Below are positions 1 to 64,000 of a DNA stretch of 64,000 nt, one piece after another. The stretch is taken from NCBI GenBank assembly GCA_016839705.1, contig JAEOTR010000032.1, positions 17,731-81,730 of the forward strand, in the 5' to 3' direction. The position numbers were made by a program, and so were the translations under genes. Position 1 is the first letter of the stretch. Every line of letters begins with the position of its first letter. Source of the stretch: Promethearchaeota archaeon. Lineage in GTDB: Archaea; Asgardarchaeota; Lokiarchaeia; Sigyniarchaeales; SOKP01. The notes below the pieces were generated by a model. That model had not been told where the DNA came from, did not search any database, and saw only the letters and a program-made list of their open reading frames with translations.

Positions 1-270
1 AAGATAGGAGACAATTTTACTAGTGCAGGATTTAACTGTGTTGCTCCCGGTGTGGATACTGGAGATAATTCATGGTGGTTACCAATGACAGGGGCAACAA
101 AATACAATATTTTAAAGGGTGATAATTTTTATTTTGGAACTCCTCTCAGGAAGATATTTAAGAGGAAATTAATTGAATTTCTGCAAATCACTGAAGAAGA
201 TCTCAAGAGAGCCGAAGATCTAAATAAAATCCTAAATCAAGAAAATCAGGGAGATGATTCGGTACATTGA
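1..270 (+). CDS. Membrane LbH module M1, C-terminal fragment (5' end outside window); Pls/TIGR02353-like family
   Basis: Frame 1 is open from nt 1 to TGA 268-270. KIGDNFTSAGFNCVAPG...KGDNFYFGTPLRKIFKRKLIEFLQITEEDL aligns with VKIGDNVTAAAGN...KGNNYYWGIPLRKIFRKKTMEFLDLTPKEL in the N-terminal halves of the 9236 and 14480 proteins. Confidence 0.7.
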   Translation, partial: KIGDNFTSAGFNCVAPGVDTGDNSWWLPMTGATKYNILKGDNFYFGTPLRKIFKRKLIEFLQITEEDLKRAEDLNKILNQENQGDDSVH

Positions 271-1172
271 GTGAAAAATCAAAAATTGAAGCTCCACTTG
301 ATAAAAAGAAAGATAGTACAGTTGATTATACTCTTGATTTTGTAACGAGTAGTGTGATAAGTCGAATTGGCTTAAAAGTCCTCGTTTTTTATGTACCAAT
401 ACTATGGGCTTCTGGATTCATGACATCGGCCGTCTTTTTTGATCTATCATTGTTAATCAATAATTGGATAATTACTATGTTTTTGATACCCGTATGGCTT
501 TTTATATTATATTTCATATTTGTTTTTGGTATAGCTTTATTCGCAAGAGCTTTTCTACTAATAATAAATATGATTCACAAACCTAAAGAAGGAGTTTTCA
601 AAGCTGAAAAGGGGAATAAAGACTATGAATTTTGGAGATTGAGGATAGAGTTAAAAAAATTAGTGTTTTGGTTCATGAACAATGGTCCAATGCCGTGGAT
701 AGTAATGTGGGGATTCAGATGGATGGGTGTTAAAGTAGATTTTTCAAGTCATATGAATGATGCATGGGCAGATGGAGATTTTATTGAGTTTGGGAGAAAC
801 GTTACTATTGGTCAAGGTGCTGTTGTAATGAGCTCAATGGTTGTTGGTAAATATTTAATTATTAAGAAAATTATTTTTGGAGATCATACCGTTATCGGTG
901 GTGTTTCTAATATATCTCCAGGCACAGTTATTGGAAAGGAATCAATTATAGGAGTTTTTACAACTAGTAATCCCAATCAACATATAGAGCCAGGTTGGGT
1001 ATATCTTGGTATTCCTGCGAGAAAGTATAAACCTAATAAATATATAACAGAAAGACGAGATGTGATATATCAAAAACTTGTAGAAGATGAAATTAAGTAT
1101 GAAGTTAAACAAGACGTGAATATCGAAGAAGATAAGAAAAAACTTCTGAACAATAATCAGGAGGATAATTAA
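267..1172 (+). CDS. TM-hairpin + left-handed beta-helix module M2 (Pls/TIGR02353-like)
   Basis: 301 aa. Hydrophobic helices (LKVLVFYVPILWASGFMTSAVFF, IITMFLIPVWLFILYFIFVFGIALF) are followed by the collar IHKPKEGVFKAEKGNKDYEFWRLR, hexapeptide turns FGRNVTIGQGAVVMSSMVVGKYLIIKKIIFGDHTVIGG and the cap GWVYLGIPARKY. Collinear with the C-terminal halves of the 9236/14480 proteins. The TTG start overlaps the upstream TGA, and GGGAG lies at 249-253. Confidence 0.75.
   Translation: MSEKSKIEAPLDKKKDSTVDYTLDFVTSSVISRIGLKVLVFYVPILWASGFMTSAVFFDLSLLINNWIITMFLIPVWLFILYFIFVFGIALFARAFLLIINMIHKPKEGVFKAEKGNKDYEFWRLRIELKKLVFWFMNNGPMPWIVMWGFRWMGVKVDFSSHMNDAWADGDFIEFGRNVTIGQGAVVMSSMVVGKYLIIKKIIFGDHTVIGGVSNISPGTVIGKESIIGVFTTSNPNQHIEPGWVYLGIPARKYKPNKYITERRDVIYQKLVEDEIKYEVKQDVNIEEDKKKLLNNNQEDN
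1159..1164 (+). promoter_or_regulatory. Shine-Dalgarno-like AGGAGG upstream of the 1175 ATG
   Basis: AGGAGG lies 10 nt before ATG 1175, inside the end of the preceding CDS. This suggests translational coupling. Confidence 0.5.
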
Positions 1173-1174
1173 TT

Positions 1175-2029
1175 ATGTCTGTACCCTCAAGCTTAAAGGT
1201 TGGTCCAAATACTACCCTCATTCTGGAAAAAAAGAGATATATAATTTTTTACATTTTTTTAATGTGGATTACTATTTTTACAATCCAATTTGAATTTTGG
1301 TTATATTGGATACTTTATGATTGGAAATTTATACACTTTATAATTTTTCTTCCACTCTTGATTATGATTATGTATCTAACTTCTATTCTTGTTTCATTGG
1401 TTTTTGCCAAAATCTTTTTAGTTATAGTAAACCTGATTCATACACCCCGTGAAGGCGTTTTTCTCAGGCATCGCTCAGACAAAGATTATAGATATTGGTC
1501 CCTAAGGAGTGCTATTAAGAAATGGCCCCTATGGCTCTCCCATAAATTTCCTTTTCCCTTTTTAGACAATATTTGCTTAAAAATGTTCGGGGTAAAAACT
1601 AAATTTTCTAACTCTCTCTTTGAAGGCTGGGTTGATTGTGAATTTATTGAATTTGGAAAAAATGTGGTAGTTGGTCAAAGTTCGGTAATTCAATCCTCAA
1701 TTATTGTTGGGAATTTATTTATTATAAGGAAAACGATTATTGAAGACAATGTCATAATCGGTGCCCACAGTGTGGTTATGCCCGGAACACATTTAAAACG
1801 TAATTCTATCTTAGCAACTAGTTCTCTCACAACTGTTGGTCAAGAACTAGAAGAGGGATGGATATATCTTGGCGCTCCAGCGAAAAAATACAAGGAAAAT
1901 GTTTACTTTGAAGAAGGATTAGAAGGAATAATAAGTCAGCTAAATGTGGTAAAATCTAAAGAAGAAGGGCACTCCGAAGATTTTTATACAAGGAGAAAAG
2001 ATAAAAAAGTTGAATTTGAACAATCTTGA
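1175..2029 (+). CDS. TM-hairpin + left-handed beta-helix module M3 (Pls/TIGR02353-like)
   Basis: 284 aa. Has TM helices, the collar IHTPREGVFLRHRSDKDYRYWSLRSAIKKWPLWLSHKFPFPF, LbH turns FGKNVVVGQSSVIQSSIIVGNLFIIRKTIIEDNVIIGAHSVVMPGTHL and the cap GWIYLGAPAKKY. Closest paralog is the 16351-17259 product. Confidence 0.8.
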   Translation: MSVPSSLKVGPNTTLILEKKRYIIFYIFLMWITIFTIQFEFWLYWILYDWKFIHFIIFLPLLIMIMYLTSILVSLVFAKIFLVIVNLIHTPREGVFLRHRSDKDYRYWSLRSAIKKWPLWLSHKFPFPFLDNICLKMFGVKTKFSNSLFEGWVDCEFIEFGKNVVVGQSSVIQSSIIVGNLFIIRKTIIEDNVIIGAHSVVMPGTHLKRNSILATSSLTTVGQELEEGWIYLGAPAKKYKENVYFEEGLEGIISQLNVVKSKEEGHSEDFYTRRKDKKVEFEQS

Positions 2030-2087
2030 AACAGACTTTTTTCGAATTACTTAGAATTTTAGAATAATCTCAAAATAAACGATTGAA

Positions 2088-2885
2088 ATGAAAAAAGTAG
2101 GTTATGTCCAAACAGCTCCTATTTTCGGAGATAAGGAAAAAAACTTTAATCAAATTGAAAACCTATTAGTTAATGTAAAAGCAGATTTACTTGTTTTACC
2201 AGAATTATTTGCCACAGGTTATACATTCATATCAAAGGAGGAAGCAATATCTTTCGCAGAAACATCAAATGAAAAAACGTCTCAATTCCTTAAAAAAATC
2301 TCTAAAATGACCGGTGCTGTAATAGTAGGAGGATATATCGAACAAGCCGAAAATGAGATTTATAATTCTGCCATGATTGTCTCAAATGATCGAGTTGTTG
2401 ATTCATATCGCAAAATACATCTTTATTATAAGGAAAAATTGTGGTTTTCTTCAGGAGATAAACCATTTAAAGTGTATGAGGTAAATGATATAAAAATAGG
2501 TGTTATGATATGTTTTGATTGGATTTTTCCTGAAACAGTACGAACTCTTGCCTTACTAGGAGCAGATATTATAGCCCATCCCGCCAACTTGGTGCTTCCC
2601 TATTGTCAAAATGCTATGATCACGAGATCTTTAGAAAATCGAGTTTTTTCGATAACTTCAAATAGAATTGGGGAAGAAAATAGGGGAGAGGATCATTTTC
2701 AATTTACGGGTCAAAGCCAAATAATTTCTATTCATGGAGAGAATTTATCTTTAGCTCCTAAGGATGAAATTTTTATAGAATTAGTTGATATAGACATTAA
2801 GAAGGCAAGAGATAAAAAACTGAATGAGTATAATAATTTGTTTAAAGATCGACGCCAAGATTTCTATTATCAAAATGATAATTGA
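2088..2885 (+). CDS. Carbon-nitrogen hydrolase (nitrilase superfamily amidase)
   Basis: 265 aa. E-K-C triad context: LLVLPELF (Glu), YRKIHLY (Lys), VMICFDWIFPE (Cys). Typical length and order. Confidence 0.85.
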   Translation: MKKVGYVQTAPIFGDKEKNFNQIENLLVNVKADLLVLPELFATGYTFISKEEAISFAETSNEKTSQFLKKISKMTGAVIVGGYIEQAENEIYNSAMIVSNDRVVDSYRKIHLYYKEKLWFSSGDKPFKVYEVNDIKIGVMICFDWIFPETVRTLALLGADIIAHPANLVLPYCQNAMITRSLENRVFSITSNRIGEENRGEDHFQFTGQSQIISIHGENLSLAPKDEIFIELVDIDIKKARDKKLNEYNNLFKDRRQDFYYQNDN

Positions 2886-2902
2886 TAATTAGTTATTCTA
2901 TT

Positions 2903-3805
2903 ATGAAAGTTGGATATCCTTGTATAAATTTAAGCTTAAATTGCAGGAGTAGTAGAAAATTTCGTTTGAAGAATTATTCAGAAAATAGGCTGATTGATAC
3001 TATTCAAAATAATTTGCTGTGTTTGAAAAAAATTTTAGAGTTTAATTACGAAAATAAAATATTATTCTTTCGGATAACTTCTGATTTGATTCCTTTTGGA
3101 TCTCATCCTATTATGACTTTTAACTGGCAAGAGTATTTTAAATCAGAGTTTAGAGAAATTGGGTTATATATCAGAAAGAAAAACATGAGAATAACAATGC
3201 ATCCTGGCCAATACACTGTTCTTAATTCTAAGAATCAAAGAGTTGTCGAAAATAGTATAAAAGAACTTCAATATCATACTAAAATTCTGGAAGCCATTGG
3301 ATTAGACTCTACTGCTAAAATAATTACACATGTTGGAGGTGTTTATGGGGATAAGAAAACCAGTATTCTAAGATTTATTGAGAGATATAAAAAACTTAAT
3401 GAAAATATAAAAAACTATTATGTTATTGAAAACGATGATAAAAGTTATAACGTAAATGATACGCTAGTCATTAATAGATCTACAGAAATACCAATTATCT
3501 TTGACTCTTACCATCATCACTGTTATAATTTAGGAGCTACAACTGAAGAAGCAATCAAAAAGGTATTTATGATATGGAAAGAAAAAGATGGATTACCAAT
3601 AATACATTATAGTTCCGAACATCCTCTTAAGGGTAAATGTAAACATGCAGAAGAACTTGATATGACAGATTTTAGAAATTTTATAAAAAAGACAAATAAA
3701 TATAATTTTGATATCATGTTAGAGATTAAAAATAAAGAGAAAAGCGCTATCTCTGCTATAGAATATTTAATGAAAGATATACGATTTAATCAAAATAGAA
3801 TATGA
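2903..3805 (+). CDS. uvdE: UV damage endonuclease UvdE
   Basis: MKVGYPCINLSL..., FFRITSDLIPFGSHP, MHPGQY, ITHVGG and DSYHH fit the UvdE TIM-barrel family. The ORF is also open from TTG 2882. ATG 2903 is preferred because homologs start at M-x-x-GY. Confidence 0.8.
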   Translation: MKVGYPCINLSLNCRSSRKFRLKNYSENRLIDTIQNNLLCLKKILEFNYENKILFFRITSDLIPFGSHPIMTFNWQEYFKSEFREIGLYIRKKNMRITMHPGQYTVLNSKNQRVVENSIKELQYHTKILEAIGLDSTAKIITHVGGVYGDKKTSILRFIERYKKLNENIKNYYVIENDDKSYNVNDTLVINRSTEIPIIFDSYHHHCYNLGATTEEAIKKVFMIWKEKDGLPIIHYSSEHPLKGKCKHAEELDMTDFRNFIKKTNKYNFDIMLEIKNKEKSAISAIEYLMKDIRFNQNRI

Positions 3806-3834
3806 TTATATAAAATTTTAAATTATTGATATCT

Positions 3835-4305
3835 ATGAAGGTAAAAAAATTAGCACATATGAGCGAAAGAGAAATAAACACAACAATTAATTCTCATAAC
3901 TTATGTAGAATTGCATTTATTGATGGCGAGTATCCTTATATCTCTCCTTTTCAATATGCTTATATAAATAATGAATTGTATTTCCATTTTACTGATTATG
4001 GTAAAAAAAAGGAAATTCTTTTAAAAAATCAGAACGTATGTGTTTCGATTGAAAATTTTAAGTCTGATTTAAGCAGTTACTTCTTTATTTCGATACAAGG
4101 AAAATTAGAATTGGTGGAAGATGCTGTGCTTAAAAGTAAAACATTGAACCAAATGGCAGAATTAGCTCGAAAAAAATATTCAAAAAATTTTCTATTAGCT
4201 CATGGATTTGACAAAGAAGAAGAATGGGATATTTTAACCTCAAAGAATCAAACTATCTATAAGCTTAAAGTCTTCAATAATCCAATTGGTCTTAAATCTT
4301 CTTAA
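3835..4305 (+). CDS. Pyridoxamine 5'-phosphate oxidase-like FMN-binding protein
   Basis: EINTTINSHNLCRIAFIDGEYPYISPFQYAYINNELYFHFTDYGKKKEIL...VCVSIE matches the PNPOx-like split-barrel pattern. TTG 3826 is an alternative start. Confidence 0.65.
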   Translation: MKVKKLAHMSEREINTTINSHNLCRIAFIDGEYPYISPFQYAYINNELYFHFTDYGKKKEILLKNQNVCVSIENFKSDLSSYFFISIQGKLELVEDAVLKSKTLNQMAELARKKYSKNFLLAHGFDKEEEWDILTSKNQTIYKLKVFNNPIGLKSS

Positions 4306-4437
4306 AAAAGAAAATTGCACTTTAAAATTTGATAATTGAGATTATATAGATCCTTTATATTTTAAACAAATAAGAAATAAATAATGATCTAATATAATTT
4401 CATTTAATTCTAATTGATATTTTTAAAATAAAAAAAA

Positions 4438-4836
4438 GTGAGTATTATTAATTGGGTAGCTGTTATAGTTGTGGGTTTAATTTATTTTGCGATACATTTT
4501 TTCTGGTATTTTCCCTTTGCTTTCGGTAATATGTGGTTAAAATTGGTAGGAAAGGAAAGTGAACCTAAATCCAAGATCATACGAGACACAATAATTATGA
4601 TACCAACTAGCATTATAACTGTTTTAGTCATCGCATATATGATAGAGGTAACAGGAATGACTGATATTGGTTCGGCAACGCTTTTGAGTTTAATTTTATG
4701 GGTAGGATTTGTGGCTACAATTGGTATCAATCAAAATAACTTCAATGATAGAGGTATAAAACTCTTTCTTCTGGAATATGGATTTTATTTAATAGGTTTT
4801 CTTATCGCAGGAATCATATTGGCAGCTTGGCCATGA
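4438..4836 (+). CDS. DUF1761-like small membrane protein
   Basis: 132 aa, 4 predicted TM helices. The N-terminus INWVAVIVVGLIYFAIHFFWYFPFAFGNMWLKLVGK resembles DUF1761. Confidence 0.5.
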   Translation: MSIINWVAVIVVGLIYFAIHFFWYFPFAFGNMWLKLVGKESEPKSKIIRDTIIMIPTSIITVLVIAYMIEVTGMTDIGSATLLSLILWVGFVATIGINQNNFNDRGIKLFLLEYGFYLIGFLIAGIILAAWP

Positions 4837-4879
4837 ATTTCAAATCAAACTTTATAATTAAAAAATATCTTTCTTTTTT

Positions 4880-6529
4880 TTATGTTGTTAGACTTTCAAC
4901 AACATATAAAGGCCATTTTTTGAGAATACCTTTTGATATTATTCCTTTTCTAACTTTCTCGAGCATTTCTTTTCGAGTGGCTAAAAAATCAATAGGAGTT
5001 TTATCGATTGGTATAATTTCAATATGGTTATTTAAAATACTTTTTTTGAAAGCTTCATCGTTAATGCACTTAGACAATAATTCCTTGTTTTTTGATAAAT
5101 TTAAACATCCCTTTTTTCCATTTGATGGAATTAACAATTTTAGTTTATCCTTACCGTCAATATTATCTTTAATTAATAGTAGCGAATCAATGTCTACATT
5201 ACAATTCCGATTTATGCAATAAATTAAACCACGAGGATTATAAATATCAAAACTATCGAAGTTAAAGAATTCACCTACATAAACATGGTATTTTGAAGGA
5301 ATTGGGATTTCTGGAATAATATGTATCGGGTACTTTAATTGAAAGTTTGAGCGAAGAATTTTACCTTCAATTTGGGGAAGGGCTTCTGAATCAACCACAT
5401 TTATGATATCTCCTATGTCTATATTACAAAAAACATTGGAATTGTTTAAACGTGAAATCAGCAAATTACCAATTTTTGATTCAGTTCGAGAAATTAATTG
5501 GAATTTTCCGTTACTCTCAATTGCAGGCAGTGTTAAGGGAAATACATATAGATTTCCCGTTCTTGAGAATTCATACCCATTTTTCGTAATACTTGCCGCA
5601 AAAGGTCCTGTCTCCGAGGCAACATATAAATTTATGAATTTTTCTTCTCCTCTTTTCCAATTCATAAATTTTCGAATTAAATCCCAATCCTTTTCTGATA
5701 GAGAACTAATACTAAATACGATAGTGGCTTGAGAGAATTTTTTCGAAAGTAATTCTTGAATTTCATACGTTGCCGTTTTTATTCCCTTATTCTTTATTAT
5801 TAAGAGAAGTTTTTCTAAAATGGGATCTTCATTATCTTTAATAGATTTCATAGTTTCTTGTATTCCACGTTGTAATTTTGCAATATCCGCCCACCCTAAT
5901 ACAGTAATAGCTGGAGCAGAAATCGTAGAGATTTTTTCTAGTGATAAGAGCTTAGCAATGACATCCAACCTTTTAGAATCTTTATATTCAAAAAATCTAT
6001 ATGACTCTGGTTTAATAATTGATAACATTACTCTTTGGGAAAATTCTGAAGAATAAAGAGAAATGTATTTTTTATCTTCATAAGTTTTTAAACCATCAAT
6101 ATTCAATCTCGAAGGAACAAAAATAACTACACTCGAGTGAGTGCTCAACCCACCCGACTCAAAAATGGCTTGCATTCCAGGGGCCCAATAATGTTTAACG
6201 ACCCAATCTGACATAGGAAACCATTTCAGTGCTGAAATTTTTGAGTTAGTTGTTCCAGAGCTATGGCATAATATTATTGGTTTCGATCCCTGAAAATTTG
6301 CTAGAAAATTATTAATATTTATTGCGAGGGCTTTTGAATCCGTCTTTTCTTTAGTAATTCTTTCAAGAATGTCGCTAATAGATGATAAACCTGAATTTTT
6401 AAGGGTAAGTTCTTCGTATTCTTCTTTCGATGAAATATCTAGCCATTTCTTCCAATTTATAGATGGTATATCAAAAAATTGTTTATTAAATATTTTTTGA
6501 ATTTCTATATCAAAATCATATGCTCTCAA
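4880..6529 (-). CDS. GH3-like adenylate-forming acyl-acid amido synthetase (ANL-related)
   Basis: 549 aa. HSSGTTNSKISALKWFP (GH3 motif 1-like SSGTT..K..P), LYVASETGPF (YxSSE-like motif 2), IDIGDIINV (GD motif 3). Confidence 0.55.
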   Translation of the reverse strand: MRAYDFDIEIQKIFNKQFFDIPSINWKKWLDISSKEEYEELTLKNSGLSSISDILERITKEKTDSKALAININNFLANFQGSKPIILCHSSGTTNSKISALKWFPMSDWVVKHYWAPGMQAIFESGGLSTHSSVVIFVPSRLNIDGLKTYEDKKYISLYSSEFSQRVMLSIIKPESYRFFEYKDSKRLDVIAKLLSLEKISTISAPAITVLGWADIAKLQRGIQETMKSIKDNEDPILEKLLLIIKNKGIKTATYEIQELLSKKFSQATIVFSISSLSEKDWDLIRKFMNWKRGEEKFINLYVASETGPFAASITKNGYEFSRTGNLYVFPLTLPAIESNGKFQLISRTESKIGNLLISRLNNSNVFCNIDIGDIINVVDSEALPQIEGKILRSNFQLKYPIHIIPEIPIPSKYHVYVGEFFNFDSFDIYNPRGLIYCINRNCNVDIDSLLLIKDNIDGKDKLKLLIPSNGKKGCLNLSKNKELLSKCINDEAFKKSILNNHIEIIPIDKTPIDFLATRKEMLEKVRKGIISKGILKKWPLYVVESLTT

Positions 6530-6629
6530 TACATCTATTGATTACGTATTTATTTAAGATAAAGATTATCAAAATGAATTTTTAATTCAAAAATATTTTG
6601 TATATAATAATATACTAATATATTCCCAT

Positions 6630-7175
6630 TTATGGCGTGATTAAGGAACTCTTTGTCTTACTATATAATTCTCTTATTAGAGATTTGAATGCGTCTTCAA
6701 CATTCTGACCCGTTTTCGCTGATGTATGGTAAAATCCTGTAAAATTATTTTTTTGAACAAATTTTATGATCTTTTCATCAGTTAATCTATTATCATCAAC
6801 CAAATCAACCTTATTTCCGAAAAGTGCAACAGGAATGTCTCCACAAAATTTCTTAATTTCTTTGAGCCATTGCGCAGCATGTTTAAAACTATCTTTTCCA
6901 AATTTGTTTTCCTCTATGGAGAACACAATTATAGATGCCACGCTTGACCTATAAAATGCAGGTCGTAGAAAATGAAATTCATCTTGACCAGCTATATCCC
7001 AAAAAACTAATTCACAAAGATCACCCTCAATTTCTTCCTCATATTTAGAAAATTGTGCTCCTATAGTCTTAATGTATTCCTTCTGAAAACTTCCTTGAGT
7101 GAATTTTTTTATTAAGGATGTTTTTCCTACGAAACCATCCCCAATTACAGTAATTTTAAATTTGAATTTATTCAT
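6630..7175 (-). CDS. Rab/Ras-family small GTPase
   Basis: 181 aa with all G boxes: GDGFVGKTS (G1), T in YIKTIG (G2), WDIAGQDEF (G3), GNKVDL (G4), TSAK (G5). No C-terminal Cys prenylation motif. Confidence 0.9.
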   Translation of the reverse strand: MNKFKFKITVIGDGFVGKTSLIKKFTQGSFQKEYIKTIGAQFSKYEEEIEGDLCELVFWDIAGQDEFHFLRPAFYRSSVASIIVFSIEENKFGKDSFKHAAQWLKEIKKFCGDIPVALFGNKVDLVDDNRLTDEKIIKFVQKNNFTGFYHTSAKTGQNVEDAFKSLIRELYSKTKSSLITP

Positions 7176-7297
7176 TAAATCACTTTTTAAATAGATCTAT
7201 ATCCTACTTATAAATATCAATTGAAGTTTAATAAAAAACTTTTCACTGTAAAATTTAAAAAAAAGTAGTATAATTAGTTTTTTAGAGGTAAATTAGT

Positions 7298-8086
7298 ATG
7301 GTTGCGATAAAGGAAAGTAGAATGGAAGTATTATTTGGATTTTTTGGGGCTTTATTCATTTTAGTTATGTTAATAATCTCAATAATTCTTTCTCCAGGAT
7401 ATTCCCCTTTAACAAGTACTATAAGTACACTTGGAGAAAGAGAAGCAAAAACGTTGTTTAGCATTGGATTTGTTGTAGCGGGTTCATTATTAATCCCTTT
7501 TTATATCTATCTGAAAAATGAATTAGTTTATCTGAAAAACCGTCTTAGAAAAATAGCGACAGGTGTAGCTATTTTTTCCAACATGTGTATTGCTTTAGTG
7601 GGAATAATTCCTGATAAGGATTACCCCGGTGCTTTTCTTGCGTTTCATGCATTTGTAGCGGGTGTGAGTTTTATAGGAACCTCTATTTATATTGTGTTAT
7701 ATAGCCTTTTAATGTACTTAGGTCCAAAGTCTACCATGTATAAGGGTCCACAATTTAAAAAATATCTTTCTTACTATGGCTTTTTTGTAGGAATAGTATT
7801 TGTAGTGTGGTTAACCAACCCGATAAATCCACCTTTAGAATGGGCAGTAGCAATACTCATACTTATTTGGATTTTAATTACGGCATTACAGTGTCTTTCA
7901 TTTAAATTTTCTAAAATCCCGGGGGTATATTATAAACGATCTCAATATCCTGAAAAAATAAAACTGTTTAAAGACGCGATCCATGTTTTAGAGAATCTAG
8001 AAATGGGAGATGAGCCAATTTTGGACACATTAAAAGACAATATTGAATATATCGAAAGTCAAATGGAAAAAAACCAAAACAAATGA
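7298..8086 (+). CDS. DUF998-like polytopic membrane protein
   Basis: 262 aa with about 6 TM helices. GYSPLTSTISTLGE resembles the DUF998 signature. Confidence 0.45.
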   Translation: MVAIKESRMEVLFGFFGALFILVMLIISIILSPGYSPLTSTISTLGEREAKTLFSIGFVVAGSLLIPFYIYLKNELVYLKNRLRKIATGVAIFSNMCIALVGIIPDKDYPGAFLAFHAFVAGVSFIGTSIYIVLYSLLMYLGPKSTMYKGPQFKKYLSYYGFFVGIVFVVWLTNPINPPLEWAVAILILIWILITALQCLSFKFSKIPGVYYKRSQYPEKIKLFKDAIHVLENLEMGDEPILDTLKDNIEYIESQMEKNQNK

Positions 8087-9090
8087 AAGCGGCAGTATTT
8101 GATGGAGAAGAATTGGAAATAAAAACTGTGGCAGATCCTAGAATATCAGATACAAAAGTATTAATTAACGTTAAAAGCGTTGGATTATGTGGAACCGATA
8201 TAGCTATAATTAAAAAATCTTTACCTAGTCCAACACCTATAATTTTAGGGCATGAATTTGCAGGTGATGTAGTAAAGATAGGAGATAATGTTGATCCAAA
8301 ATGGCTTAATAAAAGAGTGACGTCTGAAATAAATACTAATATTGATTTTAGCTGTTTCTACTGCAAAAAGGGGAAATATACTCAATGCGTATCAAGAAAA
8401 GCATTAGGGATAGATATTGATGGGGCCTTAGCTGAATATATAGCATTGGAATCATATTTACTTCATGAAATCCCAGATTCAATCTCATATGATGATGCCA
8501 CATTCATCGAACCATTAGCAGCAGCATATCAAATATTCGAAACAATGCCATTGGATGCAAATGATAAAGTGATGGCTATATTTGGGCTTGGGAAATTAGG
8601 ATTGCTAATTACACAAATAGCATTGCTTAAAGGTCTAAAATTAATTGTTGTTGATAGTTCTCATAAAAAACTAAAATTAGCAAAAAAACTTGGTGCGCAA
8701 AAAGTACTTAACAGATTTGATGGTCCTTACGTTCCTGATTGGATAAAAAGTCTTACAAGGGGGCTAGGTGCTGATATAACTATAGACGCAACAGGCAACC
8801 CTCTAGCAATAAAAGATGTAATTGCTTCATGTAGAACCCTTGGAAAAGTACATTTAAAAAGTACGCATGGTCTTGACACTTCTATTAATTTAACTGATGC
8901 CATTGTGCGCGAGTTAACGCTCTATACTAGTAGATGTGGACCATTTGATAAAGCTATACAAGGATTAAAAGATGGAACGATTGATGTTGAAAAATTGATT
9001 TCTAAAAAATATCCATTAAAGGACATTGATAAAGCTATAGATTTTAATAATATCTCCCAAGACCATATTAAAACAATTATTCATATATAA
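8083..9090 (+). CDS. Zinc-dependent medium-chain dehydrogenase/reductase (threonine/sorbitol dehydrogenase-like)
   Basis: GLCGTDIAI and GHEFAGDVVKIG (catalytic Zn), CFYCKKGKYTQC (structural Zn), GLGKLGLL Rossmann motif. ATGA overlap with the upstream stop. Confidence 0.85.
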   Translation: MKAAVFDGEELEIKTVADPRISDTKVLINVKSVGLCGTDIAIIKKSLPSPTPIILGHEFAGDVVKIGDNVDPKWLNKRVTSEINTNIDFSCFYCKKGKYTQCVSRKALGIDIDGALAEYIALESYLLHEIPDSISYDDATFIEPLAAAYQIFETMPLDANDKVMAIFGLGKLGLLITQIALLKGLKLIVVDSSHKKLKLAKKLGAQKVLNRFDGPYVPDWIKSLTRGLGADITIDATGNPLAIKDVIASCRTLGKVHLKSTHGLDTSINLTDAIVRELTLYTSRCGPFDKAIQGLKDGTIDVEKLISKKYPLKDIDKAIDFNNISQDHIKTIIHI

Positions 9091-9235
9091 TCCTGATAAA
9101 TTCATAATCTTAGACTAAATTCTTTATATCTATTTATCTTTAAAAATTCTAAACATTGAATTTTTTAGAAAAAGAAACTTAATTATTATATATAATTTTA
9201 AAATCTTTAATTAGTGCTTTCGAGAAAACACAATT

Positions 9236-11065
9236 ATGGTTAATGATGAAATACCAGAGCCTAAATCAGAAACCAAGAATAATTTTATACGGGAAGACAT
9301 ACAGTTTCAGTATTTCTGGTATTTATTCATCTTTTTTACTATTTACCTTACATCATATATTGTTCCAGCCTTTTTATTTATGAGTTATATCTTTCTCTTT
9401 TTCTTACCTAATTTTTTAGACACATCTAGTTTCATAGCACTATTTACTGAAATAAAGCCAATTCTAGCATTAGTATCAATGCCCTTAGTTATTATAGGCT
9501 GTTATCTTATTCGATTATTTTTTGTTGGGCTAATGACACGATTTTTTTGGAGATTGACTGAAAAAAAGTGTCCCAGTAAAGATGGAATAATACCAAGGAA
9601 TTTTCCCAGTAGAACTCTTAATTATTATCATATTCGAAGTTTCTTGATAAAATATGGAAAGAATACTTTTACTAAGGGAGCTTTCCCTTGGTTAAGCAAT
9701 TGGTTATATAATTTTGTTGGTTCAAGTGTGATAGGAAAGGGATCAACATTTGAGGAAAGCATAGGCAACGAAAAGTTTGGAATTGTCGGAAAAAATTGTT
9801 ATTTTGGTGCTGGTGCTGCTTTGGCGACTCATCTGGTTGACGGAACTTTTGGAAATATAAATTATTTCCATGTGAAAATTGGAGATAATGTTACCGCTGC
9901 TGCGGGAAACCTAGTTGCCGCAGGATCAGAGGCATATGATAATTCTTATCTACTACCGATAGCTTCTGCAGGAAAACATAGCTTATTAAAAGGAAATAAT
10001 TACTATTGGGGAATTCCATTAAGGAAAATATTTAGAAAAAAAACTATGGAATTTTTAGATTTAACACCAAAGGAATTAGAGATAAATGCAAATATCGTGG
10101 GATATACTGATAAAAAAGTATTGGAGAAATTAAAAAGTGAGAAATCTTTAGAGCCACCTGAGGAAATCATCCGCACCGAAACAGAAGAAAGTCTAGATAA
10201 TGAGAAAGAAATTGATATAAATGATTTAAGTGAAGAAGATTTAGCCTTAGATTTCACAACAAGTAGTGCAATTTCACGAGTGAACATAAAGTTTTTAGTA
10301 GTTTACATTCCAATTTTTTGGTTGTCTGGTATGTTGGATACGATAATTTTTTATACATTTATTTCCTTGGTAAGCAATAAATTTGTAATGATATTCTTCC
10401 TTCCAACGATTATTATTATTATGTGGTTCATTTTTATATTAGGGTGTTTCTTTTTCAGCAAATTATTCCTAGTCTTAATTAACTTAATACATAAACCAAA
10501 AGAGGGAATATTTAGAGCGGAAATTGGAGATACTGATTTTGAATTTTGGAGCTTGCGTACCGAAATAAAAAAAATAGTATTATGGCTTTTACGTAATTGG
10601 CCCCTTCCTTGGGCGGATATATTAGCATTTAAATTTTTCGGAGTAAAAATGACCTTATCAAGTTCATTATATGATTCTTGGTGCGATAGTGAATTTATAA
10701 CATTCGGGAGAAGAGTCTTAGTTGGACAGGGTGTGACGATTATGTCTTCAATGGTGATAGGTAAATACTTAATAATTAAGAATGTTATATGCGGTGATTA
10801 TTCACTTATAGGAGGTCATTCCACAATCGCACCAGGTACAATTATAGGGGAGGATACTTTTGTCAGTGCTCTTTCTACATCTGTGTATTCTCAGATCCTT
10901 GAACCGGGATGGATCTATATTGGAGTCCCTTGCATTAAACTAAAACCAAACAAATATGCTGAATCTCAAAGAGAAATATTAGTTAAAAGAGACGTAGATG
11001 AAGAGAGGAAATTTGAGATTGAACATGAAGTTAACATTGATGAAGATAAGAAAGATCTCTTATAA
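9236..11065 (+). CDS. Fused double module M1-M2: two TM-hairpin + LbH units (Pls/TIGR02353-like), no M3 partner
   Basis: 609 aa. M1 carries TM helices, PSKDGIIPRNFPSRTLNYYHIRSF, LbH turns and NYYWGIPLRKI. An acidic linker follows. M2 carries TM helices, IHKPKEGIFRAEIGDTDFEFWSLR, FGRRVLVGQGVTIMSSMVIGKYLIIKNVICGDYSLIGGHSTIAPGTIIG and GWIYIGVPCIKL. Confidence 0.8.
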   Translation: MVNDEIPEPKSETKNNFIREDIQFQYFWYLFIFFTIYLTSYIVPAFLFMSYIFLFFLPNFLDTSSFIALFTEIKPILALVSMPLVIIGCYLIRLFFVGLMTRFFWRLTEKKCPSKDGIIPRNFPSRTLNYYHIRSFLIKYGKNTFTKGAFPWLSNWLYNFVGSSVIGKGSTFEESIGNEKFGIVGKNCYFGAGAALATHLVDGTFGNINYFHVKIGDNVTAAAGNLVAAGSEAYDNSYLLPIASAGKHSLLKGNNYYWGIPLRKIFRKKTMEFLDLTPKELEINANIVGYTDKKVLEKLKSEKSLEPPEEIIRTETEESLDNEKEIDINDLSEEDLALDFTTSSAISRVNIKFLVVYIPIFWLSGMLDTIIFYTFISLVSNKFVMIFFLPTIIIIMWFIFILGCFFFSKLFLVLINLIHKPKEGIFRAEIGDTDFEFWSLRTEIKKIVLWLLRNWPLPWADILAFKFFGVKMTLSSSLYDSWCDSEFITFGRRVLVGQGVTIMSSMVIGKYLIIKNVICGDYSLIGGHSTIAPGTIIGEDTFVSALSTSVYSQILEPGWIYIGVPCIKLKPNKYAESQREILVKRDVDEERKFEIEHEVNIDEDKKDLL

Positions 11066-11158
11066 ACAATTTATCGGAAAAAACGCAAAGAGCGTTGCCG
11101 CTATTACTGTTCTACGATAATATTATCATAACATTTAAGATGGAATGTAATTAAACCA

Positions 11159-11830
11159 TCATTTTAATAATGTTCTCAAATATCTTAACCATTTATTGCG
11201 AGGCGCTTTAGCTTTATACCAATCATAATTGGAATCATCACCAAAAGGTTGATACTCCGTGTAATAAGCTTGGTCTTCATTAATATTGTCAATCTGTTGC
11301 TCAAGTAAAGCTATAAGGTTTTTTATGTCCTCTTGATGTTGACGAGATAACATGAATTTATCTCTTTCAGTAATATTTTCACTAGGATATTTACCGTTAA
11401 AGGAAAGAGTCAAAGAATGACTATAACGTTTAATGGTTTGTTTCAAATTCGGATGGTTTAATACGATTTCTCTCGCTCTATCTTTATATTTTGAAGTACC
11501 ATCAAACATGATGTCGAGACATGTATGGTAGTCTCTCAAATCAATCATGACCGTCTCTATTAATTCATTCCATGTAATTCCATAATTATACCGACAGGCA
11601 CGTTGATATATCCCTCTAAGAGCCTCTAATGAGTCGGAATTATTTATTTTTACAAGAGCATCAATGATTTGCGTATCCCTTTCCAAGTTACATAATTGGA
11701 AAAGCACTCTAACAGATTCTAAATCCCCTTTTTTTATTAATTTATTTATTTCTTTTTTCCTTGTTTTTGGGCTTGCTTGCCTTAGCTTATTAAACTTCTC
11801 TAATTTCTTGCCAGTAAAAAATCTATGCAT
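11159..11830 (-). CDS. Hypothetical protein (helical, HEAT-like N-terminus)
   Basis: 223-aa ORF with normal composition, convergent with 9236-11065. No motif recognised. Confidence 0.5.
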   Translation of the reverse strand: MHRFFTGKKLEKFNKLRQASPKTRKKEINKLIKKGDLESVRVLFQLCNLERDTQIIDALVKINNSDSLEALRGIYQRACRYNYGITWNELIETVMIDLRDYHTCLDIMFDGTSKYKDRAREIVLNHPNLKQTIKRYSHSLTLSFNGKYPSENITERDKFMLSRQHQEDIKNLIALLEQQIDNINEDQAYYTEYQPFGDDSNYDWYKAKAPRNKWLRYLRTLLK

Positions 11831-11933
11831 TGATACTCTCTATTTCTTTGATTTTAATTTTTATATTCAATTTTAATAAACTTTAGATTAATTTAAGTAT
11901 TAATGAAATATTTGGTGAAATTCAAAAATTATT

Positions 11934-12110
11934 CTAATCTAATTGGTTTCCACAATTTTCACAATATTTATTAATTTTTAAGTTTTCAGAGCCACAATAA
12001 TGACAAATTATTTTTTCTGTTTCTTGTCTAGGTCTTGGCTGATATATAGGTTCTGGTTGATACACAGGTTGTGCTTGGTAAGATGGGAGTGCTGGGTTTT
12101 TTTTAAATAT
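11934..12110 (-). CDS. Small Gln/Pro-rich protein with C-terminal zinc ribbon (start uncertain)
   Basis: The minus-strand frame is open from 12110 to stop 11936-11934: ..PALPSYQAQPVYQPEPIYQPRPRQETEKIICHYCGSENLKINKYCENCGNQLD. The only canonical start is GTG at 12065. Not in the ORF track (under 60 aa). Confidence 0.35.
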   Translation of the reverse strand: MFKKNPALPSYQAQPVYQPEPIYQPRPRQETEKIICHYCGSENLKINKYCENCGNQLD

Positions 12111-12476
12111 TCATATTTAAATAAAAAATTTCAGGAATGGTAAATTCAGCGTCTGATTTCAATTTCGAATAACATTTCATATAAAATTTGATTCTTTATT
12201 TTAATTTAGAAAAAACGTAAAATATCTCATAGTGCTAAAATATTTCAAGGAAAATATTGTTCCTATAGTAAAATTTTTTTTTAAGACAACTTTTAAGAGA
12301 ATATGTATCGAAAAACTTTGTATCGAAATATTGGAAGGTGAAACAAAATATCTGTTAAAAATCTTCCATTAACGAGAGAAAATATACCGTTTGAACGACT
12401 TTTTAACCCACGTGCGATAGTAATAATTGGTGTTTCAAAATTAAACCCATCTGGAGCAACTCAATATGTTCATGCA

Positions 12477-13892
12477 TTGAAGGGTGCTCAATTTCCGAAT
12501 CCAATTTATCTTGTAAACCCGAAATATATTGATGAGGATTTAATGGGATATAAGTTTTATGATTCTATATCTTCAATACCAGATGAAACACCAGTTGATC
12601 TTGCTATAATAGCGGTACCTGCACAATTAACTCCTTCGATTATTGAGCAATTAGGTAAAAAAGGAGTTTCATTTGCCCACATATTTAGTAGTGGATTCTC
12701 TGAATTAGATACTGAATTTGATAAAAAAGGTAAAAAACTAGAAGAAGAACTAATCAGAAATGCTTCAAGATATGGAATACGTATCCTCGGTCCCAATTGT
12801 ATGGGCATAGTTGCTCCAAAATCAAATCTTACTTTCTTAATGTCATTTAGGTCAATGCAAGAAGCAAATAAAGAATTCGATTCAAAAAATATTGAAGGTT
12901 TAGACGATCTTGGAAATTTAATAAATAACGGGCAAGTAGCTTTTATATCACAAAGTGGGGGGATTGCATTCACCCATGGAATGCTTTCACATTCATTAGG
13001 TTATAGTTTTTCAAAAATCGTCTCCCTTGGTAATCAAATTGATTTGGATTTACTTGATTTTCTTCGGTATTTTAAAGATGATCCAGAGACAAAAATAATA
13101 TCAATGTATATTGAAAATATTAAAAGAGAGGGGAATGAGTTTGTTCGATTATTAAAAGAGACAACTGCTAAGAAGCCTGTAATTATATGGAAAGGTGGTA
13201 TTTTCCAAACGGGTCATCAAGCAGTTATGAGTCATACAGGGGGATTAGCGGGTAATTATAAAATGTGGGAATCAATGGCATGTCAAACTGGAGTAATTCT
13301 AGTAGATAATTTTGTAGAATTAACAGATATGATACAAACATCTCTTACTTATCCATTTCCACAAACCTTAGGTACAGCAGTACTATCTATGAGCGGGGGT
13401 ACAGCGGTGGAAAGTACTGATGAAGTTGAACGGAATGGTTTACTTATGCCTCTTTTAACGCAAGAAGTGACACAAAAAATTAACCAATTTATCCCAGAAA
13501 TTAACTCTAATTTAAAAAATCCGTTAGAATTCGGAGGAAAGAACAGTTTAGAACATACTGTTAAAATTATCAAGATGTTGGGAGAAGAACCTCAATTTTC
13601 CTCCATAATAATGGCAAGTTCTCCAGAATATCTTGTTTTTCGAAGAGGAAATAGCTTGGATGATTATATTAAAGCAATTTCCAATGCTTTACCTCCTCAC
13701 TCGGGCAAAATACTATTGTGTGTTGCCAGCAGTATGAATATGTTTGAGCAAGGGATAAAAATGAACCTCGAATTTAGTTCCAAATCTCTATCCAATGGAT
13801 TTGTAGTATATCGTTCTACAGCAGCAGCAGCAAAATCTTGTTATCGCTGGTGGAAATACGGAAAGTATTTAGAAAAAAGAAAGATTGTTTAA
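12477..13892 (+). CDS. ADP-forming acyl-CoA synthetase, alpha-subunit type (CoA-binding + CoA-ligase domains)
   Basis: MSHTGGLAGN is the phospho-His loop, and ILGPNCMG, FISQSGG and KPVIIWKGG are present. The conserved N-terminus FERLFNPRAIVIIGVS is encoded in frame upstream (12384-12476) with no ATG/GTG/TTG, so the true start is probably near ATA 12384. Confidence 0.8.
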   Translation: MKGAQFPNPIYLVNPKYIDEDLMGYKFYDSISSIPDETPVDLAIIAVPAQLTPSIIEQLGKKGVSFAHIFSSGFSELDTEFDKKGKKLEEELIRNASRYGIRILGPNCMGIVAPKSNLTFLMSFRSMQEANKEFDSKNIEGLDDLGNLINNGQVAFISQSGGIAFTHGMLSHSLGYSFSKIVSLGNQIDLDLLDFLRYFKDDPETKIISMYIENIKREGNEFVRLLKETTAKKPVIIWKGGIFQTGHQAVMSHTGGLAGNYKMWESMACQTGVILVDNFVELTDMIQTSLTYPFPQTLGTAVLSMSGGTAVESTDEVERNGLLMPLLTQEVTQKINQFIPEINSNLKNPLEFGGKNSLEHTVKIIKMLGEEPQFSSIIMASSPEYLVFRRGNSLDDYIKAISNALPPHSGKILLCVASSMNMFEQGIKMNLEFSSKSLSNGFVVYRSTAAAAKSCYRWWKYGKYLEKRKIV

Positions 13893-13954
13893 TAAAAAAG
13901 ACCACCTTTATGTATTCAATCTTACTTTTCTTTTCAGTTTTAATAATACTAATT

Positions 13955-14344
13955 TTATTGGAGTCCTAATTCTTGTTTTAAAAATCTCGATAAATCTTCG
14001 CATGTTTCTTTTAATTCAGTTTCATCCTGATAAAATAGATGAGGTCTAGGACAATCATTATCATAAATACAATTATTTTCTTGAAAATTATAAATTAATG
14101 GGTAAAATCTACATCCTTGAGGGCGATATTCATATATTTTACATTCCTTTGAAAGAGAGTCTAAGAAAATGCAGTGATCCTCATTATTTTTTAATTGAAA
14201 AAACCCATCTCTATTTTTAAATACGAAATCATTTTTTTGTAGATTTTTAGTGGAATTTTTCATAATTCTATTAATATCACTCTCAGAAAGAATCATTTCA
14301 GTTCTTAAACAACATTCTCCGCAATTTTCACACTTATTTTTCAT
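13955..14344 (-). CDS. YkgJ/UPF0153 family cysteine-cluster (Zn/Fe-chelating) protein
   Basis: CENCGECCL....CIFLD....CKIYEYRPQGCRFYP is the CxxCxxCC family pattern. Confidence 0.75.
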   Translation of the reverse strand: MKNKCENCGECCLRTEMILSESDINRIMKNSTKNLQKNDFVFKNRDGFFQLKNNEDHCIFLDSLSKECKIYEYRPQGCRFYPLIYNFQENNCIYDNDCPRPHLFYQDETELKETCEDLSRFLKQELGLQ

Positions 14345-14479
14345 ATATTTTTATTAAAAGTATTAATCATAAATTTAAAGGGATAATAAATATCTTATAA
14401 AGTATATTAAGAATCAATTGCTTTTTAATTGAGTAAATGTTAATGAGTTGCATAGTATAACAATTTTCAATGAAAACTT

Positions 14480-16354
14480 ATGGTAACAATGAGCGAACAA
14501 GTTGACGAAAGCGAACCATCGAATTTGGATACTCCTGAAAATCAAGTTTTAAAAGAAGAGGTTAAACTTCAATTTTATTTGTATATTCTTATCTTTAGTT
14601 TTATTTTTTATAGTTCATGGGTTATCCCTGGTGTCTTCTTTTTTTGGTACGTTCTTCAAGTTTTTCTTCCTAATTTCTTAGAAATTTCTAATTTTATATT
14701 ACTTTTTACAGAGCCTAACTCTTTAATTGCATTCCTCTTGATGCCCATCGTTCTCATCGGATGTTACCTACTTCATCTAATCATTTTGGGGATATCAACT
14801 AAAATTTGTTGGAAAATTTCTGAAAAGATTTCCCCATCTAAGCCCGGAGTAATACCCAGGAACATTCGAAGTAAAGCCGTCAATTATTATCATATTAGAA
14901 GCTTTATGATCAAATATGGCAAAAATTCATTTACAAAAGGTGTTTTTCCGTGGTTAAGTAATTGGTTCTTTAATACTGTAGGCTCAAACAAAATTGGTAA
15001 AGGCACAACTCTAGAAGAATCTGTAGGAATGGATAAATTTATTGAAATTAAAAAAAATTGTTATATTGGAGTTAATAGTACTCTAGCCAGTCATCTTATT
15101 CAAGGAATTTTTGGAAATATCTCCTATTTTAAAATTAAAGTAGGGGATAATGTTACAGCAGCCGCTATGAGTCAAATTGGACCAGGCTCTGAAATAAATA
15201 ATGATTCGTTCCTACTCCCCCTAGCTTCTGCAACTAAACATAGTGTCTTAAAAGGAAAAAACTATTATTGGGGAATTCCCTTAAGAAAAATATTTAGAAA
15301 GAAAACTATAGAATATTTAGACCTTACTCCAACAGATTTGCAAAAAAATGAGAATATTTTGGGGTATACAGATAAAAAACTTCTAAAACAACTAAAGGCA
15401 AAAGAGATTCAAGAAACGTTGACTAACGAAGCTGTTAAAATAGAACAGGAAATTTCTAACTTGGATGAGAAAAGAATTGATGTTATTAAATTAGAAAAAC
15501 AAGATTTAGCAATTGATTTCACTACTAGCTCTGCTATCAGTAGAGTTAATTTAAAATTTTTAGCAGTCTATTTACCAATTTTCTGGTTAGCAGGCTTATT
15601 AATCTCAATATTATGGTATTGGTATTTGCTTGATCAAAAGTGGATACCTATTTTATCATTTCTACCTCTTATTTTGTTTGGCTCAATATATCTTTTCATT
15701 TTAGCATGCATACTTTTCAGCAAATTACTCTTAATTCTTATAAATTTAATACATAAACCAAAAGAAGGTATTTTTAAAGCAGAGATTGGGGATACCGACT
15801 TTGAATTTTGGACTTTAAGAACTGAATTGAAAAAAATCGCATTGTGGTTTATGCGAAATTCACCACTTCCATGGACTGACGTAGTATCATTAAGATTATT
15901 TGGTGTGGACATGGATGCTTCAAGTCATCTAAATGATGCATGGTGTGATGCCGAGTTTATTAAGTTTGGGAGAAAAAACTTAATCGGACAAGGAGCTACG
16001 ATTATGTCGTCCATGGTGGTAGGCCGATATTTGATTATAAAAAAAGTTGTATGTGATGATTATATCATGATTGGTGGTCATACTACGATTGCACCGGGGA
16101 CGATCATGGGTAAAGAATCCGTGATCGGTGCTATTTCTTCTACTACAGTAAATCAGGTGTTAGAACCAAATTGGGTATATTTTGGAATTCCTGCTATTAA
16201 ATTAAAAGAAAATAAGTATGCAGAAGAGAGGAGAGATGTAATTTTAAAGCGTGATGTGGATGAGGCAAAAAAATTTGAGATAGAACATGAAGTAAATATA
16301 GATGATGATAAAAAAGATTTAATTAAAAAAGAAAAAGAGGTAAAAGAAGTATGA
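14480..16354 (+). CDS. Fused double module M1-M2: two TM-hairpin + LbH units (Pls/TIGR02353-like)
   Basis: 624 aa, collinear with the 9236 protein throughout. Examples: PSKPGVIPRNIRSKAVNYYHIRSF, NYYWGIPLRKIFRKKTIEYLDLTP, IHKPKEGIFKAEIGDTDFEFWTLR, GQGATIMSSMVVGRYLIIKKVVCDDYIMIGGHTTIAPGTIMG. Confidence 0.85.
   Translation: MVTMSEQVDESEPSNLDTPENQVLKEEVKLQFYLYILIFSFIFYSSWVIPGVFFFWYVLQVFLPNFLEISNFILLFTEPNSLIAFLLMPIVLIGCYLLHLIILGISTKICWKISEKISPSKPGVIPRNIRSKAVNYYHIRSFMIKYGKNSFTKGVFPWLSNWFFNTVGSNKIGKGTTLEESVGMDKFIEIKKNCYIGVNSTLASHLIQGIFGNISYFKIKVGDNVTAAAMSQIGPGSEINNDSFLLPLASATKHSVLKGKNYYWGIPLRKIFRKKTIEYLDLTPTDLQKNENILGYTDKKLLKQLKAKEIQETLTNEAVKIEQEISNLDEKRIDVIKLEKQDLAIDFTTSSAISRVNLKFLAVYLPIFWLAGLLISILWYWYLLDQKWIPILSFLPLILFGSIYLFILACILFSKLLLILINLIHKPKEGIFKAEIGDTDFEFWTLRTELKKIALWFMRNSPLPWTDVVSLRLFGVDMDASSHLNDAWCDAEFIKFGRKNLIGQGATIMSSMVVGRYLIIKKVVCDDYIMIGGHTTIAPGTIMGKESVIGAISSTTVNQVLEPNWVYFGIPAIKLKENKYAEERRDVILKRDVDEAKKFEIEHEVNIDDDKKDLIKKEKEVKEV
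16337..16341 (+). promoter_or_regulatory. Shine-Dalgarno-like GAGGT before ATG 16351
   Basis: GAGGT lies 9 nt upstream of an ATG that overlaps the upstream stop (ATGA). Confidence 0.45.
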
Positions 16355-17259
16355 GTGTTCCTAATACAATGCGTGTTGGTCCTTTTACACCAACAATATT
16401 GGCAAAAAAAAGATATTTAATATTATACATTTTCCTTATTTGGGCGAGTATAATTCCACTATTATTAGAGTTTTGGATTTATTGGCGTTTTTTATGGTAT
16501 TTACCAAGTCCAGTTCATTTTTATACTTATCTACCTCTGTTAATATTTTTGATGTATGTTACGATTGTATTTTCAGCAATATTTTTTACCAAGATACTTT
16601 TGGTAATAATCAACGCTATTCATAAACCAAAAGAGGGGACATTTTTAAGGATCCCTGCAGATAAAGATTTTCGATATTGGAGTCTGCGGAATACAATTAA
16701 ACGGTGGCCAGTTTGGCTTGCACATAGATTTCCTTTTCCAGGGATTTTAGATAATATATGTTTTAAAGCTTTCGGGGTTAAAACTAAAATCTCAAATTCT
16801 TTATTCGAAGGATGGGTTGACACAGAATTTATTGAATTTGGAAAAGATGTTGTGGTGGGACAAGGAGCAATCGTTCAATCAGCAGTAATTATTGGGAATC
16901 TTCTGATTATTAGAAAGACAGTTATTGAAGATAATATAAGAATAGGTTCCCATGCTATAGTTATGCCAGGCACCCATATTGGGCATAACTGTATCTTAGC
17001 TGCCAATAGTGTAACTACGGTTGGGCAAGTGCTAGAGCATGATTGGATTTATGTTGGCATTCCTGCTAAAAAATTCAAAGTTAATTATTTCTTTGAAGAT
17101 GGTCTTGAAGATAAATTAGGCGATGTGGAAGATGTAGAGGCATTAAGAAAGCGATATGAAGAAATATATACAAAACGCTATGATGAGCTCACCCATAAAG
17201 AACGAAAAGAATTAAAGAAAGAGAAGAAAGAAGAAGAAAAAAAGAGATGGGAACCTTAG
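16351..17259 (+). CDS. TM-hairpin + LbH module M3 (Pls/TIGR02353-like)
   Basis: 302 aa. IHKPKEGTFLRIPADKDFRYWSLRNTIKRWPVWLAHRFPFPG, FGKDVVVGQGAIVQSAVIIGNLLIIRKTVIEDNIRIGSHAIVMPGTHIG, DWIYVGIPAKKF, and a Lys/Glu-rich tail. ATGA-coupled to 14480-16354. Confidence 0.85.
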   Translation: MSVPNTMRVGPFTPTILAKKRYLILYIFLIWASIIPLLLEFWIYWRFLWYLPSPVHFYTYLPLLIFLMYVTIVFSAIFFTKILLVIINAIHKPKEGTFLRIPADKDFRYWSLRNTIKRWPVWLAHRFPFPGILDNICFKAFGVKTKISNSLFEGWVDTEFIEFGKDVVVGQGAIVQSAVIIGNLLIIRKTVIEDNIRIGSHAIVMPGTHIGHNCILAANSVTTVGQVLEHDWIYVGIPAKKFKVNYFFEDGLEDKLGDVEDVEALRKRYEEIYTKRYDELTHKERKELKKEKKEEEKKRWEP

Positions 17260-17297
17260 TTTTTAATGCTTATAACAAAAAACTTCTAACTTAAGAT

Positions 17298-17729
17298 CTA
17301 ATATTCAAGGACTCCTGTTTGCATAATCATTTTCCATTCATTTTCTACCTTTGAAAACACTTTACAAACTCTACCTTTCCAATGGTTTTTATTCTCCTTA
17401 GAATCTATCCATAAGGTATCAATATCTACCACTGCAAAAGCTCCATCTCCTTCCTTCGAAATTACGATTTTCCGTATTTCTCGTTTATTAAGGACTAATC
17501 TATGCGTATTAAAAAGATCTAACCAACCCTTTCTCCAACGATCATAATTATATCTTCCCCATTCTAAAACCCAGTCAATGGGATCGTGAGATTGTGGTGT
17601 TTTAGGCCATGGCCATACCATATCTTGATGAAAAACCGTCATCAGGAGATCCACGTTTTGAGTATCCCAAGCTTTAGTTTCCCGGTTGACGATTTCTACA
17701 ATCTCTTTTCTAACCTTATTATCGGACAT
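17298..17729 (-). CDS. NTF2-like (SnoaL/DUF4440-type) protein
   Basis: 143 aa. IVNRETKAWDTQNVDLLMTVFHQDMVW and the C-terminal W..MQTGV pattern are typical of NTF2-fold small proteins. Confidence 0.55.
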   Translation of the reverse strand: MSDNKVRKEIVEIVNRETKAWDTQNVDLLMTVFHQDMVWPWPKTPQSHDPIDWVLEWGRYNYDRWRKGWLDLFNTHRLVLNKREIRKIVISKEGDGAFAVVDIDTLWIDSKENKNHWKGRVCKVFSKVENEWKMIMQTGVLEY

Positions 17730-17781
17730 AAATATAGTGAAGATCGACTTGTACTAAATGGAATTGAATAACTGATTAAAT

Positions 17782-19611
17782 TCAAAAATTGTATTCATGA
17801 TTTAATATTTTCTTATAGATGTCTTCTGTTAACGGCGTGTATTCTGACTTATTTGGAAGCATGACAAATAAAGCGTCATCAATTTTTTGAAGATTAATTC
17901 CTTCTTCTTTAAGTTCAATCTTTTTAAATTTAAAAGTATGTGTTGTTGAGAGACCTGACTTAAATCTAAGAAAAACAGGTATAGCATACGGAGCGAGATT
18001 GGCAAAAAAAAGCCCTTCCAGCTTCTTGAAGTCAAAATCATTAACACTAGATGTTGATACAATCGCTGCCATTCCTGCGCGTCCATCGGTAGCCGGTAAT
18101 CTAACTCCATAAACGCATGACATTGAAATTTGATCAAAAGTATTGAGGACCTCTTCTATTTCTGTAGTTGAAACATTATGTCCTTTCCATCGGAAAGTAT
18201 CTCCGAGACGATCAACAAATTGAGCATGGTTACAACCTTGATCCCGCATTAGATCACCAGTATTAAACCATACATCTCCTTCTTTAAAGACATTACGAAG
18301 TAATTTCGCTTCAGTTGCTTTTTCATCAGTATATCCCCTAAATTTAGTAGTTTCTGTGCTTTCGAATAGGAGTAAGCCAACCTCGCCAGTACGTACTTTT
18401 TTCGAAAAACCTCTTTTGTTCTTTATAAGTTCATCGTTCTCATGGTCATATCGTACAATAGCATAACCCCCCGTTGAATATCCGCAGGTGCAATCAAAGT
18501 TTAGTACATTAGCAAATGCACCGTTTCCTTCTGAAGAACCATAAAATTCACCAATATAGGGGATATCAAATCTCTTTTTAAAATCCTGCCATATGTCTGG
18601 ACGAAGACCATTCCCAATCACTGCTCTTACAGGATTATCCGAATCATCCGGTTTAGGAGGTTGATTCATTAAATAACGACATATCTCACCAACATAACTA
18701 AAGCAAGTAGCATTATATCTCCGAACATCATCCCAAAAATGACTAACGCTGAACTTACGAGCGATTGCTAAAGCGCTACCATTAACAAGAGCAGATGGCC
18801 AACCCGTCATTAGAGCTGTGCCATGAAAAAAGGGAAGTGAAATATATATTGTATCATCCGAGGTAAATTGTGCAATCATAGTCCCAAAAACATATCCCCC
18901 GAGAGTCACTCTAGCATGAGTTAAGAGTGCTGCTTTAGGTAATCCCGTTGTACCAGAAGTATAAATATAGGCAATAACATCTTGAGGTGTGATACTAGTC
19001 GTAGTTGTTGGATTTTCTACAGGAAGATTTAAAACAGCTTTTGGGAGGTCGGTAAATCCCTCAGGAAGGTCCATCTCACCACTATCATGTACAAAACAGA
19101 GTTGTTTAGCATCTGATAAGTTGATATCTGATTTGATCTCATTGAAAGTGTCAAAACATTCTTCACCAACAACAATAATTTTGCCCGGAGTAAGGTTTAA
19201 ACTATATACTAAGGTTTTTTTCCGCAGATCAGTATTGATTAATGAAGATATTGACCCAATTTTAGCATTTGCACTATATAATAATAATAGTTCTATTCGG
19301 TTTTTTACTAAAACCTTTACAACATCACCCTTTTTCAAACCTAAAGAAATGAAGTAATTTGCATACTGGTTTACTTTATCATTAAATTCTTGATATGTAA
19401 GAACATTATCTTCAAATTTAATAGCGGGATTATTAGGGAATTCTACGGCATTTTTTTCTAGAATTGATCCCCATGAAGTTTTATTTTCTGCAGATATTTT
19501 ACCAATCTCTAGGATGAGTGGAGCATGTTTTTTAGTCCACTCTAGAAATCTTTTATTAAATTCTTCACTGTCAATAAGGTCTGAATTATTCTGTTTTGAT
19601 ATATCTAACAT
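17782..19611 (-). CDS. FATP/very-long-chain-type acyl-CoA synthetase (AMP-forming, ANL family)
   Basis: YIYTSGTTGLPKAA (A3), EFYGSSEGN (A5), NTGDLM....FVDRLGDTFRWKGHNVSTTEIEEVL (A7/A8, FATP-type signature). Confidence 0.85.
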   Translation of the reverse strand: MLDISKQNNSDLIDSEEFNKRFLEWTKKHAPLILEIGKISAENKTSWGSILEKNAVEFPNNPAIKFEDNVLTYQEFNDKVNQYANYFISLGLKKGDVVKVLVKNRIELLLLYSANAKIGSISSLINTDLRKKTLVYSLNLTPGKIIVVGEECFDTFNEIKSDINLSDAKQLCFVHDSGEMDLPEGFTDLPKAVLNLPVENPTTTTSITPQDVIAYIYTSGTTGLPKAALLTHARVTLGGYVFGTMIAQFTSDDTIYISLPFFHGTALMTGWPSALVNGSALAIARKFSVSHFWDDVRRYNATCFSYVGEICRYLMNQPPKPDDSDNPVRAVIGNGLRPDIWQDFKKRFDIPYIGEFYGSSEGNGAFANVLNFDCTCGYSTGGYAIVRYDHENDELIKNKRGFSKKVRTGEVGLLLFESTETTKFRGYTDEKATEAKLLRNVFKEGDVWFNTGDLMRDQGCNHAQFVDRLGDTFRWKGHNVSTTEIEEVLNTFDQISMSCVYGVRLPATDGRAGMAAIVSTSSVNDFDFKKLEGLFFANLAPYAIPVFLRFKSGLSTTHTFKFKKIELKEEGINLQKIDDALFVMLPNKSEYTPLTEDIYKKILNHEYNF

Positions 19612-19896
19612 TTGAGTCCATTTTTCTTTTTTAGTTGAAAATAAATCTAAATTTAGAAAAAAAAATCTATAGACTTATTAGATCTTTTCAGATTATAAAT
19701 CTATCAATATATCAAAAATTTCTAGAAAAAATTACTCAAAAAATTAAAAAAAAGAGATATATAGAAATGGAGGAATTTTTCAAGAAGCCGACAAATTTTT
19801 TTAAAAAAAAGAAAGAGAAAAAGAGGAAAAGGTGTTTACTGATCCTCTATTTTCTATTTTTATAGTGTAAATATATAGAAATGAAAATTTAGTTTG

Positions 19897-21213
19897 TTAA
19901 AATTTGAGGAAAGATTGAAGAAATTCCCTCTTCTGTTCCATTGCTTCTTGGATTTCTGGACCTGGGGGATTACCTAGCATATTATTCATTCCAACTATGA
20001 GATTATTGGTACCCTTGAAATCCAGCACGTTCATCTTTGTAGACCCTCCAACAATTACACATTCGCTTGACCTCAACAAGGCAATATGAACCCAGGAGGC
20101 ATCAACATTTTGGACATTGTTGCCAAGAATCAAATTGTTATAGGCAAAAAAACATCCAATACCATAATCTCCTGTACCACGAATTATGTTGTTAGAGATA
20201 AAAGCATCCTGCAACCCCTCTGTCCAAATTCCGCCATATATTGTATCTTCTAAAATAATTTTATTATGAGAGACAACTGCTTCGAGTGATTTGATTGGTG
20301 TATGATCCCATAAACCTATACCATCGGCAGAATTTGACACCTTTAAATTATTATGAGTGATAAGCCACTGGGAAGGGGATAAAGATGGAGTTAAATCTCC
20401 TATTTGCCATACCCAAATACCATTTAAAAATTCTGTCTGGATATCATTACGAGAAATCTCAAATTTTGAATAGCTATTATCCATGTTAACTATTCCAAAA
20501 GTACCTCCTTTAAATGAATTTGACTTAATTTTCATTTCAGCATTCATTAACACGTAAGCAGAAATACCTCCCCAAAGTGAGTCAAAGTTGCATTTAGTAA
20601 TAATATGTCTCCCAGTTCCATAATTACATTCAATTCCTAATCTAATATTAAAACTTTTAATATAAGGAAAAGGGGGAAATGTGCCTTCATGACCAGTACA
20701 TTTAATACTTTCAATTCGGGAATTTATATCTCCTGTTATTAAGATAAGTGATACCAAATCGTAGGCTGGGTCAGGGTCGTACCATAGTTCAGCAGGTTTT
20801 TCAGGTGTAATATCAAAACTTAAATCAGAAATACATACTTCTCCTCCTGCAAACGTAAACAAACTAGGTCCATAAGGACCAAGTACTCCTGGTGCTTCAG
20901 GATCTAATCCTCTAGGAACATCAATTTTGGTAAGATCCATGCCTGCCCCCATAAATGTACCATAGAAATTTTCAGCTAAAATTGCATTAGTATAAAATTG
21001 ACCTAGAGTTAATTGAACAATGCTTCCTGGACCTGCTGCAATGGCATCATCGAATGCTGCTTGGATGTTTGCAGTATCATCTACACCTGTTGGAGATACA
21101 GTAAAAGTAGGTGAATCAGCGCGGACTAGTCCGATTATCATAGTAAAAGTTCCAAATATCATTGCTAATGTAAAAATTCCGATTATTAGACTTGATTTTG
21201 TTTTCATTTTCAT
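19897..21213 (-). CDS. Secreted/anchored right-handed parallel beta-helix (PbH1 repeat) protein
   Basis: N-terminal signal/anchor KSSLIIGIFTLAMIFGTFTMIIGL, with repeated ITKCNF / ISRNDI / ITHNNL / VSHNKII / ISNNIIRG / ILGNNV turns. Confidence 0.7.
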   Translation of the reverse strand: MKMKTKSSLIIGIFTLAMIFGTFTMIIGLVRADSPTFTVSPTGVDDTANIQAAFDDAIAAGPGSIVQLTLGQFYTNAILAENFYGTFMGAGMDLTKIDVPRGLDPEAPGVLGPYGPSLFTFAGGEVCISDLSFDITPEKPAELWYDPDPAYDLVSLILITGDINSRIESIKCTGHEGTFPPFPYIKSFNIRLGIECNYGTGRHIITKCNFDSLWGGISAYVLMNAEMKIKSNSFKGGTFGIVNMDNSYSKFEISRNDIQTEFLNGIWVWQIGDLTPSLSPSQWLITHNNLKVSNSADGIGLWDHTPIKSLEAVVSHNKIILEDTIYGGIWTEGLQDAFISNNIIRGTGDYGIGCFFAYNNLILGNNVQNVDASWVHIALLRSSECVIVGGSTKMNVLDFKGTNNLIVGMNNMLGNPPGPEIQEAMEQKREFLQSFLKF

Positions 21214-21515
21214 TTTTTTTCACTCCATTTTTCTAATTTCTATTTTATTTCACTTTTTTTTCTAAAAAAATGATTAAATTTTATTTTTCGACCTCTTTTT
21301 GTTAGATTGTTGTTATTGATGTCACTCTCGCAATTTTATTTTTAGATTTGGCTTCGGAATATTGTGTAAAGGTCGAAGTTTAAAGAATTTTGAATTAATA
21401 TATAATGCAGATTTAAAATGAACTTTTTTTAAAAAAAGAATATAAGTACATTTAGCATATTTTTAAATGAATATCTTAAGATAGGTTAATAACACTATTA
21501 AAGTAATATTCTATA

Positions 21516-22892
21516 TTGAAAATAAGAGTTCCGTGGTGTTTTCATAAGATTTGTGCTAAAAAACTAAATTATCCTCCTCAAGAAATAATTATCTCTTCAG
21601 GGATTGAGAAAAAAGATTTTGAATATATTATTTTATGGATGCTTAATAATAATGAAGAATGCAATTGGTCTGACTTTTTAGACAATCCCTTAGGATTTAG
21701 TCTTGCCACCTTATCAAAATATATGAATCTATTAATGACAAATGGATTTGTTGAAAAGAAAGAGAAGGGTCTATACATGATTACACCTGAAGGAAAAAAA
21801 AGATATTTTGATTTAAGGTTTAAAGATTCTTTTGATAGAAAATTAAGATATCCTCCAGAAATAATTCTAAATAAGCGAAATTATGACCACATAATTCTCT
21901 GGATGCTACATAATAATGAATATTGCAAATGGAAAGATTTTCTTGAAAAACCACTCTCTATCAATAATAATTCTCTCTCAAAAAATTTAAATCTTTTAAG
22001 AGAAAAAGGTTATGTGAAGGTCGAAGATATGGAATATCAGATTACTAAAACTGGTGAATCTCAATATTCAAAAATTTTAAAAAAATATGATTTAGATTAT
22101 CAGACAATTTTTAAGGAAGAAATTAAAAGAATTGAAGATATTAAAGAAAAAACAAAGAAATTCCTTGATAAGTATGAAATTGAAGATGATAAGGTTAAGA
22201 TCATATTCTTAGATTTACTTAATCATTTAGATTATTCTAAATCTGAAAATTTATTATCATCAAAGGAAGATTATTATAAGATTCTATTATTCTTTTCTTT
22301 TAATCATCCATCAATGTATCCAAATTTTATATCACCTGAGGAATTTTCTCTTAAATTTGATATTAAATTAACTACACTTAATTTTTTTATACAGAACATT
22401 GTGGAAGAGAATTTATATGAAATAAAATTCTTTAATTTGAGATTTGGGGGAAAAGAAAATTATTTTTTCCGAGTAGACAAAAAATTTGAGAAGATGTTAA
22501 ATTTAATCATCGATGAAAACATAACGAAATTTAGCTTTCTCCATAAACTGCAGCAAAATACTCCAAAAGACGAAAAAAATCTGCAAACTATAAGTTTAGT
22601 TGAAAACATTATAGAAGATATCTATAATAACATGTTTGATCAAAAAGTAAAGCCGTATATTTTAAAGTTTCTACCAGATTATGTCAAATATCTATACGCG
22701 AATTTTAAGAGAAAAAATTATTCCGATAATGTAATAGAAACTTTCAAGGGCATGATCTATCAAAATATTATTACTTTAGATATGGAATACTATAAAGAAA
22801 TGATAGTAAAGAGAGAATTAGTATCGTTTCTCTTGAAAGACTTTCCAAAATACACCATTTTAGATGAAATAAAGAAAAAATGGATTAAATAA
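21516..22892 (+). CDS. Protein with two tandem winged-helix DNA-binding domains plus a long C-terminal domain
   Basis: Internal duplication: YPPQEIIIS..FEYIILWMLNNNEECNWSDFLD..LSKYMNLLMTNGFVEKKEKGLYMITPEGKKRY versus YPPEIILN..YDHIILWMLHNNEYCKWKDFLE..LSKNLNLLREKGYVKVEDMEYQITKTGESQY. Confidence 0.65.
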   Translation: MKIRVPWCFHKICAKKLNYPPQEIIISSGIEKKDFEYIILWMLNNNEECNWSDFLDNPLGFSLATLSKYMNLLMTNGFVEKKEKGLYMITPEGKKRYFDLRFKDSFDRKLRYPPEIILNKRNYDHIILWMLHNNEYCKWKDFLEKPLSINNNSLSKNLNLLREKGYVKVEDMEYQITKTGESQYSKILKKYDLDYQTIFKEEIKRIEDIKEKTKKFLDKYEIEDDKVKIIFLDLLNHLDYSKSENLLSSKEDYYKILLFFSFNHPSMYPNFISPEEFSLKFDIKLTTLNFFIQNIVEENLYEIKFFNLRFGGKENYFFRVDKKFEKMLNLIIDENITKFSFLHKLQQNTPKDEKNLQTISLVENIIEDIYNNMFDQKVKPYILKFLPDYVKYLYANFKRKNYSDNVIETFKGMIYQNIITLDMEYYKEMIVKRELVSFLLKDFPKYTILDEIKKKWIK

Positions 22893-22999
22893 TAAAATTG
22901 TAATTCGCACTTTGTTCAATATTCCGAAGCAAAATCTAAAATAATTCGGTGAAACAAATAGAGAATAATAAAAATCTATAAAAAAGAGGTTAATTAAAA

Positions 23000-23683
23000 A
23001 TGAAGAAATCGAACTTAGGAAAATTTTTCCTTGCATTAATAACTTTTTTAATTGTCTTTTCACACTTTCTAGCAATTGGGTATTCGAATGCGGTAGGAAT
23101 ACCAAATGGACTTCAAGTTAAACATAATTATAGCACCAACGTAATGTCGGGAATAACTCCTTCCACAATGACATTTACTAAATCATCGAGTGACACTATT
23201 CATATCACTAATTACTTGGGAGGTGATATTGATGATACAGGTTCTTGGGACACTAACACCAACACTAGAATTATATCAAACCAAGTAAATTTTGGGCCTT
23301 TTAATGGTGACCATTCTGTCTTTTGGATTTATACTAATATTTCCTTGGATGATCAATTATTAATGTGTAATATATGGAAGGGCGTCCATAATGGCCTTAC
23401 AAATGGTGATGCTACGTTCAATGTTACTGGTGAGGCTATGCATGGTACCATGGAGGTTTGGATTTTAAAAGATGCTCATGGGAGTGAGATGTGGTATGAA
23501 AAAGCGAGAGGATTTCTCGTAAATGGTACATTAAAACACTCCACGGATTATAATACATATGAATTTGTAAGTGTTGGAGTTACAGGTCTTCCAGGTGTTT
23601 CCGGATACAGTTTATTTTTGATAATTTGTGTTACAGCCATGATCTCATTTGTCATAATACAGAGAAAGAAAATTAAGAATTAA
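23000..23683 (+). CDS. Secreted protein with C-terminal PG-x/TM/basic anchor
   Basis: Signal peptide KFFLALITFLIVFSHFLAIGYSNA. C-terminus GLPGVSGYSLFLIICVTAMISFVIIQRKKIKN. Confidence 0.6.
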   Translation: MKKSNLGKFFLALITFLIVFSHFLAIGYSNAVGIPNGLQVKHNYSTNVMSGITPSTMTFTKSSSDTIHITNYLGGDIDDTGSWDTNTNTRIISNQVNFGPFNGDHSVFWIYTNISLDDQLLMCNIWKGVHNGLTNGDATFNVTGEAMHGTMEVWILKDAHGSEMWYEKARGFLVNGTLKHSTDYNTYEFVSVGVTGLPGVSGYSLFLIICVTAMISFVIIQRKKIKN

Positions 23684-23695
23684 ATAATAGTTTCA

Positions 23696-23709
23696 TTTTT
23701 TTTTTTTTT
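23696..23709 (+). terminator. Oligo-T tract (T14), archaeal-type terminator candidate
   Basis: An uninterrupted T run begins 13 nt after the stop of 23000-23683. Confidence 0.4.
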
Positions 23710-23860
23710 AAGTTTGAAGTTTGATTACCTTTGAACTCTTAAAAAAATTCCGAAGTAAAATCTAAAAATGTTTAGCACACTATGATTTATTTAATAATTA
23801 TTATGATATAGTAACAATTTTTTATTACTGCTTGAATTAATCAAAAAGACTTGACAAAAA

Positions 23861-24115
23861 ATGATAATATCGGTTGAAGATTCAAGAGCAGGCAAAATAA
23901 TTAAATTAGATGTTAATAAAAAGCATTTAATCGAAAGTATTATAACTATTGTTGTTAAACATATGAATGTCATTGTCGCAGAACAACGTTCTTTTGCTTT
24001 AATTTATAAAGGTAAAGAACTACCTAATTCAATAACTGTTGGAGACGTTGTTCAAAATTATGGTTTAAAAGAAAATGACAAACTAGAACTATGGGCAAAA
24101 GTAATAGGGGGTTAA
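23861..24115 (+). CDS. Ubiquitin-family beta-grasp protein ending in Gly-Gly
   Basis: 84 aa. AGKIIKLDVNKKHLIESI parallels ubiquitin TGKTITLEVEPSDTIENV. LIYKGKELPNSITVGDVV..GLKENDKLELWAKVIGG-stop parallels [34 protein letters not shown]. Confidence 0.8.
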   Translation: MIISVEDSRAGKIIKLDVNKKHLIESIITIVVKHMNVIVAEQRSFALIYKGKELPNSITVGDVVQNYGLKENDKLELWAKVIGG

Positions 24116-24127
24116 TTAATCAAGTTT

Positions 24128-25195
24128 TCAAGTTTTTTTAAGAACCTTTATATATTTTTCAAATGATGAAGAAGTAACTAAAGCCCATTCTACCTCTTTT
24201 TCGAATCCTCCTTGCTTGTATAATTTAGCCATTTTATTAAACATTTCTTTAATTTTTAAGGTATTATCTGTATTAATGCTCGTTTTATCCGATTTTTCGA
24301 TTTCCATTACTAAGTTTAGAACTTTACAAAACTCTGAATTTCCTAATGTTAATAACTTTAATTTATTATCAGGAATAATTTCACTAGCTTGAATAAAGTG
24401 ATTTGAGGCTTCTAAGAACTTTTTTGGCTCCATTTTTTCTTGAGCGTATGACATAAACTCCCATGCTTTACTTAAATGATATAATCCTTCAACTTCTTCT
24501 CTATCATGTGTGAGAGCTATCTTTGAGGAAAGTCTTTTGAACTGAGATGCTGCATTTGAAAAACATTCTATTGCTTTAATCCTATCTCCCTGTGTTTCAA
24601 AAATTTTTGCGTTCTCAATTTTTGACCAGATATCACTATATATAGAGATTAATTGCCTTTTTTCTTTTTTTTCTTGAATTGATCTTACTATGATTTCTTC
24701 AATGATTGAATATATCCTTTCTTTGGAATCTTTCTGGACTGCAGAATACTCAAATGTTTTTACCCCTATTAGTTCTTCAATTTTATCCACTTTTAGAGTA
24801 TCTTTTTTTCTATCTTGAAAATTAGCAATAACATAGAAATCAACATCAAGAACTTTTTTCTTTAGAAATAATAATAAATTTTGATTATATTTTAAATTCT
24901 CCATGCTTGAATTTGACACTACACATATAATGTCGATAGATTCTAATAAATCTTTAAATAAATTAAAATTTCTAACCAATTCTTTTGACTCAATAACTCG
25001 TAATACACAATGTTCAATCTTTTCTAATGTGGGTATTTCAATAGATTTTTTAAAAATCTCATTTAAATTTATATCAATTTCTAGAATAGTCTCGCTTGGA
25101 AATAATTTTAAAATTGTAGATTTTCCGACCCCTTCTTCTCCGATTAAAAGAATTTGAATAGAAATTGACTTAGCACCAATAAAGCTTTGTTTTAT
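24128..25195 (-). CDS. Ras-like GTPase domain (degenerate switch II) fused to a helical TPR/MIT-like domain; start codon unclear
   Basis: The track ORF starts at TTG 24979, but the frame stays open upstream to 25195 and encodes ISIQILLIGEEGVGKSTILKLFP (P-loop at 25141-25115). Later motifs are ANFQD (NKxD-like) and YSAV (SAK-like). There is no ATG/GTG/TTG upstream of the P-loop. ATA lies at 25195. Confidence 0.6.
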   Translation of the reverse strand: MKQSFIGAKSISIQILLIGEEGVGKSTILKLFPSETILEIDINLNEIFKKSIEIPTLEKIEHCVLRVIESKELVRNFNLFKDLLESIDIICVVSNSSMENLKYNQNLLLFLKKKVLDVDFYVIANFQDRKKDTLKVDKIEELIGVKTFEYSAVQKDSKERIYSIIEEIIVRSIQEKKEKRQLISIYSDIWSKIENAKIFETQGDRIKAIECFSNAASQFKRLSSKIALTHDREEVEGLYHLSKAWEFMSYAQEKMEPKKFLEASNHFIQASEIIPDNKLKLLTLGNSEFCKVLNLVMEIEKSDKTSINTDNTLKIKEMFNKMAKLYKQGGFEKEVEWALVTSSSFEKYIKVLKKT

Positions 25196-25301
25196 ATTAA
25201 TAATTAATTTATTTATGGATTTTAATGTTAATTAAGATCTTAGAATTATAATTTAAATCTAAATATTTTTTCGTTAAGAACTTAAAGAAAGACATTTTCA
25301 G

Positions 25302-25499
25302 TTATTCTCGATATTTAATGTATAATATAAATCCCAATATAAAAGGGATTAGCCATATAATTAAAATCCATAAGAAAATATTTGATTCCCTTTTTTTAGC
25401 GTCTGTGTATACCCATATAGATAAAGCGATTGAAACCAGAAATGTTATTACTAAAAAGATTATTAATATTAAAAAAATAAATTCAATCATTACCCTCAA
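25302..25499 (-). CDS. PLDc_N-like small membrane protein
   Basis: 65 aa, two TM helices. SIWVYTDAKKRESNIFLWILIIWLIPFILGFILYI matches the PLD-nuclease N-terminal domain pattern. Confidence 0.55.
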   Translation of the reverse strand: MRVMIEFIFLILIIFLVITFLVSIALSIWVYTDAKKRESNIFLWILIIWLIPFILGFILYIKYRE

Positions 25500-25545
25500 T
25501 TTTTTAGATTTTGATACCTATTTATCTATTTTATTAATTATTTTA

Positions 25546-26526
25546 TTAAAGATTTTTTATTGGTTTAAACTTCGTGAAAGCTGTTTCACACCCCCAACAA
25601 GCATTTTCTATCTCAGATAAAGCTTTATAACAATTCAGACAATACCAAGCTTGACATTTCGGACAAACGTATGTAAAACCAGAAATTTTATTTTTACACA
25701 CTAAACAATATCCTTTTTCTTTACTATATTTAACATCTTCTACACTAAATTTTAGAGGTTTAGTAAAGGTTTTTAAAGTATCTTGGAGTTCTTCTTCTTT
25801 AATAACACGTTCTCCACTTTTAACATAAAAATAAATTATATAACTAATAATTAAAATCAGCATAGAAAGTGCTATCCCGATTATAATTAAAAAAATACTT
25901 GCTAATTGAAGATTTAAGAGCAGTATTGTGGTTATAAATATTACAAGTAAACATATTACTATTACAATAAACAGTTTAACAATTTTTTTAGAAAATAATT
26001 CAAAATGACCTATTAATGGAGATGTTACGATTGAAATACCCATTATCATAAATACTGGACTTAAGGCAGGGGTAAATAATTTTGAATTTTTTACTATTAT
26101 TGAATCAAAGCCCCAACCAATTAAAAATGTAGCAAATCCAACGGTTATGGCTGAGGAAATAGCTTGAAACTCACGTGTTGATTTGAAAGAAGACCAAGTG
26201 AACAGGATTATTACAATTGTGGCAATAACAAAAATATAGTTATATAGATATAAGTAGAAGTATAAAAAAAGATAATTTATAACGTCATAAGTTAGAATAA
26301 TAACATATAAATCTCCTATATAAGTTCCTTCTAAAATATAATCACTAATAAAAAAGAATAATCGTGTTAAAGCAATAAAAAACCAAAAAGCTCCAAACCC
26401 AACCATAAGGATTTTTTCATTCTTATCATGTTTTTTAAATCCTTTAGAGAAGTAAAAAAGCCCACAGAAAAATATTATAAAAATTGCCATACTTGACAAA
26501 AAGCGCTCTAAAGGATCGAAAATCAT
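25546..26526 (-). CDS. Polytopic membrane protein with C-terminal C4C4 RING-like/double zinc-knuckle domain
   Basis: 326 aa with about 7-8 TM helices, then the cytosolic CLVC-x10-CPKC-x4-CLNC-x10-CWGC (nt 25588-25707). Confidence 0.7.
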   Translation of the reverse strand: MIFDPLERFLSSMAIFIIFFCGLFYFSKGFKKHDKNEKILMVGFGAFWFFIALTRLFFFISDYILEGTYIGDLYVIILTYDVINYLFLYFYLYLYNYIFVIATIVIILFTWSSFKSTREFQAISSAITVGFATFLIGWGFDSIIVKNSKLFTPALSPVFMIMGISIVTSPLIGHFELFSKKIVKLFIVIVICLLVIFITTILLLNLQLASIFLIIIGIALSMLILIISYIIYFYVKSGERVIKEEELQDTLKTFTKPLKFSVEDVKYSKEKGYCLVCKNKISGFTYVCPKCQAWYCLNCYKALSEIENACWGCETAFTKFKPIKNL

Positions 26527-26706
26527 AACTTATACTAAATGGAATTAATCAATACATATCTAATAAGAAATTTCAGTATTAATAAATTTTGATGTTCTCG
26601 AACATTAGAATTAGAGTTTTTATCGCACCTTAGTTAGTATATAATTTAAATATTAAACTTTCTGTTTAAATACTTAAAGTAGCTATTATTACTTCAAATC
26701 TTTTAA

Positions 26707-27690
26707 ATGGAGAAAAAATTCAAAACTTTATTTTTTATATATCTAATCTTTGTATTTTCAATAGTAACTATTCCGAGTATCATCATTTTTGCGGAATTTG
26801 CAAGTTTTAATAGGATTGATGAATCTCTTACATATAAATATTCATCTAACACCCCACCACTTGAAAAAGAACTGAATATAATTACTGATATCGGTATAAT
26901 CGATATAAAATATGTTTCTCCCTCAGTAGATTATCTTGTTAAAATAGATGTAGATATTGAAATGGCAGGTCCTAACTTAGGAAGTAAATCATACTTGGAT
27001 TTTTATAGAATAGGGTGGGAAAACTTAACATCTCCATTAAATTTTACATTTGCATTAATTCCTGAGATGTTCGAAGATTTTTCAAGCTTACACATTACAA
27101 ATACTCATATTAATATTCAGCTACGAGCAGATATTGTTTTTAGCATAAATGCTTCTGTAAGTGAAGGGACTGTAAAACTTTCTGCTCTAGGAATTACTGT
27201 TAATGATTTATTCTTAAATGTGATTAATGGTGATATAATTTATGATTTAACTAATTGTAAAGTTGAAGGTAATATATCTGGAACTGTTACTAATGGGAAT
27301 ATTACATTAAAAACTCATAATAATCAATATAATCATAATAGTCTTTTGACTATTAAAAATGACGTTGGATATATTCTTTTTGATATTACCCAATTTGAAG
27401 AAATGGGAGCCAATGTTACAGGAACGGGAATAACAAAAACGGGAAATATCTCAATAATCTATAAAGATTTTTCATCTAATATTGGAGCTCGATTTGTATT
27501 ATATAATAAAACCACTCACGGTCTTGAAGGACAAAATTCATGGATAGGATTCGAAAGGGATCTTTTACCATTAAGTGCAGGACAATATTATAATTCCACA
27601 GATTTTCCTTCTCAAAATAATTATATTTTCTCTCTATTTAAATGGGATAGCGGTGATTATCTGTGGAATCTTTATAGCATCCCAACTTAA
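26707..27690 (+). CDS. N-terminally anchored DUF4097-like beta-helical (putative adhesin) protein
   Basis: TM anchor LFFIYLIFVFSIVTIPSIIIFA, with repetitive G(T/N)I turns (EGTVKLS, NGDIIYD, EGNISGTVTNGNITL). Paralog of 38680-39771. Confidence 0.6.
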   Translation: MEKKFKTLFFIYLIFVFSIVTIPSIIIFAEFASFNRIDESLTYKYSSNTPPLEKELNIITDIGIIDIKYVSPSVDYLVKIDVDIEMAGPNLGSKSYLDFYRIGWENLTSPLNFTFALIPEMFEDFSSLHITNTHINIQLRADIVFSINASVSEGTVKLSALGITVNDLFLNVINGDIIYDLTNCKVEGNISGTVTNGNITLKTHNNQYNHNSLLTIKNDVGYILFDITQFEEMGANVTGTGITKTGNISIIYKDFSSNIGARFVLYNKTTHGLEGQNSWIGFERDLLPLSAGQYYNSTDFPSQNNYIFSLFKWDSGDYLWNLYSIPT

Positions 27691-27692
27691 CA

Positions 27693-29441
27693 TTACTTGG
27701 CTAGATAAGCAAATTTTAAAATTACTTTTAAAGGAGCACCATCAATTGGAATCCCTTTTACATCTGAATCCCAAATTTCATAGTTTATAGGAAAAGTCAG
27801 CCAAACAACTGGATTAAGCTGCATAAGATGCTGCTGAATATCAAAGTATAATTGTTCTCTAGCAAATTCATCAAATTCTTGAAGAGCATCTTCCATCCAT
27901 AGTTGTACTTGTGTATCATTGAAATTTATATAGTTACCTACTCCATCAAAGTTACTTGAATATAATGGGTTAATAATATCGACAGGATCTATATAACTAA
28001 CTCCCCAACTCAGAGTAACAATATCGAAGTCACCTGTATTTAATTTATACTCTAATTCTAATGATCCTATTGAATCAAGATTTATTTTTAATCCAATTTG
28101 TTTAAGATTTTCGATTGTGAGATTGGCTGCTAATTCAAAAAATGGGTTACTACTTGAAAAATTATAAACTTCAAGAGGTGAGGGGCTATTTGCCAATGTC
28201 TCCCATTCATTTCCAGCTGATATATTATCGTTTGCTGTTAAACCACTTGTACCAGGCCAACTTACATTTATTAAGATTTGTCTTGCTCTCGTAATATTAT
28301 AATATGGTACATCAAAATCTTCCCAATTAGAATATCGAACCTTTTTTGAAAGAGGAGATTTTGCTCTCTCAGCATGCCCGTTCCATACTTCATTAAGATA
28401 ACGATTATAATCAAAAGCATATGAGATTGCCTTTCTCATTGTTACATTTATAATATTGTTATTCATTCCAAGATACCAGAAACCAAGGACTTTTTTTGGT
28501 ACTACTGTAGTTCCGCGATTTGTTTTGAAAATATCGAGTGTTTCATTATCACGATACCACATGATATATGAAAGCTCTCCGGAGAGTATTCTTTCCTTTC
28601 TTTCTGTAGAACTTAAATATAGGAAAACTAGTTTGTTAATTGATGGTATTCCACCCCAATAATCTGGATTAGCATGCATATATGTTTCCAAACTATAACC
28701 CCTATAATCTACCTGACATGAATCGAAAATGTAAGGACCTGTTCCAACTAATCTTCCAGTTCTAATATCAATGAATTCATCTTCTGGAGTTAAAGTTGGC
28801 GAAAGTATATAAGAGTTCCAAAGAGATAATAGATCCCTTATAGGAACATAAGGTTGATTTAACACAAACCTTACAGTATATTCGTTTAATACTTCTGTAT
28901 GGTTTATAATTGGCTTACCTTCTGAATTTAGATAAGTATAATCCCAAGCCCATATATCAGATTCAGGCATTATGCAAATAAATCTATATATTCGATCAAA
29001 ATTCCATTTAACAGCTGCAGCGTTAAATGGTGTTCCATCATGAAAACTTATATTTGTTCTGAGTGAACAAGTAAAATTTAGGTGGTCAGGGCTCCAAGTT
29101 CCATTTAACGCAAGATTAGGAACAATGGGTGTATTGGTTTGGTTTTGGTCATAAGCAAATAAACCTTCGGCAATTTGATCAATTATTATTAGATTTACAT
29201 ATTTTGGAACTGGATTTTTAAGTGGATCGATTGAATCGGGAGCATCATTCAAACCACACTTGAATATAGGCTCTGATATTTCTTGTAATTCAAAAAAAAA
29301 GTAAAATCCACTAAAAACTGCAGCAACTGTTATAATACTCGTAGTTCCTAAGCCAATTTTTTGTCTTTTATTTAGAGTTTTAAATTTTTTTTTTTTCCTT
29401 TTTGTGATTAATTTCCTTTTCTGCCATAAGGGAATCCACAA
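27693..29441 (-). CDS. ABC-transporter family-5 substrate-binding protein (Opp/Dpp-like), membrane-anchored, no adjacent permease
   Basis: 582 aa. N-terminal basic region plus a TM helix. Family-5 SBP-like core (e.g. PNLALNGTWSPD..FTCSLRTNISFHDGTPFNAAAVKWNFDR, GTGPYIFDS). Confidence 0.7.
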   Translation of the reverse strand: MWIPLWQKRKLITKRKKKKFKTLNKRQKIGLGTTSIITVAAVFSGFYFFFELQEISEPIFKCGLNDAPDSIDPLKNPVPKYVNLIIIDQIAEGLFAYDQNQTNTPIVPNLALNGTWSPDHLNFTCSLRTNISFHDGTPFNAAAVKWNFDRIYRFICIMPESDIWAWDYTYLNSEGKPIINHTEVLNEYTVRFVLNQPYVPIRDLLSLWNSYILSPTLTPEDEFIDIRTGRLVGTGPYIFDSCQVDYRGYSLETYMHANPDYWGGIPSINKLVFLYLSSTERKERILSGELSYIMWYRDNETLDIFKTNRGTTVVPKKVLGFWYLGMNNNIINVTMRKAISYAFDYNRYLNEVWNGHAERAKSPLSKKVRYSNWEDFDVPYYNITRARQILINVSWPGTSGLTANDNISAGNEWETLANSPSPLEVYNFSSSNPFFELAANLTIENLKQIGLKINLDSIGSLELEYKLNTGDFDIVTLSWGVSYIDPVDIINPLYSSNFDGVGNYINFNDTQVQLWMEDALQEFDEFAREQLYFDIQQHLMQLNPVVWLTFPINYEIWDSDVKGIPIDGAPLKVILKFAYLAK

Positions 29442-29676
29442 TATTATTTTTACTTTTTTTGGTTTTTACCCTAAATTTAGGATTTTTAAATTAATATTTA
29501 CCTATTATGTAAAATAAAATTAGATTGACATATTTATAATAATTACTACTTTTTTGTATATTTCCTTATCTTAAGGTTTTTCTGAGTGGTAAAGCTTTTA
29601 AGGTTCAAAGCTTTATGTCAATTTCATTATTAAGGCTTTCCTACAATATGATAAGATAATGGGTGAAGTTTCTATT

Positions 29677-30384
29677 TTATTTCAGCACAAAATACATTCT
29701 TCTGTTATTCTTACCTTTATTTACGGTTTTAGTCAACTCAATTGTACCGATTTCCTTTAGATTGTTGACATGAGTTCCCCCATCTACTTGAATATCGACA
29801 TCCCCTATTTTTACAATGCGAAATTCTTTAATATTCTCTGGTAAACCTACAGCTAAACGGGCTAATTCTGGTTTTCCTAAAACATCTTGTCGGGACATAT
29901 ATTCTATAGTAATAAGTAAATCTTGTTGGATAATCGAATTTGCTTCATCAACATAAGCTTGTAATTTTTCAGGGGAGTAATCTATCATTGAAAAATCCAT
30001 TCGGGTTTTATCCATTTCTATTTGGTTTCCAGTAATTTTCGCATTAGCTCTATTGTACAGAATGTTAGAAATTAGATGGGAAGCAGTGTGATATCGCATA
30101 AAGGTATATCTTCGTTCCCAGTCTAGTTCACATGAAACAATATCTCCAACTTTTAGCCCTGATATTTCTACCTCATGACTGATTTCCCCTGAGAATTTAC
30201 CGACATAAACAACTCTAAATTTCTCATTATTCTTAATTATATACCCCTCATCCCAGGGTTGGCCACCACCTTTAGGATAGAATGCAGTGTTATCAAGAGT
30301 AATATACTTTTCATCTTTGACGCTTGAAACTTTAGCATTCCACCTCTTAAGATAGGAGTCATCCATATATAATGCTCTTGCCAT
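29677..30384 (-). CDS. alaX: Alanyl-tRNA editing protein AlaX (AlaX-M type)
   Basis: 235 aa. MRYHTASHLI (HxxxH Zn motif) and VDGGTHV (second Zn motif region) in the typical AlaX-M length. Confidence 0.8.
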   Translation of the reverse strand: MARALYMDDSYLKRWNAKVSSVKDEKYITLDNTAFYPKGGGQPWDEGYIIKNNEKFRVVYVGKFSGEISHEVEISGLKVGDIVSCELDWERRYTFMRYHTASHLISNILYNRANAKITGNQIEMDKTRMDFSMIDYSPEKLQAYVDEANSIIQQDLLITIEYMSRQDVLGKPELARLAVGLPENIKEFRIVKIGDVDIQVDGGTHVNNLKEIGTIELTKTVNKGKNNRRMYFVLK

Positions 30385-30422
30385 AAAAAGAAGAAAAGTA
30401 AGTAAACTTAAATTTTTAACTT

Positions 30423-30581
30423 TTAGTCATTCTCATGAATTTCTGACGGCTTCACTCCATCAAACAATTCTAGTTTTAAGAATCTCTTTTCTTTATTACA
30501 ATTGGGGCAGAAGTAAATACCTGGTTCTCTATTCCTAAAACTATAACCACAGTCCTTACAAACAGCGTAAAACAAAGACAT
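30423..30581 (-). CDS. Small zinc-ribbon protein (52 aa), tandem paralog 1
   Basis: Manual translation: MSLFYAVCKDCGYSFRNREPGIYFCPNCNKEKRFLKLELFDGVKPSEIHEND. ATG start. Below the ORF-track length cutoff. Confidence 0.6.
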   Translation of the reverse strand: MSLFYAVCKDCGYSFRNREPGIYFCPNCNKEKRFLKLELFDGVKPSEIHEND

Positions 30582-30608
30582 ATAGTAAAAATAAATAAGG
30601 GTAACTAT

Positions 30609-30761
30609 TTAATTTACCTCATGAAGCTCATTTGGTTTTGCACCACAATATGCTTCGAATTTAAAAAATTTCATTTCTTTAGAACAATTGGGGCAGAAAT
30701 ATTTACCGGGGTCCTTATTTTCAAAAGAATATCCACATTCCTTGCAAACTATTGCTTTCAT
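30609..30761 (-). CDS. Small zinc-ribbon protein (50 aa), tandem paralog 2
   Basis: Manual translation: MKAIVCKECGYSFENKDPGKYFCPNCSKEMKFFKFEAYCGAKPNELHEVN. Shares C(K)xCGYSF.N..PG.YFCPNC.KE..F.K.E....KP.E.HE with its neighbour. Confidence 0.6.
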   Translation of the reverse strand: MKAIVCKECGYSFENKDPGKYFCPNCSKEMKFFKFEAYCGAKPNELHEVN

Positions 30762-30952
30762 AGTTAAATATTCTAAATAGAGTTTTAATAGGTTCTTTTT
30801 ATGAAATAGAAAGAAATTAGATAGGAATTATAGATTCGATAAGTTTTTTGAAATGAAAATGAATAAATTAAAAATATTTTATAATTAATTTATATCTGAT
30901 TAAAGATATTACTAATAAATACAATCTTAACACATTATACCAAGTGATTTTG

Positions 30953-31990
30953 ATGAAAACTGTAGAATTAGCAGGCACCAAATTTGAAGCTAGGAATGGC
31001 TTTCTTGATTTGGGTCTTTTAGAAATCAAAGATATCGATGAGATCATAGGTTTAGACAAACTTAAAGATTTAACACATCTTGAACTTAGTTCTAATGAAA
31101 TCATTGTTATAAAAAGATTAGACAATTTAATTGATTTAAAAATTTTAAATTTAGGAAGTAATAAGATAATTGAAATAGAAGGCTTAGAAAATTTACAGAA
31201 TCTTGAAGTTTTACATTTAATAAGTAACAAAATAAGAAAAATAAAAGGGCTTGAGAATTTAACCAATCTGAAAGAGCTTTATCTTCGGGGAAATCAAATT
31301 GAAAAATTAGAAGGCTTAGAAAATTTAACATCTCTTCAAAGATTAGATTTATCATGGAATAATATCTCTAAAGTAGAAGGACTTGATAACTTGAGAAACC
31401 TTGAGGTTTTATGGGTTGCTGGAAATCAATTAAAAAAAATCGAAAATTTGGAAAATCAGACAAATTTAGAGATATTAAACATTGCGGGGAATCAAATATC
31501 ACATATCCAAGGGTTAAAAAATATAAAGAAATTAAAAAGTCTTTATCTAAATAATAATTCAATCGAAAAAATAGAAAATCTTGAATCATTAGAACAACTT
31601 GAAACTTTATGGTTAAATTCCAATCAGATCTCAGAAATTAAGGGATTAGATGGGTGTAAGGAATTAAAAATATTGAATTTAAAACAAAATAAGATTAGTC
31701 ATATTAGAGGTTTATACTCATTAACTCAATTAGAAAATCTTTTCCTATCAGAAAATAATATTGGTGAAATTAAAGGAATTGAACCTTTAACAAAACTAGA
31801 AACGCTTGATTTGGGTCAAAATCGAATAATTCAAGTTAAAGGTTTAGAGTCTCTAATGAATTTAAAGGATTTATGGTTAGCGGATAATTTAATTCCACAA
31901 AAAATAATAGAACAATTGGGTGGTTTAGATTCAGGTGGTTGCGCAAATGATCCTTTACAATTTGTTCAATACTGTCTTATTAATCTTTAG
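30953..31990 (+). CDS. Leucine-rich repeat protein, 13 x 22-residue SDS22-like repeats
   Basis: Repeats of L(E/D)NLxNLxxLxLxxNxIxxIxG, e.g. LENLQNLEVLHLISNKIRKIKG and LENLTNLKELYLRGNQIEKLEG. GTG 30944 is an alternative start. Confidence 0.85.
   Translation: MKTVELAGTKFEARNGFLDLGLLEIKDIDEIIGLDKLKDLTHLELSSNEIIVIKRLDNLIDLKILNLGSNKIIEIEGLENLQNLEVLHLISNKIRKIKGLENLTNLKELYLRGNQIEKLEGLENLTSLQRLDLSWNNISKVEGLDNLRNLEVLWVAGNQLKKIENLENQTNLEILNIAGNQISHIQGLKNIKKLKSLYLNNNSIEKIENLESLEQLETLWLNSNQISEIKGLDGCKELKILNLKQNKISHIRGLYSLTQLENLFLSENNIGEIKGIEPLTKLETLDLGQNRIIQVKGLESLMNLKDLWLADNLIPQKIIEQLGGLDSGGCANDPLQFVQYCLINL
31052..31909 (+). repeat. 66-bp periodic coding repeat (LRR units)
   Basis: 13 consecutive 22-codon units inside the LRR CDS. 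They are diverged at the nucleotide level. Confidence 0.8.
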
Positions 31991-32130
31991 AGATTTAAAA
32001 AAAATATTATGGTAATATCATTTGAACCTAAGTCATATTTAAGTATGGTTTGTCTTTACATAGATAAAATATATTTGATAAATTGTATTAATTAGATTAT
32101 ATTGGAATTAACATATTAGAGTTTAAGTAA

Positions 32131-33384
32131 ATGTTAGATATTAACCCTTTTGAAAGTGCGAAAAAAAAACTCGATATCGCTGCGGAAGTAATTGGTTTAG
32201 ATGCAAATACTGTGAAATATCTAAAGAAAGTAGAACGTAGTTTAATAGTTTCTATACCTGTAATTATGGATGATGGTTCTCTCCAAATTTTTGAGGGTTA
32301 CAGAGTTCACCATTCTACCTTGCGTGGACCAGCTAAAGGTGGGTTAAGATATTCCCCAGATGTAACTCTTGATGAAATTAAAGCATTAGCTTTTTTGATG
32401 ACTTTCAAAACGAGTTTACTAGAATTACCTTTAGGCGGTTCAAAAGGCGGAGTTCGCGTTGAGAAAAAGAATTTATCTATAAATGAATTAAGAAAACTCA
32501 CAAGAAGATATACTTCAGAAATATTAAACATGATTGGCCCTGATATTGATATCCTCGCACCAGATTTGAATACTGGAGAACAGGAAATGGCCTGGATTAT
32601 GGATACGTATTCCATGAATAAAGGCAGATCTTGTCCAGGTGTAGTCACAGGAAAACCCATTGACATTGGTGGAACAGTTGGACGCACCGATGCACCTGGA
32701 ACGGGAATGTTTTATATTCTTGAAGCTTTATGTGAAATAGAGAATTTCAGCATATCCTCTAGTAAAGTCGCTATTCAAGGTTTCGGAAAAGTCGGGAGTA
32801 TAGTTGCTCAGATTTTAAGTAGTGTTGGATGTAAAATAATTGCTGTTACAGATTCTAAAGGTGGAATTTATTCTGATAAAGGTTTAAATATTAATAAGCT
32901 AATCAGTTGGAAGCAAAAAGGTAACTTTCTAAGCGATTATAATGAAAGTGATATAAAAATCATATCTAATGAAGAGTTATTATCTACAGAATGTGATATA
33001 CTCATTCCCGCAGCTATAGAGAATCAAATTTATAGCGGGAATGCAGATAATGTTAACTGTAAAATAATACTGGAGGGAGCAAATAGCCCTACAACTTCTC
33101 AAGCGGACGAAATCCTGAATGAAAAAAGAATCATTGTGATCCCAGATATTCTTGCTAACGCAGGTGGTTTGTGTGTATCTTATTTTGAATATATTCAAGA
33201 TATACATTCATACTTTTGGGACCTTGAAAGAGTGAATAGGGAGATGAAACGAATTTTACTTAGAGCTTTCGAATTTGTTCTAAATTTATCACAAGAGAAA
33301 GAAATAACATATAGAACAGCGGCTTATGCTATAGGGGCAGAAAGATTAGGAAGAGCACATGAGTTAAGAGGGCTATTCCCATGA
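32131..33384 (+). CDS. gdhA: Glutamate dehydrogenase (Glu/Leu/Phe/Val dehydrogenase family), copy 1
   Basis: RGPAKGGLRY, LPLGGSKGGV (catalytic Lys loop), GVVTGKP, AIQGFGKVG Rossmann motif, ANAGGL. Confidence 0.9.
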   Translation: MLDINPFESAKKKLDIAAEVIGLDANTVKYLKKVERSLIVSIPVIMDDGSLQIFEGYRVHHSTLRGPAKGGLRYSPDVTLDEIKALAFLMTFKTSLLELPLGGSKGGVRVEKKNLSINELRKLTRRYTSEILNMIGPDIDILAPDLNTGEQEMAWIMDTYSMNKGRSCPGVVTGKPIDIGGTVGRTDAPGTGMFYILEALCEIENFSISSSKVAIQGFGKVGSIVAQILSSVGCKIIAVTDSKGGIYSDKGLNINKLISWKQKGNFLSDYNESDIKIISNEELLSTECDILIPAAIENQIYSGNADNVNCKIILEGANSPTTSQADEILNEKRIIVIPDILANAGGLCVSYFEYIQDIHSYFWDLERVNREMKRILLRAFEFVLNLSQEKEITYRTAAYAIGAERLGRAHELRGLFP

Positions 33385-33414
33385 TTAAAAAAAATATAAA
33401 TTAAGTGAAAAAGT

Positions 33415-34665
33415 TTGGAATTAAATCCGTATGAAGTAGCGAAAGAACAAATTGATATAGTTGCAAAAGAAATGGGATTAGATCCCAATGTGACAAGATA
33501 TCTCAAGAGAATTGAGAGAGCCCTAATCGTATCTATCCCAATAATGATGGATGACGGCTCACTTCAGATTTTTGAAGGTTACCGCGTTCATCATTCGACT
33601 GTTCGAGGTCCAGGAAAAGGAGGTATAAGATTTGCCCCAAATGTAAATCTTGATGAAGTAAAAGCTTTGGCAACTTGGATGACTTGGAAATGTAGCCTAC
33701 TAAAACTACCATTAGGGGGTGCTAAAGGAGGAATTTGTGTGAATCCAAGAGAGTTATCAAAAAAAGAATTGGAAAAACTTACTAGGAGATATGCTACAGC
33801 GATTATTAATTTTATTGGCCCTGACATCGATGTCCCAGCTCCAGATGTAAACACAAATGCACAAATAATGGCCTGGATCATGGATACCTATAGTATGAAC
33901 AAAGGAATGGCTGTACCCGGAGTTGTTACTGGAAAGCCAATTGAAATTGGTGGATCAGTCGGTAGAAATTCTGCAACTGGGATGGGTTTGTACTTTGTTA
34001 TCGATGCAATGTGTGAAAAATTAGAAATGAAATTAGAAACGCAAAAAATTATTGTCCAAGGATTTGGTAATGTAGGGGGTTGGATTGCCAAGTTATTATA
34101 CGATCGTGGTTGTAAAATTTTGGCAGTTTCGGATATTTCTGGTGGACTTTATTATTCTGAAGGCTTGGAAATTGAAAAATTGCTTGAGTGGACACGCCAA
34201 GGAAACTATTTAAAAGACTATAATGATAAGCGTTATAAGCTAATAACAAATGAGGAATTACTTACAACCGGATGCGATATATTAATCCCAGCGGCTCTTG
34301 AAAATCAAATAACCAAAGATAATGTAAATGATATTAAATGTAAAATCGTACTAGAAGGGGCAAATGGACCTACAAGTCCTGAAGCAGATCAAATATTGTT
34401 TAAAAAAGGAATACATGTTATTCCAGATATTCTTGCTAATGCTGGTGGTGTCTGTGTTTCATATTTTGAGTACGTTCAAGATATTCACGCTTATTTTTGG
34501 GATTTAGATCGAATAAATAAAGAATTAAAAAGGATTCTTATTGAAGCTTTTGAGGATGTGTATGAAATTTATAAGGAAAGAGCTATTCCACTTCGCACAG
34601 CAGCTTATATAATCGCTGTATCTCGAATTGCAAAGGCCTTTGATTTAAGAGGGATTTTTCCATAA
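33415..34665 (+). CDS. gdhA: Glutamate dehydrogenase, copy 2 (tandem paralog)
   Basis: RGPGKGGIRF, LPLGGAKGGI, GVVTGKP, VQGFGNVG, ANAGGV. Collinear with copy 1 over the full length. TTG start. Confidence 0.9.
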   Translation: MELNPYEVAKEQIDIVAKEMGLDPNVTRYLKRIERALIVSIPIMMDDGSLQIFEGYRVHHSTVRGPGKGGIRFAPNVNLDEVKALATWMTWKCSLLKLPLGGAKGGICVNPRELSKKELEKLTRRYATAIINFIGPDIDVPAPDVNTNAQIMAWIMDTYSMNKGMAVPGVVTGKPIEIGGSVGRNSATGMGLYFVIDAMCEKLEMKLETQKIIVQGFGNVGGWIAKLLYDRGCKILAVSDISGGLYYSEGLEIEKLLEWTRQGNYLKDYNDKRYKLITNEELLTTGCDILIPAALENQITKDNVNDIKCKIVLEGANGPTSPEADQILFKKGIHVIPDILANAGGVCVSYFEYVQDIHAYFWDLDRINKELKRILIEAFEDVYEIYKERAIPLRTAAYIIAVSRIAKAFDLRGIFP

Positions 34666-34697
34666 ATTTTTCAATTTTGTAATATTGTTAGTTTATT

Positions 34698-35105
34698 TTG
34701 AATAGCAATTCAGATGAGGAAGGTTTATTTCGTAAAGTAGATTGTATTCGTGTTCCTCTACCAAGTATACAAGAAGGATTAAAATTTTATAGAGAATTGC
34801 TTGGACACCAATTAATTTGGCGAACTGATTCTGCTGTTGGATTGAATATTCCAGAAAGTGAAGCAGAATTGGTAATCCATGTAGAAACAGATGAATCCGA
34901 GACAGATATAAAGGTAAATTCTGTAGAAATCGCAGCTTTACGTTTTAAAAAGGCTGGGGGATCAATCTTAAAAGATCCATTCGATATTCCAATAGGGAAG
35001 TGCTGTGTAGTCATGGATCCATGGAGTAATAAGTTTGTGTTATTAGATTCATCGAAAGGTGTTTTCGTTACTGATTCAAATAGAAATATATTAGGTTTGA
35101 AATAA
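34698..35105 (+). CDS. Glyoxalase/bleomycin-resistance (VOC) family protein
   Basis: 135 aa. VDCIRVPLPSIQEGLKFYRELLGHQLIW...ELVIHVE...DPWSNKFVLLD. Confidence 0.65.
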   Translation: MNSNSDEEGLFRKVDCIRVPLPSIQEGLKFYRELLGHQLIWRTDSAVGLNIPESEAELVIHVETDESETDIKVNSVEIAALRFKKAGGSILKDPFDIPIGKCCVVMDPWSNKFVLLDSSKGVFVTDSNRNILGLK

Positions 35106-35229
35106 GAAAATCGCATTAAGCAAAATTCTTAATTTAACCTGTTCATAATTTATTAATTGTCAGTTTAAATTTTTTCTACTTTCATTTTACTATGAAGTCT
35201 TGATTAGATTTTATCTAGGTATTTATAAA

Positions 35230-36501
35230 ATGACTAATATTGAACCTGTAGGGATTGAGTTTTTCTCACCATTTAATATGAATAAATGTACTATATGTGG
35301 AGAATGTTTTCATAAATGTCCCGTAATGAAGCTATCTGAAAAGGAATCTATTGAAGAGATGAAAAAGCTTATTAAAGGAGAAAAAACTATTAAGGTTTTA
35401 ACTGAATGCCAAAGTTGCTTTTCATGTAATTTTTTTTGCCCTGAAGATGCCCATCCTACAAGCTTAATCCTACAAAGATGGAATGAACAATATAGCAATG
35501 AAGGATTGAGGAAACGGGGAAAATATTATATGACTCTCTATCCTCATTATCCAAATTTTCGATCTTATGTTATGGAACGTCTTCCGAAGAAGACAAAAGA
35601 ATTGGTTAGAAAATGGGCATCTTTAGAACCATTAGAAAATGAAACTTTAACATATCCAGGTTGTAATATTATAACATTCGCAGAACTAACTCAAGCAAGT
35701 TTTTTTAAAGAATTAGACATAAGAGGACGTTTAGAATATTGTTGTGGGGAAACGTTATTTCGTACAGGTTATCGTGATGAGTTATTTCAGGTTACAAAAA
35801 GATTGGATAAATGGTTTAAAACACTAAATCCGAAGAAATTATTAGTTATGTGTACCGCAGGAACAAATGTGTTCAAGAATGTTCTTCCACATTACGGACT
35901 TACCTACAAGTTTGAAGAGATTAAATCTTATATACAATATCTATGGGAAAAAATTGAAAGTGGGAAAATCCAAGTAAAATATAAGCTTAACATGTCTGTA
36001 ACAGTCCAAGATTCATGTTATGCAAAAATGTTTGGTGAAGAATATATGGATTTACCGAGGAGAATACTTTCTGCAATTGGGATTAATATCGTAGAAATTG
36101 ATGCATGTAGAGAAAATATGCGATGTTGTGGAATCGGTGCGGGATTTTCTGTAGATTCTTCTTATCAACCATTTAAAATTAAATCAGCAGCTTTCAGAAA
36201 TTTTAAAGAGTTTAAGACATCTAAAGCTGAAGCTGTATGTGTATATTGTGCTGGGTGCTTAGCAACATTTACAGCAAATAAAAAATTATATCCAAGAAAA
36301 CTAAAAGTTTATCATATAATTGAATTATTACAATTAGCAATAGGGGAAAAACCTTCTCTTACAAATAACGCAAAGAAAAAGCGTTCGAAGCATTTTTTCT
36401 GGGGGACCATTTGGAAACAAGTTCCAAAAATATTTTCAAAAAAGACATTTCGATTAACTGAAATACCTGAAGATCCACCAGAATATGGAGATGCATGGTA
36501 A
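35230..36501 (+). CDS. GlcF/GlpC/HdrD-like Fe-S oxidoreductase (2x[4Fe-4S] + 2xCCG domains), copy 1
   Basis: CTICGECFHKCP and CQSCFSCNFFCPE ferredoxin motifs. CCG motifs EYCCGE and MRCCGIGAG, plus CVYCAGC. TTG 35200 is an alternative start. Confidence 0.8.
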   Translation: MTNIEPVGIEFFSPFNMNKCTICGECFHKCPVMKLSEKESIEEMKKLIKGEKTIKVLTECQSCFSCNFFCPEDAHPTSLILQRWNEQYSNEGLRKRGKYYMTLYPHYPNFRSYVMERLPKKTKELVRKWASLEPLENETLTYPGCNIITFAELTQASFFKELDIRGRLEYCCGETLFRTGYRDELFQVTKRLDKWFKTLNPKKLLVMCTAGTNVFKNVLPHYGLTYKFEEIKSYIQYLWEKIESGKIQVKYKLNMSVTVQDSCYAKMFGEEYMDLPRRILSAIGINIVEIDACRENMRCCGIGAGFSVDSSYQPFKIKSAAFRNFKEFKTSKAEAVCVYCAGCLATFTANKKLYPRKLKVYHIIELLQLAIGEKPSLTNNAKKKRSKHFFWGTIWKQVPKIFSKKTFRLTEIPEDPPEYGDAW

Positions 36502-37865
36502 GTATGACTATTGGTAAAAGGATTTCGGCTTTTAATGAAGAAAAGTGTGATTTATGTGGACAATGCTTTCATTTATGTCCCGTTTTACAATTATCTTTAG
36601 AAGAATCAAAAAAAGAAATTAAAAGCTTAATTGAAGGTAAAGAATCTAAATATGTACTTTCTAAATGCAATACGTGTTTTTCATGTAATTTATACTGTCC
36701 TCAAAAAGCTAACCCTTATCAATTAATTCTTGAGAGATGGAATGATTTATACAAGAAACGTGGAGCACCTCCATTATATAAATTTGTTTGCCCAACAGAA
36801 TTACCCAATATTTGGCAATTGATTAATTTATTTCTATCTGATCAAGAACAGAAGTGGATTTCTAATTGGATGAATTATTCTCCTAAACCTGAAGATACAA
36901 TCCTGATCATAGGGAATTACACCCATTTGTTTCCTTTTATAATAGGAGGAAGTAATTTATTAGATTTTTTCAAACCAATTGATCTAATCGATCAATGGGA
37001 AGGTGGAGCTTATTTATATCAGGGAGGATATCTAGACGTTGTTGCTAAAATTGCTGAAAAATGCAAAGCTGATTTTGATAAATGGGATGTTAAAAATATT
37101 GCTCATACTTTAGACGCAGTACAATTTATCTTTTCAGAGATTCATCCAAAGGAAATGGGAGTTACCCATAATCGAAATTTTATTAATTTTAATGATTGGA
37201 TATTAGATAGTCTTAAATCTGGGGAATTACCGATCACAAAGAAATTAAAATTTAGTGTAACTATTCATGATAATTGTTATTCAAAAGCTTTAAATGGAAT
37301 TTATTGGGATCCTCCACGAAAAATCTTAGAATTATGTGGATGTGAAATTAAGGAAATGGAACATATCAAAAAAGATTCTCTCTGCTGTGGATTTGGGGCA
37401 GGAGCTTCTTGGGTAAGAAATATTTCAATTCCCTTTGATATTATTTCAGAAGGATGCAAGAAATTTAAAGAAGCAGAAGAAACAGGGGCAAATGCGCTAA
37501 TTTCTTATTGTAGTGGTTGCTTATATTTATTATGGGCAACTCGTGAACTTGTTGGTAGTAAAATTGATTTGTATCATATTTTAGAAATAGTAAGGATGGC
37601 TATGGGAGAACAATTACAATACCCCAAAATTCATATAAAACGAGCTTGGGATATAATTGCGATTATAACCTATCAATTACTAATTTCAGTATTGCAAAAC
37701 AATTTCTTCATTAAGCGTATTAGTTATGATAAAAATAGGAGTACATTCAAACCAAAAAATTACTTTTTATTAAGAATAATTAGGAACTTATTTCGGATTA
37801 GGATTATCAGAAAGATTTTCAGAAAATTATTCCTATTCCAAATGAAGATAATGAAAACAAGATAG
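36495..37865 (+). CDS. GlcF/GlpC/HdrD-like Fe-S oxidoreductase, copy 2, with Arg-rich hydrophobic tail
   Basis: CDLCGQCFHLCP, CNTCFSCNLYCPQ, SLCCGFGAG, SYCSGC. The tail is ...NYFLLRIIRNLFRIRIIRKIFRKLF. The start overlaps the upstream stop (ATGGTAA), and ATG 36504 is an alternative. Confidence 0.8.
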   Translation: MVSMTIGKRISAFNEEKCDLCGQCFHLCPVLQLSLEESKKEIKSLIEGKESKYVLSKCNTCFSCNLYCPQKANPYQLILERWNDLYKKRGAPPLYKFVCPTELPNIWQLINLFLSDQEQKWISNWMNYSPKPEDTILIIGNYTHLFPFIIGGSNLLDFFKPIDLIDQWEGGAYLYQGGYLDVVAKIAEKCKADFDKWDVKNIAHTLDAVQFIFSEIHPKEMGVTHNRNFINFNDWILDSLKSGELPITKKLKFSVTIHDNCYSKALNGIYWDPPRKILELCGCEIKEMEHIKKDSLCCGFGAGASWVRNISIPFDIISEGCKKFKEAEETGANALISYCSGCLYLLWATRELVGSKIDLYHILEIVRMAMGEQLQYPKIHIKRAWDIIAIITYQLLISVLQNNFFIKRISYDKNRSTFKPKNYFLLRIIRNLFRIRIIRKIFRKLFLFQMKIMKTR

Positions 37866-38009
37866 GTGTATATTAGTAACTGGATGAATTATAAAGATTT
37901 TGAATATTTAAGTCGAAGTGCAAATTTTAGATAATTTTTTATAATATAATCTTTAATAAGGTAAACAAGATTATCTTTTCTACTAAGACCAATTTTTAAG
38001 GCGTTTAGA

Positions 38010-38597
38010 TTGAGTAATGAACTTGATAAAATAATAAATTTTATGAAACTAAAAAGAGAACCTGTAGAAGAAACGATTAAAGACACCAATTCTACCAATT
38101 TTGCACTATATTTAATAACAATTTCAATCATATTAGGTGCAATACAAACTCTATTACAAAACTTACTGGCTCAAGATTTATATGAATGGATAATAAGCAT
38201 ATTTGGTGTTGCTCGTCCCAGTGTTACGAGAATTATAATGGATGCCGTTGCTAACAATATAATTTTTCCAGTTTTTGCGATTATCCTTGTATTCTACATA
38301 GGAAATGCCATCAAAGGAGAAGCAGACTCATTTAACCATGTCATAAGAGCTATTGGATATTCAACTCCGCCATTGATAATAAGCACATTATTTTCATTCT
38401 TGTCATTGATTCCACACATAGCAATAGATATACTAGTAGGATTTGCTAATTTCGCTTTTGGAATTTGGTTCGTGCTTGTATTAATTTTTGCTCTTATGTT
38501 AACCTTTAAAAAGGGAGCCTTAACAGCTATTGGTGCGCTTATAATCTCAGCAATAATTGCTGGAATAGCAACATCATGGACTGTCTTCATTCCTTAA
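38010..38597 (+). CDS. Yip1-domain-like five-TM membrane protein
   Basis: 195 aa. A short cytosolic N-terminus is followed by 5 hydrophobic helices in Yip1/DUF1282-like spacing. TTG start. Confidence 0.45.
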   Translation: MSNELDKIINFMKLKREPVEETIKDTNSTNFALYLITISIILGAIQTLLQNLLAQDLYEWIISIFGVARPSVTRIIMDAVANNIIFPVFAIILVFYIGNAIKGEADSFNHVIRAIGYSTPPLIISTLFSFLSLIPHIAIDILVGFANFAFGIWFVLVLIFALMLTFKKGALTAIGALIISAIIAGIATSWTVFIP

Positions 38598-38679
38598 CTT
38601 TATTTTTTTTAAAATATCACTTGCTAATTTTATTCAGAAGTTGATTTTATATTCAAAATTAAAAAAAAAGGATTATAAT

Positions 38680-39771
38680 TTAAGAGCTTGTACCATCAAC
38701 ATTAATTCCACCGGTGGTTGTTGTCAAACTAAGTGTGTATGTACTATTTGCTGTTCCATAATCAAGAGATTCAAAGGGATTTGAGCTTATAGCAGAAAAG
38801 CCACCACTATTAGTACGTGCATAACTACCAGTCGTTGTTGCTCCTAAAAAACTAGCACCAACAATTGCTTGATTATCTTTATATGTAACTCCAATGCCCC
38901 CCGTTGTTGTAACCAGAGAGCCAGTAATATTAACACCCATATCGATATATTGATAAATGTTCGCAATAACCTCACCGGTAGTTGACACCAAATTCAATAC
39001 GCTGTTTTGAGAGTATACCATGTTATAACTATTTAGAGTTATTTTACCTGTTGTACTTGTTCCACTTATATCATTTCCCATAACACAATTAGTAAAATTC
39101 AATGTGAGTAAACCTGTTGTTGATGTTGTTGTTAATCCTTGTGAAAAATTAACGTTTTTAGCAAAAATGTCAACTTTACCGGTGGTTCCCCCTGCTTGGA
39201 CATTTCCACTAAAGGTGACATTTTCATTTGCATTCAATGTGATGGAACCAGTTGTTGAATGCAAAATTGTATTATTCAAATCCATATTATCAGGAATATC
39301 CAGGTTTATTAAGCCTGTGGTTGATGCAGCAGCAATATCATAGTTTACATCAGTTCTAAGTGTAACATCAATTGTAATTATTTGAATAATAGGGAAGATA
39401 AACCATGTTATTGGGTTATTCTCAAGACTAAAAGTAGTTACCGGCTCGCTCACATTTGCCCATATAATAGGTTTGAAAAAATCTGAAAAAGATTTACCAG
39501 CTACAAAACCACCACTGACTTTAATATCTAATTCTAATTTTACAGCATAATTGGTTGGTGTGGAATTGTATTTTATGTTAATACTTCCTACATCACTAGA
39601 AAAGCTAACTTTTTCCCATGATGAGGGAACGCCAGGATCATAATAATAGTTATTAGAATATGCGAATTCACCCCAAGTGGCAACTACTACTATCCCAAAA
39701 GCAACTCCCCCACTCACAAGTAGTCCAGCTATAATTAGGAAAACTATGTTTCTTCTTATCATATTTACCAT
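38680..39771 (-). CDS. N-terminally anchored DUF4097-like beta-helical protein (paralog of 26707-27690)
   Basis: TM anchor IVFLIIAGLLVSGGVAFGIVVV. SINIKYNSTPTNYAVKLELDIKVSGG parallels IIDIKYVSPSVDYLVKIDVDIEMAG. Repeated (S/T)TTG(x)I turns. Confidence 0.6.
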   Translation of the reverse strand: MVNMIRRNIVFLIIAGLLVSGGVAFGIVVVATWGEFAYSNNYYYDPGVPSSWEKVSFSSDVGSINIKYNSTPTNYAVKLELDIKVSGGFVAGKSFSDFFKPIIWANVSEPVTTFSLENNPITWFIFPIIQIITIDVTLRTDVNYDIAAASTTGLINLDIPDNMDLNNTILHSTTGSITLNANENVTFSGNVQAGGTTGKVDIFAKNVNFSQGLTTTSTTGLLTLNFTNCVMGNDISGTSTTGKITLNSYNMVYSQNSVLNLVSTTGEVIANIYQYIDMGVNITGSLVTTTGGIGVTYKDNQAIVGASFLGATTTGSYARTNSGGFSAISSNPFESLDYGTANSTYTLSLTTTTGGINVDGTSS

Positions 39772-39894
39772 TTTGATTAAATTAGTTTTGATGTTAAAAT
39801 AGAATTATCCTTATTATTATATAAATAAAACTTAGACTAATTATTGAGATTAACATCTTCTTTGAAAAAAAAATTATGATTAAAAGTTTTAAAA

Positions 39895-40416
39895 TTACAA
39901 TTTTTGGATCACAGAATGAGCAAATTTTTTAGCATTTTCAAGGTCTTCTGCATTCGGCCTCCCCTTTAACCACTGTTGATGTTCTTCAGCTTCCTTTCGT
40001 TTTTCTGGAGGTAATTTTTCTAGCATAGAGTTACGTATTGCTTCAGGAACACCAATATTATCACCACAGCAATCAAATTCATTAATTATTTCTGACTTTT
40101 CTCCCATTTTTTCTTTAACAACTCTGAAGCCATCTTGATAAGGTACCCTACTCGCATGAGTGTTAAAGAATACGAATTTAGGCGGTAATTCTGTGGCAGC
40201 ATCTATTAAATCAGCTAAAGATTTGTTTACTCTACTCGCATAAATTCCTGATCCTAAAAACACCAATTCATAATCACCCAGAGTAGAAGGATCTACTTCT
40301 TTAATTGGTTTTATTTCTACTTCTTTCCCTTCACAACCCTTATATATACTCTGAGCAATTTTTTCTGTATTTCCAGTTTGTGAATAATATGTTATTAAAA
40401 TTTTCAAAATATACAC
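39895..40416 (-). CDS. Flavodoxin-family protein
   Basis: KILITYYSQTGNTEKIA is the FMN phosphate-binding loop. 173 aa. GTG 40416 or TTG 40407 could be the start. Confidence 0.75.
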   Translation of the reverse strand: MYILKILITYYSQTGNTEKIAQSIYKGCEGKEVEIKPIKEVDPSTLGDYELVFLGSGIYASRVNKSLADLIDAATELPPKFVFFNTHASRVPYQDGFRVVKEKMGEKSEIINEFDCCGDNIGVPEAIRNSMLEKLPPEKRKEAEEHQQWLKGRPNAEDLENAKKFAHSVIQKL

Positions 40417-40459
40417 CGATTAAAATAATGTGGAAGTAGTATTAAATGTAAGTAAATCC

Positions 40460-41371
40460 TTAGAAGTCTTCAATTTTTAAAGTAAAAAATTTTATAGCAT
40501 TCTCAACTGTTTTCTCACTAACTAAGTTTTGCGGAACATTATGAGAAAACGCTATAGCTGCAATTGAATATCTCACATTTGAAGGAACATTTATTGGACC
40601 TCTTTTAAAAGGATGTTGATAGTAAGAATCTGTCTCAGTAACTAATGAGCCTAAAGGGGAAAACTTAGTAACCTTTCTCCATCTATTAAATCCATAGGCA
40701 CTACTAGGAACAGAAAGCATAAATCCTTGACTCGGTAATGTTCTCCCATAGTCCTCTGGACCAGAAAAACAATGCCACATAATTTTTTGTGGATTTAAAT
40801 TGAAATCGTTTATTATTTTTAGAATTTCGTTATTAACACCATCTCTTTTATTAAACCGATGTTTTGGATTTTGTCTATCAAACTCGTTTTCCCCCGCATT
40901 TCGAACATGTAGTATATAAGGTTTGTTATAATCTTTAGTTATGTCTAAAATTTGCTTGAAAACTTCTATTTGTTTATTTCTTTTCTCTAAGGTCTTCGCA
41001 TGATGAAAATCAAGACCAATTTCTCCAATAGCTAAATATTTTTCTTGATTATTCTTTATGAAATCTACCCATTTTTTCCAATCAGAGTTATACTTATCTT
41101 TCGGGGTGTATGTAACTGTTTGGGGTGCCCAACCACATGTAAATCCAAAATTCTTATTTACTTCTTTTATAAAATTGAGTGTGATATTTAATGTATTGAT
41201 ATCTATAGTGCTTGTTATTAAATACTGTCCGCCCATTTTAAAATAATTTAAATATTGTTCTCGATTAGTAGGTAAGTGGTCATTTTTAGGTCGTGGAAAG
41301 GGCATATGGCAATGAACATCAATGAATTTAAGATTTTCCTCCGGTTCGGGTATATTAATCTTTTGTGGCAT
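40460..41371 (-). CDS. tatD: TatD-family metal-dependent hydrolase
   Basis: FIDVHCHM, AIGEIGLDFHH, YILHVRNA, MWHCFSG, ETDSYY. Confidence 0.8.
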   Translation of the reverse strand: MPQKINIPEPEENLKFIDVHCHMPFPRPKNDHLPTNREQYLNYFKMGGQYLITSTIDINTLNITLNFIKEVNKNFGFTCGWAPQTVTYTPKDKYNSDWKKWVDFIKNNQEKYLAIGEIGLDFHHAKTLEKRNKQIEVFKQILDITKDYNKPYILHVRNAGENEFDRQNPKHRFNKRDGVNNEILKIINDFNLNPQKIMWHCFSGPEDYGRTLPSQGFMLSVPSSAYGFNRWRKVTKFSPLGSLVTETDSYYQHPFKRGPINVPSNVRYSIAAIAFSHNVPQNLVSEKTVENAIKFFTLKIEDF

Positions 41372-41539
41372 AATAATTACTGAGATATGTCAGGTGCTAT
41401 GGATACTTGAAATAATTTTAAAGATATAATTTTTATCTAATTGTTGCTAAAATGTTTAATCCTGAAGATTTAATAGATTCTTACATTCTAATTGAAATTG
41501 AACTAATTCTTTAAATAAAGTCGTTTATTTAGAAGTAAC

Positions 41540-41953
41540 ATGTTAAGCCATTTAAACTCGAAACTTGAAGAGTTAGAATTAAAAAAGAAGGGTATGCAGC
41601 CAAAAATTGATGAAATAAATCTGAAACGAGATGAAGAAATCCAAACAATTAATAAAAAATATGACCATATGATTTATGAATTAAATTATGAGATCCAGAA
41701 GGTTGAAGATAGTATTCACAACGAGATGATTCAAACTTTTATAGATATAACATCAAAAGAATTAGATTTCAAACGAAGTACGACTTTATATTCCGTTTCA
41801 GATGATCTCAAAGAATTAAAAGAAAAGATAGCAAGATTTGAGTCTTTTCCTGAAGAATTAGTGAATAAATTGCATAAAGTAATAAATGGAGATCCAATAG
41901 AAAATATCATTTATGAACTCGATGATATTAAAAAGAAGTATTTAAGGAAATAA
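41540..41953 (+). CDS. Hypothetical coiled-coil protein
   Basis: 137-aa ORF with heptad-like Lys/Glu/Ile-rich composition and no recognised motif. Confidence 0.4.
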   Translation: MLSHLNSKLEELELKKKGMQPKIDEINLKRDEEIQTINKKYDHMIYELNYEIQKVEDSIHNEMIQTFIDITSKELDFKRSTTLYSVSDDLKELKEKIARFESFPEELVNKLHKVINGDPIENIIYELDDIKKKYLRK

Positions 41954-42056
41954 ATTATATTATTTTCAATCTCATTAGGAAACTTTATGCATATTCTGAA
42001 CGTATTATTTAGATATTACACAGATAAATATGTTCATTTGAATCTTATGGAATATA

Positions 42057-42224
42057 ATGAATGTCGAAGGTAATCATGATATGGAACTGTTTGAAGAGGA
42101 AGTTGAAATGTACAATTCAAAGATGCGATTACTGAATTGGCTATATGATGAAATCAGAATTCACCCGGAAATATCCAAGGATATGGTTAATGAAAAAGGC
42201 CAAAAACTTCCACTTAATTTCTAA
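42057..42224 (+). CDS. Hypothetical small protein (55 aa)
   Basis: ATG-initiated ORF MNVEGNHDMELFEEEVEMYNSKMRLLNWLYDEIRIHPEISKDMVNEKGQKLPLNF in an otherwise empty 276-bp gap. No homology recognised. Confidence 0.25.
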   Translation: MNVEGNHDMELFEEEVEMYNSKMRLLNWLYDEIRIHPEISKDMVNEKGQKLPLNF

Positions 42225-42229
42225 ATCAT

Positions 42230-42799
42230 TTAATTCATATCAGGATGAATAGATACTATTGTCCTAATTAATTTATCTATTACTTCAATACCTTTATTTA
42301 ATTCTACTTTATACGGAATATGGATAAAAACAATTAGATATTTTTTTTCTGATAGAAGCAGAGACCAATAATAAATATAATTACATAAGTATATACCTGG
42401 ATAATTTGAAAAGGTAATTTGTTTTTTGTCTTTTAGGTGTAAATTAGAATATAATTTGTTAATATTTAAGGTGGTTTTCAATAATAAGGGGCTCTTATAT
42501 CGAATCAAACCAAACTTAAATTTACCATTCATATCTTTGCCAAAAACAAAGTTCCATCCGTACTTTTCTATAATGAATTTTTTACCTTCATGAATACCTA
42601 AGTGGATTACTAATTTTAGATCTGAATAACCCTGAGTTAGTAGCTTATTAAGGGAATTCAGACTTAAGTCCCAAATTACGGGGAATACTTTCTTCTTAAT
42701 GGGTAAATTTAAATTCGATAAATCAAGTTTTTCTACAATTTTGGCGCTAAGATTGAAAGATCTTCTTCCATATGGCCCAAAACCAGTCAAAATTATCAA
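42230..42799 (-). CDS. pcp: Pyroglutamyl-peptidase I (peptidase C15)-like
   Basis: IILTGFGPYG N-terminus, IIEKYG (Glu), PGIYLCNYIYY (Cys), VFIHIP (His). Confidence 0.65.
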   Translation of the reverse strand: MIILTGFGPYGRRSFNLSAKIVEKLDLSNLNLPIKKKVFPVIWDLSLNSLNKLLTQGYSDLKLVIHLGIHEGKKFIIEKYGWNFVFGKDMNGKFKFGLIRYKSPLLLKTTLNINKLYSNLHLKDKKQITFSNYPGIYLCNYIYYWSLLLSEKKYLIVFIHIPYKVELNKGIEVIDKLIRTIVSIHPDMN

Positions 42800-42860
42800 G
42801 ATTAAAACCTAATACATCTTCGAATCAAAATAATTTGGAAATGAAAAAAATTAAAAAAAA

Positions 42861-43286
42861 TTAATACTCTTCTGATTCTGCTTCTTTTGCTTTCGCTTTT
42901 TCTAAATTACTCAATTCTTTTTTTAAAGCGTTTATTTCTTTTTGAATATCTTTAATTTTCTTTTTCTTTTCAGATTCAATTGACTTTAACTTGTCATTTA
43001 AAGCTTTTTCTTTATCACTTTTCAATTTTGAGAGTTTTTTGCTTTCATCTTTAGCAGCAGCAATTTTTTCTTTCTTCTTTTCCGACCATTCTGCTGCTTT
43101 TTCAATTGCTTCATCCCTAAGTTGTTCTTCTTCTTCCAGTTTTACTTTTACTTCATTAATCTTAGCATCAAACTCATCTTCAATTTCTTTCTCTGCAGAC
43201 CCATCCTGTTTAGAAGCTTCTTCCTCTATTCTAGTGATATCATCTTCTTTCGCAGAGATCTGACTTCTAATTTCTTCCTCAGACAT
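42861..43286 (-). CDS. Lys/Glu-rich coiled-coil protein
   Basis: 141 aa of low-complexity charged heptads. Confidence 0.4.
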   Translation of the reverse strand: MSEEEIRSQISAKEDDITRIEEEASKQDGSAEKEIEDEFDAKINEVKVKLEEEEQLRDEAIEKAAEWSEKKKEKIAAAKDESKKLSKLKSDKEKALNDKLKSIESEKKKKIKDIQKEINALKKELSNLEKAKAKEAESEEY

Positions 43287-43500
43287 AATAATTCAATTTT
43301 GATAAATAATTTAGTATTTTTGATATTTTTGTTAGTAGTTCAAATGTTATAAATTATTGGTTAGTTCTACTACGATTACTTTCACCTATTTTTAAATTTT
43401 TTAGAAAAATTTATTATCATTATCCTTTGTATCTACTTATACAAAGATTAAGATATCGTTAACTTTTGGTTAAAAAGCAAAGATTAAAAGGTTGTATATA

Positions 43501-45429
43501 ATGGGAAAAACTTTAACTGAAAAAATTTTAGAACAACATCTAGTTGAAGGAAAATTAGAAAAAGGTACTGACATTGCCATTAAGATTGATCAAACACTAA
43601 CTCAAGATGCTACTGGGACGATGGCTTATTTACAATTTGAATCAATGGGCATTTCTCGTGTTCAAACAGAACTATCAGTGAGTTATGTGGATCATAACAC
43701 ATTACAAACAGATTTTAAAAATCCTGATGATCATAGATATCTTCAGAGTATTGCTGCAAGATATGGTTTATATTTTTCTCGTCCTGGCAATGGTATTTGT
43801 CACCAAGTCCATCTTGAGCGTTTTGCTCGTCCAGGTAGAACATTATTAGGGAGTGATAGCCATACACCTACAGGAGGAGGTGTAGGGTCGATAGCAATAG
43901 GGGCAGGTGGACTTGATGTCGCTGCTGCAATGGCTGGTGAATCTTTCCACTTAAAAATGCCTCAAATTGTTAATGTATATGTTACGGGAAAACTACCAGA
44001 TTTTGTTTCTGCAAAAGATGTAATTTTAGAGATATTACGAAGAATTGGCGTAAAAGGAGGGGTTAATAAAGTTTTAGAATATACTGGTCCAGGGATAAAA
44101 ACTCTCACAGTCCCAGAACGAGGTACTATTACAAATATGGGAACTGAAACTGGAGCAACAACTTCAATTTTTCCATCTGATGAGATTACTAAAGAATTTT
44201 TAGAAGCTCAAGAAAGGGGAGATCAATGGACTCATTTAGAACCAGATGAGGATGCTGTATATGATGAAAGAATTGAAATCAAGTTAGGTGAACTTGAACC
44301 ACTCATCGCTGAACCACATAGCCCTGGAAATGTAAAAACTGTGAAAGAAATTGAAGGCTTTAAAGTAGACCAAGTCTGTATAGGAAGTTGTACTAATTCA
44401 TCTTTAAAAGATCTAAAAGCTGTTGCTAGCATTTTAAAAGGAAACACTATTGATGAAGGTACAGTATTAACTGTATCGGCTGGCTCACGACAAGTAGTTG
44501 AACATATGATCCATTCTGGTGATATGGTAGATTTACTAAAATCCGGAGCAAGGATCCTTGAAAACGCTTGTGGACCATGCATTGGCATGGGATTAGCGCC
44601 TAAATCCAATGCGGTATCGTTAAGAACTTTCAATAGAAATTTTTTGGGTCGATCTGGTACAAAAAGTGCCCAAGCTTATCTTGTAAGTCCAGAAACTGCA
44701 GCAATATCTGCTATTAAAGGAAAGTTAACAGATCCTCGATCTTTAGGTTCCCTTCCAGAAATAAAAATGCCAGATAAATTTTATGTAAATGACAATATGA
44801 TAATTCCACCGTTATCCCCTGAAAAAGCAAAGGAAGTAGAAATCGTAAGAGGACCAAATATTATACCTTTACCCGAATTTAATCCATTACCTGATAAATT
44901 ATCCGGAACAGTTCTATTGAAAGTAGAAGATGATATTACTACCGATCATATTATGCCCGCAGGAGCAAAAATTTTACCTTTAAGAAGCAATATCCCCGAA
45001 ATTAGCAAGTTTGTATTTAATGTTCTTGATGAAACATTTCCTGATAGGTCATTAGAGAAAGGTGGTGGTTTTGTAGTAGGAGGAGAAAACTATGGTCAAG
45101 GATCAAGCAGAGAACATGCCGCAATTGCTCCTAAGTATTTAGGACTCAAAGCTGTAATTGTCAAATCCTTTGCTCGAATTCATCTAGCAAACCTCGTTAA
45201 TTTTGGTATTGTACCCTTGACATTTGTAAACAAAGAGGACTATAACACGGTGGAACAGGGTGATATGTTTGAAATCGATCTTACAACACTCAATACGGGA
45301 GAAGTTATTTTAAAAAATCTTACCAAGAACTCTGAGATTCCGTTGTCTCATTCTCTAGGTGACACAGAAATAGAATTATTAAAAGCTGGTGGAAAGCTCA
45401 CTTTCATCAAACAAAAACACACAATTTAG
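43501..45429 (+). CDS. Aconitase-family hydratase, single-chain about 640-aa type (large + swivel domains fused)
   Basis: GSDSHT, CIGSCTNSS, ENACGPCIGMG (cluster Cys residues), GENYGQGSSREHAA (swivel domain). TTG 43492 is an alternative start. Confidence 0.85.
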   Translation: MGKTLTEKILEQHLVEGKLEKGTDIAIKIDQTLTQDATGTMAYLQFESMGISRVQTELSVSYVDHNTLQTDFKNPDDHRYLQSIAARYGLYFSRPGNGICHQVHLERFARPGRTLLGSDSHTPTGGGVGSIAIGAGGLDVAAAMAGESFHLKMPQIVNVYVTGKLPDFVSAKDVILEILRRIGVKGGVNKVLEYTGPGIKTLTVPERGTITNMGTETGATTSIFPSDEITKEFLEAQERGDQWTHLEPDEDAVYDERIEIKLGELEPLIAEPHSPGNVKTVKEIEGFKVDQVCIGSCTNSSLKDLKAVASILKGNTIDEGTVLTVSAGSRQVVEHMIHSGDMVDLLKSGARILENACGPCIGMGLAPKSNAVSLRTFNRNFLGRSGTKSAQAYLVSPETAAISAIKGKLTDPRSLGSLPEIKMPDKFYVNDNMIIPPLSPEKAKEVEIVRGPNIIPLPEFNPLPDKLSGTVLLKVEDDITTDHIMPAGAKILPLRSNIPEISKFVFNVLDETFPDRSLEKGGGFVVGGENYGQGSSREHAAIAPKYLGLKAVIVKSFARIHLANLVNFGIVPLTFVNKEDYNTVEQGDMFEIDLTTLNTGEVILKNLTKNSEIPLSHSLGDTEIELLKAGGKLTFIKQKHTI

Positions 45430-45705
45430 AAATATAAAAAAATTTTTTATTCTTTTTGTTTTTATTTATTTGAATTTTATGAGTAGTAGAAGATATTTGA
45501 TTGATCCAAAAAAGCGCCTTTCTTCAAATTTTGAGACATAAAAATTCCAACAAACTAGTTTGTAATTATTTAGTCTAAAAATATCCTTTTAAACATTTAC
45601 AATAAGATAGGTTTAGTACGATGACAGAGAACTTACTTTAACTTTATAATATATAGAGTTTTAATAAATGATATTAAAAAAATAAAAAAAACTTGGGAAT
45701 TAAAA

Positions 45706-46218
45706 GTGCCAATAATATCAATTGAAGTTAAAGGGGAGGTTAAAACACCAAAAATAGATCCTTCATCATGGGTTTCTGAATCCGCTTGGGTTATTGGTGA
45801 TGTTACAATTGGCCCTGAAAACGTGATTTATCAAGGAGTAATAATTCGTGGGGATTTTGCTAAAGTAGAGATTGGGGCTAAGAATGTTTTTCAAGACGCC
45901 TGTATCATAAATACTGCAGAGGGGTTTAAAACTACGATAGGGGATAATAATTTAATAGGATTTGGTGCCATAGTCCATGGTGCTACTATCAAAAATAATA
46001 CAGTAATAGGCATCCAGTCAGTGGTAATGATTACCGTAATTGTTGAAGATGACTCCATGGTTGGAGCTACTTCTTTTGTAGGAATGGGAAAGAAAGTACC
46101 AACTGGAAAAAAATGGATTGGTCGTGAAATAAAAGGCGATAATAATCAAGGGAAAATGTGGGAAGCAGGAAGACAATCATGGCGTAAAATGGGACTTGCT
46201 ATGAAGGTTCAGAAATAA
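45706..46218 (+). CDS. Gamma-carbonic-anhydrase-like LbH protein
   Basis: PKIDPSSWVSESAWVIGDVTIGPENVIYQGVIIRGD..., 170 aa, soluble. GTG start. Confidence 0.75.
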   Translation: MPIISIEVKGEVKTPKIDPSSWVSESAWVIGDVTIGPENVIYQGVIIRGDFAKVEIGAKNVFQDACIINTAEGFKTTIGDNNLIGFGAIVHGATIKNNTVIGIQSVVMITVIVEDDSMVGATSFVGMGKKVPTGKKWIGREIKGDNNQGKMWEAGRQSWRKMGLAMKVQK

Positions 46219-46267
46219 AAACCTTAATCTTTTTTTTATTCATTAAAATTATCCTAATTATTATTTC

Positions 46268-46285
46268 AAATAATAATAATAATAA
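46268..46285. repeat. (AAT)6 microsatellite
   Basis: aataataataataataat lies in the intergenic region 46219-46387. Confidence 0.9.
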
Positions 46286-46387
46286 TAAGACCATTAGAAC
46301 TATTGCTGATAATTCAAATTATAGTTAAGTTTTATTAATAATTTGAAAACGTAAAATTTTAGTTTGGTAATTTATTAAAATTATTAA

Positions 46388-47488
46388 ATGAGTGAAGGAA
46401 AAGAACGTACTTTTTTAGTGGGAATTTTTGGGGATAATTTCGAACAAAGAAAACTATTAGGACAGGCTTTAGGTGCCCCAGGAACAAGTTCAGATATACA
46501 ATTTTATAATAGATTAGATTCTCAATTGGGACACGTATTTACCGCTTTGACTCCAATCGACTATCCCGAAAAACTTAAGCCCTTATTACAAACACTAATA
46601 CTAACTAATATCCATATTTTAGTAATTGATATCGAGGTTGGTTTAAATGCATCTGTAGGAGAGATTTTAGTGGGAATGGATTTATCCCAAAAGATGTCTA
46701 ACACAAAATCAATAATTGTGCTTTCTGGGATTACATCTAAGACAGAATGGAAGCTACAGGATATTAAGAAAAAGATAGACAATGTACTAAATAATACCAC
46801 TCTTCAAGGAATCGATATTATTGAAATAAGACAGAAAGAAGAATACAACTCATTAAAAAAAAAAATTATAGAACTAGCCAGCGAAATACCCAGAAATGAT
46901 TTAGAAACTTCAACGTACTCAAAAGTATTAATAGATCATGCATTTTCAGTAAAAGGAATTGGTACTGTTATCCTCGGAATCGTTAAAAAAGGGACAATAC
47001 ATTCAAACCAAATGCTAGAATTAACAGGAAATCACGGAACAATCAAAAAAATTATTATCAGAAGTATCCAAAAACATGATAGGGTTTTTAAAGAAGCCTA
47101 TGAAGGAGATAGAGTAGGGTTAGCATTAAAGGGAAATGTATCCCCAGATGAAATTAGTAGAGACAACATAATTACATCTCAAGGCACCTTTAAAGGAGAG
47201 GAAGAAGTAACCGCTAAAATTTACATAAACCAATTCTATAAACCTAAAGGTGGAGTTATCATCCCAGGGGATTTAACAGAATATCATGGTATAGTCGAAA
47301 TTAAAAGCACTCCCTTGAAGATAATCGAAGGGGATCAATTAAATCCAGGAGACTCTGGAATAGTAAATTTGAGGTTTAGTAAACCATTATATCATGATGG
47401 AAGTGGTATAAAGGGATTAATTTGTGAATTAAACCGTTTTCAAAATAAATTAAGAATAATTGGACATTTTAAACAATTATCAAATTAA
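46388..47488 (+). CDS. EF-Tu/SelB-fold protein with eroded GTP-binding motifs
   Basis: Domain II signature IDHAFSVKGIGTVILGIVKKGTIHSNQMLEL is present. G1 is GIFGDNFEQRK (no GK[ST]), G3 is IDYPEK (no DxPGH), and no NKxD is present. Confidence 0.7.
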   Translation: MSEGKERTFLVGIFGDNFEQRKLLGQALGAPGTSSDIQFYNRLDSQLGHVFTALTPIDYPEKLKPLLQTLILTNIHILVIDIEVGLNASVGEILVGMDLSQKMSNTKSIIVLSGITSKTEWKLQDIKKKIDNVLNNTTLQGIDIIEIRQKEEYNSLKKKIIELASEIPRNDLETSTYSKVLIDHAFSVKGIGTVILGIVKKGTIHSNQMLELTGNHGTIKKIIIRSIQKHDRVFKEAYEGDRVGLALKGNVSPDEISRDNIITSQGTFKGEEEVTAKIYINQFYKPKGGVIIPGDLTEYHGIVEIKSTPLKIIEGDQLNPGDSGIVNLRFSKPLYHDGSGIKGLICELNRFQNKLRIIGHFKQLSN

Positions 47489-47545
47489 TCGTAATTCTTG
47501 TTTTACATTTAAGTGAATTAAGAAAATTAGTAAAACTAGTGGATC

Positions 47546-50236
47546 TCAATTCTTTAGCATATTTCTTAAAACGGTATGTAAGATTCCACCATTTCGGTAA
47601 TATTGAATGTCAATCGGACTGTCCAATCTTACTATTGCCTTGAATTTTACCTCATTGCGATCATTTTTTTTAGCTGTTATCTCAACTTCAGAAAAAGGTT
47701 GAATATCTTTAATTCCAACTATATCATACTTTTCAGTACCGTCTAAACCTAAAATTTCAGAATTCTCACCTTGTTTGAATTGTAAAGGTATAACACCCAT
47801 CCCTACTAGATTACTTCTATGGATACGTTCAAACGATTCAGCAATAACTGCTTTGACACCCAGTAGTTGAGTACCCTTGGCTGCCCAATCTCTAGAACTA
47901 CCCATCCCATAATCTTTACCAGCTATGACGACTAATGGAATTTCTTTTGAGATATAATCCATAGCAGCATCAAAAATAGGAACTGTTTCCTGAGAAATGA
48001 AATTTTTAGTCCATCCACCTTCTTTATCTACTAACTTATTTCTAATTCTAATATTCCCAAAAGTACCCCGCATCATGACTTCATGATTTCCGCGTCGGGA
48101 ACCATAAGAGTTGAAGTTTTTCACTTCAATCCCTTGTGACATGAGATACTTTCCTGCAGGCATATCTTCTGGGATATTACCCGCGGGTGAGATATGATCA
48201 GTGGTTACACTCTCTCCCACAATGGCAAGAACTCGTGCTCCTTCTATATCTGGAAGAATTGGTTTTTCCAAAGGAAAATCTATGAAGAACGGTGGTTCTC
48301 TTATATAAGTCGAAGTATCTTCCCATTGATAGACTTTTTCTTTTGGGGGTTTTAATTCATTCCATAAGTCCCAACCTTTAAAGATCTCGCTGTATTCTTT
48401 AATAAATAATTGAGGCTTAACAAATTTAGCACTTAACTCAGCAATTTTTTTTGAGTTTGGCCAAATATCCTTCAAAAAAACAGGATTCCCATCGGGATCA
48501 TATCCTAATGGCTCTTTATCCATGTTTATTGCGACAGTACCAGCCAAAGCAAAAGCTATAACTAAAGGGGGGGAAGCAAGATAATTTACTCTTGTGTGTG
48601 GATTAATTCTTCCTTCAAAATTTCGATTTCCGCTGAGAACTGATGCTACTACTAAATTTTTTTTCTGAATTTCAGCAACAACCTCATTTTTTAGTGGACC
48701 ACTATTTCCAATACAAGTTGTACAACCAAATCCCACTAAGTAGAAACCTAATTCTTCTAGATAATGGAATAATCCTGCTTCTTTTAAATAATCAATAACA
48801 ACTCGAGATCCTGGAGCAAAACTAGTTTTAACAAAACTTTTCACTTTTAAACCTTTTTCTATTGCATTTCTCGCTAGAAGCGCAGCTCCGATCATTACAG
48901 ATGGGTTTGATGTATTAGTACAAGAAGTAATGGCAGCAATTACAACGGAACTATGATTTAAGCTATTCCCATCTGATATTTTTTCAAGTTCATCACTCTT
49001 ACCAAGTGTTGTTTTCATATGTTCTACAAAGCTTATCTTCATCTGACGTAATGGAATACGATCTTGAGGACGTGTTGGACCTGCTAAACTTGGTTCGATT
49101 TCACTAAGGTTGATCTCTAAATCCTCACTATAATTTGGTAAGGGTGTATCATCGGTATAGTAAAGCCCAACTCTCCTTGCATATTGTTCAACAAAATCAA
49201 CATATTCTTCTTTTCTTCCACTATTTCTTAAATAATTCAATGTTTCTTCCGTAATGGGAAAGTATCCCATTGTTGCACCATATTCGGGAGACATGTTTGC
49301 AATGGTTGCTCTATCTGCAAGGCGTAAATTATTTAATCCTGAACCGTAAAATTCAACAAACTTACCGACTACTCCATGATTTCTAAGAGTTTGTGTAATA
49401 GCTAATACGATATCCGTAGCAGTTATACCTTCTTTAACCTCCCCTGTCAGTTTCACCCCCACAACTTTGGGAACATTCATATAAATAGGTTGTCCTAAAA
49501 TGACAGCTTCAGCCTCTATACCTCCTACACCCCATCCAAAAACAGATAAAGCATTTATCATTGTTGTATGGGAATCTGTCCCAACTAAAGTATCGGGATA
49601 TCCATTTAATTCACCATTTTTTTCTCTGATATGAACAACCGATGCCAAATACTCTAAATTAACTTGATGACAAATTCCTCTACTCGTAGGTACAACCCTA
49701 AAATTTTTAAATTCAGCTTGTGCCCATTTTAGAAATTTATAACGTTCTTGATTACGATCCATTTCTACTTTTTCATTTAATTCCCTAGCGTCTTTGGATC
49801 CATAATAATCAACTTGAACTGAATGATCAATAACCAGATCTACGGGTATTTTAGGATTGATATCTGAAGGTTCCCCACCTGCTCTCTTGATTGCTGATCT
49901 CAGAGCCGTTAAATCCACTACTGAGGGAACTCCGGTAAAATCTTGTAATAATACTCTTGATGGAATATAGGGTACTTCACTTATTATATCACTTTTAGAA
50001 TCCCATTGACATATTGTGAGTAAATGATCCATTTTCACACGTTTACCATCTAAATGTCTTAAAAGATTCTCTAATAATATCCTAAGGGAATATGGTAATT
50101 TGTTTGGATCACCTAATTGTAAATCCTTTAATTTCTGAATATTGTAAATCAAAACTTCTCCTACTTTGGATTTAATTATTTCTTTAACCTTGGATTTAAT
50201 TTCTTTCTCATCCATAATTCTCACACTGTAATCCAA
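47546..50236 (-). CDS. acnA: Aconitate hydratase A (AcnA/IRP type)
   Basis: 896 aa. GTDSHTTM, ITSCTNTSNP, GCTTCIGNSGP, GKDYGMGSSRDWAAKG. TTG 50236 or ATG 50215 could be the start. Confidence 0.9.
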   Translation of the reverse strand: MDYSVRIMDEKEIKSKVKEIIKSKVGEVLIYNIQKLKDLQLGDPNKLPYSLRILLENLLRHLDGKRVKMDHLLTICQWDSKSDIISEVPYIPSRVLLQDFTGVPSVVDLTALRSAIKRAGGEPSDINPKIPVDLVIDHSVQVDYYGSKDARELNEKVEMDRNQERYKFLKWAQAEFKNFRVVPTSRGICHQVNLEYLASVVHIREKNGELNGYPDTLVGTDSHTTMINALSVFGWGVGGIEAEAVILGQPIYMNVPKVVGVKLTGEVKEGITATDIVLAITQTLRNHGVVGKFVEFYGSGLNNLRLADRATIANMSPEYGATMGYFPITEETLNYLRNSGRKEEYVDFVEQYARRVGLYYTDDTPLPNYSEDLEINLSEIEPSLAGPTRPQDRIPLRQMKISFVEHMKTTLGKSDELEKISDGNSLNHSSVVIAAITSCTNTSNPSVMIGAALLARNAIEKGLKVKSFVKTSFAPGSRVVIDYLKEAGLFHYLEELGFYLVGFGCTTCIGNSGPLKNEVVAEIQKKNLVVASVLSGNRNFEGRINPHTRVNYLASPPLVIAFALAGTVAINMDKEPLGYDPDGNPVFLKDIWPNSKKIAELSAKFVKPQLFIKEYSEIFKGWDLWNELKPPKEKVYQWEDTSTYIREPPFFIDFPLEKPILPDIEGARVLAIVGESVTTDHISPAGNIPEDMPAGKYLMSQGIEVKNFNSYGSRRGNHEVMMRGTFGNIRIRNKLVDKEGGWTKNFISQETVPIFDAAMDYISKEIPLVVIAGKDYGMGSSRDWAAKGTQLLGVKAVIAESFERIHRSNLVGMGVIPLQFKQGENSEILGLDGTEKYDIVGIKDIQPFSEVEITAKKNDRNEVKFKAIVRLDSPIDIQYYRNGGILHTVLRNMLKN

Positions 50237-50239
50237 ATA

Positions 50240-51502
50240 CTATCGGTTGTCAATATTCTCATATTTTTTATCTAATTCACCTATGTATCTAAGTCGGGGT
50301 CTTATAAGTTTATTGTCTGAAAGTTGTTCAATAGCATGTGCAACCCACCCAGCGCTACGAGAAGCAGCAAAAAGCGGTGTAAATAACGCTGTTGGTATAC
50401 CTAATGCGTGTAAAGCCCCCGCAGAATATAGGTCAACATTTGGATAAATGTTTTTTGTCTTAATCATAAAATCTGTAAGGATTTCTGTCATTTCATAGAT
50501 ATTGTCTATTTCACCTTTATGTTCCTCATGCTGTATATCTGGAATCTTCTCTACGACATCAAGGTTACTCCATAAGTCCTTAGATATTTCACGTAAGATT
50601 TTAGCACGGGGATCCCACGTCTTATAAACTCGATGTCCAAAACCCATTATTTTTTCTTTTTTTTCCAACTTAGATTGTGCCCAAGGGATTACATTTTCCT
50701 TATTCTTAACTTCTCCTAACATTGCGTTCATTACTCTTTCATTGGCACCTCCATGAAGAGGTCCTCGAAGTGTTCCAATAGCACTTGTAATACCACTATA
50801 GATGTCTGATAAGGTTGAGACAGTAACCCTGCAAGAGAAAGTACTACTGTTGATCGAGTGGTCCATATGACAAATTAATATTTTATCAAAATATCTAGTA
50901 AAATCATTATTAGGCACTTCTCCTGTCATCATATAGTAATAATTACATGCATGAGAAAGATCTTCTGAAGGCTCTATTAGAGGTAGATTACCTTGGATTC
51001 TGTGAGAAAAAGCTAAAACCGTTGGTATTTTCGCAATAATTCTTATTCCTTTTCTTATATTTGCTTCCTCTGAAAAGTCATAATCATCTGGATCATAAAG
51101 AGATAATGCCGAAACTGAAGTCCTTAATAACTCTATTCTAGTAGTATTTCTTGGAAAGCTTTTTAAAATTGTTAAAATATTATCAGGAATATTTCTTTCC
51201 TTAATCATTTCATCATTAAAAGCTTTTAATTCTAATTTCGAAGGTAGTTTTCCATATATTAATAAATATGCGACTTCTTCAAATGAAGAATTATTAACTA
51301 AATCTTGTAAAGGATAACCTCGATAGTACAGTTCTCCTCTTATACCATCTATGTATGTAATATAGCTTTCATCCACATAGATCCCAATTAATCCTTTATA
51401 GGTCTTAGCCTGGTCAAGTTCACACATTTTAGGCTCTTCTTCTTTGTAATCCTCGCACGCAAATGAGTCTGTTGTCTCACAAATTTCTAATTCGCGATCC
51501 AT
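50240..51502 (-). CDS. gltA: Citrate synthase
   Basis: GPLHGGANE, MGFGHRVYKTWDPRA, DLYSGA-type C-terminal region. Lies directly upstream of acnA on the same strand. Confidence 0.9.
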   Translation of the reverse strand: MDRELEICETTDSFACEDYKEEEPKMCELDQAKTYKGLIGIYVDESYITYIDGIRGELYYRGYPLQDLVNNSSFEEVAYLLIYGKLPSKLELKAFNDEMIKERNIPDNILTILKSFPRNTTRIELLRTSVSALSLYDPDDYDFSEEANIRKGIRIIAKIPTVLAFSHRIQGNLPLIEPSEDLSHACNYYYMMTGEVPNNDFTRYFDKILICHMDHSINSSTFSCRVTVSTLSDIYSGITSAIGTLRGPLHGGANERVMNAMLGEVKNKENVIPWAQSKLEKKEKIMGFGHRVYKTWDPRAKILREISKDLWSNLDVVEKIPDIQHEEHKGEIDNIYEMTEILTDFMIKTKNIYPNVDLYSAGALHALGIPTALFTPLFAASRSAGWVAHAIEQLSDNKLIRPRLRYIGELDKKYENIDNR

Positions 51503-51648
51503 TTATTTTCCCTTATGTTTGTAACCTTAAAATTACCTTAATGTAAATTAAGCAAATATTTAATTCTTAGGCTTTTAAAACATTAATCTCAAGTGTTTAT
51601 GATTTATTAGGAAATCCTTTAAGTTTAGGAAAGATATCTATTTTAATT

Positions 51649-52163
51649 ATGACTGAAATACATATTTCGACGCCAAACAAGGGATTAACATTAGGGATTA
51701 GAGCACCCATGATTGATACAGAAGACATTGATGGAGATAAGATTAATTTATCTGAATTATTAAAGAAGCACAATGGTGTTTTACTTGATTTGTTTAGAGG
51801 GAGTTGGTGAATTCATTGCAAAAGGCACCTCAAATATTTAACTGAGAACCTGTCAGTTTTAAAGAAATACAATGTCAAATTAATATCTATCGGGATAGAT
51901 CTACCCGATAAACTAATAAAAATGAAATATAAAAACAATTTCAGGATACAATTTATAACAGATCGAGCAGGTAGAATTAGTAAAGCTTATAATGTATTTT
52001 TGGATAGAAAGAGTGCTGGACATGACGGTTTACAAATAAGCCATGCGATACCATCAAATTTCTTATTAACACAGAAGGAAATATAGTATGGCAATATATT
52101 GGAACAAAAACAGACAGACCTACAATAGAATTAATTGTAGAAGCAATCGAAAAATATCTATAA
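51649..52163 (+). pseudogene. AhpC/TSA (Prx-like) thioredoxin-fold protein with TGA at the active-site Cys position and a 1-nt frameshift near the 3' end
   Basis: Manual translation from ATG 51649: ...GVLLDLFRGSW-TGA(51808-51810)-IHCKRHLKYLTENLSVLKKYNVKLISIGID.... Frame 1 stops at TAG 52084-52086. The conserved C-terminus TEGNIVWQYIGTKTDRPTIELIVEAIEKYL continues in another frame to TAA 52161-52163. Confidence 0.6.
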
Positions 52164-52170
52164 TTTAAAA

Positions 52171-52238
52171 TCCCGTTAAGGATGAATTATGTGCATAAAT
52201 GATTGGCATATAATGACAACCTCGCAAGGATTCTGGGA
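52171..52238 (+). promoter_or_regulatory. Candidate SECIS-like stem-loop in the 3' region of the TGA-containing gene
   Basis: A 9-bp helix pairs 52186-52194 with 52206-52214, and the 11-nt loop is AUAAAUGAUUG. ATGA (52182-52185) and GA (52215-52216) are placed to form tandem G.A pairs. An outer helix pairs TCCCG 52171-52175 with TGGGA 52234-52238. Confidence 0.3.
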
Positions 52239-52248
52239 AGTTACTTGG

Positions 52249-52256
52249 TTTTTTTT
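52249..52256 (+). terminator. Oligo-T tract (T8) between convergent genes
   Basis: The T8 run follows the stem-loop region and precedes the stop of the minus-strand gene at 52271. Confidence 0.3.
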
Positions 52257-52270
52257 ACAATTTTAAAAAT

Positions 52271-53095
52271 TTATTTATGTCCTTTAAGTAAATTTTTGAT
52301 CATTTTCAATAATTTATCATATTCTAAAGGAATTGGTTCACGAAGGCGTGTGGCAAATATTGCAAGATCCCATTTCTTGATCTCTTCCATAGAAGTATCA
52401 GACAGTTCTAAATAATGCTTAAGGTAAATGTTAGCAAAACGAGATCTTATTGCATTGAGAAAGAATCTAGTTATAAAATTCTTTTTTTTATCATAGGGAC
52501 TTGTTCCGTATTTTAAGACATAATAAGTTCTGGCAACATCACTATTTGGATTACCTGAATATGCATTAGACCAATCAAGTATGTATAAATTATTTTTCGA
52601 GATGATGATATTATCAGGATGATAATCTCCGTGGCAAATTTTTTTCCCCTCAGGTAATTTCTCAACATAATTAATAATCTCTTGTTTTTGATCATCATCT
52701 AACAGATTCGTTTGACGAATCATTAGTTTAAAAAAATCTACAAGAGTGTTTATATCATGTATTTCATGTTTATGCATCTCAACGTGAACTTCTGCCAGTT
52801 TTCTAAGAACATTCCCTATAATTTTTTTATTTTTTCGCATTAATTCCATCAAAGTTACTCCTTCTATATATTCGTAAAGGATACCTATTCTACCGTTTTC
52901 TTCGATTTTCTCGTAAGTTTTGGGACAATGATTTGGAAACACATTACCAATCAATGTATCTACTTTAAATTGATAATCTATTATATGCCCTGGAAAATCC
53001 TTGTAGAATAGTTTTAAAACTCTGTTATTATCCCAATATAGTACTTCTGCAGCCCTTCCTTTCCCAATAAGGTCTCCTTTTTCCATTTTTACCAC
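52271..53095 (-). CDS. Aminoglycoside/choline-kinase-type phosphotransferase (APH family)
   Basis: IGKGRAAEV (Gly-rich loop region), CHGDYHPDNIII (HGDxxxxN), YILDWSNA (DxS/D). Confidence 0.8.
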   Translation of the reverse strand: MVKMEKGDLIGKGRAAEVLYWDNNRVLKLFYKDFPGHIIDYQFKVDTLIGNVFPNHCPKTYEKIEENGRIGILYEYIEGVTLMELMRKNKKIIGNVLRKLAEVHVEMHKHEIHDINTLVDFFKLMIRQTNLLDDDQKQEIINYVEKLPEGKKICHGDYHPDNIIISKNNLYILDWSNAYSGNPNSDVARTYYVLKYGTSPYDKKKNFITRFFLNAIRSRFANIYLKHYLELSDTSMEEIKKWDLAIFATRLREPIPLEYDKLLKMIKNLLKGHK

Positions 53096-53247
53096 TGAAA
53101 TTAAGTGTTATTTAGTGAAAGCACTTTCAAAAAGATAGAATTAACCATATTTTAATAATCTTTAATCTAATATATGTGAAGAGACATTTCTCAATCTCTT
53201 ACAATTCGGTGTTTAAAATATTAAGATTTAAAAATAAATAAAACTTA

Positions 53248-53544
53248 ATGATTAGCAATTCAACTTTAAAGGTAAGTGTAAATAATATGGATAAAATAGT
53301 AAAAATTGAATTGGCAAAAAAAGCTTTGCTTTTTATCTTTGTATTAATAGCTACATTCAGCTTGTTCATGCTTTTCGGTAGTTATTTCATCAGTGAACTT
53401 TCTAGCATTTTCTCTACTAGCACTTCTTTCATCTTAGTGTTCGTAATGATTATATTTGCGATTGTAGTAAAATATATAGGAGACATTATAATTGTAGCGT
53501 TAGATAGAGATAGATTAAATGAGAAAAAACTTGTATCCGATTAA
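53248..53544 (+). CDS. Hypothetical two-TM small protein
   Basis: 98-aa ORF with two hydrophobic helices. No motif recognised. Confidence 0.4.
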   Translation: MISNSTLKVSVNNMDKIVKIELAKKALLFIFVLIATFSLFMLFGSYFISELSSIFSTSTSFILVFVMIIFAIVVKYIGDIIIVALDRDRLNEKKLVSD

Positions 53545-53557
53545 AAAATAATTATTT

Positions 53558-54619
53558 TTAATAAGTTTCATATAAAATATCTGAAGAAACATCGTTCAAA
53601 GTCATACAATTCGTCATCCTCATTGCTTTTTGAAGGGTTTTTTGCATATATTCCATATGAATTTTTACACCCTCAGCACCCGCACCTACTGCGGCTCGAA
53701 TAATATCTCGTCCAATTAGAACAGATTCAGCACCGAGAGCAAGCATTTTAAGAACATCATAACCTGTACGAATACCACCATCTACTATAATTTTTATCTT
53801 ACCATTAATTTGTAAGGAAATTTCTTTGAGAACATCTGCTGTTCCTGGAGTATGATCTAATACACGACCACCATGATTAGATACGACTATAGCTGCCGCT
53901 CCTACATCTACTGCTTTTAATGCATCTTCAGCACACATTACACCTTTAATTATGACTGGTAAGCTAGTAGCAGAGACTAATTCCTTGAGACTTTTCAATG
54001 ATTTTTTGAACACTGGTTTGTTATGAGTAGCCATTGCGTATGATCCACAACCATCTATATCTACACCTACAGCAACGCATCCAACTTCTTCAGCTTTTTT
54101 AAAAAACTTAATTATTGTCTCTTGTTTTCTAGGTTTTACAATTTTAACTCCAAATCCATCAGCTTCAGCAATAGCATTAATACCATATGAATTTTCAAGA
54201 GAATAGGTATAAGTATCCCCCCTCCATCCTAAAGTCCCGGCAGCTTTACATCCCTGAACAACAGCATGGCAAAATCCTGATTCAGTTATAACACTATCAC
54301 CCCCAAAACTATTTACTCCTGCAACACTAGCAGCCATAATAGGCATCGTAAGGTTCATCCCAAAGAAATCATAAAAAGTATTGGGATGAATGTCTTTTTC
54401 AATCAATTCCATTTTAAGATTGTGCTTTCTTAGGGCTAAGAAATTGTTATGAAAACTAGTTCCACTTCCAATACCTCCAATACCCAAAGCCCTCCCATAG
54501 CTCTGCCCTTGACAGAGCCTACGTGGATCACCATCACAATCTTTATATACACCACAAATTCCTTTTAACTTCTCTCTAGCAATATTTCGAACATCTTCTA
54601 ATGTTTTAATCTCACTCAA
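53558..54619 (-). CDS. FMN-dependent alpha-hydroxy-acid dehydrogenase/oxidase family protein
   Basis: VVSNHGGRVLD, VIIKGV, IVDGGIRTGYDVLKMLALGA. TTG start. Confidence 0.8.
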   Translation of the reverse strand: MSEIKTLEDVRNIAREKLKGICGVYKDCDGDPRRLCQGQSYGRALGIGGIGSGTSFHNNFLALRKHNLKMELIEKDIHPNTFYDFFGMNLTMPIMAASVAGVNSFGGDSVITESGFCHAVVQGCKAAGTLGWRGDTYTYSLENSYGINAIAEADGFGVKIVKPRKQETIIKFFKKAEEVGCVAVGVDIDGCGSYAMATHNKPVFKKSLKSLKELVSATSLPVIIKGVMCAEDALKAVDVGAAAIVVSNHGGRVLDHTPGTADVLKEISLQINGKIKIIVDGGIRTGYDVLKMLALGAESVLIGRDIIRAAVGAGAEGVKIHMEYMQKTLQKAMRMTNCMTLNDVSSDILYETY

Positions 54620-54637
54620 TTAGGCTCACTCCTAAAG

Positions 54638-56017
54638 TTACACCATATTTCTAGGATCTAATAATTCATCTAAATTATCTATTTTTAGACCCATTTCTTT
54701 TATTATTTTTTTGCACGTTTTTCCTTCTTTATATGCCTTTTGTGCAATCTCAGAACATTTATCATACCCAATTATAGGTGTTAGATTTGTGATAATCATG
54801 ATCATCTCTTCTAGTTGAGTACTAATATGGTCTTTATTTGCCTTCAAATTTATTAAACAATGATCGATAAAAGAATTTATTCCCCCAATAAGGATATCAA
54901 TAGATTCAAGCAAATTTACAATCATAACAGGTTTACACACATTTAAATCTAAAATGCTGCCATATGCTTCTCCAAAAGAGATTACGGAATCATTTCCTAA
55001 AACTTGAAGACATACTTGAATTAAAGCTTCTGATTGAGTTGGATTAACTTTTCCAGGCATTATGGAAGAACCAGGCTCATTTTGCGGTATTATCAATTCT
55101 GATAATCCTGCTCGAGGTCCACTACCCATCCAACGAATGTCATTTGCCATTTTTAAAAGAGATAAAGATAATAATCTTAAAATACCACTAACATTAACAA
55201 TGGTATTATGTGAAGCAATTCCTTCTGCGTTTATAGGATTATTCTTAAAAGGCAAATTCGTAATTTTCGAAAGGTTAATTACGGTAAGTTTAGCAAAGTC
55301 TTTGTGGGCATTTAATCCTGTTCCTAATGCTGTTCCTCCTATAGGAATATAATATAATTCATTGCAAGCGTTTCGTAATCTTTCGATGTTAGTCTCGATT
55401 TGTTTTTTATACACTTCGAATTCTAAAGATAAAGGTATAGGAACAGCATCTTGTAGATGAGTCCTTCCTACTTTTACGATTCCGTTATACTCGGTGATTT
55501 TGGTCTCCAAGGATTTTGCAAGCCTTTCTAACGTTGGGAGGAGTCTTTGAATCATATGCAAAGCAGATACATGCATAGTACTAGGAATAACATCATTAGA
55601 TGATTGACCCTTATTTACATGGTCATTAGGATGAACAGGGTGTTTTTTACCCATAGGAAAACCTAAAATCTCATTCGCCCTATTAGCTAAGACTTCATTC
55701 ATATTCATGTTAGTTTGAGTTCCAGATCCCGTTTGAAACATATCAATAGGAAATTGGTCAAGGTACATATTTTCTTCTAATATTTCATTTAAAGCATTAT
55801 CAATGGCATTTCCATTATTTTTTTCAATCAGTCCCAATTCCATATTTGCCAATAGACAAGCCTTCTTCAACTGAGCTAAAGATCTAATAAAAATCTCAGG
55901 AAATTTTTTACCGCTTATTTCAAAGTTTTTTATTGCTCTTTGTGTATTTATACCCCAATAAGCATCAGTAGGAACTTCTAATTCCCCTAAAATATCTTTT
56001 TCAATACGAAATTTCAA
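54638..56017 (-). CDS. fumC: Class II fumarate hydratase
   Basis: GSSIMPGKVNPTQSEA signature, TGSGTQTNMN, NDHVNKGQSSND, GRTHLQDA. TTG start. Confidence 0.9.
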   Translation of the reverse strand: MKFRIEKDILGELEVPTDAYWGINTQRAIKNFEISGKKFPEIFIRSLAQLKKACLLANMELGLIEKNNGNAIDNALNEILEENMYLDQFPIDMFQTGSGTQTNMNMNEVLANRANEILGFPMGKKHPVHPNDHVNKGQSSNDVIPSTMHVSALHMIQRLLPTLERLAKSLETKITEYNGIVKVGRTHLQDAVPIPLSLEFEVYKKQIETNIERLRNACNELYYIPIGGTALGTGLNAHKDFAKLTVINLSKITNLPFKNNPINAEGIASHNTIVNVSGILRLLSLSLLKMANDIRWMGSGPRAGLSELIIPQNEPGSSIMPGKVNPTQSEALIQVCLQVLGNDSVISFGEAYGSILDLNVCKPVMIVNLLESIDILIGGINSFIDHCLINLKANKDHISTQLEEMIMIITNLTPIIGYDKCSEIAQKAYKEGKTCKKIIKEMGLKIDNLDELLDPRNMV

Positions 56018-56156
56018 AATTCATTTCATCTTTCAATTGAATTCTTATAAACTTATTAGAATAGCAATGATAAAAAAAGTTTATATTAATATATAATAAA
56101 TAATGAATAAAATCCGATAACTAAGCTTTAGAATTTAGAAGAGATCACTTAGGAAT

Positions 56157-57086
56157 TTACAATATGAAATCCCTAATCAGAGAATTAATTTTATCTGGTT
56201 GTTCATTTACAACCCAATGTGAACCTTCAGGAATGCGTTTAATGGTTAAATCTGGGATAAATTCATCAAGTCCTTTAAGGTTATGAACTGTTAATGCTGT
56301 GTCTTTTTCACCCCAAATAACCAACGTAGGCATATTTATCATTACGGGATTAACTTCTAATTGTTCACTTGCTAACTCTGATATGTCTTCTCCTTGTGTT
56401 GGAGGTCGTAATCCTCCAGCACGGTAATAATTCAAACCTCCAGTTAAAGCTCCGGGTTCAGACCATGCATTTTTATAGATCTGGTGATCATCTTCATCAA
56501 AATCCATTTCAGAGTTGACAACAATATCGAACAAGGGTTTATAGTCATTTGCAGACAACACTCCCTCAGCTATATATCCCTTTTCATTTTTTGCTCGGAA
56601 AAATAATACATATTGACTTGATGTTTGTTGATCTTTATTATTTGATATCAACCTACCAAAGGTGTTTGGATGTGGTGCATTTATGATAATTAACTTTTCA
56701 ACTAACTCTGGATGCATGTTGGCAAATGGAAAAGCAACGACACCTCCCCAATCATGACCCACTAATATAAATTTTTTACGTCCAAAATGGTCTTCTACTA
56801 ATGCTCTTATATCCTCAACCATATGTTGCGGTTGATATTGTTCTATTTCTTCGGGTTTGGATGATGTATTATATCCTCTCATATCAGGAGCTACCGCTAG
56901 ATAATCTTTCGATAGGTCTAAAAGCTGATCTCGCCACATATACCAAAATTGGGGAAAACCATGCAAGAAAATAATCAATTTTCCATCTTCTGGACCCGCC
57001 TTAACATAATGAAGTTTGATATTGTTAACTTCGGCAAATTCACTCTTAAATTGAGGGTATTTTTTCTTAATAATATCTTCGGACAT
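56157..57086 (-). CDS. Alpha/beta hydrolase, epoxide-hydrolase-like
   Basis: LHGFPQFWYMWRDQ, VGHDWGG nucleophile elbow, C-terminal GSHW. Confidence 0.8.
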   Translation of the reverse strand: MSEDIIKKKYPQFKSEFAEVNNIKLHYVKAGPEDGKLIIFLHGFPQFWYMWRDQLLDLSKDYLAVAPDMRGYNTSSKPEEIEQYQPQHMVEDIRALVEDHFGRKKFILVGHDWGGVVAFPFANMHPELVEKLIIINAPHPNTFGRLISNNKDQQTSSQYVLFFRAKNEKGYIAEGVLSANDYKPLFDIVVNSEMDFDEDDHQIYKNAWSEPGALTGGLNYYRAGGLRPPTQGEDISELASEQLEVNPVMINMPTLVIWGEKDTALTVHNLKGLDEFIPDLTIKRIPEGSHWVVNEQPDKINSLIRDFIL

Positions 57087-57214
57087 TTTAGGTTACCTCT
57101 ATTATATCAACTTAGACTATTTTGTATAAAGAATTCTTAACAAAAATTAATTAATTTACATTTAATTTTAATTTCTAATATGTTTCAAATATTAAAAATT
57201 CTTAGTGAAGCTTT

Positions 57215-59407
57215 ATGAATCACAATAATTCTAATGAAGAAAAACCATTATATTTAGATTATACTAAACCTTTTGAAGAAAGGGTAGATGATCTAATCTC
57301 AAGGATGACCCTTGAAGAAAAAATATCCCAGATGTTTAATACTGCCGCAGGAATTCCTCGTTTGAATATTCCAGAATACAACTGGTGGAATGAGTGTTTA
57401 CACGGTATTCTTGTAGTGGAAGATCATGCTACTGTATTTCCACAAGTAATTGCCCTTGCAGCTACGTGGAATGTAGATCTGATTAATGATGTTGCGAAAG
57501 CCATTTCAGACGAAGCAAGAGCGAAACACCATGAATCTGTAAGAAACAATGAAAGGGGGCTTTTTGAAGGACTAACCTTTTGGTCACCTAATGTAAATTT
57601 ATTCAGGGACCCCAGGTGGGGTCGTGGTCAAGAGACTTATGGAGAAGATCCTTTTCTATCATCTAGGATGGCAGTCAGTTTTATAAAGGGCCTTCAAGGA
57701 GATGATCCCAAATATTTAAAATTAGTTGCAACTCCCAAGCACTATGTAGTTCATAGTGGTCCAGAACCTATAAGGCATGAATTTAATGTTCATGTCTCGG
57801 ATAGAGATCTATGGGAATCATACCTCCCTGCTTTTGAAGCAGCTATTAAAGAAGCTAAAGCTTTTTCTATAATGTGCGCGTATAATAGAACAAATAATGA
57901 TCCTTGCTGTTCAAGCAAAATATTACTGCAAGAAATCTTAAGAGATAATTGGGGATTTGAGGGCTACGTCGTTTCTGATTGTGGTGCTATTGCTGATATT
58001 TATAGAGGTCATAAAGTAGCTAAAACAATAGGAGAAGCTACCGCATTATCAATTAATGCCGGATGTGATCTATTTTGTAATGTGATGGAAGCAGATATAG
58101 AAAAAAAGAAGGAATTTTGGCAATGGATGAAAGACGCTATAGCAATGGATGCTTTAACAGAAAACACAATAGATAAAGCTTTACGACGCCTATTTATGGC
58201 ACGATTTAAGTTAGGTATGTTTGATCCTCCCGAATTAGTTCAATATCAACAGATTCCATACGAAGTAAATGATTGTGAGGAACATCGGCAATTAGCTTTA
58301 AATACTTCTAGGGAATCGATTGTTCTTTTAAAAAATGAAGGAAACTTACTACCTTTAAAGAAAGATCTTAAATCGATTGCAGTAATTGGGCCTAATGCGG
58401 ACACATTATCAGTACTAGTTGGGAATTATGCAAGCCTTCCTTCTCGATTCATCACATTTCTTAACGGTATTAAAAATAAAGTTTCATCTGAAACCAAGGT
58501 AACTTACACTATAGGGTGTCCACGTGTAGAAAAATCTAAAGAAGGTTTTAATAAGGCGATTGAAATAGCAGAAAAATCTGATATTGTGATAATGGTCCTT
58601 GGTATTTCCAAAAGATATGAAGGAGAAGAGGGATCTGCAACACAAACCGAAGCTGGTGGAGATCGTCCGCATATATATCTGCCAGGGCTTCAAGAAGACT
58701 TATTAAAAACAATCCACAAAACTGGGAAACCAATAGTGTTAATTTTAACGAGTGGAAGTGCTTTGGCGGTAAATTATGCAGAAGAGCATATTCCTGCAAT
58801 AATTCAAGCTTGGTATCCCGGAGAAGAAGGTGGTAATGCCGTTGCTGATGTTATTTTTGGGGATTATAACCCCGCAGGGAAACTACCTATAACAATTTAC
58901 AAATCACTTGATCAATTACCTCCATTTGAGGATTACAGCATGGAAAATAGAACTTATCGATATTTTAAGGATGAACCACTATATCCTTTTGGATACGGGT
59001 TAAGCTATACTAAATTCAAATATAGCAATCTTCAAGTTTCTAAACCTAAAATAAAAGTTGGAGAAGATCTACTAATAAGTGCTGATGTTGAAAACATTGG
59101 AGAAGTAGATGGAGATGAAATTATTCAGCTTTATCTGAGTAAATCTGCTCCCAACCTAAACTTACCAATTCGAGAACTCCAAGGATTTAAAAGGTTAACC
59201 CTTAAAAAAGGAGAAATTACAACTATATCATTCACAATAACACCAAAAAATCTTTTTCACGTTAATAATGAAGGAAAGCGTATTATTGAACCTGGGATGG
59301 TAAACTTATCTGTTGGAGGGTGTCAATCAGGATTTAGTGATGATAAAATTAATTTACTTGAAAGTAGTTTTGAAATTATAGGAGAACGTCAAGAATTCAA
59401 ATTATAA
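57215..59407 (+). CDS. Glycoside hydrolase family 3 (beta-glucosidase/xylosidase-like) with C-terminal Fn3-like domain
   Basis: RDPRWGRGQETYGEDP, KHYVVHSGPE, GYVVSDCGA (nucleophile Asp), YPFGYGLSYT. Confidence 0.9.
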   Translation: MNHNNSNEEKPLYLDYTKPFEERVDDLISRMTLEEKISQMFNTAAGIPRLNIPEYNWWNECLHGILVVEDHATVFPQVIALAATWNVDLINDVAKAISDEARAKHHESVRNNERGLFEGLTFWSPNVNLFRDPRWGRGQETYGEDPFLSSRMAVSFIKGLQGDDPKYLKLVATPKHYVVHSGPEPIRHEFNVHVSDRDLWESYLPAFEAAIKEAKAFSIMCAYNRTNNDPCCSSKILLQEILRDNWGFEGYVVSDCGAIADIYRGHKVAKTIGEATALSINAGCDLFCNVMEADIEKKKEFWQWMKDAIAMDALTENTIDKALRRLFMARFKLGMFDPPELVQYQQIPYEVNDCEEHRQLALNTSRESIVLLKNEGNLLPLKKDLKSIAVIGPNADTLSVLVGNYASLPSRFITFLNGIKNKVSSETKVTYTIGCPRVEKSKEGFNKAIEIAEKSDIVIMVLGISKRYEGEEGSATQTEAGGDRPHIYLPGLQEDLLKTIHKTGKPIVLILTSGSALAVNYAEEHIPAIIQAWYPGEEGGNAVADVIFGDYNPAGKLPITIYKSLDQLPPFEDYSMENRTYRYFKDEPLYPFGYGLSYTKFKYSNLQVSKPKIKVGEDLLISADVENIGEVDGDEIIQLYLSKSAPNLNLPIRELQGFKRLTLKKGEITTISFTITPKNLFHVNNEGKRIIEPGMVNLSVGGCQSGFSDDKINLLESSFEIIGERQEFKL

Positions 59408-59573
59408 CTTATAGTTTAGACAGATCCCGATAAAATATCAGCTTCTACTAAAAAAGTTGATTAAATTTAAGGAGATAAAATGACACCTTCAATTATCGAG
59501 AAAATTTTCCTGAATTATCATAAAATAGTTAATTTTTCTCTCAATTATATTATTATGGATGTGAGAAAATCAT

Positions 59574-60848
59574 ATGGAAAAGAAAATTTTTGAAGATAAG
59601 CTGGAAGGGAGTTATATAGCGGAAATAATTAAGGAACTATGCGCGAAAATAGAGAAATATTATATCTTCCCTGATAAATCGAAAAAGATCTCGCAGTATA
59701 TCTTAAATAAGTTAGAACAAGGTTCATACATTAATATAACTGATCCTGTTGCTTTCGAAAGGGTAATTTCTAATGATCTGGTTGAAATTTCTAATGATCA
59801 TCATTTTTACTTTGAATACGAACCAAAAATGGCTCGAGAGTCGCTACAAAATGGATACGAAGTTACAGAGGAAAGTGATGATGAATTCCCAGAATTAAAG
59901 AATCGTCTAAAATATGAGCGATATAAAAATTTCAGCATTATTAAAGCAGAACGTCTCCCTGGTAATATTGGATATGTTAAATTAAATGATGTTCCCCCCG
60001 CAGAATTTGCAGGTGAAATTATTGTTGGTGTTTTTCAATTTTTAGCTAACACTGATGCCCTTATTTTTGATCTTCGAAACAATGGTGGTGGGTATCCTTC
60101 GATGGTTGCATTAATATCAAGCTATTTAATGAAACCTGGTACTAAACTTCTTACCAGCATTTTTGAAACCACAAAAGAAGAACCTTTTCAATCACGAACT
60201 TTACCTTATGTTCCTGGAATTCGTTTTCCCCATAAACCAGTCTATATACTTATCAGCCGTAGGACAGCATCGGGAGCGGAAGAGCTCGCCTATGTGTTAA
60301 AGATGTTAAAAAGAGCAACCCTTATAGGGGAAACTACACGTGGAGCAGCACATCCCGTAGAAATATTCCCTATTTCCGATAAATTTGTCATCTGGTTACC
60401 TATTGGTCGTCCTATCAATCCAATCTCAAAGGAAAATTGGGAAGCGAAAGGGGTATCACCCCATATCAATGTCCCACAAGAAAAAGCTTTAGAAAAAGCC
60501 CATATATTAGCATTAAATGAGCTGATAAACAAAGACTCAGATCGGGAAATTAAAAAAATGAGAGAATTCGAGCTTGAATATACTGAATCTAAGTATAACT
60601 CAATAGAAATTAATCTTAACATACTAAACGATTTCCAGGGGCAATATGAAAGATATAAAATATTCATTCAAGACAATCAGGTCTTCTTTGAGCGATCAAA
60701 TTTAAAGCAGCAATTAATTACTAAAGACAATAAAGTTTTTTACGCAAATGAAACAGTCAAACTGTGGTTCGAGGAAGAAAATCAAGCAAAATTTCTTATA
60801 CTTGAACGAAGGGACTTTCCTAACTTATTACGATTAAAAAAATCTTAA
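59574..60848 (+). CDS. Peptidase S41 family (IRBP/tail-specific-protease-like)
   Basis: IGYVKLN, LIFDLRNNGGGYPSMV, ISRRTASGAEELAYVLK. Confidence 0.75.
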   Translation: MEKKIFEDKLEGSYIAEIIKELCAKIEKYYIFPDKSKKISQYILNKLEQGSYINITDPVAFERVISNDLVEISNDHHFYFEYEPKMARESLQNGYEVTEESDDEFPELKNRLKYERYKNFSIIKAERLPGNIGYVKLNDVPPAEFAGEIIVGVFQFLANTDALIFDLRNNGGGYPSMVALISSYLMKPGTKLLTSIFETTKEEPFQSRTLPYVPGIRFPHKPVYILISRRTASGAEELAYVLKMLKRATLIGETTRGAAHPVEIFPISDKFVIWLPIGRPINPISKENWEAKGVSPHINVPQEKALEKAHILALNELINKDSDREIKKMREFELEYTESKYNSIEINLNILNDFQGQYERYKIFIQDNQVFFERSNLKQQLITKDNKVFYANETVKLWFEEENQAKFLILERRDFPNLLRLKKS

Positions 60849-60987
60849 AAAAATTTAGTAAAAAAATTTCCTCTAGAGTATCTTCGACTCTTTACTAAGA
60901 TATTATCACAAGCAACCCTTCCTCTTACTGAGGAAAAAATTAAAAAAATAGAAAATTCGTTATAATTTTTAGTTTCAAAATTTCTTT

Positions 60988-61410
60988 CTATTCTTGATCT
61001 GTTAATTCTTGTTCAATAAGCCTTAATAACATGAAGAAGATAACAGCTTGTGTATTGTCACCTTCAATTTTGAACCTATCTGATACCATGAACGGGTAAA
61101 GTCTTCCGGAGATAACTCCTGTAAGAGAGTCTCTATCAGCAGTTATGATAGAATCAGGGGAATCCGCATCCCCATAATCTATAACTAGTTTAGGGTGTTC
61201 AGTAAATTGAGCATCAGTTTTCAAATAAAAATTTTCCGAATCTCTTAATTTAATTTGAACAATTTTCTCCCATCCGTAAAGTTCATCTTCAGCATATTCA
61301 GATTTATTTGTTAAATATTTAAATACTTCCAGAAAGGATTCAAGATCTTCGTCTAAGAGATTCCTATCCTCCAATTTCTTGAAGATTTCTAAAGCTTTAT
61401 TACCAATCAA
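60988..61410 (-). CDS. SCP2 sterol-carrier-like domain protein
   Basis: ITADRDSLTGVISGRLYPFMVSDRFKIEGDNTQAVIFFMLL resembles the SCP2 C-terminal pattern. TTG start. Confidence 0.45.
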   Translation of the reverse strand: MIGNKALEIFKKLEDRNLLDEDLESFLEVFKYLTNKSEYAEDELYGWEKIVQIKLRDSENFYLKTDAQFTEHPKLVIDYGDADSPDSIITADRDSLTGVISGRLYPFMVSDRFKIEGDNTQAVIFFMLLRLIEQELTDQE

Positions 61411-61412
61411 TT

Positions 61413-63482
61413 TTATTTAGCACCTTTAGGACTTATTAAAAATTGAATAGGATTACTAGCTTTTAATTCAATCCAAAGTATAATTTTATTTTCCTCAAGA
61501 CCATGCTCTATTCCATATCGAAATCTCTCACTGCGAGGAATTTCTTTTCCGTTGATCTTTAGACTAACTTCAGTATCTAAATTTTGGATGACAAGTGCAA
61601 GATTCATTATCGGTTTTTCTTCACTTGCGTTTATCATGAATTCAAGCGGTGCTTTTAAAATTGGATCTTTACTTTTGAAGTAATAGGCACGTTCATGAGG
61701 TATATATCTTCCACCATCATATGCATCTGTTTTCAACTCTATCTCAGGTGCTCTAAGCCAAGATTTTGCCAAGATCACCACACCTTCCTTATTTTTCTTA
61801 TCCCAAACGCCATGAAGCATGATCCTCCTCCTCATTTCTGGTCCTATCTCATAGTCTGCCCATTCTGCCTCTGTTGAGACGTTTGTATGTGAGGGACGAT
61901 CTGAAACTGAAGTAAATCTTCCATCAGTAGGAATATTCGCGACAGGCCAAGAATTCCACCAAGGAAAATGAGCTCCACTATTTATAAAAGGGGAATATGG
62001 TTGGAAGTATGGGTTGCGACGTTTCTTTCCGTTAAATTTTTTTCCCGCAACGATACATGGACCGTCTGGAACAATTAAAAATGGAACATTCTCAGATTTT
62101 ACATTAATAATTTCAATATTTTTGTTTTTTGGTGCAGTAAAGAATTTTGGAGCGTCCTTCTCCCAACTATATGTATGAGATTCACCTTTCATGTTGAAAA
62201 GAGTTACTGCTTCTAAATCATAGGCATCTTCAGGATGCATCCCCTCCCCTAAAATTACAATAGACTCTTGAAATTCGTGAGGTTCCATTGGTTGAGAACT
62301 GTGAAGTGTAACATCCCTAATCCCTACGCCATCTGGGTATATAACATAATATTCATCTGACCAGTCACCCCATCCTGTGAGTGGGTCGACTCGTGCTTGC
62401 CTATAATGCGTATCTACAAGAGAATAACGCCAATGTACGATAGCTCGAGCATCATTTGATTCAATTATTCTCACATGAGATGTGCGGCATTGCTTATCAG
62501 ACATCGGTTCAGCACATCCATTTATATCAGGATCAAATTTATCTGCCCATGTTTCATTAAATTCATTTGTATACCAAATCCCATTTCCGGTCACCCATGC
62601 AGAAATATAATTTAATCCCCTCCAAAATACATATTTTACAGGCTTCTGATCAAAAAGAACGACTATATCTGCGTGGTCTTTAACTCTCCAAAGACGATCC
62701 CATTCTTTATAATATTTAAGGGTGGTATAATATGCTCCAAACTTATTTGGACCATCGGGAAGTATTGGGAGTCCTCGCCTTTCTAAGGGAGGATCTGGAA
62801 TATCATGTATACTTCTGAAGCTTTCTTGAATTTGATCTTTAGACAGCGATTTATCGAAAAATTCAAGCTCATCAATAACTGCGTCAAGATACATTGAACA
62901 AGGAAAATGACCGCCATTATTTACCCCATGTACCGGTCGAACATCTTTTGCAGCCTTACCTATATAAAACGAATCATTTGGAATGATTAACTTTTCTATT
63001 TGGTCTTTAATATCTAACGAGTCAACCAATTCATCGTTTATGTAAAGATTCATACCTTGAGCTGCATTAAACACGCTTGTAACTTTCATCCATCTAAAAA
63101 GGGGTGTTTTTTGTTCAGATTCGACCTTAAAAGATTCACCTTTGATTATTACTTTGAATCGTATTCTCCCTGTAGCAGTCACACCAAGAAAGAATCCATT
63201 TTTTTCATCATAATTTTCGATAATAGGGCTTTCATTCCATGAATAAGCACCATTAGCAATCCAAGTGCTAATCGTAAATTGTTCAAATGATTCAGGAAAT
63301 CTGTTCTTAGAGATTGTTAGATGAGTTGTATAACCATCAAAACGTAGTGCATTCCCTTTGATCCCCTCCAAAAGATCTACATATCCAACAATGGGGTCTT
63401 TTTCCTTTGATACAGAATCGATAACTACATTGCTTTCAATAATCTCATCAAAATTCCAATGAGAAATTAAATTATCTTGCAT
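61413..63482 (-). CDS. LamG/concanavalin-A-like lectin domain protein with a large uncharacterised C-terminal domain
   Basis: HWNFDE...GNALRFDGYTTHLTI...FTISTWI...LYINDELV is a LamG-type N-terminus. The remaining roughly 450 aa have no recognised motif. Confidence 0.6.
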   Translation of the reverse strand: MQDNLISHWNFDEIIESNVVIDSVSKEKDPIVGYVDLLEGIKGNALRFDGYTTHLTISKNRFPESFEQFTISTWIANGAYSWNESPIIENYDEKNGFFLGVTATGRIRFKVIIKGESFKVESEQKTPLFRWMKVTSVFNAAQGMNLYINDELVDSLDIKDQIEKLIIPNDSFYIGKAAKDVRPVHGVNNGGHFPCSMYLDAVIDELEFFDKSLSKDQIQESFRSIHDIPDPPLERRGLPILPDGPNKFGAYYTTLKYYKEWDRLWRVKDHADIVVLFDQKPVKYVFWRGLNYISAWVTGNGIWYTNEFNETWADKFDPDINGCAEPMSDKQCRTSHVRIIESNDARAIVHWRYSLVDTHYRQARVDPLTGWGDWSDEYYVIYPDGVGIRDVTLHSSQPMEPHEFQESIVILGEGMHPEDAYDLEAVTLFNMKGESHTYSWEKDAPKFFTAPKNKNIEIINVKSENVPFLIVPDGPCIVAGKKFNGKKRRNPYFQPYSPFINSGAHFPWWNSWPVANIPTDGRFTSVSDRPSHTNVSTEAEWADYEIGPEMRRRIMLHGVWDKKNKEGVVILAKSWLRAPEIELKTDAYDGGRYIPHERAYYFKSKDPILKAPLEFMINASEEKPIMNLALVIQNLDTEVSLKINGKEIPRSERFRYGIEHGLEENKIILWIELKASNPIQFLISPKGAK

Positions 63483-63549
63483 TTTTTTTTACCTCATTTC
63501 AAATCCAAAAAATGATTATTAATAATTGTTAAAGATCTTTGGGTTTTTC

Positions 63550-64000
63550 TCAGCTCCAGCTGATTTTAAAAGTTATAGCATAATCGCATGGTTTTTGATC
63601 GGGAACTTCGATATGGAGCCCATCATCATCTACCGTCCATTTAAGATCTCTTTCTACACCTAACATTTTAATTGACCTGATATCTTCTTCTCTGATTAAA
63701 TGGAACGAATTTGGATCATCTGATACTGTCATATTAATCCAAGATGTTCTAATTGTTTTAATAGTCAATCTTGGTCTTATTGGCCATCCTAATACAATAG
63801 TATAAAGGGAATTATCCTTTACTGTGAATCTCATATCTTCTGGAGTATAAGGTCTATCCCCTCGTTCAGAAAACATACCTCCTTCTCCCAACTTTGTGGG
63901 ACCTTCCTCAGCTATCGACCATGGAGTACTTCCATAAATCGCTTCTCCGTTAAGCTTCAACCATTTACCCATTTCGAGTATTGCTTCTTGGTGAAGATCA
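63550..64000 (-). CDS. Alpha-L-fucosidase (GH29), C-terminal part; 5' end outside window
   Basis: The frame stays open to the window edge: ..DLHQEAILEMGKWLKLNGEAIYGSTPW.... This resembles the GH29 junction plus C-terminal beta-sandwich. Confidence 0.6.
   Translation of the reverse strand, partial: DLHQEAILEMGKWLKLNGEAIYGSTPWSIAEEGPTKLGEGGMFSERGDRPYTPEDMRFTVKDNSLYTIVLGWPIRPRLTIKTIRTSWINMTVSDDPNSFHLIREEDIRSIKMLGVERDLKWTVDDDGLHIEVPDQKPCDYAITFKISWS

Follow-up and report, generated by a model that had tools for sequence, protein, structure and literature searches.

Pls-like membrane beta-helix modules, free-standing and split over several genes, at three loci of an Asgard archaeon

Genes and modules of the three loci

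The window analyzed here (the whole stretch of 64,000 nt from a Promethearchaeota archaeon) contains three loci composed of modules that we designate M1, M2 and M3:

1..270, plus strand: locus 1 M1, C-terminal fragment of 89 aa (from translation), the gene being truncated by the window start
267..1172, plus strand: locus 1 M2, 301 aa, with TM hairpin, collar, left-handed beta-helix (LbH) and cap
1175..2029, plus strand: locus 1 M3, 284 aa, 57% identical to locus 3 M3
9236..11065, plus strand: locus 2 M1-M2 fusion, 609 aa, without M3 downstream
14480..16354, plus strand: locus 3 M1-M2 fusion, 624 aa
16351..17259, plus strand: locus 3 M3, 302 aa, ATGA-coupled to M1-M2

A sequence-only reading of this DNA had derived five CDS from one module used in three ways, and this was confirmed by the ORFs at these positions and by significant BLASTP matches between modules. 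The five CDS comprise three paralogous module types, each with a hydrophobic hairpin, a conserved collar and an LbH. Modules of the same type share 46–62% identity across loci (E-values of 1e-108 to 1e-145), M2 and M3 share 33–40% (1e-52 to 1e-65), and M1 is 19–25% identical to M2/M3 over ca. 200–280 aa (1e-7 to 1e-14). Judged from these alignments, the similarity of the modules exceeds chance by far. The M1 fragment of locus 1 showed 46–52% identity (BLASTP) to M1 of the two other loci. No further modules were found in the window beyond position 17259.

The collar and cap motifs quoted in that reading are present with small variations. The collar of M2 and M3 reads IHKPKEG or IHTPREG followed by D.(D/E)(F/Y).(F/Y)W.LR, that of M1 PSK(D/P)G(I/V)IPRN...NYYHIRSF, and the caps read GW(I/V)Y.G.PA.K and NYYWGIPLRK. 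For locus 1 M2, the collar IHKPKEG lies at nt 576–593 and the cap GWVYLGIPARK at nt 993–1025. In locus 3, M1 has its hydrophobic block at aa 28–118, the collar PSKPG at nt 14834–14848 and the cap at nt 15260–15289, while M2 has the collar HKPKEG at nt 15752–15769 and the cap at nt 16169–16201. An invariant His of M1 corresponds to His199 in locus 2 (nt 9830–9832) and His205 in locus 3 (nt 15092–15094). Four of the five products scored above the Pfam gathering threshold for Hexapep (PF00132); locus 1 M3 gave 33.8 bits. The hydrophobic block measures 68–91 aa per module, and on account of its K/R-rich flanks we place the LbH in the cytoplasm.

The sequence-only reading had described an M1-M2 fusion with a coupled downstream M3 gene. 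This arrangement holds for locus 3, where the two genes overlap as ATGA, but not for the remaining two: M3 is missing from locus 2, and locus 1 encodes M1 and M2 in two overlapping ORFs (M2 starts with TTG and overlaps the M1 stop as TTGA), a split kept in orthologous loci of other genomes.

Distribution, fusions and predicted structure

Every named match to the LbH module family came from Asgard MAGs or genomes, which agrees with the proposal of an archaeal version. More than 436 homologues were found for locus 3 M1-M2, with 62–100% identity among the matches listed, all named ones being Asgard. Locus 3 M3 is the most conserved module (72–94% identity among the matches listed), and purifying conservation is strong in the family, in M3 above all. 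The survey of Asgard genomes suggested for the module pair revealed that the three loci keep a conserved order in ca. 30 genomes and that the module genes are co-located in every case; in distant lineages the shared neighbours are the three modules only. Among the 50%-identity representatives of the family, we counted fusions of M3-M1 (nine), M1-M2 (three, plus the main family) and M3-M1-M2 (two), which obey a single cyclic order, the sole exceptions being low-margin classifications. The loci are old syntenic paralogues, locus 2 among them without M3, and the earlier view that triplication reflects diversified substrates must be regarded as speculation.

A natural single-chain M3-M1-M2 homologue, P0123, was modelled by AF2 with a pLDDT of 78.4 and a pTM of 0.63. 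Each third of the model begins with two long helices, which make up the hydrophobic block; a strand, another pair of helices and an LbH bearing a two-strand hairpin insert come next. The same order of elements has been described for the Pls/PosA C-terminal domain from AlphaFold/RoseTTAFold models (PMC10522769); the predicted structures match element for element, as expected from the claim that three TM hairpin-collar-LbH modules are laid out as in the C-terminal half of Pls. In view of the pTM, the order of modules in the fusions and the trimers that LbH proteins generally form, the three LbH may form a hetero-pseudo-trimer.

The nearest solved folds of the LbH in Foldseek searches were acetyl-CoA-dependent maltose/galactoside/serine acetyltransferases (E ca. 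1e-4, target TM-score 0.5–0.63). Gamma-carbonic anhydrase subunits of respiratory complexes stood low in the Foldseek list, and gamma-carbonic anhydrase, CaiE and PaaY were among the weaker matches (E 1e-6 to 1e-13), as could be expected of a non-catalytic or non-acyltransferase LbH assembly, e.g., a membrane module that resembles gamma-carbonic anhydrase or has a purely structural role. We consider such an assembly very improbable, since matches of this type always rank below the Pls and acetyltransferase families, and since the modules lack a conserved three-His metal site, with single invariant His residues per module instead.

Relation to Pls/PosA and to soluble hexapeptide acyltransferases

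TIGR02353, the Pls/PosA family, ranked first or second among NCBIfam matches for all five window products. E-values were 3.3e-8 for 267–1172 and 4.6e-9 for 16351–17259 (the top match for both), 3.7e-7 for 1175–2029, 3.4e-8 for 9236–11065 (residues 358–578 aligned to profile positions 8–223) and 3.6e-13 for 14480–16354. Among diverse members of the family, 105 of 106 matched TIGR02353 with a best E-value of 1.6e-32, compared to 1.9e-20 for the next family; for high-GC members it alone fell below 1e-12, in alignments that cover an entire Pls module, TM region included. By these scores TIGR02353 is the best-supported NCBIfam family, the most widely and strongly matched across the 106 members. To this extent the fit proposed from the letters alone stands, but the window proteins reach only 29–49 bits where the curated cut-off is 423, and the signal lies mostly in the LbH.

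An HMM built from 24 bacterial Pls/PosA modules matched 362 of 396 family proteins, with M3 orthologues covering positions 14–230 of its 238 positions (E ca. 1e-22). Comparison of archaeal and Pls modules by hhalign gave probabilities of 90–98.6% and E-values down to 5e-16. All of the significant signal sits in the LbH part (1e-14 to 1e-16), while TM and collar alone gave no significant hhalign match to Pls (E 0.06–0.9) and barely beat reversed-sequence decoys.

Like Pls/PosA, the archaeal unit has three tandem modules, each with a TM helix pair, then a strand and two further helices, and lastly an LbH of five to six turns that carries a two-strand insert and lies on the cytoplasmic side. Both also have a conserved His in one of the three modules only. 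This His of M1 aligns with that of the 'QTHLFEDR' motif of Pls/PosA C3 and is missing from M2, M3, C1 and C2. The Pls family includes epsilon-poly-L-lysine synthetase and delta-poly-L-ornithine synthetase. The archaeal version is without adenylation and thiolation domains; as the sequence-only reading had it, profile searches of the five products in NCBIfam and Pfam found none of the A, T, C and TE domains fused to them. Unlike Pls/PosA, the archaeal unit is split over two or three polypeptides or cyclically permuted (M3-M1-M2). Also, the Asgard modules are multi-copy and highly conserved, while Pls genes are sporadic bacterial/fungal secondary-metabolite genes. Pls C1–C3 resemble one another far more (E 1e-23 to 1e-34) than they do any archaeal module, so the two triplications are probably independent. 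We read the five CDS as a Pls-type architecture that stands alone and is split over several genes; polymerisation would be one candidate function. Most likely, the family is a remote relative of the C-terminal domain of Pls/PosA that stands on its own.

The LbH fold and repeats are shared with maltose/galactoside O-acetyltransferase, YvoF (NF058585, heptaprenylglyceryl phosphate O-acetyltransferase), WcaF and serine acetyltransferase. Soluble hexapeptide acyltransferases bind a CoA thioester between adjacent beta-helices; by analogy, the archaeal modules probably do likewise. The soluble enzymes are homotrimers, each built from a single gene product and bearing three equivalent sites, whereas here three diverged modules are found, each with a TM hairpin and a collar that is without counterpart in solved hexapeptide acyltransferase structures. 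The generic families NF058585 and WcaF score nearly equal to TIGR02353 for the AT-rich Loki window proteins. This parity, the nearest solved folds and the TM and collar result would all suit membrane-anchored but otherwise ordinary acetyl-CoA O-/N-acetyltransferases (maltose/galactoside/WcaF/YvoF type), in which each paralogue forms its own homotrimer acting on an envelope glycan or ether lipid and the Pls likeness is convergent or trivial. We find this rather improbable: the three module types obligately co-occur and fuse in a fixed cyclic order, a natural three-module chain could be modelled at the pTM given above, the candidate catalytic His occurs in one module type only, and diverse members clearly match TIGR02353 better than any other family. 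Moreover, two anchored LbH per chain on separate threefold axes would be expected to clash with the membrane plane.

Neighboring genes and the putative reaction

The following genes lie beside the three loci:

2088..2885, plus strand: carbon-nitrogen hydrolase (nitrilase/amidase superfamily; PF00795, E 7.6e-43)
4880..6529, minus strand: X549, orphan ANL (PaaK/GH3-type) adenylate-forming fold (AF2 and Foldseek)
8083..9090, plus strand: Zn-dependent alcohol dehydrogenase family (ADH_N/ADH_zinc_N; NCBIfam matches all under cut-off)
12477..13892, plus strand: NDP-forming acyl-CoA synthetase (ACD) alpha-like, CoA-binding and Succ_CoA_lig
13955..14344, minus strand: CxxCxxCC putative metal-binding protein (PF03692)
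17782..19611, minus strand: long-chain acyl-CoA synthetase (AMP-forming; AMP-binding; NF006134, 717 bits, which is above the cut-off of 625)

The C-N hydrolase (283 bits to NF040852, under the cut-off of 500) lies directly 3′ of locus 1 M3 wherever both occur, in 16 related loci, and is missing from the distant loci L032 and L033; it may be functionally tied to the module genes. In nearly all related genomes the ADH gene directly precedes the M1-M2 gene of locus 2, and in all of them the CxxCxxCC gene is divergent from locus 3. The ACD alpha-like gene occupies its position in the window and L002 only, and the long-chain acyl-CoA synthetase, convergent with locus 3, does so in five related loci.

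For the X549 sequence, no match was obtained in Pfam, NCBIfam or PDB, and its 296 homologues are all Asgard hypothetical proteins. Its AF2 model (pLDDT 87.4, pTM 0.87) matched acyl-CoA ligase BT_0428 (Foldseek E 1.4e-12), PaaK1, PaaK2, GH3 JAR1 and GH3.6, the predicted fold being shared with the PaaK/GH3 branch of ANL over both domains (E 1e-12 to 1e-9). The residues H89-x-S91-G92-T93-T94...K102 and Y302-V303-x-S305-E306-x-G308 are invariant, with the SGTT...K and SE.G motifs where PaaK/GH3 ANL enzymes would have them. Unlike those enzymes, X549 is Asgard-only and without detectable sequence similarity to the entries of Pfam, NCBIfam and PDB. It is syntenic in 14 of 30 related loci, and by its predicted fold it is a candidate activating enzyme, tied to the LbH complex by synteny only.

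Among the neighboring genes we saw neither a carrier protein or carrier-like ORF nor a PPTase, as the picture of a carrier-less system had implied, but activating enzymes are present after all (X549, the long-chain acyl-CoA synthetase and the ACD alpha-like protein). The C-N hydrolase, ADH, CxxCxxCC and X549 genes are syntenic in Lokiarchaeia-like genomes only and missing in distant loci. The same syntenic stretch includes the plainly unrelated genes UvdE and PNPOx. Given this restriction of the accessory genes and the admixture of unrelated ones, the neighborhood gives no firm functional clue.

These genes bear on whether the complexes are carrier-less homopoly(amino acid)/polyamide synthases, a possibility raised by the sequence-only reading. 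Such synthases would condense amino acids or similar monomers, activated in trans, e.g., by the PaaK/GH3-fold X549, iteratively and extrude the polymer via the helix bundle as Pls/PosA do. The module architecture and best family match point to the sole LbH enzymes known to polymerise, an adenylate-forming fold is co-syntenic, and the hydrolase after locus 1 could trim or recycle an amide product, pls loci likewise having a peptidase beside pls. We nevertheless hold a synthase of this kind to be unlikely: carrier functions were not seen nearby, the Pls similarity is weak and mostly confined to the LbH, X549 and the hydrolase are unlinked in distant lineages, Asgard archaea are without any known polymer, and the highly conserved, multi-copy family appears core-like next to the sporadic pls genes.

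The explanation that we favor, and to which we give an even chance, is that the five CDS encode subunits of Asgard-only, membrane-embedded, pseudo-threefold LbH acyltransferase complexes related to the Pls/PosA domain. Asgard archaea would then have several copies of a membrane enzyme whose layout resembles that of the polymerising half in bacterial poly-lysine synthetases. Each complex would contain M1, M2 and M3 in a single copy, every module contributing a TM hairpin, a collar of a short strand and two helices, and a cytoplasmic LbH, with the three LbH packed as a hetero-'trimer' atop a six-helix membrane bundle. For the reaction we infer the following. As no adenylation/carrier domain is attached, a diffusible thioester would probably serve as acyl donor. 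Acyl- or aminoacyl-CoA is the most likely one and could be supplied by ligases such as X549 or the neighboring acyl-CoA synthetases. Catalysis would probably take place at a single inter-module site via the invariant His that only M1 has. The acceptor may be an amine or hydroxyl of a molecule that is bound to the membrane or exported and that the helix bundle would handle, with acyl transfer either single or iterative (polymerising). Locus 2, whose absence of M3 is kept in other genomes, would probably borrow the M3 of another locus.

Module genes and their proposed assembly into one unit

The module genes of the window lie in three loci and encode three paralogous module types (M1, M2, and M3), each made of a hydrophobic (TM) hairpin, a collar, and a left-handed beta-helix (LbH):

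1-270: locus 1, M1, gene truncated by the window start
267-1172: locus 1, M2, TTG start, in a TTGA overlap with the M1 stop
1175-2029: locus 1, M3, third gene of the locus
9236-11065: locus 2, M1-M2 fusion, single gene with no M3 behind it
14480-16354: locus 3, M1-M2 fusion, coupled to M3 by an ATGA overlap
16351-17259: locus 3, M3, ATGA-coupled to M1-M2

The sequence-only reading had described a five-CDS layout built of these modules. All of its ORFs were found, BLASTP of the cut-out modules showed their paralogy, and the collar and cap motifs it had listed recurred with minor variation only. Modules of the same type share 46–62% identity across the loci, M2 and M3 share 33–40% (E 1e-52 to 1e-65), and M1 aligns with M2 or M3 at 19–25% identity over 200–280 residues (E 1e-7 to 1e-14). 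Hexapep (PF00132) scored 32.2–38.6 bits in four products against a gathering score of 27, and 23.2 bits, under that score, in the product of 267-1172. No additional modules occur in the other 47 kb of the window. Each module carries a hydrophobic block of 68–91 residues with Lys/Arg-rich stretches on either flank; by the positive-inside rule, these flanks would place the beta-helices in the cytoplasm.

Among multi-module representatives we observed M3-M1 (n = 9), M1-M2 (n = 3, in addition to the entire main family), and M3-M1-M2 (n = 2) fusions. Every confident fusion is a rotation of one cyclic order, M1 > M2 > M3, and the exceptions were low-margin classifications confined to very divergent sequences. 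For P0123, a natural single-chain M3-M1-M2 homologue, an AlphaFold2 model was obtained from an alignment of 45 sequences that covered modules 2 and 3 well and module 1 thinly (about 5 sequences). This alignment was used instead of MAFFT alignments mixing M3 sequences with M1-M2 proteins; the latter set M2 wrongly on module 1 of P0123 and were kept out of the modelling. The model had a mean pLDDT of 78.4 and a pTM of 0.63, and from the pTM we infer that the thirds of P0123 are mutually arranged in a defined way, rather than being three free domains. It contains three modules of two long helices and an LbH each, a unit that in the window is split over two to three genes. DSSP assigned to the first third helices 20–50 and 52–88, strand 94–97, helices 103–122 and 128–137, and an LbH with strands 175–178 and 181–184; modules 2 and 3 repeat this element order. 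Each set of M1-M2 and M3 genes is thus predicted to supply three modules of two TM helices and an LbH per unit, and the pTM together with the fixed cyclic fusion order gives indirect support to a trimeric packing of the beta-helices.

Foldseek returned a probability of 1.0 to maltose, galactoside, and serine acetyltransferases of the LbH fold, and homologue database records annotate family members as hypothetical, "isoleucine patch" acetyltransferase-like, or DapH/DapD/GlmU-related. Ordinary membrane-anchored homotrimeric acetyltransferases would fit such matches, yet the cyclic fusion order, the single-chain homologue P0123, and a His found in M1 only all argue against them, and we regard this explanation as quite unlikely. 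The evidence best supports a membrane LbH acyltransferase that is hetero-oligomeric and pseudo-threefold and that would be the free-standing, split equivalent of the polymerisation domain in Pls/PosA.

Comparison with the Pls/PosA polymerisation domain

In the AlphaFold/RoseTTAFold model of the PosA paper, the Pls/PosA C-terminal domain has three pairs of bent membrane helices, six in total, and three five-turn left-handed beta-helices packed at approximate threefold symmetry; a beta-strand and two alpha-helices link each helix pair to its beta-helix, which is interrupted by two extra strands (PMC10522769). Set against this verbal description rather than superposed, the P0123 model appears alike in its collar (strand, two helices) and in the two-strand LbH insert. 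The Pls-type layout proposed from sequence agrees with the predicted element order of each P0123 third. TIGR02353, the NCBIfam family of the Pls/PosA domain, took the top or second rank among 18,950 NCBIfam families with every one of the five window products (E 3.6e-13 to 3.7e-7), but at 28.9–48.7 bits it stayed far under the curated cut-off of 423.1, with NF058585 and WcaF-type acetyltransferases scoring near it. Of 106 diverse family members, 105 matched TIGR02353 (best E 1.6e-32, still far under the cut-off) and 99 the runner-up family (best E 1.9e-20). For high-GC members TIGR02353 was the sole family below 1e-12, and the alignment covers the entire Pls module including the TM hairpin. Pfam and NCBIfam searches of the five products gave only hexapeptide/LbH matches and, as the sequence-only reading had held, no fused A, T, C, or TE domain, whereas in Pls/PosA the A and T domains are fused upstream in the same polypeptide. 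The module proteins thus lie outside TIGR02353 both on score and on its defining A-T fusion, while their architecture is of the Pls/PosA type.

In tblastn of M3 against plasmids, the match of longest coverage was a Pls/PosA NRPS (E 0.07), and a Streptomyces pls matched at E 2e-3. Eight Pls/PosA proteins from plasmid records (NRPS-like, 1319–1417 aa) were cut into 24 modules as comparators; an HMM of these matched 362 of 396 archaeal family proteins, and M3 orthologues aligned to positions 14–230 of its 238. Alignment of archaeal with Pls modules by hhalign gave probabilities of 90–98.6% (E 2e-6 to 5e-16). When the modules were split, the LbH halves carried the signal (E 1e-14 to 1e-16) and the TM+collar halves were not significant (E 0.06–0.9); full-module alignments are collinear. 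HMMER on TM+collar separated real from reversed sequences only marginally (best scores 11.7 vs. 8.4 bits; means for M3 8.1 vs. 1.6). Over this region even M1 vs. M2, both archaeal, gives no better than E 2e-5, which makes the non-significant match weak evidence against homology.

The three Pls/PosA modules (C1–C3) resemble one another (E 1e-23 to 1e-34) far more than any archaeal module, and M2 and M3 are likewise far nearer each other (E 1e-55); the hhalign scores assigned no archaeal module to C1, C2, or C3. The three-module state was thus probably reached independently in Pls/PosA and in the Asgard family, or each lineage homogenised its own modules. Searching the PDB by sequence (queries M1-M2 and M1 on its own) and by Foldseek with the three-module P0123 model returned only generic LbH enzymes and no Pls-type entry, leaving no solved Pls-type structure for comparison; we also know of no experimental structure of the Pls/PosA polymerisation domain.

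A candidate catalytic general base is an invariant His that M1 carries in an LbH turn shortly ahead of the two-strand insert (His205 of the 14480 product, His199 of the 9236 product, H457 of P0123) and that is missing from M2 and M3. It aligns with "SH" in PDB 7s43, and at the aligned position the eight Pls/PosA proteins have a conserved His in C3 only ("QTHLFEDR"). Such confinement to one module of three suggests that both families may have a single catalytic interface per pseudo-trimer. An LbH assembly that is no acyltransferase we consider very improbable.

Distribution and gene order

Homologues of the M1-M2 protein number more than 436 at E<=1e-3, and the 120 matches listed (62–100% identity, about 620 aa) all carry the source name of an Asgard MAG. 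M3 has 676 homologues and is conserved above M1-M2, at 72–94% identity among the matches listed. Among 1.84 billion representatives clustered at 50% identity, an exhaustive search gave 453 relatives, those with a source name being all Asgard; the longest of the best 150 has <=797 aa, and no Pls-sized protein is among them. A scan of species-representative genomes gave 30 loci, every one Asgard. The high conservation, together with a distribution that is multi-copy and core-like, favours a housekeeping role in the envelope or membrane over a sporadic product of the antibiotic type.

By tblastn, related loci share a gene order in which M1, M2, and M3 are followed by CN-hydrolase, (UvdE, PNPOx, DUF1761, and the 549-aa orphan X549), and ADH. 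Then come M1-M2 genes with no M3, sometimes duplicated, CxxCxxCC on the opposite strand, an M1-M2 and M3 pair, and (acyl-CoA synthetase); in a compact variant the bracketed genes are missing. Hence the three loci are old paralogues that did not arise by recent local triplication. The split of locus 1 is genuine, as loci of this type elsewhere likewise have one ORF each for M1, M2, and M3, and these overlap. One distant Asgard genome of high GC content has an M3-M1 fusion adjoining a divergently transcribed single module, with no further neighbour in common with the window. On the complete Asgard chromosome CP070831.1, the M3 behind the locus 3 type M1-M2 has 138 aa only (11884-12299 of that locus), with a 73-aa H+-PPase fragment behind it. 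The 3.34-Mb contig also has a full-length M3 (P0318) whose locus tag, JSV62_14470, is distant, so M3 can be unlinked from M1-M2.

Activating enzymes and other neighbours

Three genes near the modules encode enzymes or enzyme-like proteins relevant to acyl activation:

4880-6529 (-): X549, 549 aa, predicted PaaK/GH3-type ANL fold
12477-13892: ACD alpha-like gene, TTG start, aligns from profile position ~29
17782-19611: long-chain acyl-CoA synthetase, 717 bits vs. a cut-off of 625

X549 matched no Pfam or NCBIfam family at E<=0.01 (nothing meaningful at E<=10) and no PDB sequence; its homologues form 296 clusters, all Asgard. Foldseek of its AlphaFold2 model (pLDDT 87.4, pTM 0.87) found BT_0428, a PaaK-type acyl-CoA ligase (E 1.4e-12), as well as PaaK1 and GH3 acyl-acid amido synthetases. 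With invariant S91-G92-T93-T94, K102, S305-E306, and G308 (SGTT...K and SE.G motifs), the model indicates a two-domain ANL fold with a P-loop-like S/T-G-T-T of the PaaK/GH3 branch. X549 would thereby represent an Asgard-only family of adenylate-forming enzymes that sequence searches miss. X549 shows no relationship to the 715-aa gene upstream of P0123.

The statement that no carrier-like ORF is adjacent held for the single intergenic gap checked, where no small ORF of this kind was present; activating enzymes are nonetheless near. LbH acyltransferases use CoA or carrier thioesters, and with no carrier seen here a CoA thioester would be the most economical donor to assume. A true carrier-less polyamide synthase is a rival reading, unlikely in our estimate. 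We likewise rate as improbable the fuller scenario of a multi-subunit Pls/PosA polymerase relative that works independently of a carrier, receives its substrate in trans from an X549-type enzyme or CoA ligases, and makes and exports a hitherto unseen polyamide (or repeatedly acylated) envelope polymer, its family being the ancestral free-standing form later recruited into the bacterial NRPS-fused polymerisation domain.

Sixteen related loci have a CN-hydrolase gene directly behind locus 1. Two bacterial pls loci were inspected, one from Streptomyces (5411-6823 of L035) and one from Kitasatospora (2733-3180 of L042), and in both an M1-family metallopeptidase gene lies directly 3' of pls, a loose parallel to the archaeal arrangement. 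Deriving the function from the neighbourhood was rejected, since unrelated UvdE, PNPOx, and Ras-like GTPase genes stand in the same order and distant members lack it. The ligase and CN-hydrolase links are leads only, holding solely within Lokiarchaeia-like genomes and beside unrelated conserved neighbours.

To our knowledge, the Pls/PosA polymerisation domain has hitherto been described solely as the tail of NRPS-like enzymes. In the literature searched, we found no paper on stand-alone relatives of this domain or on an Asgard hexapeptide membrane acyltransferase family, and nothing relevant under TIGR02353/IPR012728. If the preferred reading of a pseudo-threefold LbH acyltransferase is true, a conserved, free-standing three-subunit version would offer a simpler system for asking how a prism of three LbH domains, set on a helix bundle, makes and handles its product, and would bear on the origin of the Pls/PosA domain. 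It would also suggest that Asgard archaea, which among prokaryotes stand closest to eukaryotes and whose envelope chemistry is little understood, have an uncharacterised activity of the membrane or envelope that apparently belongs to their core functions. Should the function be plain acetylation, the interest would be chiefly structural and evolutionary.

Rfam gave no match anywhere in the window. The ACD alpha-like gene may have a mis-called N-terminus, given its TTG start and late profile alignment. Together with a 223-aa ORF that has no family match (a faint HEAT-like hit) and no match in any related locus, it occupies 11159-13892, and the two look like an insertion in the window; an ACD alpha-like gene stands at the same position in the related locus L002, between the M1-M2 genes and CxxCxxCC. 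At 6630-7175 (-), a Ras/Rab-like small GTPase (PF00071, E 1.8e-43), of a kind typical among Asgard signature genes, belongs to the conserved neighbourhood of a few related loci. Further on are a 438-aa protein of the right-handed beta-helix (NosD-like) type that begins with a hydrophobic N-terminal segment (19897-21213, -), four consecutive ORFs of 227–327 aa that match nothing in Pfam at E<=1e-5 (23000-27690), a leucine-rich-repeat protein with eight LRR_4 stretches (30944-31990, +), and two tandem Glu/Leu/Phe/Val dehydrogenase genes of 417 and 416 aa (32131-34665, +). A NosD-like right-handed beta-helix protein recurs near the M1-M2 and M3 genes in another related locus (L010).
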